Source: a virus
Lineage: Duplodnaviria > Heunggongvirae > Uroviricota > Caudoviricetes
IMG/VR virus record: IMGVR_UViG_3300033494_000001
Length of the DNA stretch: 64,000 nt
Strand: one strand, 5' to 3'
The position numbers were made by a program, and so were the translations under genes. Position 1 is the stretch's first letter; the number at the start of each line of letters is the position of its first letter. Shown here in pieces: positions 1 to 64,000 of this stretch. The notes beneath the pieces were generated by a model. The model worked only from the letters and a program-made list of their open reading frames with translations, did no database searches and was not told the DNA's origin.

Positions 1-2
1 TT

Positions 3-263
3 GTTTATATTGAGCCTACTCCGAATGAAAATAATATGTATGATGCATGAATTTATAATGCACCATTACTTAAAAAAATATCCGTAATTGCTATTTTTAA
101 AGATCCAAGACAATTATTACAATATGATTGTTGTGCTGGAGATGAAATAGATAATTATTCATTTTTATCTGCTGAAATCAAGAAAAGACTTACAGAGAAG
201 AAAATTAGATATTACAGACAACTTTTACAACCACCTCAACCTAATACTCAAGCTCCACGATAA
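3..263 (+). CDS. C-terminal part of conserved crAss-like virion protein (probable ring/head-tail connector), 5'-truncated by window, TGA=Trp
   Basis: Open frame from window start with one in-frame TGA (DA-W-IYNAPLLKKISVIAIFKDPRQ...EIKKRLTEKKIRYYRQ), TAA at 261-263 overlapping the next ATG. Family call is from recall of crAss-like structural genes. Confidence 0.6.
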
Positions 264-967
264 TGGCACAATACTCTTTTCACACTGCATACACACAAGC
301 CCGTGAATTATATGGCTTGGAGCTTAATCCTGATGAATTTGAAACATTAGGAGTAATAGCATGAGATAAAATTGGAAACAAACAATATAAATTATATAAA
401 TATCAAGTAGAACCTACCCAAAATGATTTAAATGAATGGTATGTTGACCTTCCTTGTAATGTAGATATTATTGAGGCAGTTACTGCAGATTATGAAGATT
501 ATCAAAAAACTTCTAATCAACATTTAGCCGGACATACACAAAATGGATGGATTGAAGGTTATATTGAATCAAGAAAATATAATACAGGAACATTGTATTC
601 AGGTGGTAAATTTATTAAATATAGACAAGAAGGAAATCAATTAAAACTTTCAGACAAATTTAATAAAGTTAATATACTATATAAAGGTTTTGTTGCTGAT
701 GAAGATGGATTACCTTACTTATCTGCAAAAGAAGTAGATGCAATAGCAGCTTTCTGTGCATATGTAAGTGATTTTAAAGCAGCTAGATTAACTAGAGATG
801 CTAATACATTTCAAATGTCTCAAGTTATGGAACAAAAATGAAAAAGTTTATGTACACAAGCAAGAGTTCCTGAATATATTAATCAAAATGAAATGGATGA
901 AATCTTAAATGTATCTGTATCTTGAGATAGAAAAAGATTTGGTAAATCATTTAAACCAATTCGCTAA
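263..967 (+). CDS. crAss-like virion ring/tail-tubular-type protein, 234 aa, TGA=Trp
   Basis: ATG 263, in-frame TGA at 362, 839, 923, TAA 965-967. Contains track ORF 593..841. Motifs YVDLPCN, GLPYL, EMDEILNVSVSWDRKRFGKSFKP. Confidence 0.65.
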
Positions 968-979
968 GAAACATTATAC

Positions 980-2011
980 ATGAGAATGTTATTTAATCAT
1001 GGACTAACGACTGAGGAGTTGTTTACGAACACTCCTAAGTCGGTAGTTGATAGAAAATGAAGATGATTTATTACTAGGTATGGAAGTACTAACAGTTATG
1101 AAGATGCAATTTCCGATCCTTTTAAATATGCAATAGGATTAATATTACATTATGTTCTTGACAATAGAACTCGATTTGTAATTCCTTGTGTTTCAGAATC
1201 TTACATTGATTTTGAAATTGTTACAGGAGATATGTTTGAGGAACAAAGACAGAATGGACGATTCGGAGAGATTGATTTTATAGAATCAGATTTTACAGGA
1301 TATGCACTAAGATATTATTTTAAGACTAAGGCATATCAAAAGGCTTATCCAATCTATATGGGCGGTGAATTAAAGCAAAAATTTTTAACAGGGATTAATT
1401 CTGGAGTCAAATATTACAGTATTAAAGATGTAACAATTAATGATTTTTTGCCAAAAATTCATGAAAAATTTTCAGAATTATCCAAGATTGAAGTCAAAAA
1501 ATTAGTGCTACACGGATTTAGACGCATGCACAGCGCAATAAAATATGGATGTGCAATATCTATCCAAACGAAAAAAAAAATTAACTGCGTGGCTCATATT
1601 GGAGCAATATATTTAAAACCTGATAAGCAGATTAAAGAGTATAGTATTCGTCGTGATAAAAAATTACGAAAGATAGAAGGATGAAAACGACCACCATTTG
1701 ATGGTTATTATTATATCGGATTAAATGATGTTGCATTTGAAAGATGGGCAGAAGCTAATAAAAAAGCAAGAACTATTTTACATTTTACCAACATAATACC
1801 AAGAAGAATTAAAGAAGAAATATATTATAAAGCAAAGCATTTATATGTATTTAGATTTAAAAGAAAAGATTTTAAAGGATGATCTTATTGAGCTGAGCAG
1901 CTTAAATTAAGAGATGTAGAATATATTGGAGAGGCTTTAGACAGACAATTTACTGCTTCTACTATCACATGAAAACAATTAATAAAAGAATATGAGACAA
2001 GAAGCAGTTAA
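980..2011 (+). CDS. IHF/HU-like domain protein of the crAss-like structural block, 343 aa, TGA=Trp
   Basis: ATG 980 to TAA 2009-2011 with 6 in-frame TGA. Contains track ORF 1232..1684. HU/IHF-like helices (IHEKFSELSKIEVKKLVLHGF). Position matches the IHF-like gene preceding tail genes in crAss-like phages. Confidence 0.55.
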
Positions 2012-4235
2012 TACTTTTGAAGGTGGGGTTAATTACGACCTTAATCCTTTAACAACTCCGGCTAATATACTTACAGATGCTATAAATAGTGGATTTATCA
2101 CTTTTAATGGAGATGAACTAGCTTTACAAACAGATGCAGGTAATACTACAATAAAATATTTAGAAACTGATGTACATTTAACACAAGGATTTTATCCTTT
2201 AGGAATTAAAGAATATGGCGGAGTATTGTATATTATATCAGGAAAACACCCTACTAATACAACCTCTTTATATGATACAGAAGTACCTTATGCAGTAGGA
2301 GATATTGTTTATAATACAATTTTAGATGTTGATTATTATTTTGAATGTTTAACTGCAGGAGGAAATAATCTTCCAACTTCTACAATAAGTGATGAAAATT
2401 GGTTATATATAGGAATTGAAAAAGATTTTATTAATAAATATGGAAGTGTAGAATTTGGAAGTTATCCAAGTCCTGAAATAATTAATGCTGATATATTTGA
2501 TACCTCAGTAGATTTTGATTTAGTAAACGAAATTGCTACTCCTGGAGAAGAATTTAAATTAGAATTATACAAACCTAAAATAATAAATAGATCTATATTT
2601 AGAGCCGGTGTTTATGTTAATTTTCATAAAGTTATAGGAAGTACATTAGTTACTGATAATATTTCTTATGATGCGTTTACATACGATGTCACAAATAAAG
2701 TAGCTACTAAGAATCCAGCAAGTTATAAAAATATTTATAAAGTTAAATTATATCATCAATTAACAAATGGATATATAGATTTAACAGACAATGTTTGGGA
2801 ACAATATGCTAAATATGTTGGTCAAAATGATGCAGAAGATTTAAACATGACTGGACCTCCACGATTTTGATTTAATGATAATAATTTTAATTACCATTGT
2901 CCTCATAATTTTAAAGGTAAATTAGTTACGTCTGTTGAATTAGAAGAATTAGATGTATTTAAATTATCTTCAATAAGAGTTGATTATACCGATCCTAATT
3001 ATGAAGTTAATTTTGGTTTAACATATACAGAAACTGCACAATGAAATCAAGGAATTTCTCCGAATACTTGTACAATTTATTATACTTCTGACGGCAGTGA
3101 ACCTAATACACAAGAAGTTGTTTTAACTACAACAGTATTAACTAATCAAGATGTAACATCATTTATAATAAGTTTTGATGATACTATTCCTGGAACTTAC
3201 AATGGAAAAACTATGAGATATAAAATTATTCCTGATTTTTATTTTGATGGAGTAGAAATTGATAAAGTTGATATTCCACAACAATTTCTTGATTTACATA
3301 CAATTGTAGGAAGTCAATTAATTACAAGTGAAATGGCAGGAGTTAAATTTATTACTCAACCTGCTACTAATTTATGTGAAGTAGGAAATACAGGATATAG
3401 AATTGCTGATTATCTTGATTTAGTTAATAACAATGATGAAAATCTTGATAGTAATTTAGATCCTGCAGGAACTGACGTTTATCAATTTTATAATGATAAT
3501 ATTACTCCTAATGTAGGAGGAAATTATTTAGGAAGTTATACAATAGGATTAACTGGTTTGGCTGAATTAGCCTCTGAAGGTCCAATAATGTTAAACTCTA
3601 ATATTCGAGATTATGTTATTAGCTTATTAGAAGCAACTCTTGTTAAAGTTTATGATGTTACTTGTACAACTGTAATTTTAACTGTAAATGTTAATGCTAC
3701 TTATGGAGCAACAATACCAATTACTGTAATGCAAGGAGCTACTTCAATAGTAGGAACTGCAACAGGACCTACTACCTTTACATTCCCTATACTTCCAGGA
3801 GTAAATTACACTATTAGTCCTAGTTCGTCTATGAATGGAATAATTGATGCTTATGATTATATAGGTAATACTTTAGTTGATGAAGAAATTACTTATGGAT
3901 TTGTAATTGATTTACATATGATTGGAAATCCTATAGTACCTGGTGGTACAGATTATGAAGATTTCTTTACTGTAAATGTTCCAATAGGTTCTTTAAATAT
4001 TAGTTTTACTAATTTTACAAATGAACAAACTAATGTAACATTTTCCCCAACTACAGAAAATGTTAATATAGTTGGAGGAGAAAGTGATGTTGTATTTAGT
4101 TATGATTCAACTTTAGGAGATCCAACTTATTTAGTAACGTTTTCATCTGCTGCAGTTCAAACAACTTATATTAATATAGCAGATTCTGTAGTACTTATAG
4201 GTGATGCAATACTCTTAGAAACTTATACACTTTAA
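1992..4235 (+). CDS. crAss-like tail protein, 747 aa, with CBM-like insert and Thr/Val/Ile-rich C-terminal beta domains, TGA=Trp
   Basis: Track ORFs 1992..2870 and 3213..4235 are in one frame joined through 2 TGA. N-terminal motifs NTFEGG-DLNPLTTP-LTDAIN-FITFNGDELALQTDAGN and GIKEYGGVLYI are typical of crAss-like tail genes. Confidence 0.65.
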
Positions 4236-4246
4236 TAATTATACTG

Positions 4247-7200
4247 ATGCCTTTACCCTTAATAACAATACATTTGGATAATGCAATGTACGGATTCCCT
4301 CTTGAAGGGAATCTCGTATATCAGTATAATCCATTCCAAAACTTACAAAATCCTAATCCAAGTGAAGATAATTCATCAGGATTAGTTGCATTAAGTATAA
4401 ATAGTCAAAAAGCAGGAATTAATATTACTGAACCAGTTACAATAGAAACTGAAGTATCTTATGATGATTCTATAAATTTGATTATAACAGATCAAGTAAA
4501 TCCTCCTAAAATAGTTAATTCAAGATTTTACCAAACTAATACTATGACTTATTCAGTTGCAGATAGAAAAGGTAATCTTGATACTAATATTTATTCAGAA
4601 GAGAATTTTAAAATAGAAGCTGGATTAGTAAAATCAATTAGAACTATTTCTACAATAGACTTCTTAGGAATAAAAGATGGAGGTCTTATGAAAATAGGAA
4701 ACTATACATTCTATTTTAGATTAGCAGATTCTGATGGAAATGAATCAGATTTTATTGCTGAATCAGGAAAAGTAGTTTGTCATATAGGTTCAATTAATAC
4801 TCCAAGAGCTATTCGTGGTGGACAACAAGATGAAATTAGTTATAAACTTATTAAATTTAAAATTAATAATTTAGACTTAGCTTATGATTATGTAAATGTT
4901 TATTATACAAGATCAACAGGTGATGGAGATCAAGAAATAGTAAAAGCTTATAAAATCAATGATAAGTTTAAAATAACTAATAGAGATATTGATTTAACTA
5001 TTACAGGATACGAAAACCACGAAGAAATATCAATAGATGATATTAATGTTCAATATGCTAATTTTGATTCAGTTAAAACTTTACCTAATTGTCAAAATAT
5101 TACTTTTGCAGGTAATGTTACAAATGATTATGAACTATTTAAAACTCTTGAAAAATATAGTTTACATATTACTCCAAAAGTAGTATACGATACAGAAGGA
5201 ATTGGCAATCTTGATAACTTATATAATGAAGCTTATTTAAATAATGGATATGAATATTTTAATGCTAAAAATATTTATTATAAATTAGGATATTGAGATG
5301 AAGAAATATATAGAGTTGGAGTAGTTTATATTCTTAATAATTATACTTTATCTCCTGTATTTAATATTAGAGGTATTAAATCTCTTGATACTGCTACTAT
5401 GTTTACTTCATTTGCATTAAATGCTCCAATTAATTATGGAGAAGATTATATCTTTGAAACAACTGATGATCCATTAAATCCGGAAAATGCTAAAGGAGTA
5501 TTCAAGATTGATTGTAACACATATAATATGTTCAATCGAACAGATACTATAAAACCTTTAGGATTACAATTCTTATTTAATGATAATGTAATTCCTGGAG
5601 ATGGAAAGTTTATAGATGGATTACAAGATTTAACTAAAGGATTTTTCTTTGTTAGACAGAAACGTATTCCTACAATATTAGCTCAAGGAGTTGGTATAGG
5701 AACAAGTAAGAAAGCTAACATCCCTTTACTTAAAGGTACTAAATCTAGTAAGTCTTTAAGTTATAATTATTTTGCAGAATCATTTATAAAACCAAGTGGA
5801 GCAAGTCAAATATTAGGTGGCGATTTATTTAAAGTAGAAAATGCAGATGTATGGCAAAATGCTTTACTATGTCCTGAGGCCTGTGTTAAAACTACAACTT
5901 TTAATACATTCTTTAATTCTTCTGAATATTTCCTAAAACAATTTAAATATAGACCTACATCTGATGTTTTTAATAACTATGAATCGGATAGAGATAGTTT
6001 TGCACTTAAAAATTTACAGTCAAATGTAACTAATTTACAATCATTTAATTCGGAATTAACTTTAGTTGAACCAGGAATTGAATTAATTAGAAATAATACC
6101 TATGATTTCTGTTCTAAAGCAGGTGATGCAATCATTGCTTATAAGCATGTTGATCCAAATCTTGGTAATTATGAAGATTTAACTACTTCAAGTACAACTG
6201 ATTGAAATGGAACTACTTCTAAAGTAAGAGGTGAATTTAATACCTTTATAGGATGTAGTACTAACAATATTACTGCAGGATTATATTATAATATATTTCA
6301 AAAAGATTATAATTTTGAAAATTATTGAAAAGAATATTTCTTATTAAGATATAATGATGCAAGTCCTTTCTTACCTATAAGTGATAGAACAAGCTGAACT
6401 GATATAAATATTGATGGAACAGAATATTCTTCGGATTACATATTCAGAGGAGACTGTTATATAAATACTTATACACATAGAATGCATTGGAATTTCATAG
6501 ATACTGAACTTCCTACTAATAAAAGAATTGTTGACCCTTATACATGGGCAAAACATTTCAAAATTAAAAGTAAAGCATCGGTTCAAGTAATTGATAATAA
6601 TGGAAATCCACAAGAGTTAGCTACTGCAGTTGCCTTAACTTACCATAAACTTCTACTTTTATTTACATATAAAAATGTATTTGAGCCTGAGTGAAAAGAC
6701 GATCTTGGTACTGGAACAGATACAGCTTCATATACAGGTATATTAGAATCCGATCAAAAGAAGTTTAAAAAATATTCAGAAAGAAATGGATTATTTGGAG
6801 CTGAAAAAATTAACAAACCTGATATAAATGCAGTAGGTTTAGGACATTGGGCAACATTTAAAATTTGCAGTAATGTAAATTTAGCAATGAGAGATTTAGA
6901 TTTCTCACGACCAATGGAAGAAGCTCTACATAGACAAAAAAGAGGATTCTATCCTTTACAATCTATGGATAAAAACAATCACTTACCTGAATCAAATGTA
7001 ATTAACAATGGAATAAGTAAAACATTAGGAGATAAATACTATTTTGAAATTCCTGATGTACCATTCATTAAAACAAATTTTGCCACACGTATTTTCTATT
7101 CTAATGTATTACAAAACTCTATATTTACTAATGGAAATAGAGTGTTTGAATCTAAAAATTATTTAGATTATACAAGAGAATATGGAAGTTTAGTAAAATT

Positions 7201-8530
7201 AGTAGAATGATATGGAAAACTAATTGCTGTTATGGAACATGGAGTTTTACTAATTCCTGTTAATGAAAGAGCAATGATGACTAATGCACAAGGTGAGAAT
7301 GTTTACATTAATACTGCAACTGTACTTCCTCAAAATCCGAAAGTACTATCTAATACATTTGGAAGTTTATGACCAGAATCCATTACTAAAACATCAAGAT
7401 TTATTTATGGAATTGATTCTGTTGGTAAAAAAATATGAAGAACTGACGGAGAAACTTTTGAAAATATATCTGATTTAAAAGTTCAAAAGTTTTTAAATGA
7501 TAATATTAATTTACGAGAATCTGATAAAGATAGAAGTGTTAATGTTAATTTTATAAAAACACATTATAATGCTTTTAAACATGATATTATGTTTGTGTTT
7601 AGATATAATGATAAAGTATGAAATTTATGTTGAAATGAGCTTTTACAAAAGTGAACAACTCAGTATACATGAATTCCGGAGTTTTCAGAAAATATTAATA
7701 ATCTTTTTTATACCTTTGCAAATCAAACTAAACATACTTCCGCAAGTAATAAATTGTATAAGCATGGGTTCGCTGGAGTAGTAGAAGAAGCCGGAAATAT
7801 TCTTCCTGCTTACTGATATGATGAACAACATCCATTTGAATATGAATTTGTTGTAGCTACTATTCCAGGAGTACAAAAAATCTTTAATAATTTAAAGATT
7901 ATATCTAACTTAGTTGAACCCGATTCATTCTATTACGAAATAGTTGGTGAAGGATTTGATTGATTCAGTTACAAAGACTTAATTGTTAAATTAAATGATG
8001 TAACTTTAGCAACAATTGATGGGGTAACATTAACAACTTACACAACAGTAGCTACTGAAGACAATGTTAAGTTAAGATATAAAGAATATTTAACTGATAA
8101 AACTGATGTTAAAAAACTTCCTTATATTTTCTTACAATCATTTGATGTTAATAATCCATTATCATTCTTTAAAACAAGAACTAAACCAACTCCAGGAACA
8201 GCTTATAATATGTCTACTTTAAGAGATTTAACTATTAGAGAACATAACAAAACTAAAGAAAAATTAGTAGATAGTTATCAAATGGGTATGGACATAAAGA
8301 AGTATGGAAGAATGAAAGGTAATATGCAATATTTAGAAGATGCGTGAGATGTACAAATACAGCCAATAAGTTTCCCTTATTGTTATATTAGTGCTTCTAC
8401 ATTAATGTTTCTTCCTAATAAGGAAATGAGAATAAGGGACAAATATATTAAAATAAGAGTCAAATATGATGGTAGCAAATACGCAATAGTAAATGCTATT
8501 CGTTCTAATTTTGCGGTAAGTTTTGCATAA
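4247..8530 (+). CDS. Tail muzzle/'tail stabilization'-like protein, 1427 aa, TGA=Trp
   Basis: Single frame from ATG 4247 to TAA 8528-8530 through 15 TGA. Motifs GNLVYQYNPF, SYDDSINLI, GYWDEEIYRVGVVYI-LSPVFNIRG, RGDCYINTYTHRM, WNLCWNELLQKWTTQYTWIP. Size and position fit the crAss-like muzzle family. Confidence 0.7.
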
Positions 8531-8531
8531 T

Positions 8532-9761
8532 ATGAAGAAAAAATTAATTAAAAAACATCAACGAGGAGATAATATATGAGCTCCTCAACAAAACCTTTTA
8601 ACAGGAATAGAAGATATAACAAATTTCTTTAATAAGAATGTTACATCTTCTGTTCCTCAACAGAGGAGTACAGTATCATTAATGCAACCAAAATCTACCA
8701 ATCCTGTTGTTTCTTCAATGTTTCCTAAACAATTAAGTGATACAGCTAAAATGTTTCAACCTGGAGGTGGAAATCTTTCAGGAAAAGGAACTGGATTTTT
8801 AGATAGCTTAAAAGGTATGGGAACAGAGATTGCAGGAAGTGCTCCTGAATTAATAGACGCCGGATTAGGTGCTTTAGGAGTAAAGAGAGCAGACGCTAAT
8901 TTAGCACGTGGTGCAGCAGGTTTTGATAAAGGTGCTAGTACAGCATTTAAAGTTGCTATGAAAACAGGAAATCCTTGAGCAATTGCAGCAACAGGAATTG
9001 TTGCAGGATTAAGTAAAATTAATATGTATGGTGGAAAAACTCTTAAGAGTTCTGGAACCGATGCTATTAATATGAAAGGTTATACTCCTGGAATGGAAAC
9101 AGCAGGTAAATTTGCAATAACAGGAAGTGGAAAGAAATATGATAGATATGCAAAACAGAATAAGAATATAGCAAATACTAATTTATTAAAAGGTAATGCT
9201 TCTTATGGAGATTCACAAAATCAGCTGGCTGCTTCAAATAGTTATGGTGATATTGCTACTAAAAACTATCAACAATTACAAGGAGGAATTAATCCTAATG
9301 TCCTTTCCGCTAAAAAAGGAGGAACTATTAATCCTGCAAAACTTTCTAATATAAAGAAAAAAGCTTTAAGAAATGTTAAGAAAGCCCAAGAAGGAAGTAT
9401 GGCAATAAATACTACAACTTTAGCTTTAGGTGGTAAAGTTAATATAATTCCTGAAGGCGCTTTACATGCACATAAAAATCATTATGAAGGTGACCTTGCA
9501 GAACAAGTTACATCAAAAGGTATTCCTGTTATTACTTATGAAGAAGGCGATAAAATCGTTCAACATGCAGAAATAGAAAGAAATGAAGTTATATTTCATA
9601 TAGACACTACTAAGCAATTAGAAGAATGATTTAAAGAATATAATGATACAGAAGATACTAAAAAGAAAGCAGAATTAGAAATAGAATGTGGTAAATTTTT
9701 AGTTGAAGAAATTTTAGAGAATACTTTAGACAAGACTGGACTTTTGGAGGAAGTTAACTAA
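8532..9761 (+). CDS. Virion cargo-type protein, 409 aa, TGA=Trp
   Basis: ATG 8532, TGA at 8577, 8976, 9627, TAA 9759-9761. Gly/Ala-rich middle. C-terminal GGKVNIIPEGALHAHKNH...KGIPVI...QHAEIERNEVIF...ECGKFLVEEILENT. Confidence 0.6.
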
Positions 9762-12010
9762 TGAAATATATACCTAAATATCAAAGACCTTTTTCTCCTT
9801 TAGTTACAATTCAAGATAATACAAGAACGGTATATCCACAACAAGCTTTAATACAATTACAACAAGGACTTAGGGATAATCAAAAAGAGCAGGATTATCA
9901 AACAGCAATAAAAACTAAATCTGAAGTTGCTTTTAAGGAAAAGTATAAACAATCACCTCATAGGTATAAATATGATACAGACCCTCAATATAAAGCACAA
10001 ACTGATAAGCAAGGAAAAGTATCAGCAAAAGAAAATGGAGCAATAGATTTACCATCTTCTGATTTAAGAAGAAAAGATGTTGTTAATCCTGCAAATATGT
10101 GAATGTATCCTAACTTAACTGGAGAATCTAATAGACAGGCTACAAATTTTTCTAATGAAGTTATAGGTGCTGCTCTTCCAATCCTATTAATTAATAAAGT
10201 GGGAAAATTGCCAGGAATAACTGATAAAGTTATAAACTCAACATTAGCAGCAGGAAAAAATTTAGTTAATCCCGCCGAACGTTTATTAACTGAACAGGAG
10301 TTACTAAAATTAAATCAAACATTAGACAAAAAAGGCATTCTTCCACAACAGAAAACTTTTAATTGACCATGAAAAGAACCAATAAGAAAAGCAATAGAAC
10401 CCTTTGGTTATGGCAGTGCTCAAGGTGGCATGACAATTACTGGTGGTAAATTTAGTGATTTAAAGGGAGCCATCTTTGGAGGAAAAAATCCAAGTTATGT
10501 CAGTTCTAAGGAATGATTAAAAATTCTTAGTGGATATGATGATGATATAGCAGTGGCTTTTAAAAACTTAAGACAAAAGAAATTATCAGGAACTGAATAC
10601 GAAGATGCTATAAATAATTTAATAGAAAGTACTGGACAAAGAAGATCATCAGTAATTAGTGAGCCAAATATTAAAAAGGCTTTAAATAATAGGGATAAAT
10701 TAAGAATACGACCAATTGATCCTTTGGCTCCCAAGGAATTTTCTAATACCTCTCCCATAAAATTAAATAATAGGTATACAACTTGAGATATGTATTTGGG
10801 AAAACCTCAAATTAAACACCCAATGTATACCGTAAGTCCTTTAAGTACTAATAAGAAAACTGTTTATACAATTAAACCAGAATTTACAAATAAAGCTGCA
10901 ATTGAAAGAGAATTAAAAGAAAATATTAATTTAGTTGCCAATAAAGATTCTAATTTAGGGAGATGAAATATATTAACTGATAATAGAACTAAGGACTATA
11001 CATTATTAGATTCAGATGCATCTTATTTTGGCACTATGGGTGGATTTAACTGAAAATTTAAACCTTTAGAAAATGGAAATGTACAAGCAATTGCAAATGA
11101 TATATGAGATTTAAATCCTTATCAGCAATTTAAAATTAAACAAAAATGAGTTCCTCAAGTAATTAAGAATAAAATTGAACCATTAGTACAAAAAATTGAA
11201 GTAGGAAAACTGTTAGGTATAGGAAAACCCTTAGATGTAAGAGTTGGATTTGAATTTGATAAGACTGGAAACATAATTAAACAATTTAAATGTGGAGGAA
11301 ATATGAAATATCAAATAAAATCTAAAACAAAGAAACAAAAACTCCAAGATGGAGCACAAGTTCAATATAATGATGCTATTAAGAATAAAAGACTGATTAA
11401 AAAAGGTCAAACTGGCTTAAAAGTAATATCTGGACCAACAGTATATAGTAGAAATGACCCTGCTTATAAAGCATATCAGGATAGTTTATCTGAATATAAT
11501 TATGGTGTGAAATTTCAACAAGATAATCCTGACTTTGATAGATATTCAATTAATGAATATCTTAATAATCCTTATATTCCATCAATTATTAAAAATAATT
11601 TTATAAGAAATAAGAATAAACCTATAGGTGTTATGGCAGACCCTAAGTTTAGTCATGTTGGAGCTATATATAAAAAGCCTACTAATCCTATTACATTAGC
11701 ACAAGTACCAAAGTTACAACCTAAACTTAATCAATCTTCTAATACCAATCTTTTACAACCAAGACAAACTCCTGAATTATCTTATCCTATTGATAAAAAA
11801 TTACTTAGTTCGAGAGGAGTATATATAAATGCGGGAAATAATGATGCTAATCATCAAGGAGAAGGAATGTACACTATTAATACTTATGATGATGGCAGTT
11901 CTGATAAAATAAAATCTATTAAAAGAAAATCTTCTGACTTAATTGTTAAAAAACAAATAGGAGGGAAATTACCCGATATAACTAATATACTTGCTCAATG
12001 AAAAAAATAA
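9761..12010 (+). CDS. Hypothetical late/cargo-block protein, 749 aa, TGA=Trp
   Basis: Track ORFs 9761, 10103, 10553 and 11303 are in one frame joined by TGA (10 total). First non-TGA stop is TAA 12008-12010. An internal start at 11303 cannot be excluded. Confidence 0.55.
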
Positions 12011-12579
12011 AAATACAAATAGCTGATAAGCAATACACGGTTGAATTAGCTGAATCTGAGGAAGAACAAGAAGAAGGATTACAAGGACGAATTGAATTAC
12101 AAGAAGGAACAGGAATGTTATTTATGTTTGATAAAAATGAAGTTCGAGGATTCTGAATGAAAGATACAGAAATTCCTTTAGATATTATCTTTATAGATGA
12201 TGAATTAGAAGTAACAGCAGTTTACGAAGGAAAACCAAATGATATTACTTTATTAGAAGCTGAATGTACTTATGTATTAGAAGTAAATCAAAAATCAGGT
12301 ATTAAAGAAGGCGATGAGTTAGACTTTGAACCTGATAATAAACAAATAAAAAAGACAGATAAGATGTTAGTGTTAGATTCTAGTGGAGAAACACAGATGG
12401 AATTAGATGGCGGTGAGAGAATTTTTTCTCGCAAGAATACTAAAACATTAATTAAATTCGCTAAGAAAGCAGCAACAACAGAAAAGGAGAATGATTATAA
12501 AGCATTAGGAAAAAGAATGTTTAAATTTTTGCAGGTACAATCAGAAACTCCTGCAGAGTATGTAGAATCCAAAAATTAA
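11998..12579 (+). CDS. DUF192-family protein with C-terminal extension, 193 aa, TGA=Trp
   Basis: VELAESEEEQEEGLQGR...GMLFMF...GF[TGA]MKDTEIPLDIIFID matches the DUF192 signature FWMKxTxIPLDIIF. The Trp is TGA at 12154-12156. Confidence 0.85.
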
Positions 12580-12587
12580 TTAAAACA

Positions 12588-12878
12588 ATGATTGTAAAAA
12601 AATTACAAATGGGTGGACCAGCTCCTGAAGCGGCACCTCAAGGTGGTGCACCTGCACCTGAACAAGGCGGACAACCTCAAGGTGGTGGACCAGAAGAACA
12701 AATTGCTGCAATGGCACAACAGATTATTCAACAATTAGGTCCTGAAGCAGCAGCAATGCTAGCTCAGATTATAATGCAGATGTTACAAGGCGCCGCAGGA
12801 GGTGGAGAAGAAGCTTCACAAGGCGAACCTGTATACGCTAAAAAAGGCGGAAAATTAGTTTTAATAGGCAGAAAATAA
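12588..12878 (+). CDS. Small Gly/Gln/Ala/Pro-rich crAss-like protein, 96 aa
   Basis: Intact ORF, no Trp codon. Starts MIVKKLQMGG and ends PVYAKKGGKLVLIGRK. Confidence 0.75.
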   Translation: MIVKKLQMGGPAPEAAPQGGAPAPEQGGQPQGGGPEEQIAAMAQQIIQQLGPEAAAMLAQIIMQMLQGAAGGGEEASQGEPVYAKKGGKLVLIGRK

Positions 12879-12888
12879 GCCTACCTCT

Positions 12889-12927
12889 AAAGGGAAGCAG
12901 AATTATCTGTCTTCCCTTTATTTCTTT
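12889..12927 (+). terminator. Intrinsic-terminator-like hairpin inside the late block
   Basis: AAAGGGAAG-CAGA/ATTA/TCTG-T-CTTCCCTTT followed by ATTTCTTT, 10 nt after the 12878 stop. Confidence 0.55.
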
Positions 12928-12948
12928 AAATAATAAAAACACAAATAT

Positions 12949-15900
12949 ATGGCACTAGTAAAAAAATTACAGCCTGGAGGTAATATAGACCAAACTGCAT
13001 TAAATGAAGCATTGAATACAGAATTGGGGTCTTATAACCTAAAGAGCAAAGACGAAAGAAAAGTTAGAGATGCATTAACTAGACTAAGAGATTTTAGTGC
13101 AACTTCTGGTAATTCTTTTACCGCAGACCAAGTTGCTCAAAAATTTATAATCACAGGACCTGGTAGCAATCAATTTCAAGGAAGTCCTGATGATGTAAAA
13201 TCAAATTGATTTACAGGAAAACTTAAAATTAATGATGATCAAGATGCAATGTCAGTTGCTGCTGCTATCTATGCAGGGGCACATAAAAATATACAAGGAA
13301 GTAGTTCTACTACTTCTACTACTCCAACAAAAACTTCAATAAATATCGGAGATTATGATAAATATCTTGTAGATGATATTTATGGAGGACCTGATGTTTT
13401 CAGACAAGATTTTAGAAAACTTAAAACAAATGATTTAAGGCAAAAAGAGTATTTAACTAATATGAAAGACTATATTGATAAATATCAATTAGGTTGGGAT
13501 AAAGATATAGATAAATATGATTATGCTGATAAAGACAAAATAAATGAATTACGTGCAGCTCTTGGTGATGGAAATATTGCTAATTGAGATAAAGTAGTTC
13601 CTATAGCTCGTAAATTAGGATGAAATCCTAATCATATTCTAGTAAATGATGTAGATTTGGCAACTTATGCAGAAGAAGATGCTAAAACAAAACAAACTAA
13701 CGATGTTGCGCAAGCTAATAAATATTCAACAGATTTACAAGGAAAAGGACTTTTACCAAACATATCCAATCCATTACTTAATGCAGGCTATGTCCCTGTA
13801 GAAAGACTAAATCCTGCAGGATATTCTAATGATCAAATAGAAGCTTTTAATAATTATATTCTTAATAAAAAAGGATTTATGTTTCAAGCTCCCGGAGGAC
13901 AACAAATTGCTATTGACATTCAAGGAAATCCTATTCAATCTAATGGTTCAGAATTTGATCAATTTAATCCTTTAACAGGTAAAGCTTGAGGAGGAGATTA
14001 TACAACTGGATTTCAATATGGCGAAGGAAAATATAAAGCTTCCGATGAAGATAATGACGAAAATGATAGAGGTAGAGGTTTAGATATTCCTCAATTACAA
14101 GGTTGAGGTAGAGCAACAGGTTATTCAAGAAATAGTAAAGATGTAGCTCATGCAAAATTAGGAGAAAATAGAGATTATACAAAATATATTGAATTTAACA
14201 CTCCTAAAGGAAAAATCACTTTAACTAAAGATGACAAAGGAGTATATACTTCCTCTACGGGTGAAACATATCCTAAATTATGAATTAAAGGATATAAACC
14301 TGATTATGATGTTAATATAGAAAATTATGATGCAATTTTAAACGATGTTGACAATCCTTTATCTTCTATACCTACAAATAATGATTATGGTAGTTTAACT
14401 GATGCTTTAACATCTTTAGCTGAACAAAAACAAGCTATTATTAAAGATGGTACTTATTCTTCTGTGGGAGAAATGCAAAAGTTGGCAGGATATATGAAAC
14501 ATATTATAGCCACAGCTAAACCTGGAGAAGATAAAAGAAAAGCCTTAGCAACTTATGCTGAATTAAGAGAAATTTTTAAAAATAATAATATTCCTACTAA
14601 TAAATTGGGCGGAGTAATTAAAGCACAAAAAGGAATGTCTTTTGCAGAATATAATGCAAAATATTCTCCAAAACCAAATACTACTCAAACTACTGCTCCA
14701 GGTAATAAACCGGCTGTAAGTGCGGAAGGGATGCTTAAAAATATGAACACTTTGGATGCTATATCTTTAGCCGGAACAACAGCTTCATTTATTCCTGGAA
14801 TAGGTGTTATTGGAGGAGCAGTTAGTACTGTGGCTGATTTAGTAAACGATATTAATAAAGGTAAAAGTTTTGGAGAAACTTCCGTAAATTTAGGAATGAA
14901 TTTAGGTTTTACAGCATTAGCTTTTTTTGGTGCGGGAGGATTAAAAGCCTTAAAAGTAGGAGTAGAAGCTGCTAAAATAGGCAAAGCTGCAGATTTTGCT
15001 GTTGATCTTACTACAGCAGGTAAAAAAGCGGAAGCATTAATAAAATTAGCGAAAAAGTCTGAATCTTCTGTAGATTTAGGAACAAAAGCTCTTTTAGAAT
15101 CTACTTTAAAAGTATCAAATATTTCTAAAAGTTTAGGAGGAGAAGGTAGTAAAATATTAAAAGCAGTAGCCAATGCGGATAATGTTGCATCATTAGATGA
15201 ACCTACAAAATTAATCTTAAAAAATGCTGGCTATATTGATGATGCTGGAAATGTTCTTAAAAAAGAAGGAACTAAATTAATTCAAGCTGATTTAGGAATT
15301 GCTCATGGTATTCAAAATCAAAATATAACAAAAGTATCTAGAATAGCAAATAATTGAATTAAAGAACCAATAGAAACTACAGGAAAAGCTGTTATAGATA
15401 AAAGTTCTAAATTATTAAATAATAAAACTGTTAGTGGAATAGCTAGAACTGCTTTTATCGGAGGGACTGCTGGAACTGGAGGTTATGGTATTATTAAAGA
15501 TTATAATTCCGCCCCTGAAAATCTTTCTTGAAATGAAAAATTAGGAAGAACTCAAACATCTGACTGAAGTAATTTATTAATGGGGGCATCTACAGCTAGA
15601 AATACTCTTAAAGGAAATAGATATAAAAGAGCGCTAGAAAATCAAACAGAGCCTAGTACAGTAAAAGAAGCTGTTCATAAAATTACGTTAGGCGAAACTA
15701 CACATGAACTTTCAAGTCCTTTAACATCCCTTCCTAAAAATTTTAAAAGTAAAGTTTGAGAAACAAAAGCAGCAGAAACAACACATATTGAACGTGTAAA
15801 GAAAGAATTATCTGAAAAACTTAAAATCTCTGATCCTACCGAAAAAGAAAAAGTTATAAATGATTTTTTTAAAGATAAGAAAATATCTGATCTTAAAAAT

Positions 15901-17856
15901 AGTCTTGAACCAAGAGAGGAAGGAGAATTAGTACTTAGAGAATTTGTTAATAATAGATTTAAAGACCAAGCAAGGAGTATAAAAGAATATGAATTAGCTA
16001 AAAAAATAATTGAGCGTGATATTAAAAGTGTTGGAAGATTAAATGCTAGTCCTTGAGGAACTAAAAAGTTTGAAGCTAAGAAAAAAACTTCTAAACCAGC
16101 AGAAGTAACAAAATCTTCTGAAAAACCAAAACAATTCTTGCCACCCCCTACTAAGTCAGGAGTAGTTATACCGCCTCCATCTTTTAAAAAACCCTCTGTA
16201 GTTAAAGTTAATGAACAATTAATTAATAAGGTTAATAAAAAAGCAACCCCAAGAGATAAATCTAAAAAAGGTTGAACAGGAGAAACTCATTGAATGTTAG
16301 AAGGTGGAATTTTAAAATATCAAAATGCCGCACAATCATCAATGGGTCCATTAAATAATCCTACATGAAAAAAAGGATACACTAATACTTTACAAAATAC
16401 AGGTGTTGATTATGGTACAGGATTGAGTCTTAAAGCGACACAACAATTTACAGTTCCGTCACAACCTAGAACCGGAAATTATTATGGAGGAGTTACAAAT
16501 GAATTAATTCAAAAGAATTGGAATCCTGAAATTTTAAAAGCTGCTGGTTTAGACCCAACTAATGTAAGTACATGACCTTCTAATACTCCTCAATTATTAC
16601 AAAAATATATTGAAACTAGACCTGAATTAATTAGTCAATTAAAAGATCAAACAAGTCCTTCACATAATAAATTTGGTATGGATTGATATTATACAGGATT
16701 AAAATCAGAAACTCCATCTACTCAAACTACAACAACTACTCCAACAGGAACTCCTGCTGCAGAAACTAAACCTATAGTAATTCCTGCAACTGGGCCAACT
16801 ACTAATATTAATAGTAATGTAATTCAAAAACCTGGAATATGAGATTCTTTAAAAGGAACTCTTGATTCTACAGGTATTGCTAATGGTTTAATGTATTTAA
16901 ATACTTTAGGTGCAAATGCATGAATAGGAAATGAACAAAGAAAAGCTATTTCATCCGGACTTTTTCAACTTCCTTATATGCCACATCAATATATAAGAGC
17001 TGATAAACCTTATTCATTAGCTGCAAATAAACAAGCGGCTGACGTAAATTCTCAAGGTAAAAAAATAGCAGCATCAACATCGGATTTAAATCAAGGAAAT
17101 GCTATTAGATTACAAGCTTTAAAACAAGCAAGCGGAATAATTGAAAAAGGACAAGCACTTGATTGGGAACGATTGGATAAAGTTAGAGAAATGCAATTAA
17201 AAAACAATGCTTCTGTTGATTCATATAATACTCAAACTCTTGGTAAAAATAGAGGTCTTACGGCAGAAGCAATGCAAAAAATACATTTAACTAATGCAAA
17301 TCAACGTAATGCTCAAAATACAGCAACTAATAATTGATTAACTGCTTGGGATAAAAATTATGGTTTAAATCAATATAAACAAAATATGGCAAAATATTTT
17401 GATATGACTAACGACCCTAAATTAAAATCTTTATCTGATGAATACACAGACTTTGCAGGAGAGAAAGGAAAGGCATCTGCACTTGCGACATATAATGCTA
17501 ATAAGGCGAATTATGATAAAACTCATATGCCTGGAGGTGTTAATGGAGGAACTCAATACAAACCTTTTGAAGAATCGGATGAATATAAACAATGGCAAAC
17601 TGATATTACTAAAAAATTAGATTATCTTAAATTGCAAATGAAACCTTTAGAATTAGCTCAACAAAAATTAAATCTTGATCAACAAATGTTGTATTGGAGA
17701 AAAGAGGGCGGAAAAATGACAAAGAAAGAGAAAATTGATATTGATAATAATAAATTCAATAATGTTAAGCGATTAAAGGAAACTGAATTAACTTATAAAG
17801 CAATAATGCATAATAATGAAATGTTACAAAAAGCTTTAATTAAAGTGTTTAAATAA
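12949..17856 (+). CDS. Large virion cargo/ejection-type protein, 1635 aa, TGA=Trp
   Basis: Seven track ORFs in one frame joined by 19 TGA, TAA 17854-17856. Starts MALVKKLQPGG. Has a Gly/Ala-rich hydrophobic stretch (about 14750-14990) and Pro/Thr-rich linkers. Confidence 0.7.
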
Positions 17857-19769
17857 TGGAATATAGAAAAATAAGAAAAATGGAACAGGGGAGTGGATTT
17901 GCAACATTCACTCCCATTGTTAAAACTGCTCCAGCATCAAGATCTTCAGATGATAGACATTCAAATAGTGATGAAAAATCTCCGGAATCTTCGTCTGTTA
18001 TAGATTCTAAAATGATAGAGCAGCTATATAAATCAGGGGGATTAGTAAATGATGTAAATCAATTAGTATCTGAATTGGTACAAATAGAACAGAGTTCTAC
18101 AAATCCTTTCTTAAGTAATATTAATAGAGGTAGAACATTACAAATTGCGGCTAAAATTAATGAAATTAGTCAAAACAAAGACTACTGAAAAGACGCTATT
18201 ACTCGTTCAAAAGAAGCAGGAGGTTTAGGTGAAGTTGCAGTAGATACTGATGGAAGAGTTTATACTAAGACTAAAGATAATAAAATACAAGCTATATCTT
18301 TAGCTGATTATTCTGAAAATAGAGAATCTACTAAACTTTTAAGTGTTCAAGAATTATTATATGAAAGACAATATAATAAATCTTTGACAGGACAAAATGG
18401 AGTATTTACTATTGCCGATAATGCAATTGGATTAAATAAAATTACAGAACATATAAAATCCTTAGTATCTGCTTTAGGAACTGATAGTACAGAAGATTCA
18501 GGAATTTATTCTAAGTCTAAATCTCAAGAATTAGCAGCGTCTTTTGGAGGTAAACAACCTACTAAGGAACAAGCATATTCACTGTCCATTCTTAATAGAG
18601 TTATTAATAGTCCATCTGAGTACTCTCAAGTTAAAACTAAAAATTCAACTGAAAGAGCACATATAGAAAAAGCATTAGGATATATATGAAATACTTTAGG
18701 AAATCCTGCTCAACAGAAACTTAGAGCAACTGCTGCTTTAAATGGGGTAGCTAGACCTGAACAATTTATTTTAGATATATTAGAAACAAATACGGATGAA
18801 AGTCGAAGTATTGAAGTTTCTCCTGAAACAACAGCAAAAGCAACAGGAAAAGATACAACAGATGATAATTCTAAAAAAATCGCCTTGACTCCTTCAGAAT
18901 TATTTCATAATGATAGATTATACCAGCCGGGAATGACTTATGAAATTAATAATCCAAAAGCAAAAGTAAGTTTAAGAGCTACAGCTACAGGTATTGGACC
19001 TTTATATAGTTTAACAAAACCAGGAGAAGTATTAGAAGCTGCAGTAGTATCTAGTATTTTTGATAAAAATAATTATTCTTCTATTTTGGACAAATCAAAA
19101 GTTTTTATAGGTGATACTAAAATTGATCCTTTATTACTTTCAGAAGTTGCATTTACAGGAGAAGATGTTGGAAAAGTTTATTTACCTGTTAAATCTGATG
19201 GTACTCCTGATTTAGGACAAATGGAAAGATTTAATAATGCTTACCAAGTATTTAATATTAACAAAGATACGTGAACTACTCAACAAATTCAAGAATATTT
19301 TAGAAAAGCAGGATTTCCTGGAATCCAAATAAAAGAAAGTAAAACTTCGGATGGAAGTATTACTAAAGTAATTGGAGAAAATGGAAATGTTAAGCCTTTC
19401 TTAGCGGTTCCGATTATTACTAATTCTGCTTCAGATTTATCTAATAATCCATGAATGGTTGAACAAGTAGGTAATCAAAAAGATTCTGCTAAAATGGTAA
19501 TGAATCAAGCGTTCTCTGTTTTAGGAGGAACTCCAAGTAAACCAAAAACAATAAATACAAGTCCTTGAGGGTACCTTTCTTTAGAAACTCCTTATAAAGG
19601 CGTGATGTTTGTAGCATATCGTCCAGAATCTAGTGGTATATTAAGTTCTATGTATGGACATGTTTCTGGCAAAGCCCCAAATGAAACAGATATATATAGA
19701 AATTTAAACTATAGTGTTACAGGTAATAATCCAATAGGTATCCAAGGATCTGCAGCAGTTTTAAAATAA
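17856..19769 (+). CDS. Virion cargo-type protein, 637 aa, TGA=Trp
   Basis: Track ORFs 17856, 18384 and 18885 in one frame, 5 TGA, ends TAA TAA at 19767. Confidence 0.7.
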
Positions 19770-19776
19770 TAAAAAT

Positions 19777-22700
19777 ATGGAAATATTAAAACCAAATGAT
19801 ATATTAATAGCTACGTTAAATAAACCCGAAGCTACTCCTTATGATTTACTTTCAAGTAATATTAATGGATCTAATACATCACTTTTCTCTAAAGATGAAT
19901 ATAAACAATCAGAATATATTAAAAATACATTTACAGGAAGTGATGGAAAATTTGATGATTTAGCTTTTGACAAAGCTTATAAATTAGCTCAAAATAATTA
20001 CTATCAATTAACTAATAATGAATATTTAAAAGAATTAGATCAAATAGAATACAGTCCATTTGATATTACTCGTCCTAAATTTGCTAAAACTATTAATGTA
20101 TCCGCAACTTTAGAAAAAGAATATAATCCATTTGAAGAAAAGAAAGGATGGACAGGAATAAATTCGACTGATGCTAGTAATTTATCTTTACGAGAATTAG
20201 CCCAGCAAGGAAAAATATTTGATCCTATTAATAAAACTTGAAGTGAAAAATCTTTAAATGATTTAAGTTTACTTGATAAAGTATTTGGAGATACTTTAGT
20301 TTATGCACAATTTGATGAAGATGGTCAACACGTAGATTCTAATGGATTCTTTGTAGATCATAAAAAAGGAGATTGAAAAGTAAATGAAGATGGAAATCTA
20401 TTTATAGAGAAGTTAGGAAATAGAGAAATCTATGGAAAACAAATAGTTAATTCTATGGATACTCTTACTACTGATGGCTCTTTAATAAATAAGTTTGATT
20501 TTTTAGATTCGGATGGACGAGAAAAATCTATTACTGGTACAGTTTTTAAACTTGCTGCTAATATTGCTCCATTTATTATTCCAGAATTTGGAATATTTAA
20601 GGGTATGACATCTATTCCATCATTATATGGTGGCTTAAAAGCTACAATTGGATTAGCTTCATCTCTTCCGACATTTTATAAAGCATTAGAAGGTTTACTT
20701 TTAGGTGATACAAATACTTCATTAACCAAAGGAGCAACTCAATTAGAAAATTATTTTGCAAAAATGACTCGGTCAAGTGTTTCTGATGCAGGAGGACAAT
20801 CTTTATTTGGAGTAGAACAAATGAGTGAAATGGTTGGAAGTATTTTCTCTCAAATTTACGAACAACGAGCAGCTGCTAGTTTATCTAAATTAATAAATAG
20901 AGGTGATAGTTTAATGACAGCTGAAACTAAAAAAATGGCTGATAACATTAATCAAAAAATATTATCTGAAGTATTAGAGGGTAAAATAGATTATAATGAT
21001 ATGGGAGCATTATCAAAAGCTGCTATGGAAAAAATTCCATCATTAAAATCTGTTATTGATAGACAAAGTAAAATGTCGAAAGCATTTTCATTAGGATATA
21101 TGGCTCTTACGTCAACTGCTGATATTTATGGTCAAGCACTTCAAGGAGGTTATGATAGACGTACTGCTGGATTTGCGGCTTTATTAGCTGCTTCTGGACA
21201 ATATGGAATTATGATGAATAATCGAATGGGGGATTGATTCTTAGATAAAACTACTGGTTATTCTTTAGAGAGTAATAAAGCTTTAATGCGTAAAACTCTC
21301 ACACCATGATTTGATGAAATTGCAGATGGTTTTAAAACAGCAGGAAAAGATTTAGGTAAAGGAAAACAAATGTTAGGAGGAACTTTTTCAAAGTTTAAAA
21401 ATTCTCTTACAGAAATATTTACCACGCCATCTACAATTGCTGAAGCTATGTGAAAAAATTCTTTAGTGGAGGGTATTGAAGAAGTTACTGAACAAATGGT
21501 ATTAGATGCTTCAAAGGGTGTTGTTGATACTATGAGTTATTTAGGATTAACAAAGAAACAAGGAAGTTTAGGTGGATGAAATACTGCATTTAGTAAAGAA
21601 GGATTTGAAACTTACTTGGCTAATTTTGTTGGAGGTATTATTGGTGGAGGAATGTTTGAATTTCATAGATCGCGAATAGCTCCATGATTAGATCCATCTA
21701 TGGTTTCTCCTGATGTACAAAAATCAATGTATGAATTAGTAGCAGGTGGTCATAAAGATGAATTAATTAATATGATTAATGCCAAACGTTCAATGTTAGG
21801 TAATAAATATATTACTGTAATGGATCAAGATGGACATTTTCAAGAAGCTTCTGAAACGAACAAATCACAAGCTGATTTAATTGCTGACAAAGCTATTGAT
21901 ATGGTTAATGTTATTGATGGAATTTTAAATAGTAACAATTTAATACATTCTGATGAAGAAATTGTATCTAAAGCTATTATGGATCATATTATCATTAATG
22001 ATATGAAAAAAACTATACAGGAAGGAAGTTCGATTGGAATAGAAGGATTAGTTTTAGAAGATTATAAAAGAAAAATGCTAAAAATTGGAGAACTTGAAGC
22101 TAAGTTAAAAAATTTAGCAGAAACAGACGAAAATAAAGATGGCATTAAACGTTATAAAGAAGAATTAAAATTGTATGTTAATGATATTAATGATATCATG
22201 GAGGGTAAAAAAGGACATGAATATTTTGGAGAAGCTAGTTTTTATTTAAACAAAAAAATTAATTCGGCATTTCTAAAAATTAGTAAATCTGATTTTACTA
22301 AAGAAACATATAAACAAAATTATTATGATTTACCTGAAACTGGAATAGGACTAACTCGTGAAAGAATTGATAAAGAATGAAATGAATTTATTGAATCAAA
22401 AGATTTAAGAAATAATTTAAAATCTGCATATCAAGTATATAAAAATTTAGAACAATTAATTAATAAACCAATAGAAGATTTTACTAAGGATGGATATGAT
22501 CAAGTTAGAAAGCAGACTTTTGAAACTATTATTGATTTAAAAAAGACAATTGAATTATTTAATACTACAGTTGATCCAAAAGCAAAAGAAGAAGTTTTAA
22601 ATCGGTTTGTTTCATTAAATAATGCTTTAGAAAGTATGGGACAAGGTATTATTACTCCTTGAACTGTATTACATGATGATATATTTGATCAACTAGATAC

Positions 22701-25700
22701 CTTAGGACTAATTAAAAAAGTTGAGTATGATTTAGTAAATAAAAAAGAAGTTGTTTCTAATTTTTCTCAACAAGAATTAAATAGTAAAAAAGGTGATATT
22801 ACAACGAAAGATGATATGAAAAGAATAGTATCAAATTTCTTTAAATCATATAATTTTAATCCTATGAATGCTGAAATGGTTATTTCGCATTTAAACACTC
22901 AAATTCTTGAATTAAATAAAAAGAAATTTGATAAAATTGCTGAATTACAAAATCTTCCGATACTTTCTGATGAACAAACTGCAGAATTACAAGAACTAGA
23001 AAATTCTCTTATTAATTTTAAAATTGACGATTTCTCAAATATAAATAGCATTAAAGTTATTTTTGATGGATTTGAAATGAAAATTAATACGGAATTTACA
23101 AATAGTAATATTACACGAAAAGAATATGATTCTTTCAAAAAAATTCAACAAAATAAAGATTTTTATGTAAGAGATTTTAACTCGGTCTTAAAAGAATTTG
23201 GTAAAGATTCATGAAAAGATTTAGATAGATTAGAACTAAATGATTTTTTAAGTAAATTAACTGAGTTAGGATTTTTAACTGAAAGTTTAAGAGAACTAAA
23301 TATAGTTTCTCCTAATTCTGAAATGGCTATTGAAAAAGCAATCGTGCAATTACAATCTGAAACGTTAACGCCAGAAGAATTTATACAAATACAAGATTCA
23401 TTAGAAGAGTTTATGACTTTTACTTCAAATTTAATTAATAAAAGTTTTAATACTTTAAATAATTCAGATTTAATTAATCTTGATAAAAAAATTACTGAAA
23501 TTGAAAAAGAACGTGATGCTGAAATTAATGAGAAAAAGCCCGATATTTTAAAAATTCATAATTATGCTTTAGATTTATTAGTTAAAGCTTTAGAATCCGG
23601 TACGGCTGATAAAGAAGTTTTTTATGAAGCTGAAGAATTAGTTAATACTGAAATTATAAAGGTTATATCTAAAATATTTCCAAATACAAAAAGTTTATCA
23701 TATACCAGTTTTATCCAAACAATGGAAGAAATGGTAGGATTTTCTGAAATGATAAATGAAATAATTGATTTGGAATTAAATAATGGTATTGAAGATATTT
23801 ATTTATCATCAGACTCTTTAGAACATATAATTACTATGGAAGAAGAAGCCTACAAAGCAGATGCAATGTATAAAGGGCTCTTTCCAAATCAGGATTTTTT
23901 AAATGTTATTAAGAATAACTTTGATTTAAAATTAAATTTAGAGCAATTTAATGGAGCATTATTAGACTTACTTAATTTAGTTAAATTAGAGAAAAAAAAT
24001 ATTGATAAAATAAATAAATTCTTTGAATTAGTTAAAAAAGGTTTAAATTTAAAATCAAATAGTCTTTATGATTTTATTAGAAATTTTGAACTAACTTTGG
24101 ACTCAAATCCAGAAAGTAAAATTAATAAAATCTTTGAATTATTAAAGCGTGAAGAGACAAATTTAAAAGCATCATCAAATGTAACTAATTTTACATCTGA
24201 TAATATTAGAGAACAAGATTTAAATCAGGCTGTTAATCATTTAGAAATGATGAAAGCAGTTATCTATGCAATGTCTACAACAACAGTTGATTTTGGAGAT
24301 CCTTATGGATATATTCAAAGTAGAATTAATTATGCAAAGAAATATAATCAAGAGGATGACGTTATAAATTTAAAAACTATAACTTCTGATGTTGCAACAT
24401 TAATGATTAAAGATTTAGATCTTCTAATAACTAAAATTAATTTTTTAAAAGATCTTGCATCATTCAATGCAGGAAAAATGTTTAATGAACAAGAAATCAT
24501 TAGAATAAAAGTTAATGAAATATTATTAGCTAATTGGAAACAATGATTAGTTAAGATGAATCCTTCATTTTTACCCCTTGATAAATTAAATCAAATTATA
24601 AATTCATCTAATTCAAATGAAAAGAAAATTTTAGATATTGAGACAGCAATTTTTGAACATAATAAAGGTAAGGAAGCTGAAGCTTTAGAAGAATTTTTAA
24701 AACATTTAACAAATGTTAATCCTGATAACTTCTCACAAATTGATAAAGATTTAAAAGAAATTAAATCATGAGAATTAGCACTTTATGCTGCAACTACTTT
24801 AAGTTCTAAAGCATCTGATTTTCAGGCTAGGAATTATAAATCAATAGCAGGAACTTTTGCAAAAGCTCCTTTCTTTACTCAAGAGTTTGTCTCTCGAATA
24901 ATTAAAGCAAGTACAGCTAATCCTACATTATTTGCTAATATCTTTAAAACTAAGCAAAATGCGTCTAAATTTGATTGTTCTTTTATCACAATTTTATTAG
25001 GTGGTTCTGGTACTGGAAAAACATCAGCTACATTAGGTTTAGCATTGGATAATTTTAAACAAACTAACGATATATCTAATGTTTGAATTTCTGCTCCGGA
25101 TGATACTCAAGTAAATAATTTAGAAAAAGCTATTAAAGAATCTACGGGAAATGAAAAGCTTGCTTTAGTAAAAGGAAATAAATTTGAAATTTTTGAAAAG
25201 TTAGGACTTACTAAATTAATTTCAGAAATTAATAAAGAGATTACAGCTATTAATGATAATAAGATTGAGAAAAAATATATTAAACTTGATGATGGAAGTA
25301 TTTTATTAGGAGAACAAATTACTAATAAAAAATGATTAGAATCAATTCCAGAAGAAATTTTAAAAAATCTTCCAAATTTATTATTAATTGATGAGGTTAC
25401 ACACTTTTCAGCTTTTGAAATGTATTTATTAAATGCGATTTCTGAATATTCCTATAATAATGATTCATTGAATTTTATGAAAATTATAGGAGCAGGTGAT
25501 ACTACCCAATTAGGTTATTTAGCTAAAATTGGAGATCAATATGTTCAATATAATATAAATACATATAATGCAATATTTACTCCAAGACTATGATTAAGTG
25601 TAAGAAGTTCTAATAATCAGAAAAGACTAAATGATGATAAATATAAAAGAATAAATCGTGAAGTAGAAAGTATTTATGATAAGGAAAATGATAATAGAAT

Positions 25701-28692
25701 TCCTGATTATGATAAGGCTAAACTTGATGCTCTTACTTATTTAAATAACACAAAGCGAGAAAATTTATTAGCATATCATCAAAAATCAAATATTATTACT
25801 GGTGATAAAATAATGACGTCTTTAGATAAAGATACTGTTGCTGTAATAGCTGCAAAACTTAAAGAAGATTCTACTAAAACACTTGGAATATTAACTTCCA
25901 ATGGTAAACTTCCTGAAGATTGAAATAAATTATTTACTGAAACAGGAATAATTACTCCATCTGATATGTCTAAAGTAAAGTTTTTTACTCCAGAAAATAT
26001 TCAAGGAAGTGAAGTAGATTATTTTATTTTTGATGCATCGTTAATAAAACCTTACGACAAACTTAGAGACAATTTAAAAGCTTTTTATACTTATATATCC
26101 CGTTCTAAAGTTGCTTCAATTATTGTTGATAATGAAGAGTTACTGAAAAAATGACATATTGAAAATGGACCAATGGATGCATATTCAGTGCCATTTGAAT
26201 TTTTAACTAAATCAGTAATTGACACAGCTAAAAAACAAAAAATAGAAGATATTGTTAAATTATTAGGAGAAAATCCAACTCCATCTTCTGATGATAATTT
26301 TAAATGAAAAATAGGCATTACTAAAAAAGAAGAACTTGGTGAAGAAGTTGTTATTGGTGGACGATATGTAACACCTGACCCAACTTATGATAAAGGAACA
26401 GTTTATAAAAATTCCACGGAAGAAAATAAATTAGAAAACGATGCTTTAAAAGATGGATTTAAAATAATGGCTCATAGCTTTTATAATAATCCAGGAGCTG
26501 AATTATCTGATGATAAATCTTCTTTAATTGTTAATCCTGGTGATACTCCATTTGATTTAAATGTAAGTAAATCATTAGCTGGTGATGAAGTAAAAGAAGT
26601 TGTAAATGGTTGAGGAAAATTAAAAAATCATCTTTTGCATAAAAATGTTGAATATATTCTTCCAAATGAATTTGATGAATTTATAAAATATGCTTTTCCT
26701 AATACATCTTCACTTGAGAATATTGAAGTTGAACGAGTAATCACTGTTTCTACTTATAAAGAAACTATTAATAATACTCATAGTAAAATTGGATTTGATA
26801 AAACAAAAACTTTAAAAAATGGAGATTTATTTATTAATATTTCTGCTAAATTAACTTATGGAAATAAAATACATTATATTACCTTAGCTAGTTTTGCAAC
26901 TCTTGAAGAAATAGCCAAAAAAGCTAAAGAATATAATGTTGATATTAAAGAGGTTGAAAAACGATGGATAGAATTAGAAAGCCAATTAGAAAAGTCTGAT
27001 AATAATTTTATTGAACTTAAAATTGAAGATCCGAATAGCATAAGTTTTATAACAGGAACTCGATTAGAAAAGTTACCTGAAACTGCATCACCTCATACAT
27101 TAGCTTCTTTAAAAGAAAAATTTCCTGGATTACATGTAAGCAATATCAAATTTTATCCAAATGATTACAATGATTTTAAAAATTTACTAAGTAAATATAC
27201 TTTTGGGCCAGAACGTTCTGAAGAAACTATGAGTCGAATGTTTTATGGATATACAGAAGAGGATAAAAAAGGAAAGAAAACTACATATTCAGGTCTAAAA
27301 AATAAACCATATATTATTGTTTCATTTAAAGATGATTTAGATGGAGGTTCTGAAAATATTATTCATGCAAAATTAATTCCGATAACCTCTAATAAACGCA
27401 GTATTACTACTTTAACTAAAGAGGTAGACAAAATTTTAGACGAAAGAGCTAATAAAATTAGTGTTGCTTCAAAGGAAGGTAAAAAAGGAAGTCAAGTATT
27501 TGACAACGATTTAAATGCAAAAGCAGAAATTCTTTTAAATAGATCGGATATTTTAGATACTTTAATCTTTTGAGAAACTAAAGACTCAGGAGAGGCAGAA
27601 GGAGGTTCTTTATTAGATTTATTTAATAAAAAAATAGAATTTAGTTTAGAAAATCAAGTATCAGGTAATACCACATCGGTATTTGAAGTGTTTAGTAGAT
27701 TTAAAACTGATAAAGGCTTAGATTCAGAATTTAGTCGTGTTATAACAGAAGTTAAAAAATCTGTTAAAAATCATACTAAAGATGGTAAACTTGATTTTAT
27801 AAATGCAAAGAAAGAATTACTTGCAAATATAAAGGGTATTAAAGGATGGCATTGAACATTTTTTAATTTATTTGGGTATGAAAAAATCATTGATGAAGCT
27901 GCTACAAATGAATTGGCACAAATGGTTGCAAAGAATCTTTCTACTGATGAATTGCTTGAAAAATTTAATGCTTCTGAAGGTCGAAATGAAATGATTAGAA
28001 TTATTGAAAAATTATTAAATCATATTAAATCTAAAAAATTCTATTATTCTATTCCAATTAAACCTGCGGCAGTTGTTGGAGGTCCAGTTCAAGCAAATTC
28101 TTTTATTAGTGGAGAAAATGGTTGAAATGAAGACAATTTTGGAGATAAGTTTTTTATTGGAATTACTCCTGAAAGTGGGAGACTTTTATTTGATTTACAA
28201 GAATTTTTAAAATCAAATATTATTCAACTTATTAAAAATACTCCAGGTCCAGTAGTTAAAACAACTCCAACTGAAGAAACTGAAGAAACTGAAGTAGAAG
28301 AAGTTATAGTTCCTGAAGAAGTTGTAGTTTCCACTATAGATGAAGATATTCCAATCATTGATATATCTACTGAAGAAATTATTAATAACTTTATGTTAAG
28401 TAATTTTAAAAACTCTTCTGATGTAATAAAAACAGCTATAACTAATTTATTACATTTAAAAAAGGATTTAGTTCAAGATATTTTTGCAGATTCATTGATT
28501 TTATTAGAATCTGAAAGTTTTATAAAATCAGATGAAAAGAATAAATTAAAAGCCATTATTAATAGTTTTGGATTTACTATTGAAAACAATGTAATTACTC
28601 GTGATAATATACAACAAGTTACAGGAATTACTGAAGCTAAACAGTTAAAATCTATTAGAAATGATATTCAAGAATTACTAAAAAAATGTTAA
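19777..28692 (+). CDS. Giant virion protein with SF1 (RecD/UvrD-like) helicase/P-loop domain, 2971 aa, TGA=Trp
   Basis: One frame through about 22 TGA to TAA 28690-28692. Walker A GGSGTGKT (25000-25023), Ia VWISAP, Walker B LLIDE (25381-25395), III GAGDTTQL, V TPENIQGSE, VI YTYISRSK. Confidence 0.75.
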
Positions 28693-28707
28693 TAAATACA
28701 AACTACA

Positions 28708-31700
28708 ATGAGTAAATGTAATATAGATTACATCAGTCAAATAATAAATGCTATTGACGACTATTTTTCCGAAAACAAAGACGGAAATTTAGAGAATTTA
28801 GAATTGTATGTGAAAGAAGAAGTCCCCCGATTAGAGGGGGACTTTTCTCTTGATACATACTTTGTAAATTCACAAGAATTTAAAAATCAGTTTAATACAG
28901 TTCTTAAATCCTATGGATTAGTATTATCTAGTTTTGTAAAAGATTTAGATTCAAAAGAAGTACATACAAAAAGTAATATTACTCAGAATTTTTCTTCTGG
29001 AAATATAGCAAGTCTATTTCATACTTTACCATTAGTACGATCAAATTTTGAAAGAATATCTACTGAAAAAATCCTTAATTCTATTTTTATTGGAAGTAAA
29101 GATGATATAAACTTTGTTCAAAATAATAGTGAAATAACAAATAATATTTCAAAATTAAAATCTGAGTTATTTGAAGATATTCAGAAATTTTTAATTAAAA
29201 ATAATGTATTAGTTGGAGAAGTTAAACCTTTGTATAATAGTCACTATGATGTTGTAGATTATGCTTATTATCAAAGAGTTATGGGCCTATTAGATGCGTA
29301 TTTTTTCTCAGGCAAGATATTTAAATTGATTAAGACTTACTCGAATAAACGAGGTATTCCTAATTTATCTTTAAATACAATTAGTAATGAAGAAATTTTT
29401 GATGCTTATAATGCCGGGATATTACTGTCTAATTTTGACACAGTATTAGCGGAACAATTTTCCGGAATTATTAATATCAACTATAATTTATTTAATAATT
29501 TAAGAAGTAGTATAGATAAAGAAGATAAATATACTTTAAAAATTCAAGGATTAAAAACTGAATATTGGCAAAACGATAGTCATGAAGATGAAGGTTCTGA
29601 AAATTCAGAAAGTAAATTAGTTAAATTGTTAGTTTCAACTATTCCTTATTTAAATAAAGAGGGAAAAGATGTTGGAATACAAATGGAAATGAAAGATTTT
29701 TATCTATTTGCAGCTATGATAAGTGATTTTGAAACTATATATGGCGTACATTTAAAACATGATAAATCTTTAAAGTTTAGATATTTAAATGAAAATCCAA
29801 AGGAAGTTCTTTTATGATATTTAGATGAAATTGAAAAAGCAATTCAACATAAGCCAAATGCAATAGGTCCTCTTGAAAATGTATTTCAAAAGAATTTTGA
29901 ATTTGCATTATCTTTAAAAAAGTATATTAATTCTGATAAATTAAATATTTTAGAAAAAGAGAAAAATTCAAAGGAATCATTAATTACAATGTTTGCACAA
30001 ATTATTAATAATAACTTTGGTGCTTCTTACTCACGATATGATTTTACAGGAGAATATACTATTAATCAAATGTATAGTCAAAACTTTAATAATATTGCTG
30101 TACAAAATACAACATTTAACTATTTATCAAAATTAGTTAAATCAAGTAGATTTGAAGAAAAAATTTATAAAAAAGAATTATCGGATATATTAAATGCTTT
30201 TAATGAAAATGATTTAAGTAAAATTAATATCAAAGATAAAGTAAATATTGTTAATTATATAAAATCAAAATCTGGAATTAAAATTTCATATTTAGGATTT
30301 GACAAATTAATTCAAGTTTTAAAACCAACAAGTAAAAAAGAATTTGAGAATTGATTAATTAGCTTTACTGATAAATTAGGTAAAGATCATAGTATTATTC
30401 AAGCACTAGATGATGAGACAACTAAAAATATCTCAGGAGATGCATCTATTACGAAATATATGCCAAATATATTAGATGATGCAGTTTATAAAACTGTAAC
30501 TGATGCATATTTATTAAATTATATCATGAAACCAGTAATGAATATTACTACTTATGATAATAAAAAACTTCCCACTTTTAAAGTTGCAACACTAACTCAA
30601 AAAGATTCAGAATTATTTGAATTACAAAGAAATTTTGAATTAGATAATGCTAAGAATACTTCTTTTAGAAGTCTTTTAACAAAACAATACTCATTAGAGA
30701 AAAACACTTCGCAAAATAATTTATTTCCATGTGTAATTCTTGGAACTGGTACTAAATTAGAATTAACAAATGAAGATGGAGGTAAAAGTGCAACTAAATT
30801 TAATGTTTCTGAAAACTTTACATCGGATTTTCAATTTGATTTCTTACAGAATATTTTAGACAATAATAGATTTTCTATAATGTTAGGAAACTATTCTGAT
30901 AAAAATACTATTCTTACAAAGATTATTAATGGATTAATTAAATTAGATGGAAATACGCCATTAATTCAAATGCCTGTTACAAAAATATTAAAATATGTAC
31001 AAGATCAAGGTCAAACATATTACAAAGATACTTTATTTAAAGTATTTGACGATTATGAAAAATTGTTAGGTATAAAATTGTCTATGAAAACGGTACCTGA
31101 AGAGAATATTAAAAAAATTAATGAAGCACTTAATAAAATTAATGTGCGTAGTTTATCTCAAAAAGCTTCTCAATTAGGAATTAATTTAACCGAAGAACTT
31201 CATTATTCTAAATACTTTATAAAAGACGAAACAACTGGTAAATTTAAACAAATCTATGGATTAAATCAATTACTTGTAGATAACTTTAGGATATTTAATA
31301 ATCCTAAATTATTTGGGGAATTTGTTAAATTGCAGGAAGAAAACATGATTAATAAGTTTAAAGAATTTAATAAGAATGTTAATGGAGGGAAAGAAATTAC
31401 TTTTGCGGGCAGTCCAAAGTTTGAAGAAATAATTAAGAAATTAGGAATTTCTAAAGAAGAATTTACAAAAAAAGGTACTGAAACTAATTATCGAGATTTA
31501 TTAGGAGCTAATGGAATTAATCCACTTTTAAAAAAATGGATGTGATTAAACGCTTTAATGAGAAATGAATATATGTTTATTTCTGCAAAAGGTGAATATA
31601 TGCATCCTCATAAATTAAAAGAAAATCTATTATATAGAGGTGATTCAAAGGAAGTAAATTGGGTCGATTATGAAAAAGAAATGAGTGGTCGTATGATTAG

Positions 31701-34700
31701 TATGGCTAAGCGTAATGTTTTATATACTGCTACAATTGAAGTTCCTGTAAGAAAATCAGCAATGGGTATTCCCGAGAATGTAAATATGGCTGCAATTGAT
31801 GATCATCAAGATATGCTGTATAATTTATCAGGAGATACTCATAAACAAGACGTACATGATGGTTCTACTTTTATTCCTTATATTTATAACTTAATGTTAG
31901 ATAATTCATTTCCTGCCAAAGGATATGAAGGAACTAAAAAACAGTTTGGATCATTAATTACAAAACATGGAGTTGTTGTTAAAAAAGATGCTGAAAGTGA
32001 AATTAATAATGCAAATATATTAAATTCTAGACGTTCAAATATTAATTTTTATAATAAACAAAAACAAGTTTTAGGAAGTATACTCATAAAGGATTTAAAA
32101 TTTTCTTTTGAACAATCATTAGATGATTTTTATTATAATCATTTAGGAGATTTATTTAAAATTAATAAATTAACTATAAAGAATAATTCTTATGAAATGA
32201 TTGTTTCTAAAAAAGTTAACAATCAATGATTATTAGAACCTAATATTATTAGGGGAAATTTTGAAACACTCTTCGATTTGTGAAAACTATTTGGAGCACA
32301 ACATTCTACAAATGAACATGGAGATTTTAATGAAGGTTCAAATGATTTATTATATAAACTTATAACTACTAAAGATAACAGTGGAGCCTATTCTTTAAAA
32401 GATAAAATGATTCATATTATTTCTAATCTTTCTGCATTAAAAGCTGGAGGAACTAATGTAAATAGTAAAGATTCATGAACCAATGATAAGAATTTAGCTT
32501 ATTTTACATTTGAAAATAGAATGATGGGTCCACAGTTAGATGCAACCCATGAAGCAAATGAGTCTCAAATTAAGGAGGTTACTCAGGTAATTTCGGCATT
32601 AGCACAAAATGCATCTACATCTTATTTAGCTTTAGAAGCATATCAAAACATTGCAAATGTAATTGAAAACGCAATGCGTCCATATCTAAAATACTTAGCA
32701 AATTCTGAAAATATAAATAATTCCGATTTGTACAAGTATCTTTCTGATAAGTTTGTGAAAACAATTTCTAATTCTAAAGGAGATACAATTGCTAAGATAT
32801 TAGTAGAATCATTTAAAGATGATGTAAATATTCCATTTAGTAATCAAAATTTCTTTGTCGCTTTTGTACGTGATGTAATTACTCGAATGAATAATGAATT
32901 TATAACTCGTTACTATTCAGGTACTGGAGCCGTACTTATTCCTTCACATGGAATTATTCAATTATATGATATTCCTCAAGCTGATGGAACAACAAGAATT
33001 GTTACACAAGGAGATTTAGCTAAAGAAGCACTTAATAACTATGATAAAACTTTAGGATTAACAACAAATGATGATATTATTACTAATTATATTAGTAATT
33101 TATTACAACCTTTACCTACTACTTGAGATAAAATTCAATTAGGAGATACTATTCAATTAGAAATGACTCCGGAATTACAAGCAGAAATTGAAGTTGAGCA
33201 AGAAAAATTAGGAGAAGCATGAGATTATATGACTGCAGAACAAAGTAAGGACATGATGAATTCAATTGTAGATCGTGTAATGATTAAAACATTATTTAAT
33301 CCTGGATTATATTATAAATATAAAGGAACTAAAACTAGTGAACCAATAACTAAAATTATAAATAAACCAAGAGATTTAAAACCTTCTGAAATTACATATG
33401 TAGTTAATGGAATTCAAAAAAATGTATTTGACTTTGATTCTGTACGTTTAAGATATAAATTAAATGAAATTATTGATGATTTAAAAAATAGAAAAGTAAT
33501 TGATCAAACATCTACAGATTATATTATTTTATCTAATTTCTTTAAAGATTTTACAGGATTTGATTTATTTATTAGTTTAACTACTAAATTAGAAGAAACA
33601 GCTAAATTATTAAACACTTTATTAAATAAATGGACTCAAAGAAACTTAGAGTTATTAGAAACTAATAGAGTAATGAATCCTGTTGATATTACAACCAAAT
33701 TTAATAATAAAGTAGGTTTATTTAAAACTGATAATTTCAATGCAATATTTTCTGATGTGCAACAATTATATGATGATTCTAATAGTTCATTAATTACAAA
33801 TTATAAATTTAATGCAGCTGAATTAATTTTAGGAGATATTTATCAATCTAAATTTAATCGTAACTTTGAGGATTCAATGTATGAAATTAAACAGCAAGGT
33901 TCTGCATATTTTGAGAAATTATTAGAAAAAGATTTTCATGATGATAGTACAGTTGCTGATATTAAATTATATTTAAACAATTATGATTCTCCAATATATG
34001 TTAAATACACTGATAATCTTCCTGGAAATGATTATAGTTTAAATATTACTCTAGAACATCCAATGGAAGAGGATGGAGTTAATCAACGTTTTGTTAGAAG
34101 AAATCAAAAAGGAGAGATTCTATATACAATCCCTGATACTAAAAATGTAAGTATAAGGATGGAAAATGGAAAAGAAGTTATTTATATTAAAGCAGTTGCA
34201 TCATTTAAATTAGGAAAAGAAACTCATACTAATAAAGTTAAAGATTTTGATCAAAATTTAAAAGATTTAATTAAATCATTTAAAGGAAATATTAGAAGTT
34301 TTATTCCTTTAATGAATAACAAATTTGATTTGTTTGAAGAAGTAGAGGATACAGAAACAGCTGCAAAAATAGCAGAAAGAAAAACTGAAAAAGTAGCTGC
34401 CCCATCATTTAAATCTAGACGAATTAGTTTTAATAGTTTAACTTTACAGGAGTTTTCAAAGTTTTCTGGTTATTCTATTGGAGATAAATCTATAAAGGAT
34501 AAATGATTTTTGTTAAATAAAAATAGTATTATTTCTCAATTAGGTAAAAAAATGTATGCCTCTTGAGAAAAATCTCATGAATTTGTAGCTGCTCGTATTC
34601 CATCACAATCTATGCAATCGTTTATGGAAATGAAAAATGTAGCATACCTTAAAACGAAATCAAATGATGCTTATGTATCTATCTGACAAATTTGATTACA

Positions 34701-37584
34701 AGGTTCTGACTTTGATATTGATAAAGCATATATTTTAGGAAGTAGTTTCTCAGGTAATGGACAATTTAATACCTGAGGATCTATTGATAATTATTCATCT
34801 ATTGAACAATTACATGAGTTAGAAAAACTACCTTTACCAAATGCTACAATTGTAGAATTAGTTGAAGGAGGGCTAGATTTAACAGAGGATTTTATTAAAT
34901 TTTATGCTAATCCTTCATTAGCATTTAATGAATTTTCAGCAGAACAATTAAAAGTTTTGAATACAATTTTGCGAAAAATTAATAATGTAAATGTTAAACA
35001 ATTATCAGAAAAAAATCATCCTCCTATTACTACAGGAATTTCAATTAATGGCAATGAAGAGTTATTAAAAGGATTTGTTGTTATATTAAACAATTTTAAT
35101 AAAAATAAAAAACATTTATATAATAATGAATCATTAAAAAATCTTACAGCGTCCACAATTAAACAAGTTATTTCATCACCAAGTAATTATTTATTAGCAA
35201 ATACACCAATTAATATTGATGATTGGCACCAAGCTGCTAAAGAAGCTTTAAGTAAAAAGACTAAACCTCCAACGATTTTATCTATGTATGATATGTTTAG
35301 TATGTATAAACAACAACGAGATGCTGCAGTTGGTAAAGATGATGTAGGTATTGCAGCAAATGGATTAAAAGCATTTTTTGCATTAAGTACATATTATAAT
35401 AGTTATTTTAATAACTTCTTTGAAAATAAAGCTGATGCTTTACGACAGAGTAATAAAACATTTTCAAAACAATTCAATTTTATTAATAACGGTGTAGTAA
35501 CACCTTATAAACTTGGAATGATTGCGGATGTGAATATTCAACAAAAACAAATTACATCTTTACAAAAATCTATTGGAGATTTTGAATTAAGAAGAACTAA
35601 TGCTGCCTTAGCTTTATCTGGTTTTACTAGTGCTGCTACCGATAATGCAAAAGAGTTACTTATGGCTAAAATTAATGCAAATGTTGAATTAGCATCTATG
35701 CATATTTATTTGATGATTCTTGGATTTACTCCTACACAAGTTGCAAATATTATGACTAATGATGTTATGGAAGATGTTATTGATGCATTGGAAGTAAATG
35801 CTTTTTTTAATCCTAAAAAACCAGTAGTAGCTACTATTTTTACTAAATTGATTAAAGAATACGGTGATGAAAATCCTGAAAAGGTCCAAAATGCTAAAAC
35901 ATTAAAAGAAATTTTTCAAGGGGCACAAGAAGTTAAAGTATTAGCTAAATTTTTATCTGTTAACCAAAAAACATCAGCAAATATTCAAGAAATTAACAAA
36001 TATTTATCTAACTTTGAAACAGCGGTTTATGCAAGAGAAAATCATGTATTTTCAAATAACGTTGCTGATTTAAATTTTTGAATGAATAATAAGGATTCAA
36101 AAGATTTAGTTAAAGTAGCAGAAGCTAATACTAAATTAGATAAATTAATTGGATTAATTTTTAAATATAATACTTCTTTAGATGCAAGTCTTGATGTAGC
36201 TTATGTAAAAAAGACTTTATTAAAAGCAGGCCAGTTAAATATTATTGGAGGAAATTTTGATTTTCAAATCTATTTTAAACCTGAAAATGTTCTGTATAGA
36301 GAAGCTACTAAAGAGTATTATAATTTAATAAAAAGTACTTTTAATATATTTGATGTAATAGATGATTTGCCTCATTTTAGAGAAATGATTAATGGATTAG
36401 CATTAACACATGAGATTTTATTAAAATCATCTGTTAAATATAATACAGCGTTTTCGTTAATTAAAACTACAATTCGTGAAAATTCTCATCGAATAGTATC
36501 TAATTCTTCAAATATTGTAAATCAATTTGGCAATCCATCATTTTATCCAAAAATTACTGATAATATTATTTCAAAAGGATTAGCAGGAATTGATATTAGA
36601 TTAATTAGTGAATGATTAAAAACTGATGAACTGAAAAAGTATTCATTTAATGTTACTGAATTATTACGAAAAGTAAATAGTATGAACTTTGATGCTGGGT
36701 TAACTAAAATAAATAATTTTAGAGTATATACATCTGATAACGCTCGAAATGCCAAGTATATAAATGATAATTCAATATTAGTTAATGAAACTGATACAGA
36801 AAATACTATTATTACATTAGATACTAATTTTGGAATTGCAAACTTTAAGCGATTAATGGAAAGTATTTTACTTCCAATGTTACAAACTAAATCTAATATA
36901 TTATTAGATTCGTTAAAAGTTCAAACTAATATTAGAAATATTTTAGGAATTAAAACTCAAGGTATTACATCAACATTTCCTTTAAGTGCTATTAATAATG
37001 CTGTAACTAAAGACAAAGCACAGAAATTAATAAAAGCTTTTAATGAATTAGATATTTCTCATGATACAAATACATTAGTAAAAAATACACAAAATAATTT
37101 AGTAAAATGAAGAGATTTATTTTATATCTATAATCTAACATTAAATAATGAGCGTTATGGTGCATTACGTTTAACTCCATTATTTGAGGATTATATTAAA
37201 GAAGAAGATTCTTTAGGTTATGATTATGTAATGTTTTCTTCTAAAATTGATAGTGGAGAATTAAATTTATATGATTTGGAAAAAGAATTATCTCGCGATC
37301 CAGAGTACTTACTTGCTCAACGAAATGAAGATAAATTAAAAATATTAGAACTTAGAAAAAAAATAAAAACAGAATTAGAAAATGATTTACTTTTTTATTC
37401 TTTACATAAACAAGGTTCCTTAGCAATCAAAGGTTTAGGAAGTGAGTTAAATTCTAGTAATGGAGATTTCGTAATTGTTACCTCTATGACAGAAACCCCG
37501 GAAGTTAAAAAAGGATGAGCAGAATTACATGAAGTAATTCAATTGATTAAAAGTAAAGGATTTATAATTAAATTTGAATGTTAA
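28708..37584 (+). CDS. Virion-packaged two-barrel DNA-dependent RNA polymerase (crAss-like, phi14:2 gp66-type), 2958 aa, TGA=Trp
   Basis: One frame through 17 TGA to TAA 37582-37584. Motifs KRN, DVHDG, GPQL, RIP (34594-34602), GSDFDIDK (catalytic DFDID 34708-34722), GKDDVGIAA, ATDNAK. Confidence 0.88.
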
Positions 37585-37587
37585 ATT

Positions 37588-40500
37588 ATGGCAAAATGTA
37601 AATATTTGTTAAAATTACCTAGTGGAGATGTCATAGAACTCTCCACTAGTTTTAATAATCTTGATGGACAAAATCCAAAAATAGATGAGCTTTTCAATAG
37701 CTATAATGCAGAAGAAAACGTTGAGAAAAAAGATAAAATATTAGCCAAATTGGCAGATTTAATTACTGAAGAAACCTCTTTTAAAATACATCAAACAGTT
37801 CTTAAAAATATAATTAAAAAAAGTTCTGAAATTGATAATCTATATCAAACTGTTAATAAATTAATAATAGAATCGGGCACGTATGCAAATATTGAACAAG
37901 CTATTAAAAATTATATTTGAGAGGGAACAAAGAAAGGCGAAGTAAATGAGAAGGTTAAAAGTTTAAAAGCAAAGTTATTAAAGAAAAGAGATTTAAATTA
38001 TTTTAAAGGCTTAGGTGTTGTCGGAGTTTTAGGAACAACAACATTAAAAGAAGAAAAAGATAGAATTAAATCTAAAAATTTAGAAAATTTACAAAATTAT
38101 TTTAATACAGAAATTACAGAAAATCTTCAATTATTATTATCTACGTTAAATGTAAAACATTTTAAAAATAATGATTCGCATTTATTATATTCAGTAAATG
38201 ATTCATTTATAGGAAAAGCTTGAAGTACTGATGATGTTGTTATTTATGAAACAGATGATGATTTATCTTTATTTTTAGGATTATTTAAAAGAGAAGCTAC
38301 TAAAGTAAATATTGAAAGTTTAGTAAGTATTTTAAAAGAAGATAAGACTTTTGATATAAATACATTTGATATTCAAACTTTTTTTCGTGGCACAATTGTA
38401 GAAAATAAAATTATTCCATCTACGTTTGAAAAAATGTTGACTAAAGCTACAGATGCAAAAACTGTATCTCAAATTAATCAGATTTTAACATTAGTAGCTA
38501 AAACAATTAATCCAGATACAGTAGGACTTATTAAGGCTATAAAATCATTATTTTGACAACTACATCCTAATTCATATGGAAAAGATAATTTATTTAAACA
38601 ATTACAAGATATTCAGTTTGTAGAAAATGAATTACAAGTAGAAAAAGAATTTAAGGAAAGACAACTTTCTTTCTTTGAATTAGAAACTACTAATAAAAAT
38701 ATGTATTTTGCTCCATCTGAAACAATTTTCGATAATTTATATGAAAATGCTCTTGAAAATATTATTGTAAATAAAGATATTGTAAAATTTCCGGAAGGTT
38801 CAGAAGGAACATATGGTTTAGTTACAGGTATATATAAACGTCCCAATAATCAAGTTGCAATTTATGGAGTTATTAAAAATTCATTTGGAGAAATTAAATA
38901 TGTTAACAACACATTTAAAGCTGGGGAACTTACTTTTCGTAAGAGAGAAGAGCCAATTGCAGAATATAGAATAGGAGAATCAGGACAATCAGTTTTAAAA
39001 TTAGAAGGAGCTCATATTAAATTAGATACTCCTTTAAGTCATAAAATTATAAAACCTTTTTTAAGTAAAGGTGATACTGTTGGAAATGATTTACTTTTAG
39101 GTATTTATCCTGGTCAATTAACCGTGGAAAAAACATCTGGAAAAGTAACAAAATCTGAACATATATATTATTCTAAAATAAGATCATTCACATCATATAA
39201 ATTACTTGAATTAATTAAAGCCGAAGAAAGATCAAAAACTGATAATTATAAATCTTTTGCTGAAGTTAATAATAGTAATGATTTAACTGCTGGAGATTTA
39301 TTTTTATATCAAGGAAAAACACATAAATTCTATAAAAGTATTTTATTTGTTGATGCAAATAATGTATATTCTTATGTAGAAGATGTCAAAAAAAATCATT
39401 ATATAATTAAAGCTTTTCCAAAAGAAGGCTTACAAGGTATTAGAAATAGTATTCGACATTTAACAGATACTGATATTAGACAAATAAAAAAAGAATCAGA
39501 AAATTTAGGACGTTCTGCTGCAACAATGTCATCATTTCAAGATTCAACATTAGCACAAGAAGGAGACTTTTTTACATTTACAGATAATGGAAAGAAACGA
39601 TTTGGTGAAGTTTTATCCGATAAAAAAATTCTAACATATGATGAAAATCTAAGTGATAGAGTTATTAAATCAATGGATTATATTAAAGAAAATAAATCAG
39701 ATTTACAATTCTTTACAAATCGAAATATTACTTCAAACTATACTTTATTTACAACAAGAGCTAATAGTTGAAAAGTAGAATTTAAAGAAGCCATTGAAGA
39801 TTCTAAATGAGAAGTAGAAGTACGTTATGTTATTCCAAAGACTTTATCAGAAGAAGCTAGAGCTTCAGCTTCTATATTACCAGGAAATTATCTAAATATT
39901 GGACAATATAAAGATATTAATCATATAAATAGTGATGATTTAGATTTTACAAAAGAATTATTAAAAGTTTTAAATCAAAAATCTAATTCAAAGATCTTTG
40001 TTAGAAGAGAAGCTTTACAAGGTCAAGAATCTAATTTATATGAACGTAATTTAACATCTTTAGTAGTAATTCCTGGATTTGCTAAATTAGATTTTCAAAC
40101 AAAATCAGATTTAAATATTATTCAACCTGGAACTTATTTTGCACTACAACATAAAACTAATAAAGATTGAATTGATAGAAACATTTATCGAATTATAAGT
40201 GTAGATGGAGATATTGTTAAAGCACATCTTAATAAATTCTCGCCTGAAGGTAAAATAATTACACATGAAATAACGTTATCCGCAGAGGAATTATTGAAAG
40301 AAAGAATAGCAAAATTATATTTACAAGTAGGTAATACAAAAATAAAACCAGCTTTTAAAGAAGCCAATAAATTAGTTGAAAATAAAGTAGAAAATCGAAC
40401 TAAAACAAATAAAGCTATTAATTTATTAATTGATTCATTTAAGCAATATACTAAAGACTTAAACATTCCAATTAAATTAATTTCGCATTCATCTATATTT

Positions 40501-41040
40501 ACGGAAGGTCAACATGCTGCTATTTCGTCCATAGATGAAAATGGAGAACAAAATTTATCAATTTTAATTAGTGATAAAATTGGAACAACGGAAGATGTAA
40601 TTCATGAGTTTTTACATGTATTTTTAATCCCATTACGCTATAAACATCCTGAAATTTATAATGATTTTATTAAATCAGTTTTACAAGATTCAACACTAAA
40701 TCTTACTGATATAGATAGTATCAATGTTACTGAAGCTGAAGAAATATTTGTTAAATTTGTATCTGCAAAAATTGCTAATAAAGAAGATTTTATTAAAAAC
40801 TTTGAGAATCTTCAAACTTTTGTAAATGGATTAAAAAGTATTATAACTGATGTAAATCCATTATATGAAATAGATAATACTGAAAATCCAGTAGAATTAT
40901 TAAATACTCCTTTAATGGATTTATTTGATATACCAAAAGGAGATTCTAGTCATGCTTTATATAACTTGAGTCTAATTGTAACAGAACCAGCTATGAGAAC
41001 TTGATTAAATGAAAATAACATAACTTTAAATTGTTCATAA
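37588..41040 (+). CDS. Large virion protein with C-terminal zincin-like (HExxH) domain, 1150 aa, TGA=Trp
   Basis: One frame through 7 TGA to TAA 41038-41040. VIHEFLH at 40597-40617 with a downstream EAEEIF helix. Confidence 0.7.
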
Positions 41041-41041
41041 A

Positions 41042-44000
41042 ATGACAAATTGCTATTATTACAAAGATGGAGAAAAGATAAACGACATACAAACTTTAAT
41101 TACTAAATTTTTTGAAGCCAACTATCAATTAAAAAATGATAAAATTTATAGTAAAGAAGAGATTCAAAAAAGTACAATTAATAAGATTTTAAATGTAGTT
41201 AAAGTTTCAGATTATACTGCCTCTGACAATGAAATCGTAACAGAGTTTATTACAACTCCACATCCAGGTTTATATAATTCTTTAGGAATTGAAACAAAAG
41301 AAAAAGGAATTTTAGCTCCAGAAATTATTGAAAAAAATAGAGTTTACTATTTTATAAAAGAAAACTTAGACCGAGTTCAAAATATTTCTCCAACAGAAAA
41401 CATATCCGGATTAAAATATGATGAAAAATTACTAGAATACATTTCAACTTTTGATGAATTAAAAAATATTCCTTTAAGTAGATTAATAACTCTTTTAAAT
41501 GAATATTATAATATTCGAGAAATCGAAGAAAAGACAAAGGATTTTGGTACATTTTTACATAATATTATTTCTTTAAAAATACAAGATAAAGAATATAGTA
41601 AACTTATTGATCGATTTTTATCTGATCCAGCAAACTCAGAATTACTTGGTAACTATTCTACAAATGATTGAACTAAAAAGATTAATGAAATAGTAACAAA
41701 TGTTATTTCTCAGGTTCAAGGACAAGGGTATCTTATTAGTGAAATTATGATAATGACTGATGGAGATAAATTTAAAACACCAATTGATATTTGAGGTGAG
41801 GATTCAAAGATTTCAAGTGGAAAAAGAGGATTAAAAGGAAAACTTGACTTAGTAGCTGTTGATACATCAGGAAATGCACATATATTTGAAATTAAAATTT
41901 CTAAAACTAAATATCAGAAATGAGATACAGCTAAAAAGTTAACTTTAGATTGACAATTAGCTTTATATAGACAATTATTAGGATTACATATTAATATAGA
42001 TCAAACTCGATTATATGTAATTCCTATACATTTAGAAACTCTTGGAAATCCAGGTAGTATAAGTGTTGAAAAGATTGTAGATAGAGGAACTGAAAATAAT
42101 AGTGGTTTAAATTCAACTGGAGCAATAACTCAAAAAGCAAATAAACTCATTCCTAGAAAAGTAATTGCAGATTATAATCCAGATAGAGAATATAAATTAA
42201 AAGGGCAATTATCTGATTTACTTGGAAATCAATATAAAATAGAAACAGGACTTGAAGATTTTGATGTAGAAAAAATTGTAGAAAATGCAAGAAAACGTTA
42301 TGAAAAAGACAAGAAATGGATTAAATGAAATAACTTTGAGGGAATTTCAGGATTAAAAAAAGGTTATATTGAATCGGATACAGAAGAAGAGTTTAGAAAA
42401 AAAATTAAATTATATGTTGACCATGTAAAAACTCAAACTAATCGAAATGTCTCTATTTTAAAGGATGCTATTATATCAGCTATTAAAAGTAAAATTCCAG
42501 TTAAAACAAATTCATATGATTTACAAAAGGATTTAACTATCAATCATTTATTAACCGAATATTTAAATGATGATTGAGATGTAGTAACTGAAATTCCTGA
42601 AGCAATTGCTTTTGGTTTAGTTGTTTTAAAAAATAAATTAAATGGAAACATTAATGTTATTAGTTTATCTATAAATCAATTTGATGCATCAAGTCATATT
42701 GATGGAAAAACATATGGAGATTTAGAATTTTTAAAAACTTTTTTATTTTTAAATGAATTTAAAGATATATTAATTCCTACATCAGATGTTTCTGTTAAAA
42801 ATGATAAAATAGCACAAATTATAATTTATAATCCATTAAATATGCAAACTTATCCTAAAAATTGTTTTAGTAAGTTTGTTGAATTTAAAGAACAAATGTC
42901 TTTAAAAGAATCATTAAGAAAAGAATTAAAATTAAGTGAAAAAAATGTAGCTTCAATTGAGGATATTGCTTTATATAACTTAACTACTAATTTAAGAAAT
43001 TTTAATGGAACAAATAAAGAAGATGTTGAAAGAGTTTTTAAAAATATTAGTGATACAAATTTAGATTTATTAGATGTAGAAGCTTTAATTGAAGTTCAAA
43101 GAGAGTTGTTTAATTCCCCTGGATTTGTTGGATATCGAGATAAAACAATGAAAGGAGTAGTTGATTTCAATGATCCAAAAGAAGTACTAATTGCACTTTT
43201 ACAAGTAGTTATTGCTTCAAAAGGTCAAATGGAATTTGCTGATGATTATCAACGAATGTCTAAATATAGTTTAGGTTTTTCTGATTTCAAAAGTTTAATT
43301 GCCGTATTATTTAGTGATCATCAGGAAAAATATAATAAAGAACGTCAACGTATTCAAGGAATTACTCAGGGATTGTTATGAACTACTCCAGATTGAGTAG
43401 CATCAAAAGATTTACATAGTATTAATAAAATTATGGCTATGACAAATCAACATATTGGAGAAAAAATGTTGAAGGCATCAGAACAAATTGCTTGAAATAC
43501 TAAAAAATTCTATAAAGAAATTAATTTCAGTGGATTTTCTCGTAATATTATTGGTGAAACTCAAACAAAGCATGAAAATTTATGATTACATGATATAAAT
43601 CAAAAAGTATCTAAAGAATTTAGAACTAAAAATCCTTATGTGTTAGATAATCTTAATGCATTAGAGGATCATGAGCGAGAATACCTACAAAATTTATTGT
43701 TAATTATAAATGCACATAAATTACAAATTCCAGATTCAGAAATTGCAAAGTTAGATAGTAAAAATATAAAATCATTAATGACTAATAATAAAATAAAAGA
43801 TGCTTTAGAAAGTGAAGAATATTTTAGAATGCCATTAATTAGAAGAGAAGAAGTTACTAGATTTGGTGATATCTTTACTACTCCAGGAAAACTTTGAAAA
43901 GAAAAATTATCATCATATTTTCATGAATTTAATGATTATATTGATAATCGTGAATTAACTAAAGATGATTTGGCAGCTTTGGAGGCTCAAAATTTAGGAT

Positions 44001-45706
44001 TTTATGAAATGTATGATGTATATGCTAGACAAACTCCTGAGTATGTAGCTAAAGGTATTGAAAAACATTCAATAAATTATTTTGAATGAAATTTAGATAC
44101 TATTGCACATCGAATTGCTTTTAGTAAAATTAGAAAAAATGAATATGATAAAAAACTTCCAATCATTAATTCTTTTATATGATGGATGAAATTATCAGCC
44201 GGTAAAAATAATGAAGATATCTCCAATCAATTAGAGTATATTACTAATCAAATGAAATTATCTATTTTTGATGAACCAGTTATTGATGAAGAGTTTAAAG
44301 ATTTTGCTAAAGTAGCCGGTTTAGTTAAAGCAATTTCAACTCCTGCTATGTTAGGTTTCAAAATAACATCTTTAGTAAAAGAAATGACTATTGGAGTATT
44401 TAAAGGAATATCTTTAGCTGCTACTCAAATTTATGGAAAAGATCAATTTACAATTGGCGATTTAACTAAAGCTTATCACAAGTTAATGACTATTGATAAT
44501 AAGTTTTCATCTGAATTTAATTTAATTGATGATTTAAATAGATATTATAGATTTGCCAATATGGACGTTAATACTATTGCAAAAAAATCTCAATCTGATA
44601 GACGAGGTATGCTTAGAGGAACAGGTCGATATTTATATATGTGTAATACAATTCCTGATTATTATAATAGATTATCGATTTTTCTTGCTAAAATGATTCA
44701 TGATGGAAGTTATGAAGCTCATTCATTAGTTGATGGAGTATTTACTTATGATCCAACAAAAGATAAACGTTTTGAATATTATTTTAAAAATCGAGACAAA
44801 TATCAAAAAGGAAATGAATTTATCGCATCAACTAATGATGTTAAATATAATCAACAACGTCAAAGATATTTGTTATTACAAAATATGCTAAATAAAGAAT
44901 ATGGTAAAGATACTTTTTCAGAAAAAGATATAATTAATAAAGCATATTCAGAAACGGAGAGAACAAGTATGAAATCCTTTACTGATATGGCATATGGTTA
45001 TTATGATAAAGATGCTCAATCTCAAGCTAATAATACGTGATGAGGAATGACCTGATTACAATTTATGCAATTTTGGCCTGGAAAAATGAAAATGTGATTT
45101 GCTAAACCTATTGATGAACAACATAGAGATGAAAGTCCTATGGGTAAAGTTGTACAAGACTATTTAATTGTTGATGGTAAAAAAGTATTACAATACTTTA
45201 AAACAGTTGAACATGATGATGGAACAATTACAACTGAAACTACTGATCAAGATACAGGAGATCCAGTAATGAAATGAGAAGGTTCTCCATATGAAGGACT
45301 TTGGTATTCTGTAGTAGGAACATTACGTGATGTTGTAAAATTGGATTTTACTCATATTAAAAATAGTGAAGAAAGAAATAGACGTGCTTTATTTGCTTTA
45401 GCTGATGCTGGATTAATTTTTATAATGCTTGGTATTATGAAAGCTATAATAGATCAATTAATTGCAGAAAAAGGTACTGACGGTTTATCAGGTTCATTAT
45501 TAAATTTAACAGGAAGAGTTAATAATAAAGTTTTAAATGAATATAATGTATGACAAAGTACGTTAGGAGCTGTTAATACAGAACCTGTCTTCTTATCTTG
45601 AAGTAAAAAAATGTCAACAGATATATGAGATTCTATCTCTGGAGATAGAGAAATTATGGATGTTATGACAAGAAATATTGGTGCTGCTGAAGTGTTTAAG
45701 AAGTAA
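41042..45706 (+). CDS. Large virion protein with N-proximal PD-(D/E)XK nuclease domain, 1554 aa, TGA=Trp
   Basis: One frame through about 21 TGA (including tandem TGATGA 45038-45043) to TAA 45704-45706. Motifs GTFLH, GKLDLVAVD, IFEIK, WQLALYRQLL at about 41546-41980. Confidence 0.75.
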
Positions 45707-45708
45707 TC

Positions 45709-45761
45709 AAAAAAAAAATACCCCTCTACCGCAATTAAGCAGTAGAGGGGTATCTTATTTT
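45709..45761. terminator. Bidirectional intrinsic terminator between convergent blocks
   Basis: TACCCCTCTAC...GTAGAGGGGTA stem, preceded by an A10 run (T run on -) and followed by TCTTATTTT on +. Confidence 0.85.
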
Positions 45762-45768
45762 ATAAACA

Positions 45769-46479
45769 TTAGATTTGTTGAACTTCTTTTATTAGATTTT
45801 GTATTATTGTACCATAGTTATCTCCAGTGGCATATCCACTTTTTCCAATAATTTGAGCAGCTTGATATGGATCTGAAATTCCCACGATACTTTTAAATTT
45901 ATTACTAGTTGATAATAAATTAACATAATCTGCAAAACCTTCTTCTATTGAATTATACATTCTAAATGGTTCCATTCTATCTTCTAAACCATTTTTTCCT
46001 TTCTCTTTAGTTTTAAGGATTTGTTTAGGTCCTTTTCAGGAAGCAAATGCTTTTATACCTCCAACATTATTACCAGGAGTATGTTCACCTCATCCGGTTT
46101 CTAAAGCAATTTGAGCTAATAAATAGTCTTTAGGAATATTTAGTTTTTTAGATGCTTCTTCTGCCATTGGAGAATATATTTGAAGAAATTCTTTTTTATT
46201 TTTAGGCTTTATAGAAGTATTTTTAGACTTAACAGAAGCAGTTAATGTTTCCGGAGGATTTTCATCTAATAACTCCCTAATATTATATTTCTTTTCAGAT
46301 TTAATTTCTTGAGGAGCAGGAGTTGCAGAAGTTGCAGGAGATAAACTTATTCCTAATATACTGCTAATATCTTTATCTAAGTAATCATTATTACTATTAA
46401 AGTATTCTTGCTGAATTTCTTCTTTAGAAGGATTAGGATTTAATGTTATAGGTTTAAATGATGCGAATGTATTTTCCAT
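45769..46479 (-). CDS. FlgJ-like glucosaminidase/muramidase (peptidoglycan hydrolase), 236 aa, TGA=Trp
   Basis: Track ORFs 46090..46479 and 45769..45975 join through TGA at 46090-46092 and 46036-46038: LAQIALETG-W-GEHTPGNNVGGIKAFAS-W-KG...FRMYNSIEEGFADYVNLL...GYATGDNY, the glucosaminidase/FlgJ signature. Confidence 0.88.
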
Positions 46480-46505
46480 AGAATTATTTTTAATTATTTA
46501 ATCTA

Positions 46506-46513
46506 CAAAAGTA
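46506..46513 (-). promoter_or_regulatory. Possible Bacteroidota housekeeping-sigma -7 element (TAnnTTTG) upstream of the hydrolase
   Basis: Minus strand reads TACTTTTG 26 nt before ATG 46479. A TTTG lies 23 nt further upstream, longer than the usual spacing. Confidence 0.4.
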
Positions 46514-46545
46514 TAAATAAAATCTAAGATAAAATACAAAAATAA

Positions 46546-46597
46546 GAAAAAAAAAATAGGGGAACCCACATCAAATGATGTAAGTTCCCCTTTTCTA
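46546..46597 (-). terminator. Intrinsic terminator ending the early block
   Basis: GGGGAAC..ACATC/AAAT/GATGT..GTTCCCC hairpin (46559-46590), followed on - by TATTTTTTTTTTCTT. Confidence 0.75.
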
Positions 46598-46888
46598 TTA
46601 GTCTTCAATTTTCTTTTCAGGAAAATCTTCATAAACATATGTTTTAAGAATATTTCCATTTTTATCAAATGCAGACATAACATTTAATTTTAAATCAGTA
46701 GCAGCTTCTATAACTGCATATCTAAGATTAAACATACCCATCTGAATCAATTGACTTATTCCTTGTAATTCTTCACCTGTAATATGTCGATTTAACTTAC
46801 TAAAAGTATATTGAGAAATAAATTCATTTAAATCTTGTGATGTTACTGTATTCGAAGCTAATAAACGTTGTATTAATTCTTTATTCAT
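46598..46888 (-). CDS. Hypothetical protein, 96 aa
   Basis: Intact ORF in the co-directional block, ends TAA TAG. Confidence 0.65.
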   Translation of the reverse strand: MNKELIQRLLASNTVTSQDLNEFISQYTFSKLNRHITGEELQGISQLIQMGMFNLRYAVIEAATDLKLNVMSAFDKNGNILKTYVYEDFPEKKIED

Positions 46889-46908
46889 CTATTTTGAGAT
46901 TAAAATTA

Positions 46909-47334
46909 TTATTCATTATTTAGAATGTATTTTTGATACATGTTCAAAATAGCGGCTTTTCCAACCGGTTTGACACGCTTGGAATCTCGCTCGATACATT
47001 CTTCGACTGGAACATCAAAGTTTATTACATCAATTATTATTCCCCTTGCGGAGGCAATTTGGCTCCAAAAAGTATAGTGTTTTTTCGCAAAATTCGTATC
47101 ATCAATAACAATTGATTTTCCAGTGTCAAGGATAGTAATTCCCATTTTGCGTTGAATATCTAATACTGCATCTTCAAATTTGTTATTAAATACTGGACTT
47201 CCTAATAAATCCCTAATATCGTCTTTATTAATCCTAATATAAGTTGGATTTCTAAAACAAAATTCTTTTGCCCAAGTTGATTTACCACTAGCGGGCAAAC
47301 CTTTCAATAATATAATTTTTTGCTTATTATTCAT
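46909..47334 (-). CDS. Polynucleotide kinase (T4 PNK kinase-domain/AAA_33 type), 141 aa
   Basis: ILLKGLPASGKSTWA P-loop, RINKDDIR, IVIDDTN, ECIERDSKR. Start taken at MNNKQK (47334), overlapping the upstream gene's end. Confidence 0.8.
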   Translation of the reverse strand: MNNKQKIILLKGLPASGKSTWAKEFCFRNPTYIRINKDDIRDLLGSPVFNNKFEDAVLDIQRKMGITILDTGKSIVIDDTNFAKKHYTFWSQIASARGIIIDVINFDVPVEECIERDSKRVKPVGKAAILNMYQKYILNNE

Positions 47335-47515
47335 TTTTGTATAATCGTTTTTCTTCACAAGAATCACAAAGTTCTCCTGGAATTTTCTTCTCTCCTTTAG
47401 CAGCCAACCACTCATCCTCAGTAAAAACATTTGAATATTTAATAATTGTACTACAATGTGAGCACAACATTACTGGATTTCCTCCATTAAATTTAAATTT
47501 CGCTTTGCACTTCAT
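47327..47515 (-). CDS. Small Zn-finger-like hypothetical protein, 62 aa
   Basis: CSHC and CDSC pairs, TAATG-coupled. Confidence 0.6.
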   Translation of the reverse strand: MKCKAKFKFNGGNPVMLCSHCSTIIKYSNVFTEDEWLAAKGEKKIPGELCDSCEEKRLYKNE

Positions 47516-47805
47516 TATAAAGTAAGTTTTAGATTTAGAATAGATTCAAAGACATTCATGCCTCCTTCAAACGGATTTCCTGATTCCCATTCTTCATAAA
47601 TATAAGTTTCATCTTCTTCAGTTGATTCAAGTTGTTTAGCTAATTCTTCACATTTTTCTAAAATGTATTGATTATTTATAATTCGATTTTCAGGAATAAA
47701 ATAAGCACTAGGCATCCAAACATTTAATATAGCTTCATCGTTAAACCATGATTCTTCCATTAAGTCTTGAACTTCTGGCCATTCAACTAATATGTAACTA
47801 TTCAT
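47515..47805 (-). CDS. Hypothetical protein, 96 aa
   Basis: Intact ORF overlapping neighbours. Confidence 0.6.
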   Translation of the reverse strand: MNSYILVEWPEVQDLMEESWFNDEAILNVWMPSAYFIPENRIINNQYILEKCEELAKQLESTEEDETYIYEEWESGNPFEGGMNVFESILNLKLTL

Positions 47806-48103
47806 TGCTATTCTTTTTGTTCATGTGATAATTATAAAACATTGCATTACATTGAATATGACCCATATGAGAAACTCCTGATTCACTATCATAGATTTCT
47901 CCATCAAATAATGCAGCTAAATGTCTTTGCATTGATTCTAGAATTTCCATTGTATCCATTGGTTTTTGCCAATTAAATGGAGCATATTTTAGACAGCCAT
48001 ATTCAAGAACTCGAATCATTGGAACTAGACTTTCATAATGAACTAAAGACCATTTAGGTTTTCCTTCATTATATCTATCAGCTTTTAATCCTGATTCTAA
48101 CAT
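47798..48103 (-). CDS. dATP/dGTP diphosphohydrolase-like (DUF5664-type) protein
   Basis: KADRYNEGKPKWSL...VLEYGCLKY..FNWQK...SMQRHL...DSESGVSHMGHIQCNAMF matches the family pattern. Confidence 0.7.
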   Translation of the reverse strand: MLESGLKADRYNEGKPKWSLVHYESLVPMIRVLEYGCLKYAPFNWQKPMDTMEILESMQRHLAALFDGEIYDSESGVSHMGHIQCNAMFYNYHMNKKNSNE

Positions 48104-48118
48104 AGCTTGAAATCGTTT

Positions 48119-49246
48119 TTATTCATTGATATTATTTTTTGAATTTTCAATTATATATCTATAAGGAATAAATCCTCTAAAATTATTACACCATCCATGC
48201 AAATTTCCATTATTTGGATTTTCTCCAATTATTTCATTCTCAAACATAGGTTTTTTAATAATAGGATACTTTTCATAATTAACAATACCCCATTGGTCTT
48301 CAGTTGTAGGATATTCTCCTTTAACAAATGAAAAATATTGTAATTCAGACATACATTGTGCAGCATGTTCAAATGGCGACATATGTTTATTTGTAAATAA
48401 ATCATCATGTAATTTAATATCTTTTTGATAATTAATTTCACCATCAAAAGTTAAATACGATAATCGGGCAGCACGAGCAGTAGCAATTTTAATTCTACTC
48501 CACAATTCTTTATTATACCAATCATAATCTGATGTTTTAAATCCAATTGCTTGTGCAATACTTTCTGAATTCATTTTATCACCAAAAGGAATATGCCATT
48601 CTCCTGGTTCTAGTAATTGAGGCCGAGATTCATTATGAGCATCCCACATTGCTTCCGCTAATGCTTGAATATGTATTTCTGCTCCTGATTTACTAGCTAA
48701 TAACCAATCAATATCAGATAAAGAATTTGAAAAATGAGTTTCTTTTGTAACATCAATTTTACTTTTAAATATTCTATCTCCAAATAAAGGAAATTGATAT
48801 TTCGGTGAGCGAAGGTCAAAGAAATTATAATATTCAGTTGCAGTAACTAAACAAGTATACCACATAAATGGCTCAACTAATCGGTTACAAAGTTGTTTTG
48901 TAACATGAGTATTTATGCTCATTTGTTCTGCCATAAGTACGGCATTATCACGAGCTATTAACCATTCTTGCTTCGCTTGCATAGCAAAACCTGGATCTAA
49001 GTATTTAACACCTTGCATTCCAGGATGATCTTCTTGCCATGCAATTGGAATGAAAGGATCTTCTTTAATCATTTTAATCATTCGGTCAAATGGTATAGCT
49101 CGTGAGCTTGCTGCATTTCTGCTAAACATCCTATGCGTCATAACTTCTGCATGGATCATTCTTGGATAAGTAAGAATGTACGAGGTAATTCGATTCCCTC
49201 GTACATCTATACTATCCGCAACTATTTTTGCACTAATCTTCGTCAT
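48119..49246 (-). CDS. thyX: Flavin-dependent thymidylate synthase (phage ThyX/Thy1 type)
   Basis: AKIVADS...RITSYILTYPRMIHAEVMTHRMFSRNAASSRAIP, KQLCNRLVEPF, ARAARLSY, HMSPFEH. Confidence 0.8.
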   Translation of the reverse strand: MTKISAKIVADSIDVRGNRITSYILTYPRMIHAEVMTHRMFSRNAASSRAIPFDRMIKMIKEDPFIPIAWQEDHPGMQGVKYLDPGFAMQAKQEWLIARDNAVLMAEQMSINTHVTKQLCNRLVEPFMWYTCLVTATEYYNFFDLRSPKYQFPLFGDRIFKSKIDVTKETHFSNSLSDIDWLLASKSGAEIHIQALAEAMWDAHNESRPQLLEPGEWHIPFGDKMNSESIAQAIGFKTSDYDWYNKELWSRIKIATARAARLSYLTFDGEINYQKDIKLHDDLFTNKHMSPFEHAAQCMSELQYFSFVKGEYPTTEDQWGIVNYEKYPIIKKPMFENEIIGENPNNGNLHGWCNNFRGFIPYRYIIENSKNNINE

Positions 49247-49467
49247 TATATTGGATATTTTAATTCAGCAGTGTTGCCAATATATCCAGAATAAGTTTGA
49301 GGATATCCAAAACGTCTTGTTGTATCTTCCGGAACATATAAAATTTCTGATGCTAAATAAAACAATCTGCCTTGTTTATGATTTTTAATCCAGGCTTTTT
49401 GAAACTTAAGTTGATCTTTATATTCCTCGAAGCTCATGTCTTCGGGTCTTGCATTTAATATGTCCAT
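49246..49467 (-). CDS. Hypothetical protein, 73 aa
   Basis: TAATG-coupled ORF. Confidence 0.6.
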   Translation of the reverse strand: MDILNARPEDMSFEEYKDQLKFQKAWIKNHKQGRLFYLASEILYVPEDTTRRFGYPQTYSGYIGNTAELKYPI

Positions 49468-49685
49468 TATTTTACAATTGTAATGTCAAGAGGTTCATAA
49501 GTATATTCCTCATAGAAGATTTCTTCAAATACAAGGTATCTATCAAGCATATAATAAATTAGTTCATCTGGAACTTCATCTAAAGTATCAAAATTTTCTA
49601 AGTCATCACAATCTTGCATGTTATTGATATATCCTAACATATCATCATCTTCAATTTCTACTGTAAAAAGTTGTTGTAATTTCAT
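49467..49685 (-). CDS. Acidic hypothetical protein, 72 aa
   Basis: TAATG-coupled ORF. Confidence 0.55.
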   Translation of the reverse strand: MKLQQLFTVEIEDDDMLGYINNMQDCDDLENFDTLDEVPDELIYYMLDRYLVFEEIFYEEYTYEPLDITIVK

Positions 49686-49706
49686 AATATAAATTATTAA
49701 TAGTTT

Positions 49707-51059
49707 TTAATTATCATCTTCAATATTTGATTCACCTTTATCTAACAATTTAGTTTCTCTTTCGTAAAAAGCATTTGATTTAGCTTTATATGCTTCAAAA
49801 TCATTCTCTTCAATACGAATAACTACTCCTTCTTCAGGTACTTTAGTTTTACAAATATAACAATCTTTTTCATTATATTGTTGTTTTAAATATTCTAAAA
49901 AAGTATTTCTCCAATCATTTAAATAAAATTCAGAATCTTGTTCTGTTGTTATTTGAAAGTGTAAAAAATCTTTAGCAAATCCATAATACAATTGAGGAAC
50001 AGCATTTAATCCATTCTTTTTACAGAAATCTTGAACTTGTTTTGCACTAAATTCAAATACTTTACCATCGGTATTTGTGTAAGTAATACGATAAATATAT
50101 GCTTTATGTAAACCTACATTACAGCCATAATCATAATCTTTTTGAATCATTAATCCTGATGGCATATAACCAACAATTTCATAATAAAAAGTCATTCCTT
50201 TTTGTAGATGCATTTTTAATTGATCATGGGCATATTCCCAAATATTAGCATCATAAAAGTGTTCCGCATTTGGATTTAGCTGTTCATTCTTAATAACTTT
50301 ACGAGAAGCAAATAAATAGTCATATTGTGTTGTTTCTAACCTAAAACGTTGTTTACCAAATGTAGTAATATTAGTATATAGATTATGGAAAAATGCTCCA
50401 ATTTTTTCTCGCATAGGTATATGTCGCTTACATAAAACATAAGAACTAATTCCCGATGTTCCATGTAATTTATAAGTTATACTAATTAAAGAATCAGGAT
50501 TAATTCTATGAATATTCTTATAAAGCATTGATGTATCTTGATGAAATCTAAATTGATTCTCTACAAGTTTACTTTCATACTTTTTACTCTGTTTGTCCTT
50601 TTTAGAGCCCGGAGTACCTGGAGTATTATGTTTTTTAATTACATACTTTCTACAGATTTCGATTCCATCCATTTCGTCAAAGCAATCTCCAAGTCTTAAA
50701 TCAGCAAAGCTCGTGGGAGTAAAATCAAGAGATTGTAGGGGCATGAATAAACCTTCCGATTTATTTCCTCTAAATTTTACACAACGAATACGACCATTTT
50801 CTTCAAAATAACCTTTTTGAGTTTGATCAGCATTTAATTCAGGTTTTCTATACAGATTATTTGCCTTTAAATAAGGCTCTGATAGTTGTGTTTCTAATGG
50901 AAAATACAATCCAATAGCCCCCGCTTGCACTCTTTTATCTACAATTACTTGGTTTCCCATAATAATTGCAGCTTGTACATTATCACAATTAGCAAGTGGA
51001 AGTAGAGTTTTAATCTCTACAACCACTGCTGCATAATTTTCATTTTTTGGTTTGTTCAT
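49707..51059 (-). CDS. RNA ligase (Rnl2/DRB0094-like) with N-terminal OB-like domain
   Basis: Nucleotidyltransferase motifs ITYKLHGTS, FYYEIVG, EEGVVIR, KAKS. N-terminal IKTLLPLANCDNVQAA. Confidence 0.8.
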   Translation of the reverse strand: MNKPKNENYAAVVVEIKTLLPLANCDNVQAAIIMGNQVIVDKRVQAGAIGLYFPLETQLSEPYLKANNLYRKPELNADQTQKGYFEENGRIRCVKFRGNKSEGLFMPLQSLDFTPTSFADLRLGDCFDEMDGIEICRKYVIKKHNTPGTPGSKKDKQSKKYESKLVENQFRFHQDTSMLYKNIHRINPDSLISITYKLHGTSGISSYVLCKRHIPMREKIGAFFHNLYTNITTFGKQRFRLETTQYDYLFASRKVIKNEQLNPNAEHFYDANIWEYAHDQLKMHLQKGMTFYYEIVGYMPSGLMIQKDYDYGCNVGLHKAYIYRITYTNTDGKVFEFSAKQVQDFCKKNGLNAVPQLYYGFAKDFLHFQITTEQDSEFYLNDWRNTFLEYLKQQYNEKDCYICKTKVPEEGVVIRIEENDFEAYKAKSNAFYERETKLLDKGESNIEDDN

Positions 51060-51303
51060 TTTGTTTAAAAAGATTTGTTACATATTTTAGTACCGATGTT
51101 AAATCTTCGGGTTCATTGATACTCCATCCAGTTCTAGTTCGCAAAACTAAATAACCAGGAGAATCCATTAGTGAACCTGGAGCACTTTGCATTTCTACAA
51201 TGAGTTCTTCACAACCATCCGTTTCAGGAAGACCTGTAGAACCATCAGTATTACCTTCCTGAGAAAATTGAAAAGTCACTAAACTTAAATAAGGCATGTC
51301 CAT
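51040..51303 (-). CDS. Hypothetical protein, 87 aa, terminating at TGA
   Basis: Stop at 51040-51042 is TGA and lies within the start of the RNA ligase gene. Confidence 0.6.
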   Translation of the reverse strand: MDMPYLSLVTFQFSQEGNTDGSTGLPETDGCEELIVEMQSAPGSLMDSPGYLVLRTRTGWSINEPEDLTSVLKYVTNLFKQNEQTKK

Positions 51304-51366
51304 AATTTTTTATATTCTTCGATTTCTAATAATTGACATAATTTAAGAAATAGTAAATATTCTTGT

Positions 51367-52545
51367 TTACTTATCCAAATCATATCTTACTGCTTGAAAT
51401 ATTGCTTGTAATGGAGTTCCGTCTTCAGAAAATTCAAAATACTTTACAGTACCCATTTTTCCAATGATATTATCCATATCTTCAATGTATTCAGCTTTCA
51501 TTTCACGAGTTCCAATAGGTTTAGCTTCAAAAACTATTCCTTCTTTAGTTTGTAAGATAAAACAAAAGTCTTCATCTCTTAGCTTTTCTGCATAATCAAT
51601 GATTTCAAATTCATCCTCTTGATACATTTTGACTTTAATCATAGTAGAGCCACGTTTACCAAACTCATATTCTTTATCTGGTTTACGAGCTACTAATCCT
51701 TCAAAGCCATCTAATACCCATTTATCATGGAGTCTTTGAATTTGTTCCCAACTATTTGTAAGAACATGCTCTTGAATTTTAATTTTCTTAGAGTCTTTAA
51801 AATGTTCTTCTAAATCTTTTAGGATTTCTAAGCGTTCTTCAAAAGTTTTATCAGGTATAGCTAAATCATATACCCAATACTCTAATGATTCACATCGAGG
51901 TTCCCAAGTTTCTAATCTTGCTATCCCAGATATTTTTTGAAGAAATTGTCCATGAACATATAATTCTCCATCAAATACAATGTTTGGATTTTCAGATAGA
52001 TATTCAGCTAATTCTGCTATAATAATTTGAGCAGAAACATCATAGTTTTTACCTCCGCGACTTACAGTAATTGGTTCATCAATTTCCTCATTCCATTTAA
52101 CCATACAGCGAACGCCGTTTAATTTTCGGCTACACCACATTGGTTTCTGTAAAACAGAGTTTTGACATTTATCAGATGATTTTGCTAACATAGGTTTTAA
52201 GTTACCTGCTTGGTCACTTTTCATACTAGGTACTAACAAATCTAATGCTGATGGTTTAATATCATCAAATTTCATAGGAGTTAAAGTTGATAATTTCTTA
52301 TAACCTTTATCCATATATTTATTGATAATACTATTAAATTCTAATTCCGCTTGTTGTATTACAGATCGTTTTGCTTTACCTTTTGCTATTGTAAGCTCGG
52401 GTTGATCTGTCATTTTGCCTTGATATTGTCCAGTACTTCTATTGATTAAAAATGAATTTCCATCCTGATTTAAAGAAGCAATAATTACTTGGATTTTATC
52501 TCTAGCATTTCTTGTTACAAGTACTATCTCAGATATTAATACCAT
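51367..52545 (-). CDS. ATP-dependent DNA ligase
   Basis: KPMLA, RKLNGVRC (motif I), FDGELY, YWVYDL, FEGLVARK, IKVK, OB domain. Start taken at MVLISE (52545). Confidence 0.9.
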   Translation of the reverse strand: MVLISEIVLVTRNARDKIQVIIASLNQDGNSFLINRSTGQYQGKMTDQPELTIAKGKAKRSVIQQAELEFNSIINKYMDKGYKKLSTLTPMKFDDIKPSALDLLVPSMKSDQAGNLKPMLAKSSDKCQNSVLQKPMWCSRKLNGVRCMVKWNEEIDEPITVSRGGKNYDVSAQIIIAELAEYLSENPNIVFDGELYVHGQFLQKISGIARLETWEPRCESLEYWVYDLAIPDKTFEERLEILKDLEEHFKDSKKIKIQEHVLTNSWEQIQRLHDKWVLDGFEGLVARKPDKEYEFGKRGSTMIKVKMYQEDEFEIIDYAEKLRDEDFCFILQTKEGIVFEAKPIGTREMKAEYIEDMDNIIGKMGTVKYFEFSEDGTPLQAIFQAVRYDLDK

Positions 52546-52927
52546 TTTTCTTCTCCTCTTTACACGTTCCACATAAATTTCTAACCCAACCTTTTACCAT
52601 GATATGACTTGTTCCTTGTCGTCCACAAAATTCACAGGTATTATTACATAGTAATTCCGCAGAATCAATAATTTTTTGCACTTCTGGAATATACTGTCCA
52701 TATACACGTAATGAACCAAATTTTTGTTTAATCTGTGAAAAATAAGCCTTTTGTTCAAGGATATATTCATGTCTGTCCGCAAAAAAATTCAAAACAAATC
52801 TTGGATAATGTCGGGGTTTTACAAGTTTTTCAATAGATACTAGCATTTCTAAGATTAGAGGCTCCCAAGTTACGGGAACCTCTGGACTTACAATTCCTAA
52901 ATATCTATATTTTTTAAATATGCTCAT
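52529..52927 (-). CDS. Conserved phage hypothetical protein with C-terminal Zn finger, terminating at TGA
   Basis: IKQKFGSLRVY...CEFCG...GWVRNLCGTC. Stop 52529-52531 is TGA, overlapping the ligase start. Confidence 0.65.
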   Translation of the reverse strand: MSIFKKYRYLGIVSPEVPVTWEPLILEMLVSIEKLVKPRHYPRFVLNFFADRHEYILEQKAYFSQIKQKFGSLRVYGQYIPEVQKIIDSAELLCNNTCEFCGRQGTSHIMVKGWVRNLCGTCKEEKKNGINI

Positions 52928-53309
52928 TGGTAAATACTGCATAAATACGATCAGACCCAATCATTGTTTTACCATACTCTTCCTCATAGTCCAATTCGTT
53001 AGCAATTGATTGAATTGCTTTTTCTTCATCAATAGATCGAGCTAGAATTGCTAATTTCTCTCGATCCTGTGAATACATTCTTTCAATCAATTCCAATAAT
53101 TTGGATTCATAATCAGCATACAAACCTTCGGCTGCATCATATAATAATTCATCTTGTTCTTCTTGTGTAAGCACTTGATACTCACCTTCATCTGTGATAA
53201 AATCTGTTACATTTTGATCTATGTAATAATCCAAGATTAATTTATCCAAGATTTCTTGTTCAACAGAGTCTCCTAAAATCTTCACTAAACTTTCTAATTT
53301 TGTTCCCAT
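52914..53309 (-). CDS. Acidic hypothetical protein, 131 aa
   Basis: Intact ORF. Confidence 0.6.
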   Translation of the reverse strand: MGTKLESLVKILGDSVEQEILDKLILDYYIDQNVTDFITDEGEYQVLTQEEQDELLYDAAEGLYADYESKLLELIERMYSQDREKLAILARSIDEEKAIQSIANELDYEEEYGKTMIGSDRIYAVFTNEHI

Positions 53310-53321
53310 TGTTTCGTTATT

Positions 53322-53831
53322 TTAACTAACATTACTTGCTTCACGTTTCATTTCATCTGTATGTCCAAAACCACCTTTGCCTCGTTCTGTTTCTGATAAA
53401 ACTGATACAGGATTCCATTCAATTGTTTCAAATTTATTTAAAACTACTTGTGCAATTCGATCACCATGTTTTACTTCAAATACATCATCACAAAGATTAA
53501 TTAATACTACTCCCCATGCATTACGATATCCGGCATCTATTGTGCCAGGGGTATTTAAAACGGTTATTCCTTCTTTAAGAGCTAATCCACTTCTTGGTCT
53601 TATTTGTGCTTCATATCCATCAGGTATGGCAGTATATAGATTAGTTGGAACTAGTGCTCTTCCTCCTGAAAAAATCAATAGAACTTGCCTTACTTCATCG
53701 AAAGCAGCTCCATAAAGGTATTTATCTGATATTGGTTCTGAAAAATCAGCCATTAAGTCCATTCCTGCATCCCCAGGTTTTGCATACACTGGTAATGGAT
53801 TTGCAGATTTATTTATAACTTCTACGATCAT
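53322..53831 (-). CDS. dut: Trimeric dUTPase
   Basis: [40 protein letters not shown]. Confidence 0.95.
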
Positions 53832-54055
53832 TAATTGATTACTTTAGAAGGGTTATTAATTTCATTATCTATTTGTTTGTTAGTATTTGCCAAATGTGCC
53901 CAATTTGTTAAATCGGCATCATATACTATGGTAAGCCTTGCATTAAGTGGAATACCATCAGGATTTGGCCTATCTCTAACCATTTGTGTGCGTTGTGGAG
54001 ATACCATGTATTCTCCAAAAGATACTAAATCTTCTTCTGTGAAATAAATTATCAT
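53831..54055 (-). CDS. Hypothetical protein, 74 aa
   Basis: TAATG-coupled ORF. Confidence 0.6.
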
Positions 54056-54156
54056 TATTCGTTGTATATTAGGACTGTAACATTACAGTCTTTAAGTTCT
54101 TTTTGAATTATCTGCTGTATAATAGTCCAATCTCCTTCTACTTCGTTATACGACAT
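54055..54156 (-). CDS. 33-aa ORF resembling the C-terminal end of phage macro-domain proteins
   Basis: MSYNEVEGDWTIIQQIIQKELKDCNVTVLIYNE, fills the gap exactly with overlaps at both ends. Below the track cutoff. Confidence 0.45.
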   Translation of the reverse strand: MSYNEVEGDWTIIQQIIQKELKDCNVTVLIYNE

Positions 54157-54379
54157 TTTCTACTAATTTAGGATAATAAAATTTACTATTAATTTTAATA
54201 GACTTATAATAAGTTGTTTCAAAATTAGCATAATGCATGTAGTCAAAATTATCATCTGGTTCTAATTCTGAAAAATACTTATGTGGTTCAGGCATAGTTT
54301 CTTTATAAGTATACTGAACATAAGTATCATAAGGAATTTCAATTAAATCATATACTTTATCCTCAATAACTAATTGCAT
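54146..54379 (-). CDS. Hypothetical protein, 77 aa
   Basis: Intact ORF. Confidence 0.55.
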   Translation of the reverse strand: MQLVIEDKVYDLIEIPYDTYVQYTYKETMPEPHKYFSELEPDDNFDYMHYANFETTYYKSIKINSKFYYPKLVENVV

Positions 54380-54380
54380 A

Positions 54381-54878
54381 TTAAAATATTTCTAAATGTT
54401 TACCTTTTATAATACCTAATTTATCCCAAATAAACCAAGCATATTCTGTACTATCAGTTCCTCCTCCCAAACCTAATTCTTTTTTAAATTGGGGTCTTTT
54501 TGATAGGATAAATAATTTATCAGGGATATTATCATTCCAAAAATCTTTTCTTTTCTGACTACCTAACCAGTTTAATCTTTGCAGGTAACAAATAGTTTTA
54601 GCTTCTGTTAAACTTTTCTGAATAAATTCTAAAGATATAGAAAATGGAGGATTAGTAATAATTAAATCTATTGCAGGAAATGAAGTAGTTAAATAATCTA
54701 TTCCATCTCTTATTTCAGCCCAATATTTTGTTTTACAGGGAATTAAATCAATAATCCTACTATCTCCTCTACAAGGTTCTAAAAATGAGTTAACATTAGT
54801 AAAATCTACTCGGTCTAGTAACGGTTTTAAACTATATAATGGAGTAGGATAAAAATCACTTTCTAATCGTTCTGCCAT
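54381..54878 (-). CDS. Small amino-type (N6-adenine/N4-cytosine) DNA methyltransferase
   Basis: DFYPTP, FLEPCRG (motif I), IITNPPF (motif IV), WFIWD. Confidence 0.85.
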   Translation of the reverse strand: MAERLESDFYPTPLYSLKPLLDRVDFTNVNSFLEPCRGDSRIIDLIPCKTKYWAEIRDGIDYLTTSFPAIDLIITNPPFSISLEFIQKSLTEAKTICYLQRLNWLGSQKRKDFWNDNIPDKLFILSKRPQFKKELGLGGGTDSTEYAWFIWDKLGIIKGKHLEIF

Positions 54879-55105
54879 TATCCAATTCTAAATTCATTAT
54901 CTTGTAAAGATTCTGATATCAAAACTTCCATGTTTTCATATCGTGCTAAAGTAGTGCTGTTAAAAATATTAGGAGCAGTTTCATTTATTATAGCATATGA
55001 AGTTGCTGCATTCATTACAATAAACGATTTGTTTCCAAACATAAAAGCATCTCTTAATTCATTGTCTAAAATATCGAGAACATTATCCACAATGTGAGCT
55101 CCCAC
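54878..55105 (-). CDS. Hypothetical protein, about 70-75 aa, start uncertain
   Basis: GTG start candidates overlapping the RNR 3' end. Confidence 0.5.
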   Translation of the reverse strand: MGAHIVDNVLDILDNELRDAFMFGNKSFIVMNAATSYAIINETAPNIFNSTTLARYENMEVLISESLQDNEFRIG

Positions 55106-57659
55106 AATCTCTACAAATCATACACCCGCCTTCATAAATAATATTATGACTGCCACAATTTTCACACACTGCACCTAAAGCAGCCGTTCCGTTAGGAATA
55201 AAAGCTTTCATAGAACGAATAAGTCCTGCTTGAAAACTATTCATGCCTTTATTAGTAAATGTTAAACCATCTACTACTTTGATTACTTGTTCAATTGGAG
55301 TTTCTTGTCTTAACAATGCCGATACAAATCTTGCATAATTCCAATACTCTTTATTAAATACTCGATTTAAACCTCCGACTGTATTAACATAACCATATTT
55401 ATCCACATAAGAGAAATCATATCGCGAACCTTCTGGTAGAACTACCTTTACAATCATTCCTTCTTCAATATAAGATGGAATTGGCAATTCATCTAAGTCA
55501 TTAATACCAGTAAAAATTTCATATGCTTTGTTATTATAAATACCAACAAATGAAATCCAATTCTTTTTATCCTCATTTTTAAATCTTAGAACTTTACAGT
55601 CTAATTTTTCAGGACGGATATTATCAAATTTTGGAGTTTCTTCATGTTTAACAAGAATTCCAGTACGACTACCATCACGATAAACAGTAATTCCTTTACA
55701 ACCTTGTTTAGACGCCTCCATATAAATAGTAGCAATATCTTCTTCAGTTGCTTCTTTAGGAAGATTTATAGTAGAACTAATTGAATGAGTAGTATATTTT
55801 TGTAATGTAGCTTGTATTTTAACTCTATCAAAAGGTAAAATATCTGGAGCAGTATTATTATGCCAAGGAGAATTTAAAATTAATTCATCTAATTTTTCTG
55901 TAGATAAATCTTCAATCATTTCATTAGTAAGATTACAGAATATATTTAACCACTTCTTAAATGTTCCATGAACTACATTATAATTCTTAAATCCAACTCC
56001 ATTTTGATCTATGAAATCGGGAGTTTCTCCTGTATTACATTTTTTTCTACGAACATAATAAATACTAAATGTAGTTTCGCCACCGGATGATACTCCTGCT
56101 TGAATACTAATTGTACCTGTTGGCGCAATAGTACTCCAAGAAATATTACGACGTCCCCATTTAAGCATTCGTTTACATTGTAAAGGAAAATTTTGTCTTA
56201 GTTGATGATAAAATTCATTTTGTGCAATTGCAATACCTGGATCAGTTTCATTAGCGTTAATCCATTCATTATCTACATTATAAGCAGGGAATGGTCCATT
56301 AATAATTGCTAAATCAATTGTTGCATCAAGTTCAGCACGCATTTTTAAATGCATAACTTTTTCTACTAATTCAGGATTTACAAAATTAGAACCTAATGCT
56401 GCTAACATGTCTGCAAGTGCAGTTATACCAACACCAGTTCGACGACCTATTTGTCCAATGTTTAAAATATTAAACCATAAGTCTCGCTCTTTTCCTTTAG
56501 TAATAGACATAATATTTTTAACCGCTTCAATTTCCAAATCAACAAGAATATCACCAATAATTTGAGCTTCATAAAAGATTTTATATGCTTTATCTTCATT
56601 AATTTGAGCATTGTCTGTAAATGGATTATCAACAATTCCATATAAATTAGTAGCAATTAATCTACAACTATCATAAGCTGATAATGGTATCTCACCACAA
56701 GGATTTGTTGAGATTGCTCTAAATTCCGGATATACACTTGCAGGATCATTATTAATAATGTTATCCCAAAATAATATACCTGGTTCAGCAGTATTCCAAG
56801 CACAATGAATTATAGTTTCCCATAATTCTTTTGCTTTAATCTTTTTAACATATACTTTATAAGTATCTAAATCATTATTAAGTTCTATTAACTCATTATA
56901 ATTTAAAGATGTTATAGTACTATCAAGAAACCATTTAGATGAGTGATCACAAGGCCATCTTAATATATAATCAGTGTCTTCTTTAACAGCTTGCATAAAT
57001 TCGTTATTTAATCGAACTGATACATTGGCTCCTGTTACTTTTGTAAGATTTTGTTTAATTTCAATAAAACTAGGACTGTCTGGATGTCTAATATCTAAAC
57101 TTAACATTAAAGCACCACGTCTACCATCTTGACCAATGGTATTAGTTGTTTGACTAAATAATTCCATAAAAGGAACTACTCCGCCAGTTGTTTTTGCAGC
57201 ATTATTTACATCAGCTCCTGCAGGACGGATAGATGATAAATCATCTCCTACTCCACCACGACGTTTGTAAATTTCTGCCATTTCTCTTGCAGTATCAAAA
57301 ATTTCACCTATCGAATCACCTGTTGGTATTACAAAACAATTCGATAAAGAAACCGGTTTTCCACTGCCTATTCCAGCAAGAACTGAACCTCCAGGAATTA
57401 TATATTTAAAATCTTGAAATAAATCAAGAAATCTTCGATACCTATCAGTTCCAATTCGTAATTTTCCATAATCTGAAAGATCATTGTATTGTTCTTCAGA
57501 AATGGAATCAATTGCATTTTTAAAATTATCTAATCTTGCAAACTCACGAGCAATTCTTTCAAAAAACTCATCAAGAGTTTCAGAACCAAGTTGGTACTTA
57601 GATTTCCAAGCATCATAAGCTAATTCATCTCCTGCAAAATATTGTTCTTCTTTACTCAT
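55083..57659 (-). CDS. nrdJ: Class II (adenosylcobalamin-dependent) ribonucleotide reductase
   Basis: PGGSVL, SNCFV, GGVG, ANVSV, TNPCGEI, GRRTGVG, TIAPTGTIS, SISSTINL, KGITVYRDGSR, C-terminal CENCGS...CMICRDCGSSHCG. No beta-subunit gene adjacent. Confidence 0.9.
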   Translation of the reverse strand: MSKEEQYFAGDELAYDAWKSKYQLGSETLDEFFERIAREFARLDNFKNAIDSISEEQYNDLSDYGKLRIGTDRYRRFLDLFQDFKYIIPGGSVLAGIGSGKPVSLSNCFVIPTGDSIGEIFDTAREMAEIYKRRGGVGDDLSSIRPAGADVNNAAKTTGGVVPFMELFSQTTNTIGQDGRRGALMLSLDIRHPDSPSFIEIKQNLTKVTGANVSVRLNNEFMQAVKEDTDYILRWPCDHSSKWFLDSTITSLNYNELIELNNDLDTYKVYVKKIKAKELWETIIHCAWNTAEPGILFWDNIINNDPASVYPEFRAISTNPCGEIPLSAYDSCRLIATNLYGIVDNPFTDNAQINEDKAYKIFYEAQIIGDILVDLEIEAVKNIMSITKGKERDLWFNILNIGQIGRRTGVGITALADMLAALGSNFVNPELVEKVMHLKMRAELDATIDLAIINGPFPAYNVDNEWINANETDPGIAIAQNEFYHQLRQNFPLQCKRMLKWGRRNISWSTIAPTGTISIQAGVSSGGETTFSIYYVRRKKCNTGETPDFIDQNGVGFKNYNVVHGTFKKWLNIFCNLTNEMIEDLSTEKLDELILNSPWHNNTAPDILPFDRVKIQATLQKYTTHSISSTINLPKEATEEDIATIYMEASKQGCKGITVYRDGSRTGILVKHEETPKFDNIRPEKLDCKVLRFKNEDKKNWISFVGIYNNKAYEIFTGINDLDELPIPSYIEEGMIVKVVLPEGSRYDFSYVDKYGYVNTVGGLNRVFNKEYWNYARFVSALLRQETPIEQVIKVVDGLTFTNKGMNSFQAGLIRSMKAFIPNGTAALGAVCENCGSHNIIYEGGCMICRDCGSSHCG

Positions 57660-57909
57660 TTAATTTTCTTTTATTTAGTTCTTCCTTAATTTTATCATTC
57701 AAATAAGAAATACCATTATACTCTTTATGATGATACAATTCATCATTAACCATATTCCAATTAATGTTATTTCCATTATCAGAAGTATCAAAGCCATGAT
57801 TATTTAATTCATGAAAAAGATACTTTCTATTTTTTCTAAAAATATTTAAAAGACGATTAGTTGTTAATTTTTGAATTTGATCATCTGTAATTTCAATAAA
57901 ATTACTCAT
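57652..57909 (-). CDS. Hypothetical protein, 85 aa
   Basis: Intact ORF overlapping nrdJ start. Confidence 0.6.
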   Translation of the reverse strand: MSNFIEITDDQIQKLTTNRLLNIFRKNRKYLFHELNNHGFDTSDNGNNINWNMVNDELYHHKEYNGISYLNDKIKEELNKRKLNE

Positions 57910-58168
57910 TTAATATCTTATTAATTTCTGCTAACCAATCTGGGTTTGATTCACTCCAGATAGCTGCATATTCGTCCAAATTTTCATCCTCAAAGACAAG
58001 AAGTGGTACATTTGTTGTACCATGTCTTGTCAATATAGGAATTGCTTTTTTCTTTTCTTTATAATGTTCTGCATCATATGATTCTATATATAATTTAGTT
58101 GTTATACTATTAACTATATCTAGAATATATTTTGTATTTTCATCATAAATAACTTTAAGAATCTTCAT
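57902..58168 (-). CDS. Possible glutaredoxin/thioredoxin-fold protein lacking Cys, 88 aa
   Basis: HGTTNVPLLVF resembles the Grx G-x-x-x-V-P-x-I-F motif. No CxxC. Confidence 0.4.
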   Translation of the reverse strand: MKILKVIYDENTKYILDIVNSITTKLYIESYDAEHYKEKKKAIPILTRHGTTNVPLLVFEDENLDEYAAIWSESNPDWLAEINKILNE

Positions 58169-58580
58169 TAAATCGCTTATTAAATTTATATGAGTCGAGT
58201 TTAATACCAAGTATCATTCGATGCATATCTTTCCAATGTTGATAACCCATTAAATGTCGCTGCCAAACTTTATTAAGTCGTTTCCATCCGACTTTTTCAA
58301 TATTACTCCATTCTCGTTCAGACAACATTGGAAACAACATATAAGTACGCGAATCACAATAATAATGTCCATTATCTTCTTTAACATCTGAAACTAGATA
58401 CCAACAGTCTTCATGCTTCCAATATTCTTTACGATGTCCTTTTGATGAACCTCGTATCATATATTCTCCATCAGGTAAATTTTGATAAGGCAAAGGATTA
58501 TCTACAAGAGTAAAATCTTCTAATAACTCTTCATGTCCCCAATAAAATTCTTTACTAATAAATTTAAATCTCGTCTTCAT
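58155..58580 (-). CDS. Hypothetical Trp/Tyr-rich protein, 141 aa
   Basis: Intact ORF with 7 Trp, all TGG. Confidence 0.6.
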   Translation of the reverse strand: MKTRFKFISKEFYWGHEELLEDFTLVDNPLPYQNLPDGEYMIRGSSKGHRKEYWKHEDCWYLVSDVKEDNGHYYCDSRTYMLFPMLSEREWSNIEKVGWKRLNKVWQRHLMGYQHWKDMHRMILGIKLDSYKFNKRFNEDS

Positions 58581-58806
58581 AGATTTCAATTACATCTATC
58601 ATCATATCACAATTAAATGCATATATTTTAGCATCTGCCAATGTATTTCCAAAATAAGACTGATATATTTCATCAGTTTCATCCGTTTCTCGACATAATT
58701 TAGAATGTTTAAATAAGGCATCTTTCCAATTTTCTGCATTAATAATTTCAATAACTAAATCGTTATTAAAAAAATCCATATAACCTACTGCAAATTTTTT
58801 ACTCAT
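58564..58806 (-). CDS. Hypothetical protein, 80 aa
   Basis: Intact ORF. Confidence 0.6.
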   Translation of the reverse strand: MSKKFAVGYMDFFNNDLVIEIINAENWKDALFKHSKLCRETDETDEIYQSYFGNTLADAKIYAFNCDMMIDVIEIYEDEI

Positions 58807-59278
58807 GTTTATATAATAAATTTTGTATTATTTTAGCTTCAAAAGGTTGATTATAACGAAGATAACTATTATAAGGATGAGGATCTAATCGAAGATAAAT
58901 TTCATTACTATCCCATTCACCGCTATCAGATTCAGTAACTTGATACATAAAATATTCAAGTGGATCAAAATCTGGTTCAAATTCAAAATCACAATCCTCA
59001 GGAATTACTAATTTAATATCACCTTTATAATTTTCAACAAACTGAATTGTTCCAAACGGATCATCCATTTTAGGAGCTAATTCTTTTAACTCTGCTACTG
59101 TTAAAATAAATACAAAACCTGATGTATCTATTACATTATTGTTAAGTCCATCACTAATGTTTAATGGAGCCTCATCATCTGTAATCGCAAATGTTTGAGT
59201 TTCATCTCGAAAATCACACCCGCAGATATAAATATCAGTAGGTTGATCAAACCTTCTTATTAAAATTTCTTTATTCAT
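58799..59278 (-). CDS. Hypothetical protein, 159 aa
   Basis: Intact ORF. Confidence 0.6.
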   Translation of the reverse strand: MNKEILIRRFDQPTDIYICGCDFRDETQTFAITDDEAPLNISDGLNNNVIDTSGFVFILTVAELKELAPKMDDPFGTIQFVENYKGDIKLVIPEDCDFEFEPDFDPLEYFMYQVTESDSGEWDSNEIYLRLDPHPYNSYLRYNQPFEAKIIQNLLYKHE

Positions 59279-59561
59279 AAATTGTTATGGTTACTTCTTT
59301 AGGGAATACTTCTTCTGCTATTACTTCATCGGATTGCCAATGGTATGAATAATCATACTCAAATTTAAAATATTTTTTATCAGAAACTCGCTGTACAACT
59401 ATTTCCATAGTTTTATAACATTTTTCTAAATCTACATCTATAATTCGACTATCTACAAATTCATAGATAATTATATCAGAATCATTATCACAAATACTTT
59501 CTCCCCAACAGGTACTATGAAGATCTTCAATATTAGATAAATCAATTGTTTCTCTTTCCAT
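59271..59561 (-). CDS. Hypothetical protein, 96 aa
   Basis: Intact ORF. Confidence 0.6.
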   Translation of the reverse strand: MERETIDLSNIEDLHSTCWGESICDNDSDIIIYEFVDSRIIDVDLEKCYKTMEIVVQRVSDKKYFKFEYDYSYHWQSDEVIAEEVFPKEVTITIYE

Positions 59562-59827
59562 TATTGTACAATTAAAGCCATTTCACCTTCATAAACAGAA
59601 TCATCTATTGAAAGAATAAATTTCCCAAGTTCTTCTTCAGAAAAATTCTCTGTTTCTGATTCTTCTGTTAATCCTTCCCAACTATAATGAACTGTTTCTT
59701 CTACTAATACAACTGCATCAATGTTAGTTATTAAACCAGTCACATAATCAATAAGAACAACTCTTTGTTCTTTTTGTTGTTCAGTCATATCTGACATAAA
59801 CACTTCTAAATCTTTCCAAGTTATCAT
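59561..59827 (-). CDS. Hypothetical protein, 88 aa
   Basis: TAATG-coupled ORF. Confidence 0.6.
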   Translation of the reverse strand: MITWKDLEVFMSDMTEQQKEQRVVLIDYVTGLITNIDAVVLVEETVHYSWEGLTEESETENFSEEELGKFILSIDDSVYEGEMALIVQ

Positions 59828-60588
59828 TATACTTTCAATAAACGATTAATAATCATGGTCTTCTCGAATTTATTCATAATATCTTTCTTATCATCAGTAA
59901 CGATTTGAGTAAAGCTATTATAAACATCATACATTGAAGGATCAATACCTTCAGGAATATAGTAATCACTTTCAGAATCTATAAATAATTGTTTATAAGC
60001 ATCAACTGGAGTACTAACTGCAATCTTTACTTTACCAAATCCATAGTCTTGTGATTCTCTTAATGCGTAATCTACCCATTCACCTAGATATTGAGTGCGT
60101 AAATTTCTATCTATATAGGTAGATTTTAGTTTTTCTAAACCAACTGCAAAATCATTAGTGTATTCCATTAATGATTGAATTGGTTTAAAATCAATGGGGT
60201 CTCCAGGAAGTAGGTCCTGTACATTTAACCACGATGGATTAAATACACATAGATTAGTACATGCTGAATTAAGATAACCTCTGTAGATTTTAACTACTGG
60301 TTTCTTTACATCAATGCCATAAAGAAATCCTATTACTTCTTCGTGATTATCTATTGTATACTTTTGCGGTAAAACTGCTTGAATTAAAACTCGATTAAAA
60401 GTTGTATCTTGAGCATCTTTATTAAAAGTCATTTGATCAGGTAATTTCACCTGAATCCTAAAATCTTGAGTAAATGCAGACATCCTTTCAATGAAAGGTT
60501 CTACATATGTTTTAGTAGGGAAAAACTCCTTATTTTTAATTAAGGTACTTTTTCCTTTAAATAATTCTTGTATTGTTAATTGATCCAT
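59827..60588 (-). CDS. Conserved crAss-like protein, possibly DUF932-like, 253 aa
   Basis: KIYRGYLNSACTNLCVF resembles the DUF932 R-x-x-C-x-N motif. C-terminal SMYDVYNSFTQ. Confidence 0.5.
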   Translation of the reverse strand: MDQLTIQELFKGKSTLIKNKEFFPTKTYVEPFIERMSAFTQDFRIQVKLPDQMTFNKDAQDTTFNRVLIQAVLPQKYTIDNHEEVIGFLYGIDVKKPVVKIYRGYLNSACTNLCVFNPSWLNVQDLLPGDPIDFKPIQSLMEYTNDFAVGLEKLKSTYIDRNLRTQYLGEWVDYALRESQDYGFGKVKIAVSTPVDAYKQLFIDSESDYYIPEGIDPSMYDVYNSFTQIVTDDKKDIMNKFEKTMIINRLLKV

Positions 60589-60950
60589 TATAATCTTGCT
60601 AAATACAATTCAACCGCTTCTATAAGCATTTCATCTGTTACATCAATTTCTGACATAATGTTATTTTCACATTCATATAAAGACATACAAATATCTCCTC
60701 CTGCATAAATTGAACTATGTTCATCAATCCAAGATTGTAATGCTCCTGATGCTAATCCATCTCTTAAAATCTGAGGTTCTCTTGCATTACGATCTTCGTC
60801 AGAATCATAATCTTGATCATACGCATAATCATAAAGGTGAAGAGTTTCAACTAAATCTTCAATCAGATCTTCATAGGATAAATTAAGATTAGTACCTAAT
60901 TCTCCACCTTTATAATCGTATACTTTTAATACGTGATAAGTTTTTTCCAT
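60588..60950 (-). CDS. Acidic hypothetical protein, 120 aa
   Basis: TAATG-coupled ORF. Confidence 0.6.
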   Translation of the reverse strand: MEKTYHVLKVYDYKGGELGTNLNLSYEDLIEDLVETLHLYDYAYDQDYDSDEDRNAREPQILRDGLASGALQSWIDEHSSIYAGGDICMSLYECENNIMSEIDVTDEMLIEAVELYLARL

Positions 60951-61252
60951 TATAATAATTGTTCTAAAATAGTTATTATCTGTACAGATTTAATTGTATG
61001 AATTCCAGGACATTCTGATTCTCCAAGCGGAGTACATTCATCGAAAAATTCAAATCCTTCAAAATGTCCATATGATATCTTTGCACTACAAGATGAATCT
61101 GCAAATTCTCGATTATAGTAATGGCCATTATTTGCTTTAATGGCGGCTACTATAGGTCGAATAAGTTCAATTTCATTATCAGTAATGCTGGTCATACACA
61201 AATCGTAATCACCATCATTATAATCTGCCTTAATTAAAAGATAGTTTTCCAT
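60950..61252 (-). CDS. Hypothetical protein, 100 aa
   Basis: Start taken at MENYLLIKADYNDGDY (61252). Confidence 0.6.
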   Translation of the reverse strand: MENYLLIKADYNDGDYDLCMTSITDNEIELIRPIVAAIKANNGHYYNREFADSSCSAKISYGHFEGFEFFDECTPLGESECPGIHTIKSVQIITILEQLL

Positions 61253-61253
61253 A

Positions 61254-61619
61254 TTACAATCTTTCTCCACAAGTTGGACAATATTTATAACCATAATATT
61301 GACTAAAAGAGGAACAACAAGATTTTTCTTCTTCGGGAACTATTAAATAAGTTAGTTCAGGAAAAATTTCATTCCAATTCAATATTCGTAAATCAATAGA
61401 ATAATCTTCAAATTCTTCATCGTGTTTTAAATCAGGTAATTCAAAAGAATCTCGAACATAATCAGTAAAACACTCAAGTAAATTTGATTCTGAACTAAAT
61501 GTTTCACCATCTATATTTTCTTTAAAATAATCTAAAATTGTCTCTAAAGAGTCACGGTAAGTTCTTTGTTCAATTTTTGTTGTTAAAACAGAATAATCAT
61601 TTTCTATTTGTACTTTCAT
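61254..61619 (-). CDS. Hypothetical protein with C-terminal CPTCG zinc ribbon, 121 aa
   Basis: SCC...YCPTCGERL. Confidence 0.6.
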   Translation of the reverse strand: MKVQIENDYSVLTTKIEQRTYRDSLETILDYFKENIDGETFSSESNLLECFTDYVRDSFELPDLKHDEEFEDYSIDLRILNWNEIFPELTYLIVPEEEKSCCSSFSQYYGYKYCPTCGERL

Positions 61620-61620
61620 T

Positions 61621-63189
61621 TTAATAAAGTGTTGTGTAAGTTAATGTGTCTTTGTTTAGTATAATCATTTGACGTTTTCCATGTTTATTCAAAGTACAAG
61701 AAGCATAAGCCCAACTTGTTAATCCTGTATTATAACCATGTTCCATTCCACAGGTAAGTCCTACCTGATAACAACCCCAACGTATAGCCGGAGAATGAGA
61801 ATGTCCAATAATTGTTTTCTGTGATAATCTAGAGAAAGATTGTATATTTCCTTTTGAACCATTTGGACCTTTATGTCCATGCATTCCTACTTCTACTCCA
61901 TGTAATACATATGAATCATCTGTGCCTAAGGCATGAACATGATTATATCTCTCGTTAATATAGTAAGGAATGATACCATTTTCTGCTTTTAATGATAATG
62001 TTAATTTTAACATATCCAAAAACAATTCGGCATTTTTAAGATTATTTCTCCAATCTCCTTGTTTCATTGCTCTATCAAGCATATCATCATGATTAGAAGA
62101 AACAACAATAGTTTTCTGCATATTTTCGTCAAACCAATCTAATTCAGTATACATTTGATCAAGTTCTTGTTGTAAATCATCTCCTCCAGTTTTCCAGAGC
62201 ATGTGTTTTGTAATAAAATCTTTTTCATTGTGTACATTTAAAGATTTTGAATCAAATACATCATGTAAAACACTAGTTGTTACACCCAATGCTCCACAAA
62301 TACCTCTAAACGCATTAGTAACATCATCATCTTTTTGAGCAAAATGACTATCTCCCCAAACCATACAATCAACAACTTCATGTGAAAGTTTACCATCTTC
62401 AACGCGATAAATTAAATCGTTAAAATTACCTTCTGAATCAGCAGATACACTTCTCATGTGAACTACTTCTTCACTTTCTATTTCTACTATTACGAAACCA
62501 TATGAATGATGTGCTTCTGCTTTACCACCTGCAACGGAATCAGTAAAATTAGGAATAGTAGTAGTACCTGTTGAATAAAGAAACTTTTGTTTTTGTGTTG
62601 GTAATACCGGAACTGTTCTCATTTCGATACGAGGAGCTCCAACTATTACTGAAGCATTATCTCCAAATAATTCAATTCCATTAGTCGGATTTGGAGAAGT
62701 TGCTTGTACTTTTAAATCAGATAAAAGTAATAAATCTTTGTGCAAAAACTGACGATTTGCAGTTAAATAAGGTTGCACTTCCGAAGCCCAAACATCTTCA
62801 TCTTTGAACTGAGATGTGGGGTTTTTATAGCGTGTTGCAATAATTCCGATTTCAGCATTAATAAAATCTGCGTAGGCTTCAATATTCTTTAAGAATTTAA
62901 GATTAACTGGACTTGCATTTTGAGCACTGGATATAATATATCTTTTACTATCTTTTAGTTTATGAGATTTCGCTGCTGAAAAATCTGATTCTGTTAACGA
63001 ATAATCAAACTGATTAATCAATGTATTTATCTCTTCCTCGGTCTTAGAAAAATAAGCAGTTAAAATATCCATCTTAGTTGTTAAACTAAAATGAGTACTT
63101 GTACATATTTTCTTAAGATAATCTTTGTCTGTCTTTGATAAATTGGGTTGTATAATATCTTCTAGTTCAAGTTTTGAATTATCTTCCAT
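61621..63189 (-). CDS. Calcineurin-like metallophosphoesterase/nuclease, 522 aa
   Basis: VWGDSH, VLHDVFD, SSNHDD, MHGH, IGHSHS metal-binding motifs. Confidence 0.75.
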   Translation of the reverse strand: MEDNSKLELEDIIQPNLSKTDKDYLKKICTSTHFSLTTKMDILTAYFSKTEEEINTLINQFDYSLTESDFSAAKSHKLKDSKRYIISSAQNASPVNLKFLKNIEAYADFINAEIGIIATRYKNPTSQFKDEDVWASEVQPYLTANRQFLHKDLLLLSDLKVQATSPNPTNGIELFGDNASVIVGAPRIEMRTVPVLPTQKQKFLYSTGTTTIPNFTDSVAGGKAEAHHSYGFVIVEIESEEVVHMRSVSADSEGNFNDLIYRVEDGKLSHEVVDCMVWGDSHFAQKDDDVTNAFRGICGALGVTTSVLHDVFDSKSLNVHNEKDFITKHMLWKTGGDDLQQELDQMYTELDWFDENMQKTIVVSSNHDDMLDRAMKQGDWRNNLKNAELFLDMLKLTLSLKAENGIIPYYINERYNHVHALGTDDSYVLHGVEVGMHGHKGPNGSKGNIQSFSRLSQKTIIGHSHSPAIRWGCYQVGLTCGMEHGYNTGLTSWAYASCTLNKHGKRQMIILNKDTLTYTTLY

Positions 63190-63233
63190 TCAATAAATTT
63201 TATAAGCTGTTACGCTGTTAGTAATTGTTAATT

Positions 63234-63275
63234 AAAAAAGAAAAAAGGCTACTGAATTTCTTCAGCAGCCTTTTT
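63234..63275 (-). terminator. Intrinsic terminator
   Basis: AAAAAGGCT-G-CTGAA/GAAA/TTCAG-T-AGCCTTTTTT on -, followed by CTTTTTT. Confidence 0.8.
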
Positions 63276-63355
63276 ATTTAGTTTAACGTCCTGCGATTGA
63301 CGACTAAAAGATTCTGTAAAGCAGGCGTATTAGTGGCCGCCACTTACTTAAAGGA

Positions 63356-64000
63356 TTACTCCTGAACGAAGAAAATAAATTTTCCAAGTTTAGCTGATTT
63401 GGAAGGAGTATATTGACCGTAGCCAGCATATTTCTGTCCATCAGTGATTTCTTTTACGATTTCAATAACGTAATCTTTTTTGTTTGCTTCAATCAAGTCT
63501 TTCATAAGTTTAAGAGCTTGATCTTTCTTTTCAGCGGTAGCTTCAACAGCTCCTTTTGAAAGTACTTTTACTTGAGGAATTTCTACTTCTTTAAATTTAG
63601 TAACTTTTTCCCCTGTTTTTACGCCTTCTTCATCAAGAACATCTACTTCAACTTCGATAACTTCTTTTTTGTAAGGACTTTGGAATTCAACTACCTTTTC
63701 TTCGCCAGTTTCTTTATCAACAACAGTTTTTGTTTCTGTGTGGAATTTAACTACCAATTCAGCTTCTTTAATCTGATAAGTTGTGGTTGATTTACGTTTT
63801 CCAATTGTAGTTTCATTGATTACATTGTAAGGACGTAAGCGTGTGTCGTCTGCTGCAGCTTCGATAACTACATATGCTCCAACGGCTTTCTTTTCTTTAA
63901 TGTACTTTTCCATAAAAGTATTAATGGCTTTAGTACCTACGGGCGAGCCTGCTTTTTTCCACGCCAATGTAGCGTTTTTCAATCTGTCTAATTCTACGTC
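63356..64000 (-). CDS. Lys/Glu-rich conserved hypothetical protein, 5'-truncated by window
   Basis: Frame is open to the window edge (DVELDRLKNATLAWKK...). The track's TTG start at 63982 is probably internal. TAA 63356-63358. Confidence 0.7.
   Translation of the reverse strand, partial: DVELDRLKNATLAWKKAGSPVGTKAINTFMEKYIKEKKAVGAYVVIEAAADDTRLRPYNVINETTIGKRKSTTTYQIKEAELVVKFHTETKTVVDKETGEEKVVEFQSPYKKEVIEVEVDVLDEEGVKTGEKVTKFKEVEIPQVKVLSKGAVEATAEKKDQALKLMKDLIEANKKDYVIEIVKEITDGQKYAGYGQYTPSKSAKLGKFIFFVQE

Follow-up and report, generated by a model that had tools for sequence, protein, structure and literature searches.

Two genetic codes in a large crAss-like phage: TGA as a probable tryptophan codon in late genes next to standard-code early genes

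The window studied here, a stretch of 64,000 nucleotides of phage DNA, carries two genetic codes that are split between early and late genes. Throughout its virion, cargo, putative RNA polymerase (RNAP) and lysin genes, TGA codons occur in frame and, judging from sequence comparison, are to be read as Trp, whereas the replication and nucleotide-metabolism genes are without sense TGA; 'late' was assigned from gene function. Within the window, these data uphold the proposal, made in an earlier note on the same DNA, that recoding is limited to late genes. The reading that we favour, at a probability of roughly 0.93, is that of a large crAss-like phage that uses TGA as Trp in its late genes, keeps the standard code in its early genes and gates late translation by a suppressor tRNA. 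Both late-gene stop reassignment, to which the earlier note had referred, and the suppressor-tRNA model are known from publications on crAss-like and other phages (PMC7886860; PMC12386605; bioRxiv 10.1101/2021.08.26.457843). The phage is a further example of this described code switch, whose mechanism and late/lysis bias are already in the literature, and it opens no new question. It does offer a very clean instance of a two-code genome, with TGA:TGG counts of 134:28 in late and 0:81 in early genes (Fisher p = 1e-40).

Translated with table 4, the plus strand from 3 to 45706 resolves into 15 abutting genes (Table 1), in which previously fragmented frames become contiguous. These genes contain 132 TGA and 28 TGG codons and not a single in-frame TAA or TAG, matching the 15 read-through frames of the earlier note and its hand count of approximately 130 in-frame TGA. 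With table 11, the calls are 27 fragments, each 150 aa or longer. Long-ORF cover increases from 46–57% with table 11 to 98.5% with table 4 (46% and 98.5%, respectively, for plus-strand ORFs of at least 150 aa, the threshold used for ORF cover), and the comparison of coding densities thus comes out far on the side of table 4. ORF calls likewise verified that all 15 genes terminate with TAA. Individual sites singled out earlier were also recovered: in the DUF192 protein, the TGA at 12154 corresponds to W53, the TGA at 5294 is W350 within the 'GYWDEEIYR' stretch of the muzzle protein, a cluster of four TGA lies at 7619, 7631, 7652 and 7670 (within 7619–7672; muzzle W1125–W1142), the TGATGA at 45038–45043 is in frame, and the putative RNAP gene has a TGA:TGG count of 17:5. 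Including the lysin, the whole recoded set comprises 134 TGA and 28 TGG codons with zero in-frame TAA or TAG, TGA accounting for 83% of its Trp codons. Annotation with table 11 breaks the 46-kb block up into dozens of fragments without biological meaning and loses the muzzle, putative RNAP and lysin genes. For contigs of this kind, the code has to be called block by block.

Table 1. Features of the window (nucleotide positions; TGA and TGG are numbers of in-frame codons; G002 and G005 are related phage genomes)
Feature	Position	Strand	Observations
Late gene, 3' end, cut at window start	3..263	+	1 TGA; same-column TGA in G002 orthologue
Ring-protein-like virion gene	263..967	+	3 TGA, 2 TGG; weak PF24228 CrAss_Ring_1 match, E 0.0013, under curated cut-off
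Late gene	980-2011	+	6 TGA; orthologues in G005 and G002 with TGA/TGG exchange
Late gene	1992-4235	+	2 TGA, 2 TGG; orthologues in G005 and G002 exchange TGA/TGG
Crassvirus muzzle protein gene	4247..8530	+	15 TGA, 4 TGG; PF25731, E 1.4e-23 (above cut-off)
Late gene, no assigned function	8523-9761	+	3 TGA, 0 TGG
Late gene, no assigned function	9761-12010	+	10 TGA, 0 TGG
DUF192 protein gene	11998..12579	+	PF02643, E 9e-25; sole Trp codon is TGA (12154)
Late ORF of 96 aa without Trp codons	12588..12878	+	kept in G005 and G002
Large late gene	12949-17856	+	19 TGA
Large late gene	17856-19769	+	5 TGA
Giant protein gene (2971 aa), probably virion cargo or transcription block	19777..28692	+	22 TGA, 4 TGG
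Putative virion RNA polymerase gene (2958 aa)	28708..37584	+	17 TGA, 5 TGG; GSDFDIDK motif at 34702-34725
Large late gene	37588-41040	+	7 TGA
Large late gene with PD-(D/E)XK nuclease domain	41042-45706	+	21 TGA, including in-frame TGATGA 45038-45043
Terminator-like 18-bp GC-rich hairpin between converging blocks	45715..45756		T-run on - strand
Endolysin gene (glucosaminidase, FlgJ-like)	45769..46479	-	PF01832, E 1.4e-24; phrog_3513 endolysin, E 4e-37
Terminator-like 15-bp hairpin with T-run, separating lysin gene from early block	46558..46591	-	
Replication and nucleotide-metabolism block, standard code	46598..64000	-	AAA_33 kinase, ThyX-like, RNA ligase, DNA ligase, dUTPase, RNR, others

On the minus strand, 31 early genes contain 81 TGG codons and no sense TGA. 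The only two TGA codons in early frames are located 8–9 codons ahead of a TAA or TAG. In other A/G codon pairs, the A-ending share amounts to 87–95% in late and 84–88% in early genes, and A-ending Trp codons make up 83% in late genes against 0% in early genes. The switch between the two codes does not fall exactly at the strand junction. Whereas the earlier note had placed the end of the recoded block at 45706, and its plus-strand part holds, the endolysin gene on the 'early' strand is also recoded, its Trp codons being TGA in both cases (W130, W148) with 0 TGG. This gene is flanked by two terminator-like hairpins. The idea of a conserved recoded lysin at the junction was rejected, as there is no homologue in the relatives G001–G004, and G005, the closest relative, differs at this site. 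There, a different lysozyme gene with only TGG occupies the position, so that lysin recoding is not conserved.

Affiliation with the crAss-like phages is indicated by the PF25731 muzzle match, by a DFDID motif in the putative RNAP and, in G002, by a major capsid protein (MCP) matching PF23898 Crass_capsid (E 3e-12); PF25729 and PF24228 matches were both below their cut-offs. Among GenBank phages, the muzzle protein finds its best match at only 35–38% identity, and the lineage is therefore divergent from deposited records; a megablast search of GenBank phages with the first 20 kb of the window gave no match. DFDxD is a signature of crAss-like virion RNAPs (bioRxiv 10.1101/2020.03.07.982082; PMC13573597). 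The RNAP label given in the earlier note agrees with the presence of this motif, on which it is based, and found no family counterpart, since searches with the 2958-aa protein against Pfam, PHROG and PDB (phmmer) returned no sequence match. For the 2971-aa giant protein, we obtained a sub-threshold AAA_19 hint and no match in PDB (phmmer) or PHROG, and the muzzle protein did not match PDB either as a single sequence or as a profile.

Scans of the 64-kb window found no tRNA, no member of any Rfam family and no release-factor gene, in agreement with the earlier observation that neither a suppressor tRNA nor a release factor is visible there. Related genomes, however, bear on the proposal that late translation needs a UCA suppressor tRNA and/or RF2 inhibition. 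The tRNA part of this proposal is supported by the presence of a single tRNA(UCA) in each of three complete relatives (G001, G002 and G003); four more contigs from the clade have a tRNA(UCA) as well. In G001–G003, it has the anticodon loop CU-UCA-AA and the discriminator G73. Its nearest paralogue is tRNA-Trp(CCA) in G003 only, the similarity being uninformative in G001 and G002. The tRNA(UCA) gene of G002 heads the late strand and lies in sequence almost without TGA. The relatives measure 172–213 kb and have 25–29 tRNAs; genes for RF1, RF2 or TrpRS were not found in the complete ones. The muzzle protein of the window recurs in identical form on a 168,911-bp contig.

The assignment of TGA to Trp draws on several comparisons that agree with each other and that also speak to the possibility of another amino acid, namely Gly (code 25), Cys or selenocysteine, which we consider next to negligible. 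W53 of the DUF192 protein, encoded by TGA, aligns with W in the bacterial structures 3m7a and 3pjy, and both lysin TGA align with W of the FlgJ structures 5dn5 and 3vwo, such that Trp stands opposite TGA in standard-code proteins. Across 119 muzzle homologues, W occupies the 15 TGA columns in 86% of sequences on average and is dominant at 13 of the 15. The claim that the families require Trp at these sites is valid within the closer clade but not beyond it, the distant standard-code phage FpV4 having Met in the W350 column. At the codon level, TGA and TGG replace each other column by column in the muzzle genes of 14 relatives. At the window's late TGA positions, the closest relative has 40 TGA, 41 TGG and 22 other codons, whereas its early genes pair TGG with TGG in 34 cases and with TGA in none. 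The same pattern holds for G002. The codon exchanged for TGA is thus TGG rather than GGN or TGY. Moreover, reading TGA as W yields a Trp fraction of 1.05% of codons in the late genes, near the 1.4% of the early genes. A different amino acid might be suggested by the 'SeC' label that ARAGORN attaches to the relatives' tRNA(UCA), but two of the three are ordinary 74-nt tRNAs, unlike tRNA-Sec. A further hint of this kind comes from an early gene, close to whose end a TGA stands opposite Gly or Arg in orthologues. Taken together, the structures, the muzzle homologues and the codon exchange bear out Trp rather than Gly as the meaning of late TGA.

Two further explanations dispense with a code switch during infection. 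If the TGA codons were real stops, the late block would consist of decayed or fragmented genes, be an assembly artefact, or depend on leaky read-through by the host without a dedicated tRNA. The lack of a suppressor tRNA within the window would fit such a scenario. Over 15,428 codons, however, the frames are interrupted by TGA alone and never by TAA or TAG, which occur by the hundreds in the other two frames. Furthermore, many independent contigs preserve the late frames at 45–70% identity, and 22 successive leaky read-throughs would be expected to yield no full-length product, making real stops highly improbable. Alternatively, the host could be a code-4 organism and the whole phage could use code 4. 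In line with this, window genes end with TAA or TAG, two small candidates excepted, so that a function of TGA as a stop is not strictly demanded anywhere in the window. What speaks against a code-4 host is that 81 of 81 early Trp codons are TGG despite 84–88% A-ending codons in comparable pairs, and that the early orthologues in two relatives are likewise without TGA. A code-4 host would also make the relatives' own tRNA(UCA) unnecessary, and crAss-like phages are known from standard-code Bacteroidota (PMC7886860). The occurrence of related contigs in gut-type MAG bins points weakly in the same direction; inferring the host itself from these bins was rejected as unreliable, their labels ranging from Bacteroides to an archaeon. 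Overall, we regard a code-4 host as very unlikely.

According to the favoured model of suppressor-tRNA-gated late translation, a standard-code host could translate the TGG-only replication and nucleotide genes from the start of infection, and TGA in early genes would at most be a harmless terminal codon. In the recoded genes, TGA would serve as an ordinary synonymous Trp codon, its 83% share being expected from the A/T bias of the genome. Full-length recoded products would arise only once a phage tRNA with the anticodon UCA had accumulated. The host TrpRS would supply this tRNA with Trp, and the tRNA would compete with the host RF2. Before that point, each recoded gene would be truncated at 5–55% of its length, so that recoding would amount to a translational lock on late and lytic functions. 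The suppressor tRNA enters this model by analogy, having been seen in the relatives only, and we infer the timing, the charging with Trp and the handling of RF2. Proteins with 17–22 TGA need near-complete suppression, with a per-site read-through of about 100%. The phage may provide a test case for how UGA can be reassigned almost completely in a standard-code cell when the phage itself contributes no release factor or synthetase.

The decoding that we propose resembles code 4 of Mycoplasma and Spiroplasma, in which a tRNA with the anticodon UCA translates UGA as Trp. In these bacteria, code 4 applies to the whole genome and cell, and RF2 is absent, whereas in the present case the recoding appears confined to part of a phage genome, inside a presumably standard-code cell. 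Parallels also exist among phages. Members of the crAss-like Zeta group have genomes of 145–192 kb with many tRNAs, and some of their branches reassign TAG or TGA (Yutin 2021, PMC7886860; phage Lera, PMC12386605). The present phage appears to share with them a large genome, as judged from the 168,911-bp contig with the identical muzzle protein. Its terminase (TerL), portal and MCP genes lie outside the window. Likewise, TGA appears to encode Trp mostly in late genes, including those for muzzle, ring and lysin, and the relatives carry many tRNAs, among them tRNA-Sup(UCA) and, in some cases, a tRNA(CUA) that seems to go unused. Introns and inteins, a further point of comparison, were not seen in this window.

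As in the TGA-recoded Agate, Jade and Sapphire phages (Borges et al., bioRxiv 10.1101/2021.08.26.457843; Nat Microbiol 2022), replication genes are standard and structural and lysis genes recoded, GC content is low, TGA stops are few, a suppressor tRNA is, to judge from the relatives, probably involved and homing endonucleases are recoded, in our case in G002. Those phages belong, however, to another lineage and infect another host phylum. The Jade phages possess a 'code change module' of TrpRS, RF1 and tRNA, whereas the complete relatives analysed here have neither release factor nor TrpRS. The TAG-to-Gln crAss-like phages of Peters et al. 2022 (PMC9523058) belong to the same order and also reassign a stop in late genes. 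They differ in the stop codon and in the amino acid, and the proteomic proof reported for them concerns code 15.

In the relatives, the capsid gene is almost free of TGA, and its neighbours contain 2–5 TGA per TGG. Such avoidance hints that suppression carries a cost. It is conceivable, though on balance unlikely, that the density of TGA tunes late translation by degrees, as a throttle would, and that suppression in this clade may depend on an unrecognised phage factor that neutralises the host RF2. The proteins with 17–22 TGA, the lack of RF1, RF2 and TrpRS in the complete relatives, the TGA avoidance of the capsid gene and the placement of the tRNA(UCA) gene are pointers in this direction rather than proof.

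Under the standard code (table 11), the plus strand of 1-45706 carries 27 ORFs with a length of 150 aa or more, covering 46% of the strand. With TGA read as tryptophan (table 4), the cover by such ORFs rises to 98.5%, and the strand resolves into 15 genes that abut or slightly overlap and span 3-45706. These genes contain 132 in-frame TGA and 28 TGG codons; TAA and TAG are lacking within the frames, and each gene terminates in TAA; the remaining two frames hold TAA and TAG in the hundreds. The coding-density comparison proposed in an earlier note bears out its 15 contiguous frames, its hand count of about 130 TGA and its TAA ends. The individual sites hold as well: the in-frame TGATGA at 45038-45043, the TGA at 12154 (W53 of the DUF192 protein), that at 5294 within GYWDEEIYR, the cluster of four at 7619, 7631, 7652 and 7670, and the 17 TGA against five TGG in the putative RNA polymerase gene. 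The recoded block was, however, said to end at 45706; the plus-strand part is confirmed, but a minus-strand endolysin gene beyond it is recoded too. When this gene is included in the late set, 15 of the 16 members would terminate at 5-55% of their length under standard decoding.

The stretch 1-45706 represents the distal portion of a crAss-like phage's late region. Downstream of the DUF192 gene lie five very large genes, ranging in length from 637 to 2971 codons; the final one encodes a PD-(D/E)XK nuclease domain. The putative RNA polymerase takes its label from its DFDID motif; DFDxD/DFDID characterizes the RNA polymerase that crAss-like phages package in their virions (bioRxiv 10.1101/2020.03.07.982082; PMC13573597). 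Neither this protein nor the 2971-aa giant protein had a match in Pfam, PHROGs or PDB sequence searches. The minus-strand early block encodes, among others, a class II RNR, an ATP-dependent DNA ligase, an RNA ligase, a dUTPase, a ThyX-like protein, an AAA_33 kinase and a PF18909 domain protein. The last, of 101 aa (47798-48103, minus strand; E 6e-25 to this dATP/dGTP diphosphohydrolase N-terminal domain), is encoded next to the ThyX-like and kinase genes. Enzymes of the dATP/dGTP diphosphohydrolase type are found in phages that modify nucleotide pools; of the window genes scanned, none resembled PurZ.

Features of the late region, the junction and the early block
Feature	Position	Strand	Match or remark
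Tail ring protein 1-like gene	263-967	+	weak match
Crassvirus muzzle protein gene	4247-8530	+	PF25731, E 1.4e-23
DUF192 protein gene	11998-12579	+	
Putative virion RNA polymerase gene (2958 aa)	28708-37584	+	GSDFDIDK at 34702-34725
Terminator-like hairpin, GC-rich, T-run	45756-45715		between converging blocks
Endolysin gene	45769-46479	-	PF01832, E 1.4e-24; phrog_3513, E 4e-37
Terminator-like hairpin, GC-rich, T-run	46591-46558	-	immediately after last early gene
Replication and nucleotide-metabolism block	46598-64000	-	standard-code

Three independent lines of sequence comparison concur in supporting tryptophan, rather than glycine, as the meaning of TGA, as the earlier note had proposed. In alignments with structures from standard-code bacteria, the sole TGA of the DUF192 gene lines up with W in 3m7a and 3pjy (segments 'fWMrnT' and 'mWMKNT'), and both TGA codons of the lysin gene line up with W in the FlgJ structures 5dn5 and 3vwo (segments 'LEsGWG' and 'aSWkG'). 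Among 119 homologues of the muzzle protein, W predominates in 13 of 15 TGA columns; the mean share of homologues with W at the TGA columns is 86%, compared to a background W frequency of 1.4%. Finally, TGA exchanges with TGG: in the muzzle genes of 14 IMG/VR relatives the same columns alternate between the two codons, and columns with TGG in the window often have TGA in relatives. When all late genes are counted, sites with TGA in the window correspond in G005, the closest large relative, to TGA in 40 cases, TGG in 41 and another codon in 22, and the related genome G002 shows the same pattern. The homologue check thus upheld W in the muzzle, DUF192 and FlgJ families, with one exception: FpV4, a distant Flavobacterium phage that uses the standard code (26% identity), has Met in the W350 column. 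Counting TGA as Trp brings the tryptophan content of the late genes to 1.05%, near the early-gene value of 1.4%.

Codon usage separates the two gene sets sharply (Fisher test, p = 1e-40). The 16 late genes (15,428 codons) use 134 TGA and 28 TGG, whereas the 31 early genes (5,708 codons) use 81 TGG and no TGA; within the window, recoding spares the early genes. In the late set, A-ending codons make up 83% of Trp codons and 87-95% of other A/G pairs, indicating that TGA, subject to A/T pressure, behaves there as a free synonymous codon. Among early genes, other A/G pairs are 84-88% A-ending, yet TGA is never chosen for Trp; likewise, early orthologues in G005 and G002 yield 34 and 33 TGG-TGG pairs, respectively, and never use TGA. 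Two small early-block frames, 51040-51303 and 52529-52960, have a TGA at their ends, 8-9 codons before TAA/TAG. Orthologues of 52529-52960 continue for about six residues past the TGA column, which holds Gly or Arg. As either reading gives a nearly identical protein, the early block admits TGA only at sites where it makes no difference how the codon is read.

In the endolysin gene, both Trp codons are TGA, and the first directly follows an ALETG motif, so that standard decoding would leave a 129-aa stump. Because this minus-strand gene is recoded, recoding in this window tracks function, not strand. Two long, strong hairpins flank the gene and set it off from the early block on one side and the late block on the other, as an insulated single-gene unit. 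The 80-nt AT-rich spacer 5' of its ATG includes TACTTTTG, which would fit the Bacteroidota -7 consensus TAnnTTTG. The recoded lysin at this junction is not conserved among relatives: G001-G004 lack a homologue, and at the same place G005 has a Phage_lysozyme2 gene (L077:3598-4326) with a homologous N-terminus and TGG only. The two lysins have a segment of about 60 N-terminal residues in common and differ in their catalytic domains (glucosaminidase vs Phage_lysozyme2), suggesting that a domain has been swapped while the place in the genome stayed constant. On the early strand of G002, a lysis-type SLT transglycosylase gene (six TGA, one TGG) and a GIY-YIG endonuclease gene are recoded.

As the earlier note had remarked, no suppressor tRNA is visible in the window: scanning revealed no tRNA and no Rfam family, and G005, which represents the same genome segment, likewise lacks tRNAs there. 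A 168,911-bp contig encodes a muzzle protein that shows 100% identity to that of the window, with the match extending over 99% of the length. A dedicated tRNA(UCA) is present in the relatives G001 (213 kb), G002 (172 kb) and G003 (178 kb), all rated complete by CheckV, which carry 25-29 tRNAs each, exactly one per genome having the anticodon UCA. These tRNAs have the anticodon loop CU-UCA-AA, resembling the CU-CCA-AA loop of tRNA-Trp(CCA) in the same phages, and discriminator G73. With tRNA-Trp as nearest paralogue only in G003, charging with Trp is an inferred property. In G002, tRNA(UCA) lies at 60.0 kb at the head of the late strand, where TGA is almost absent; this site precedes the muzzle gene by about 38 kb and is distant from the main tRNA island. 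In five distinct close-clade IMG/VR contigs, a 182-aa zinc-ribbon HNH/EndoVII-like gene follows tRNA(UCA) at a distance of 30-40 nt (contigs L087-L093; for example L063:2009-2082(-) and L063:1421-1969(-)). This gene has no TGA in G002, and its more distant homologues reside within ordinary tRNA islands; the pair could be a mobile tRNA-plus-endonuclease cassette.

Related systems have been described. Yutin et al., 2021 (PMC7886860) reported suppressor tRNAs and described a Zeta group whose genomes span 145-192 kb; the Zeta/Lera study of 2025 (PMC12386605) found TGA in muzzle, ring, lysin and holin genes, together with tRNA-Sup(UCA) and an apparently unused tRNA-Sup(CUA); and Borges et al. (bioRxiv 10.1101/2021.08.26.457843) found structural, lysis and homing-endonuclease genes recoded and replication genes in standard code. 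The window is consistent with this published pattern, and genome span and tRNA load agree with a candidate member of the Zeta group. As in the Zeta/Lera phages, an apparently unused amber suppressor tRNA(CUA) occurs in G003 (L064:5198-5272), whose muzzle gene has no in-frame TAG. With the observation confirmed and its interpretation supported, the window is a clean but ordinary instance of a known phenomenon. The closest muzzle match in deposited phage records is 35-38% identical, pointing to a divergent lineage, of which there are many uncultured relatives. Clade contigs (L079-L085, GTDB genomes), one of them of 163 kb, occur in MAGs labelled Bacteroides, Muribaculaceae, Lachnospiraceae, Intestinibacter, Ignavibacteriaceae and Diapherotrites archaeon, a mixture that evidently reflects binning contamination.

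The late set can be completed only if UGA is read as Trp; the early set is code-neutral. Following the early/late code-switch model of Yutin et al., 2021 (PMC7886860) and Borges et al. (bioRxiv 10.1101/2021.08.26.457843), early genes would be translated by unmodified host machinery; tRNA(UCA) would then build up, be charged by host TrpRS and outcompete RF2, and only thereafter would virion, cargo and lysis proteins be produced. Proteins with 17-22 TGA require near-complete read-through at each site, yet the window's clade, in contrast to the Jade phages, has no RF1 and TrpRS module; release factor (PF00472) and TrpRS (PF00579) genes were found in none of the five relatives. The capsid gene of the window's phage lies upstream of the window. 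Its seven full-length orthologues in relatives (L068:9206-10636 in G002, L007:15-1445, L009, L011, L012, L013 and L015) contain 0-2 TGA and 5-8 TGG, compared to 2-5 TGA per TGG in neighbouring late genes. This near-avoidance suggests that suppression is costly, and the most abundant virion protein may be spared the costly codon. TGA is also absent from three adjacent Laminin_G_3-domain genes of G002.

What the first reader, a model, noticed from the sequence alone, without database searches (positions are those of the whole stretch)
28687..41053. Head-to-tail cysteine pairing across four giant virion proteins: a possible covalently linked cargo 'train'
Seen: the four consecutive giant proteins (8633 aa total) contain only 10 Cys by my count, and 6 sit at the three gene junctions. 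Helicase protein ends ...LLKKC* (28687), RNAP starts MSKC (28717). RNAP ends ...IKFEC* (37579), zincin protein starts MAKC (37597). Zincin protein ends ...TLNCS* (41032), nuclease protein starts MTNC (41051). The first protein has no N-terminal Cys and the last has no C-terminal Cys, as expected for a linear chain in gene order. Inference: C-terminus-to-N-terminus disulfides (or shared metal sites) string helicase-RNAP-protease-nuclease into one ordered chain for packaging and sequential ejection through the narrow tail, released in the reducing cytoplasm. I know of no description of such a system.
Basis: partly seen in the sequence, partly recalled or inferred. Interest (0 to 1): 0.92.

Follow-up and report, generated by a model that had tools for sequence, protein, structure and literature searches.

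The report
Terminal cysteine pairs chain crAss cargo
Four giant proteins that this crAss-like gut phage probably packs and injects, its RNA polymerase among them, are almost free of cysteine except one at each end facing the next protein. This rule held in all 26 related genomes I examined and suggests an undescribed way of tying the proteins end to end into one thread.

Summary
Read with TGA=Trp, four consecutive genes (19777-45706) encode 8633 residues with 10 Cys. Six are terminal: last residue/Cys4, last residue/Cys4, penultimate/Cys4. Chance is about 1e-13.

The pattern is under protein-level selection:
- All 52 gene junctions in 26 crAss-like genomes keep a Cys on both sides. These include crAss001, phi14:2, p-crAssphage and Fpv1, and cover three genetic codes.
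- No first member has an N-terminal Cys, and no last member has a C-terminal one.
- In a census of the last protein, 75 of 75 full-length cluster representatives carry Cys at positions 3-6, after five gene-call artefacts were corrected.
- Where a gene is split (MT835492 and 11 IMG/VR contigs), a new Cys pair appears.
- Where genes are fused (p-crAssphage gp44, crAss002 gp33), or only interrupted by a group I intron, no pair is present.
- In crAss001 the rule holds for partners on opposite strands, which excludes a DNA-level cause.

Best reading: head-to-tail links, most likely disulfides, that stand in for a polyprotein's peptide bonds. The chemistry and the ejection role are inferred, not shown.

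I found no description of this in the literature. This scan has already reported the same rule on at least eight other crAss-like genomes.

The parts
19777..28692 (+). Chain member 1 (P0001, 2971 aa, TGA=W). It is a giant helicase-like protein with no N-terminal Cys, and its last residue is Cys2971.
   Evidence: ORF under code 4. Weak AAA_19 hit. Walker A GGSGTGKT at residue 1742, window 25000-25023. Orthologs in L007 and L008.
28687..28689 (+). Cys2971 codon (TGT), the last codon of member 1.
   Evidence: A Cys at -1 to -5 is conserved in all orthologs seen.
28708..37584 (+). Chain member 2 (P0002, 2958 aa): virion-type two-barrel RNA polymerase with Cys4 and the last residue Cys2958.
   Evidence: DFDID at residue 2001, window 34708-34722. 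tblastn and BLAST hits to the RNAPs of MT835470, MT835492 and crAss001 gp50.
28717..28719 (+). Cys4 codon of member 2.
   Evidence: A Cys at position 3-6 is conserved in orthologs.
37579..37581 (+). Cys2958 codon, the last codon of member 2.
   Evidence: This column is invariant in alignment A2 of seven orthologs at 32-60% identity.
37588..41040 (+). Chain member 3 (P0003, 1150 aa): zincin-like protein whose only two Cys are Cys4 and Cys1149.
   Evidence: HEFLH at residue 1006, window 40603-40617. C4 and C1149 are invariant in 14 sequences (the window's P0003 and 13 homologs) at 33-46% identity. The AF2 model has mean pLDDT 75, an N-terminal beta-hairpin (strands 5-9 and 15-19) and a disordered C-terminal tail, residues 1147-1150.
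37597..37599 (+). Cys4 codon of member 3.
41032..41034 (+). Cys1149 codon (penultimate) of member 3.
41042..45706 (+). Chain member 4 (P0004, 1554 aa): PD-(D/E)XK nuclease-like protein with Cys4 and no C-terminal Cys. It is the end of the chain.
   Evidence: PF12705 E = 2.9e-7. C4 is invariant in alignment A3 of 24 sequences. Census: 75 of 75 representatives carry Cys at 3-6 after correction of artefacts, and 0 of 75 carry a C-terminal Cys.
41051..41053 (+). Cys4 codon (TGC) of member 4.
12949..19769 (+). Two upstream giant proteins (1635 aa and 637 aa) with no Cys at all. They are cargo-like and lie outside the chain.
   Evidence: The 637-aa protein is homologous to the protein that precedes the chain in MT835492.
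4247..8530 (+). Crassvirus muzzle protein gene, which anchors the synteny muzzle, cargo, RNAP block.
   Evidence: PF25731 crAss_MUZ, E = 1.4e-23

Best explanation
The six terminal cysteines are a conserved coupling device that acts at the protein level. The C-terminal Cys of each giant RNA-polymerase-block protein bonds with the Cys at position 3-6 of the next protein. The bond is most likely a disulfide that forms once the proteins are inside the capsid or after lysis. The result joins helicase-like protein, RNA polymerase, zincin-like protein and nuclease-like protein head to tail into one thread of about 8,600 residues. Because each link runs from a C-terminus to an N-terminus, chain polarity is preserved. 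The thread therefore behaves like the single polyprotein that some relatives encode by gene fusion. I infer that this fixes 1:1:1:1 stoichiometry and lets the partly unfolded proteins follow one another through the narrow tail. I also infer that the links are reduced in the host cytoplasm. Shown here: the pattern, its order-wide conservation, and its gain at a split and absence at fusions. Inferred: the chemistry of the bond, when it forms, and its role in packaging or ejection.
For: (1) The pattern is exact in the window, and chance is about 1e-13.
(2) It is selected at the protein level. C4 and C1149 are invariant in 14 P0003-family sequences at 33-46% identity and are usually the only Cys. 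Both TGT and TGC are used, and the neighbouring residues vary.
(3) All 52 junctions in 26 genomes carry a Cys within the last 13 residues upstream and the first 9 downstream. None of 13 complete first members has an N-terminal Cys. None of 21 last members has a C-terminal Cys. The genomes use the standard code, TGA=W or TAG=Q. They include Steigviridae, Intestiviridae, Suoliviridae and Fipvunavirus.
(4) In phi14:2, three virion proteins totalling 5398 aa contain exactly four Cys, all at the two junctions. The 4401-aa protein of Fpv1 has one Cys, at -2.
(5) Census of the last member: 70 of 75 full-length cluster representatives carry Cys at positions 3-6. The 5 exceptions are assembly gaps or mis-called starts that hide MENC, MSTC, MAYC, MAC or a GTG-started MAKC.
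(6) Split gives gain. In MT835492 the first protein is split into 1540-aa and 1555-aa genes, and the new termini carry Cys -5 and Cys5, where unsplit orthologs have no Cys. The split is reproduced in 11 IMG/VR contigs.
(7) Fusion gives absence. p-crAssphage gp44 and crAss002 gp33 fuse the RNAP with the gp49-like protein and have no Cys near the fusion.
(8) An intron break carries no pair. The RNAP interruptions in L004 and L007 are group I introns with a LAGLIDADG gene, and splicing restores DFDID.
(9) In crAss001 the partners gp47 and gp50 lie on opposite strands and still match (-3 and 5), so the cause is not the gene junction DNA.
(10) The link is plausible. gp47, gp49 and gp50 are in crAss001 virions. 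They must partly unfold to pass constrictions under 50 A. That virion already shows inter-subunit disulfides (PMC10172136).
(11) In the AF2 model of P0003 the C-terminal Cys sits on a disordered tail and Cys4 lies just before an N-terminal hairpin.
Against: There is no direct evidence for any bond. Disulfides do not normally form in the reducing bacterial cytoplasm, and many hosts are strict gut anaerobes, so oxidation would have to occur in the capsid or after release. I found no thiol oxidase in the window. Two cysteines could equally bridge a metal ion. No lineage has lost the Cys at a real junction, so a co-loss test of pairing could not be made. In Intestiviridae a further cargo protein (p-crAssphage gp47, crAss002 gp30) has a lone C-terminal Cys with no N-terminal partner next to it, which shows that not every terminal Cys fits the chain model. 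In one genome (L024) the upstream Cys lies 13 residues from the end.
Confidence: 0.55

Rival explanations
1. The same head-to-tail pairing exists, but through a shared metal ion (Zn, Fe or Cu) held by the two thiolates and perhaps other ligands, not a disulfide.
For: The comparative evidence is the same as for the best explanation. A metal bridge can form in a reducing cytoplasm, which removes the oxidation problem.
Against: Each terminus offers only one Cys. No conserved His, Asp, Glu or second Cys lies beside it. For example KFEC, KFKC, IKCK and YKCE are seen upstream, and MAKC, MNC and MGC downstream. A two-ligand site would be weak.
Confidence: 0.12
2. Each terminal Cys acts on its own and is not paired with its neighbour. 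It might form homodimers (C-terminus to C-terminus, N-terminus to N-terminus), or tether the protein covalently to another virion component such as the capsid interior, the portal or another cargo protein.
For: The lone C-terminal Cys in p-crAssphage gp47 and crAss002 gp30 has no adjacent partner. crAss001 virions contain other intermolecular disulfides. A fusion removes both termini, so loss of both Cys at fusions is also expected under this rival.
Against: This rival does not explain why the first member never has an N-terminal Cys (0 of 13) and the last never has a C-terminal one (0 of 21, and 0 of 75 in the census), whatever the number of members from 2 to 5. It also does not explain why a split creates a Cys on both new termini at once.
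Confidence: 0.12
3. The termini dock non-covalently, for example as two strands of one small beta-sheet, and the Cys residues are only packing or redox-sensing residues of that interface.
For: Flanks on both sides look strand-like: I-x-L-x-C upstream and C-x-Y-x-I downstream. AF2 places a strand right after Cys4 of P0003.
Against: Near-absolute conservation of Cys itself is atypical for a packing residue, given proteins otherwise almost purged of Cys, variable neighbours and variable offsets (-1 to -13, and 3 to 9).
Confidence: 0.08
4. The Cys pair up within one protein, its own N-terminus to its own C-terminus.
For: The middle members P2 and P3 carry both terminal Cys.
Against: The end members carry only one terminal Cys. 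In two-member chains (p-crAssphage, Fpv1, Suoliviridae) each protein has exactly one, so no intramolecular partner exists.
Confidence: 0.01
5. The pattern is due to chance, or is a by-product of a nucleotide signal at gene junctions such as translational coupling or a start-stop motif.
For: The junctions in the window are tight, and P1, P2 and P3 share one reading frame.
Against: Chance is about 1e-13. Codons and spacers vary from overlaps to 170 nt. Reading frames differ in relatives. crAss001 gp47 and gp50 are on opposite strands.
Confidence: 0.01

Closest known systems
RNA-polymerase-associated cargo block of Crassvirales: crAss001 gp47-gp50-gp49, and phi14:2 gp65-gp66-gp67 of the published numbering, whose GenBank locus tags are gp078-gp077-gp076 in chain order (which of gp65 and gp67 is gp078 was not established here). 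PMC10172136; bioRxiv 10.1101/2020.03.07.982082.
   Same: Both have giant proteins downstream of the muzzle and cargo genes. One carries the DFDxD two-barrel RNAP and another a zincin motif. In those phages the proteins were detected in virions and are thought to be ejected partly unfolded. The same terminal-Cys rule holds in them.
   Different: The window's phage has four members and a different domain order: helicase-like, RNAP, zincin, nuclease. It uses TGA=Trp. Sequence similarity is marginal (BLAST E = 1.4e-5 to gp50; no PHROG hit). Neither paper mentions the terminal cysteines or any link between these proteins.
Fused giant polyproteins of other crAss-like phages (p-crAssphage gp44 and gp45, crAss002 gp33, Fpv1 gp33)
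   Same: The modules are the same, here joined covalently by peptide bonds. Fusion and Cys pair appear to be interchangeable in evolution.
   Different: In the window the members are separate ORFs ending in TAA, so any link would be post-translational and reversible.
Interchain disulfide of AB toxins, which is reduced after translocation. This is from general knowledge and is a functional analogy only.
   Same: It would work alike. Two polypeptides stay tethered by a disulfide while an unfolded chain crosses a narrow channel and are released in a reducing cytosol.
   Different: There is no homology. Toxins have two chains cut from one precursor, and the link is not head to tail. Here up to five separate gene products would be concatenated end to end inside a phage capsid.
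Ejection proteins of podophages: T7 gp14/15/16, and N4 gp50 vRNAP with gp51 and gp52 (PMC13434306)
   Same: These are internal virion proteins expelled through the tail ahead of or with the DNA. The giant vRNAP is thought to be unfolded or loosely folded.
   Different: No covalent link between ejection proteins is described. The N4 paper contains no mention of disulfide or cysteine.

Membership tests
Crassvirales RNAP-associated virion cargo block | Giant protein with the DFDxD catalytic motif of two-barrel RNAPs | tested here: met
   DFDID at P0002 residue 2001. tblastn and BLAST to the RNAPs of MT835470 and MT835492 (E = 1e-42) and to crAss001 gp50 (E = 1.4e-5).
Crassvirales RNAP-associated virion cargo block | Synteny on the late strand: muzzle protein, then cargo proteins, then the RNAP block | tested here: met
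   PF25731 crAss_MUZ, E = 1.4e-23, at 4247-8530. It is followed by Cys-free giant ORFs and then the four genes.
Crassvirales RNAP-associated virion cargo block | Zincin-like HExxH domain in a neighbouring giant protein | tested here: met
   HEFLH at 1006-1010 is invariant in 14 sequences. No Pfam family is matched.
Crassvirales RNAP-associated virion cargo block | The proteins are present in virions and ejected | not testable with these tools
   Shown by mass spectrometry only for crAss001 and phi14:2.
Head-to-tail terminal-Cys rule (this scan's own working class) | Cys within about the last 13 residues of member n and within the first 9 of member n+1, with none at the outer ends of the chain | tested here: met
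   The window meets it, as do all 52 junctions in 26 genomes.
Disulfide-linked hetero-oligomer | A covalent S-S bond between the paired Cys | not testable with these tools
   This needs non-reducing gels or cross-link mass spectrometry.
Split inteins / protein trans-splicing | Intein halves (about 100 aa and about 35 aa, Hint fold) flanking the junction, with a nucleophile at +1 | tested here: not met
   Only 0-12 residues follow the upstream Cys and 2-8 precede the downstream Cys. No Hint or intein Pfam hit.
Bacterial lipoproteins (lipobox Cys) | A signal peptide of about 15-25 residues ending L-x-x-C | tested here: not met
   The Cys is at position 3-6, directly after the start Met, with no hydrophobic leader.
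Translational fusion or stop-codon readthrough polyprotein | Members in one frame with a leaky stop, conserved in relatives | tested here: not met
   P1, P2 and P3 share a frame in the window but are separated by TAA TAA or TAA, and P4 is in the +1 frame. Relatives have overlaps and other frames.

The most novel reading that the evidence does not exclude
crAss-like phages assemble their injected enzymes into a reversible pseudo-polyprotein. Single cysteines at facing termini concatenate two to five separate gene products head to tail, about 8,600 residues here, so that they are packaged in fixed stoichiometry and pulled through the tail as one thread. The reducing host cytoplasm then unlinks them and so releases, and possibly activates, the virion RNA polymerase. 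In evolution this link would be freely interchangeable with gene fusion.
Probability: 0.45. Interest if true: 0.9.

Novelty: new variant of a known kind. Interest (0 to 1): 0.8.

Why it matters
Crassvirales are the most abundant phages of the human gut. How their very large virion RNA polymerase and its partner proteins are packaged, counted and delivered through a narrow tail is an open question raised by the crAss001 structure paper. A conserved head-to-tail link would give a concrete, testable mechanism, because cultured models exist (crAss001, phi14:2) and a reducing versus non-reducing gel with cross-link mass spectrometry could settle it. It would also explain why these genes are so often fused, split and rearranged without loss of function. 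It gives annotators a practical rule: the motif M-x(1-4)-C marks the true start of these genes and exposed several mis-called starts here. Finally, it would be an example of a redox-reversible substitute for a polyprotein.

Tried and rejected
- **Genetic code.** Tables 11 and TAG=Q leave the genes fragmented. TGA=W is needed.
- **Searches that returned little or nothing.** tblastn of P0003 against deposited phages found no match. The single-protein scan of IMG/VR found no relative, but the alignment-based scan worked. PHROGs had no family for any of the four proteins. Accessions NC_024711 and JQ995537 are not held, so I used BK010471 instead.
- **Complex prediction.** The permitted request was the zincin C-terminal 350 residues (alignment A1) with the nuclease N-terminal 350 residues (alignment A3). 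It scored 0.10 against a mark of 0.32, which is no verdict and is not used as evidence either way.
- **Intramolecular distance.** Model coordinates are not exposed, so I could not measure the distance between the termini of the AF2 model. The intramolecular rival was rejected on the two-member chains instead.
- **Co-loss test.** I looked for lineages that lack one junction Cys. All five candidates from the census proved to be gene-call or assembly artefacts, so no true loss exists to test.
- **Redox enzymes.** No whole genome is held for this window. Pfam annotation of the window's other genes showed no thioredoxin, Erv or Dsb family.
- **Possible counter-example.** The RNAP genes of L004 and L007 are broken without any Cys at the break. 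This was resolved as a group I intron with a LAGLIDADG gene. Rfam RF00028 scored 23 bits, E = 0.0026, below gathering, in L007 only. The exon ends restore DFDID in both.
- **Mechanisms rejected.** Split inteins, lipoprotein signals, stop-codon readthrough and a nucleotide-level motif were considered and rejected; see the membership tests.
- **Literature.** Five searches and four papers read turned up no mention of these cysteines.

Full report
**1. The observation**

Under the standard bacterial code the region is a string of short ORFs. TAG=Q does not help. TGA=W restores four consecutive giant ORFs on the + strand:
- 19777-28692 (2971 aa)
- 28708-37584 (2958 aa)
- 37588-41040 (1150 aa)
- 41042-45706 (1554 aa)

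These total 8633 aa. They contain 10 Cys. Six are terminal: residue 2971 of 2971, then Cys4 and residue 2958 of 2958, then Cys4 and residue 1149 of 1150, then Cys4.

- The first protein has no N-terminal Cys and the last has no C-terminal Cys.
- The two giant proteins just upstream (1635 aa and 637 aa) have no Cys at all.
- The chance that at least 6 of 10 randomly placed Cys fall in the 24 target positions is about 1e-13.
- Among 31 ORFs of 100 aa or more in the window, an N-terminal Cys occurs only in the three chain proteins.

**2. What the proteins are**

- P1 has a Walker A motif and a weak AAA_19 hit.
- P2 carries DFDID, the catalytic motif of crAss-type virion RNA polymerases.
- P3 has an invariant HEFLH zincin motif.
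- P4 matches the PD-(D/E)XK nuclease family.
- Upstream lies a crassvirus muzzle protein gene (PF25731, E = 1.4e-23).
- Downstream, on the other strand, lie a glucosaminidase, a kinase, ThyX, RNA and DNA ligases and ribonucleotide reductase.

This is the late structural and cargo module of a large, opal-recoded crAss-like phage. Descriptions of Zeta-group crAss-like phages, in which TGA interrupts the RNA polymerase and helicase genes, fit this picture (PMC12386605).

**3. Is the pattern selected?**

*Close relatives.* Fourteen homologs of P3 were found at 33-46% identity. The 13 full-length ones all keep Cys3/4 and a last or penultimate Cys, which are mostly the only Cys in the protein; the fourteenth, P0008, keeps Cys4 but its gene call is cut short at the C-terminus. 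Genomic contexts of relatives at 46% down to 23% identity keep all three junction pairs. Both TGT and TGC are used, and the neighbouring residues and spacers vary. Selection is therefore on the amino acid.

*Distant crAss-like phages.* The rule continues in far more distant phages that use other genetic codes.

| Genome | Code | Chain and Cys pattern |
|---|---|---|
| MT835470 | standard | all 3 protein junctions paired |
| MT835492 | TAG=Q | five members, four paired junctions |
| crAss001 | standard | gp47 sole Cys at -3; gp50 Cys5 and Cys -9; gp49 sole Cys5 |
| phi14:2 | standard | 5398 aa in three virion proteins, four Cys, all at the two junctions |
| IAS virus | standard | two paired junctions |
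| p-crAssphage | standard | gp45 Cys -2, gp44 Cys3 |
| crAss002 | standard | gp32 sole Cys -2, gp33 Cys3 at the corrected start |
| cr271_1 | standard | Cys -2, then MSC |
| Flavobacterium phage Fpv1 | standard | 4401-aa protein with a single Cys at -2, next protein starts MAC |
| Three Suoliviridae (cr109_1, cr52_1, cr7_1) | TAG=Q | one paired junction each |
| Two further metagenomic lineages (L019, L020) | TGA=W | five paired junctions |

*Totals.* A uniform tabulation gives 52 junctions in 26 genomes, all with a Cys on both sides. None of 13 complete first members has an N-terminal Cys. None of 21 last members has a C-terminal Cys.

*Census of the last member.*
- I searched a library of 1.84 billion cluster representatives. 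This gave 75 full-length representatives.
- 70 have Cys at positions 3-6 and none has a C-terminal Cys. Overall Cys frequency is 0.33%.
- I fetched the contexts of all five exceptions. Two were runs of N that cut off the true start. Two were ATG starts called too far downstream. One was a missed GTG start.
- The true starts read MENC, MAC, MSTC, MAYC and MAKC. Every upstream partner ends with a Cys.

**4. Natural experiments**

- *Split.* In MT835492 the first protein is encoded by two overlapping genes of 1540 aa and 1555 aa. They align to the N- and C-terminal parts of P1. The new termini carry Cys -5 and Cys5, where unsplit orthologs have no Cys. Eleven independent IMG/VR contigs at 87-93% identity show the same split and the same pair.
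- *Fusion.* p-crAssphage gp44 and crAss002 gp33 are fusions of the RNA polymerase with the gp49-like protein. They have no Cys anywhere near the fusion.
- *Intron.* In L004 and L007 the RNA polymerase gene is interrupted by about 1 kb with no Cys at the break. Exon 1 ends GSDF (GSDY in L007) and exon 2 resumes DIDKAY. The insert encodes a LAGLIDADG endonuclease. L007 gives a weak group I intron match. Splicing yields one polypeptide, so no protein junction exists.
- *Strand.* crAss001 gp47 and its partner gp50 are on opposite strands. This excludes any explanation based on junction DNA or translational coupling.

**5. Mechanism**

The data fit pairing of the C-terminal Cys of one member with the N-terminal Cys of the next. 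A C-terminus-to-N-terminus link preserves chain polarity, so the linked proteins imitate the polyprotein that relatives make by fusion. A disulfide is the simplest chemistry for two lone thiols with no conserved neighbouring ligands. There is precedent in the same type of particle:
- The crAss001 virion structure shows several inter-subunit disulfides.
- Its authors found gp47, gp49 and gp50 in virions and argued that they must partly unfold to pass constrictions under 50 A (PMC10172136).
- The phi14:2 polymerase paper notes that the three proteins are fused in some phages.

In the AF2 model of P3 (mean pLDDT 75) the C-terminal Cys lies on a disordered tail, and Cys4 lies just before an N-terminal hairpin.

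I infer that the chain secures stoichiometry and lets each protein draw the next into the tail channel, with release in the reducing cytoplasm. None of this is shown. The bond, its timing and its function are unproven. The bacterial cytoplasm is reducing. I found no oxidase in the window. A metal bridge, independent tethering and a non-covalent docking motif remain possible. Purely intramolecular pairing is excluded by the two-member chains.

**6. Comparison with what is known**

The block belongs to the RNA-polymerase cargo module of Crassvirales by motif content and synteny, although sequence similarity to the reference phages is marginal. The terminal-Cys rule is mentioned in none of the papers I read or found. 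In function it would resemble the interchain disulfide of AB toxins, which is an analogy from general knowledge. It is not a split intein, a lipobox or a readthrough product.

**7. Status within this scan**

After I had reached the reading above, a look-up showed that the scan has already reported the same rule on at least eight other crAss-like genomes, with the same conclusions. Those notes are not independent evidence. I re-derived conservation, split gain and fusion loss myself. I added four things:
- the resolution of all five census exceptions;
- replication of the split in 11 contigs;
- the intron explanation of the Cys-less breaks;
- the crAss002 start correction.

**8. Verdict**

I rate it a new variant of a known kind, namely phage cargo and ejection proteins, with high interest. 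It is order-wide, it is undescribed in the papers I searched, and it can be tested directly in cultured phages.

Noticed in passing
L004:6005-7061 and L007:17339-18400: A group I intron with a LAGLIDADG homing endonuclease ORF sits inside the codons of the catalytic DFDID motif of the virion RNA polymerase gene, at the same site in two distant phages. Exon 1 ends GSDF (GSDY in L007) and exon 2 resumes DIDKAY. Rfam RF00028 gives only a sub-threshold hit, and only in L007.
   Followed up: partly
L013 (crAss002 NC_055828) 17088-29825: The annotated start of gp33 (MVLDYS...) is probably wrong. An in-frame MSC at residues 33-35 matches the conserved start of orthologs. The motif M-x(1-4)-C also exposed mis-called starts in four metagenomic gene calls (L022, L023, L024, L025).
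   Followed up: yes
L011 (p-crAssphage) 5588-8161 and L013 (crAss002) 6393-8066: In Intestiviridae the transmembrane-type cargo protein upstream of the chain has a single Cys near its C-terminus (-2 and -8). The next protein has no Cys, so this terminal Cys is unpaired and the chain model does not explain it.
   Followed up: no
window 12949-19769: Two giant late proteins (1635 aa and 637 aa) contain no cysteine in 2272 residues. The whole cargo region seems purged of Cys apart from the junction residues.
   Followed up: no
window 19777-41040: P1, P2 and P3 lie in the same reading frame and are separated only by TAA TAA plus four codons, and by TAA plus one codon. Relatives do not conserve the frame, so readthrough is unlikely.
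   Followed up: partly
window 1-46479 versus 46909-64000: In-frame TGA (read as Trp) is confined to the late + strand genes and the glucosaminidase gene at 45769-46479. Of the nine other - strand genes translated, the eight beyond 46909 read cleanly with the standard code. The small ORF at 52502-53029 has two stops under the standard code.
   Followed up: partly
L008:6650-6668 and L026-L036: At the split of the first chain protein the two genes overlap by 19 nt, and both new Cys codons lie inside the overlap. The upstream TGC shares bases with the downstream ATG.
   Followed up: yes
L024:8870-13996: In one lineage a short zincin domain (HEFIH) seems to be fused to the N-terminus of the last, nuclease-like protein, with no Cys at the fusion. 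The upstream partner's Cys lies unusually far from the end (-13). The scaffold has a 100-N gap here.
   Followed up: partly

Follow-up and report, generated by a model that had tools for sequence, protein, structure and literature searches.

Why should a gene on the replication strand of a recoded phage carry TGA codons in frame, one of them inside the catalytic motif of the enzyme it encodes? The gene lies in a stretch of 64,000 nucleotides of viral DNA (hereafter the window, meaning the whole stretch that was analysed). The initial annotation took it for a lysin transcribed by the host RNA polymerase (RNAP) and its TGA codons for a translational safety lock. We examined the gene, its expression signals and its counterparts in related genomes.

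The phage and its relatives

The window genome is incomplete and was extended by contigs L221 (100% identity, 8,897 bases) and L224 (identical, 1,543 bases). Judging from its gene content, the phage is a large crassvirus that reads TGA as Trp. The crass capsid protein (PF23898) is encoded in the contiguous L224; a ring protein and a giant virion RNAP are also present, the latter with the motif DFDID (of the form DFDxD) in window gene 28708, and window proteins match crAss001 gp43, gp44, gp47 and gp50 weakly. Relatives measure 169-185 kb (172-185 kb for the complete ones), and the two complete genomes examined, G003 and G004, have 26-27 tRNA genes; in size and tRNA content they resemble the Zeta group of Crassvirales (145-192 kb, tRNA-rich). 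No cultured relative was found in the phage collection, and single-protein searches of viral contigs gave no matches; the homologues used here came from alignments.

Both G003 and G004 carry a UCA tRNA on the late strand, and no tRNA was found in the window or in the partial genomes G001 and G002. The UCA tRNA genes (G003 60008-60081, G004 161242-161337 (minus strand)) lie away from the tRNA cluster, near the head of the late region, and stand behind a TAnnTTTG element. They are built differently, with 74 bases in G003 versus 96 in G004. G004 also has a CUA tRNA, and amber recoding is not evident.

As in the recoded phages of Yutin 2021 (PMC7886860), Borges (bioRxiv 10.1101/2021.08.26.457843) and Lera (PMC12386605), structural genes use TGA for Trp and replication genes follow the standard code. 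Also common to those phages are a UCA tRNA, found here in the complete relatives, and recoded homing endonucleases within early regions. Unlike them, the window phage is best covered in metagenomes from microbial mats, not from gut; no RNA data set was among those listed as containing it, which speaks neither for nor against its transcription pattern. Furthermore, the late and lysis genes of the crAss-like phages of Borges form one recoded block, whereas here a late-type gene stands alone on the opposite strand.

The major capsid gene (L224:4511-5941; G001 1290-2720; G003 29206-30636; G004 126600-128030) uses TGA for 1/7, 2/7, 0/7 and 1/7 of its Trp codons, respectively, whereas other late genes prefer TGA. 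This avoidance suggests that read-through is costly in highly expressed genes.

The hydrolase gene and its in-frame TGA codons

The gene and its catalytic positions are as follows.

45769..46479, minus strand: hydrolase gene, 236 aa with TGA read as Trp (leader, ~aa 1-45; low-complexity linker, ~46-90; GH73 domain, ~95-234)
46090..46092, minus strand: TGA for the invariant Trp130, three codons past the catalytic Glu127
46036..46038, minus strand: TGA for Trp148
46003..46005, minus strand: invariant Glu159, in a predicted beta-hairpin, aligned with the second glutamate region of FlgJ and absent from the 129-aa product

The remainder of the annotated range, 46480-46597, is noncoding and holds the promoter and terminator region. 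The open reading frame (46479..45769, minus strand) encodes 236 aa under table 4 and 129 aa under table 11, so the TGA inside the catalytic motif and the short standard product were described correctly. TGA lies in this motif because Trp130 is the first of only two Trp residues in the hydrolase. Glu127 and Trp130 are invariant in an alignment of 13 orthologues, and both TGA codons sit on conserved Trp columns.

The 26 other minus-strand reading frames of at least 80 aa in the window contain 0 TGA and 79 TGG, whereas the 14 plus-strand genes contain 131 TGA and 28 TGG. TGA use in the hydrolase differs from the minus-strand rate (Fisher p=3e-4) and not from the plus-strand rate (Fisher p=1), and the chance of both Trp codons being TGA at the late-gene rate is 0.68. 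With TGA at conserved Trp positions, a late-gene-like rate and a UCA tRNA in G003 and G004, the gene has the characters of a TGA-recoded late gene. That no other minus-strand gene contains TGA is true of the window and untrue of the phage, in which a TGA-bearing resolvase lies ~4 kb past the window edge. The claim that the code follows function and not strand is supported, yet the hydrolase is no special case, since other recoded genes share the minus strand. Two replication-strand reading frames stop at TGA (51040-51042 and 52529-52531, minus strand), which fits standard decoding there.

The gene appears as two fragments in databases, as it would if its stops marked a pseudogene or assembly errors. 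We give this explanation next to no credence: the two stops coincide with conserved Trp positions, identical codons occur in several contigs and in a second study, recoding is genome-wide and the complete relatives carry the UCA tRNA. Same-strain contigs from the second study show no alternative letter in the TGA codons; a contig of another strain has TGG at Trp130, but with 151 bases and a depth of 2 it is too weak to use.

A GH73 hydrolase of the FlgJ type

The enzyme class given by the initial annotation, a peptidoglycan hydrolase, was refined to GH73/FlgJ-type by profile and predicted fold. PF01832 matches residues 104-234 (E 1.4e-24; 87.6 bits against a cut-off of 30.2), the profile of the hydrolase best matches FlgJ hydrolase domains, and the best fold match of its model is FlgJ 5dn5 (Foldseek E 8.7e-11), with high pLDDT from residue 91 onward only. 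The model has a lysozyme-like fold with the beta-hairpin, and Glu127, the general acid, and Trp130 align with the catalytic ALESGWG stretch of Salmonella FlgJ. In the orthologue alignment, itself aligned to FlgJ, Tyr216 is invariant and Thr218 nearly so (YxT/YAT motif). In fold, catalytic Glu motif, hairpin Glu and YAT motif the protein thus resembles the GH73/FlgJ domain (PF01832; PDB 5DN5, 3VWO). Unlike FlgJ, it has no flagellar rod-binding domain and carries a phage-specific leader, and its hydrolase activity is a prediction. Two long fused GH73 matches (P0025 and P0030) were set aside as coming from unrelated tailed phages.

The 129-aa product is without Glu159, the hairpin and the YAT motif. 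Glu127 and Trp130 belong to the catalytic helix motif, and Glu159 to the hairpin, described as required in PMC4752226; the product of standard decoding should therefore be inactive.

Promoter and terminators

The gene is flanked by the following features.

46558..46591, minus strand: intrinsic terminator ending the replication operon (-25.3 kcal/mol, z -7.1)
46506..46513, minus strand: Bacteroidota -7 element TAnnTTTG, 26 nt before the ATG
45715..45756, no strand assigned: terminator hairpin where the gene and the late operon converge (z -9.5), probably bidirectional
41042..45706, plus strand: gp47-like convergent neighbour, the last late gene, used as genome marker for the tree

Insulation by two terminators had been claimed, and both hairpins are real; the one at the upstream site is present in all syntenic copies inspected. 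The bidirectionality attributed to the downstream one did not emerge from the terminator scan, which scored the hairpin at 45756-45715 on the minus strand only, the U tail being weaker on the plus strand. Because the unrecoded genomes L012 and L103 share the terminator-promoter-gene-terminator layout, the insulation is independent of recoding.

The promoter element TACTTTTG ends 26 nt upstream of the ATG. Previously noted as TAnnTTTG-like, it is confirmed as host-type, TAnnTTTG being the Bacteroidota -7 consensus (PMC6847099); 16 of the 17 syntenic copies match it exactly, 19-33 nt before the start. A sigma-70 promoter scan gave no excess over shuffles; that promoter type is the wrong one for a Bacteroidota-style element. 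In both complete genomes, G003 and G004, matches to the promoter profile stand ahead of the scaffold-capsid operon, of a second late operon, of homing nucleases and of the unit with the UCA tRNA.

Dependence on the host RNAP need not mean that a gene is transcribed early: in phi14:2, early RNA is the product of the virion RNAP, whereas middle and late RNA come from the host enzyme (bioRxiv 10.1101/2020.03.07.982082), and crAss001 is thought to divide transcription in the same way. Transcription of the hydrolase gene is likely to be late. Because host-type promoters also stand ahead of some standard-code replication-strand genes, the promoter agrees with late timing and does not prove it.

TGA codons across relatives

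If the TGA codons formed a lock, the host RNAP would transcribe the hydrolase from the start of infection and TGA would have been selected against premature lysis. The contrast with the other minus-strand genes (two TGA versus 0/79) speaks for such selection, as does the loss of Glu159, the hairpin and the YAT motif from the 129-aa product. Other recoded phages show a TGA/TAG bias in their lysis genes (bioRxiv 10.1101/2021.08.26.457843), which is not seen for the window hydrolase.

We compared 17 syntenic copies, 15 of them in recoded genomes, taking the neighbouring late genes of each genome as background. A selected lock should leave TGA conserved or enriched over this background, and neither was found: in the recoded copies 18/32 Trp codons are TGA versus 20.3 expected from late genes (P(>=obs)=0.87), and the gene in the hydrolase slot contains no TGA in 6/15 recoded genomes, nor in the two unrecoded ones. 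Among the TGG-only copies are the closest hydrolase (77% identical) and those of L006 and L090, the nearest genomes on the neighbouring-gene tree. Moreover, the M15 peptidase gene of G003, which lies on the replication strand, follows the standard code throughout (5 TGG, 0 TGA), and lysis timing is set by the holin in Gram-negative hosts (PMC12894885). The lock might operate in certain lineages only. Because fewer genomes carry any TGA in the cassette gene than the neutral late rate predicts (9 versus 12.8, P ~0.01, kin not independent), the timing of cassette expression may differ between lineages. The safety lock was therefore not borne out, and we consider it quite improbable; the TGA codons of the hydrolase are most likely neutral.

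Separate candidate lysis genes

Holin-like and gp30-like lysis genes are found elsewhere in the same phage.

L224:2753-3360, plus strand: holin-like 74-aa gene and DUF5675 gp30-like gene, ~7 kb before the window

The 74-aa protein has a strong hydrophobic stretch, and the adjoining DUF5675 protein is 52% identical to crAss001 gp30. Both genes occupy the position of the crAss001 lysis cassette and neither contains a Trp codon, which also argues against a lock on lysis. A literature search on DUF5675 gave nothing relevant, and it is by position and by the annotation of the crAss001 record that the gp30 homologue is assigned a role in lysis. In G004, a holin-like gene adjoins a GH24 lysozyme, and the M15 peptidase is the corresponding candidate in G003. 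The window hydrolase, on the other hand, is an isolated unit outside any holin/spanin cassette. Consequently, of the proposed host-RNAP-transcribed lysin the host-type promoter stands, whereas the lysin is doubtful in view of these separate holin- and endolysin-like genes.

A swappable cassette with an FxxFxP leader

The 17 syntenic copies retain the terminators and the promoter, and most retain the leader of ~45 residues, while the domain at the locus varies: GH73 in 10, phage tail lysozyme in 4, SLT in 2 and GH19 in 1. Sister genomes carry different domains at five places on the gp47-like gene tree, which was built by a quick method, and no order of swaps is claimed. The PHROG matches of the tail-lysozyme copies are largely tail and tape-measure proteins. 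The hydrolase protein is composed of a leader, a linker and an exchangeable, predicted peptidoglycan hydrolase. At the junctions of L095, L101 and L105-L120 the cassette is absent and a single terminator is kept; in-frame TAG codons are few in L101 and many in L107.

The leader motif recurs in one late protein.

46444..46464, minus strand: FxxFxP motif of the leader (residues 6-12), retained when the domain is swapped
17898..17918, plus strand: matching FxxFxP, residues 15-21 of a 637-aa late protein (17856-19769), right after a QxSG/QxGG-type motif

In the window, G001, G003 and G004, a leader profile built from cassette leaders alone, with the tested genome left out, ranked the N-terminus of this ~620-aa late protein first or second of 20,000-51,000 positions. 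In G002, the fifth genome, the motif is missing from both the cassette protein and the ~620-aa protein. Outside the cassette, FxxFxP was found only at the N-terminus of a single cargo-like late protein (4/5 genomes). Because this protein gave no PDB, PHROG or crAss001 match and no detectable similarity to gp45 or gp46, its status as cargo rests on gene position.

The KxQxGG-like stretch that precedes FxxFxP in the ~620-aa protein is repeated in late proteins whose genes lie between those for tail and RNAP, and is possibly a processing or packaging signal. It is seen near N-termini and internally in window genes 8523, 9761, 12588, 12949 and 17856 (plus strand), and other crass-like genomes have GH73 or lysozyme domains inside proteins with a KxQxGG-type motif. 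More wall-hydrolase genes are present in crass-like relatives (G003 60555-61520, plus strand; L088:10001-12616; L270; L271; L273), some opposite in strand to their neighbours and several with KxQxGG-like motifs. Literature searches found no paper on this leader or on the QxGG motif and nothing relevant on a crAss muramidase; as far as these searches go, the modular hydrolase cassette is previously undescribed.

A probable virion hydrolase or a second endolysin

We lean towards a late-expressed, probably virion-packaged hydrolase used in ejection. The gene would be a stand-alone late unit at the end of the replication strand, in which the upstream terminator would block read-in from the replication operon and a host sigma-A promoter of the late-operon/UCA-tRNA class would start transcription. 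Because the hydrolase would be translated once TGA is already read as Trp, TGG would be free to drift to TGA in an AT-rich genome, as in other late genes, and the TGA codons, gained and lost among lineages, would be a by-product. The leader would direct the hydrolase into the virion with other cargo, and the wall would be opened at ejection; addressing the enzyme to the virion in this way seems to us the likeliest role of the leader, and somewhat probable. That FxxFxP is a portable capsid-loading address shared with one major cargo protein, and that the locus is a slot for exchanging unrelated wall-cutting domains behind it, we put forward more tentatively.

The shared leader motif, the tail-lysozyme swaps and the separate lysis genes speak for a virion hydrolase, as do the wall-hydrolase domains in KxQxGG-type proteins of other crass-like genomes and the lack of a signal peptide or SAR segment. 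The tail-lysozyme domains recall the virion-associated peptidoglycan hydrolases of tailed phages, and the gene adjoins gp47-like and RNAP genes, as do the cargo genes gp45-gp50 of crAss001 (PMC10172136). A precedent for its placement is given by the crAss001 virion cargo gp49/gp50, encoded on the replication strand at a similar junction; the text of the crAss001 atlas (PMC10172136) does not mention a hydrolase or muramidase. Against this model, the hydrolase gene is missing at the junction in L095, and GH73, GH19 and SLT domains occur in endolysins too.

The hydrolase could instead be a second, holin-released endolysin, likewise late and with TGA as a neutral by-product, its leader serving stability or partner binding. 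Its best PHROG matches carry the label endolysin, the protein is soluble and the export-signal check found neither a signal peptide nor a SAR segment; in the Zeta phage Lera, moreover, TGA occurs in three of the four putative lysins (PMC12386605). We find this rather unlikely, considering that the gene is distant from the holin-like gene, which adjoins another candidate lysin, that the leader motif is common to a protein of the late structural region and that the same slot holds tail-lysozyme domains.

Other recoded genes on the replication strand

The recoded resolvase of the same phage shows a different TGA pattern.

L221:5212-5661, plus strand: RusA-like resolvase, ~4 kb past the window end, with TGA at codon 12

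The gene, embedded in the replication operon, overlaps the end of the primase gene, with no TAnnTTTG within 80 bases. In its homologues (L227-L263), the N-terminal leader is variable and charged, and its Trp codon is TGA in 15 distinct copies and TGG in 0; the conserved internal Trp, in contrast, is TGG in 14/20 copies, and the internal codon is TGA in 4/6 of the copies that lack the leader codon (Fisher 1.8e-5 and 0.037, kin not independent). Because this is the pattern that a selected switch would leave, the resolvase leader is the best candidate for a selected translational lock.

In G001, an unrelated endonuclease-I-like resolvase (73057-73575) has TGA at codon 18. L221:740-1900 holds a GIY-YIG nuclease followed by a group I intron-like sequence that splits an AAA-type gene; the nuclease lies on the hydrolase strand and has TGA at codons 169 and 199 if read through. 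Recoded homing nucleases are also found on the replication strand in the complete relatives, as Borges et al. reported for another clade (bioRxiv 10.1101/2021.08.26.457843).

The hydrolase thus offers a comparative test of whether stop codons are selected for lysis timing; the answer here is no, and the resolvase is the better case. A packaging role of the leader, if real, would account for the crossing of peptidoglycan by these crassviruses at ejection, a point that the crAss001 structure paper did not address, and it would define a cargo-targeting signal.
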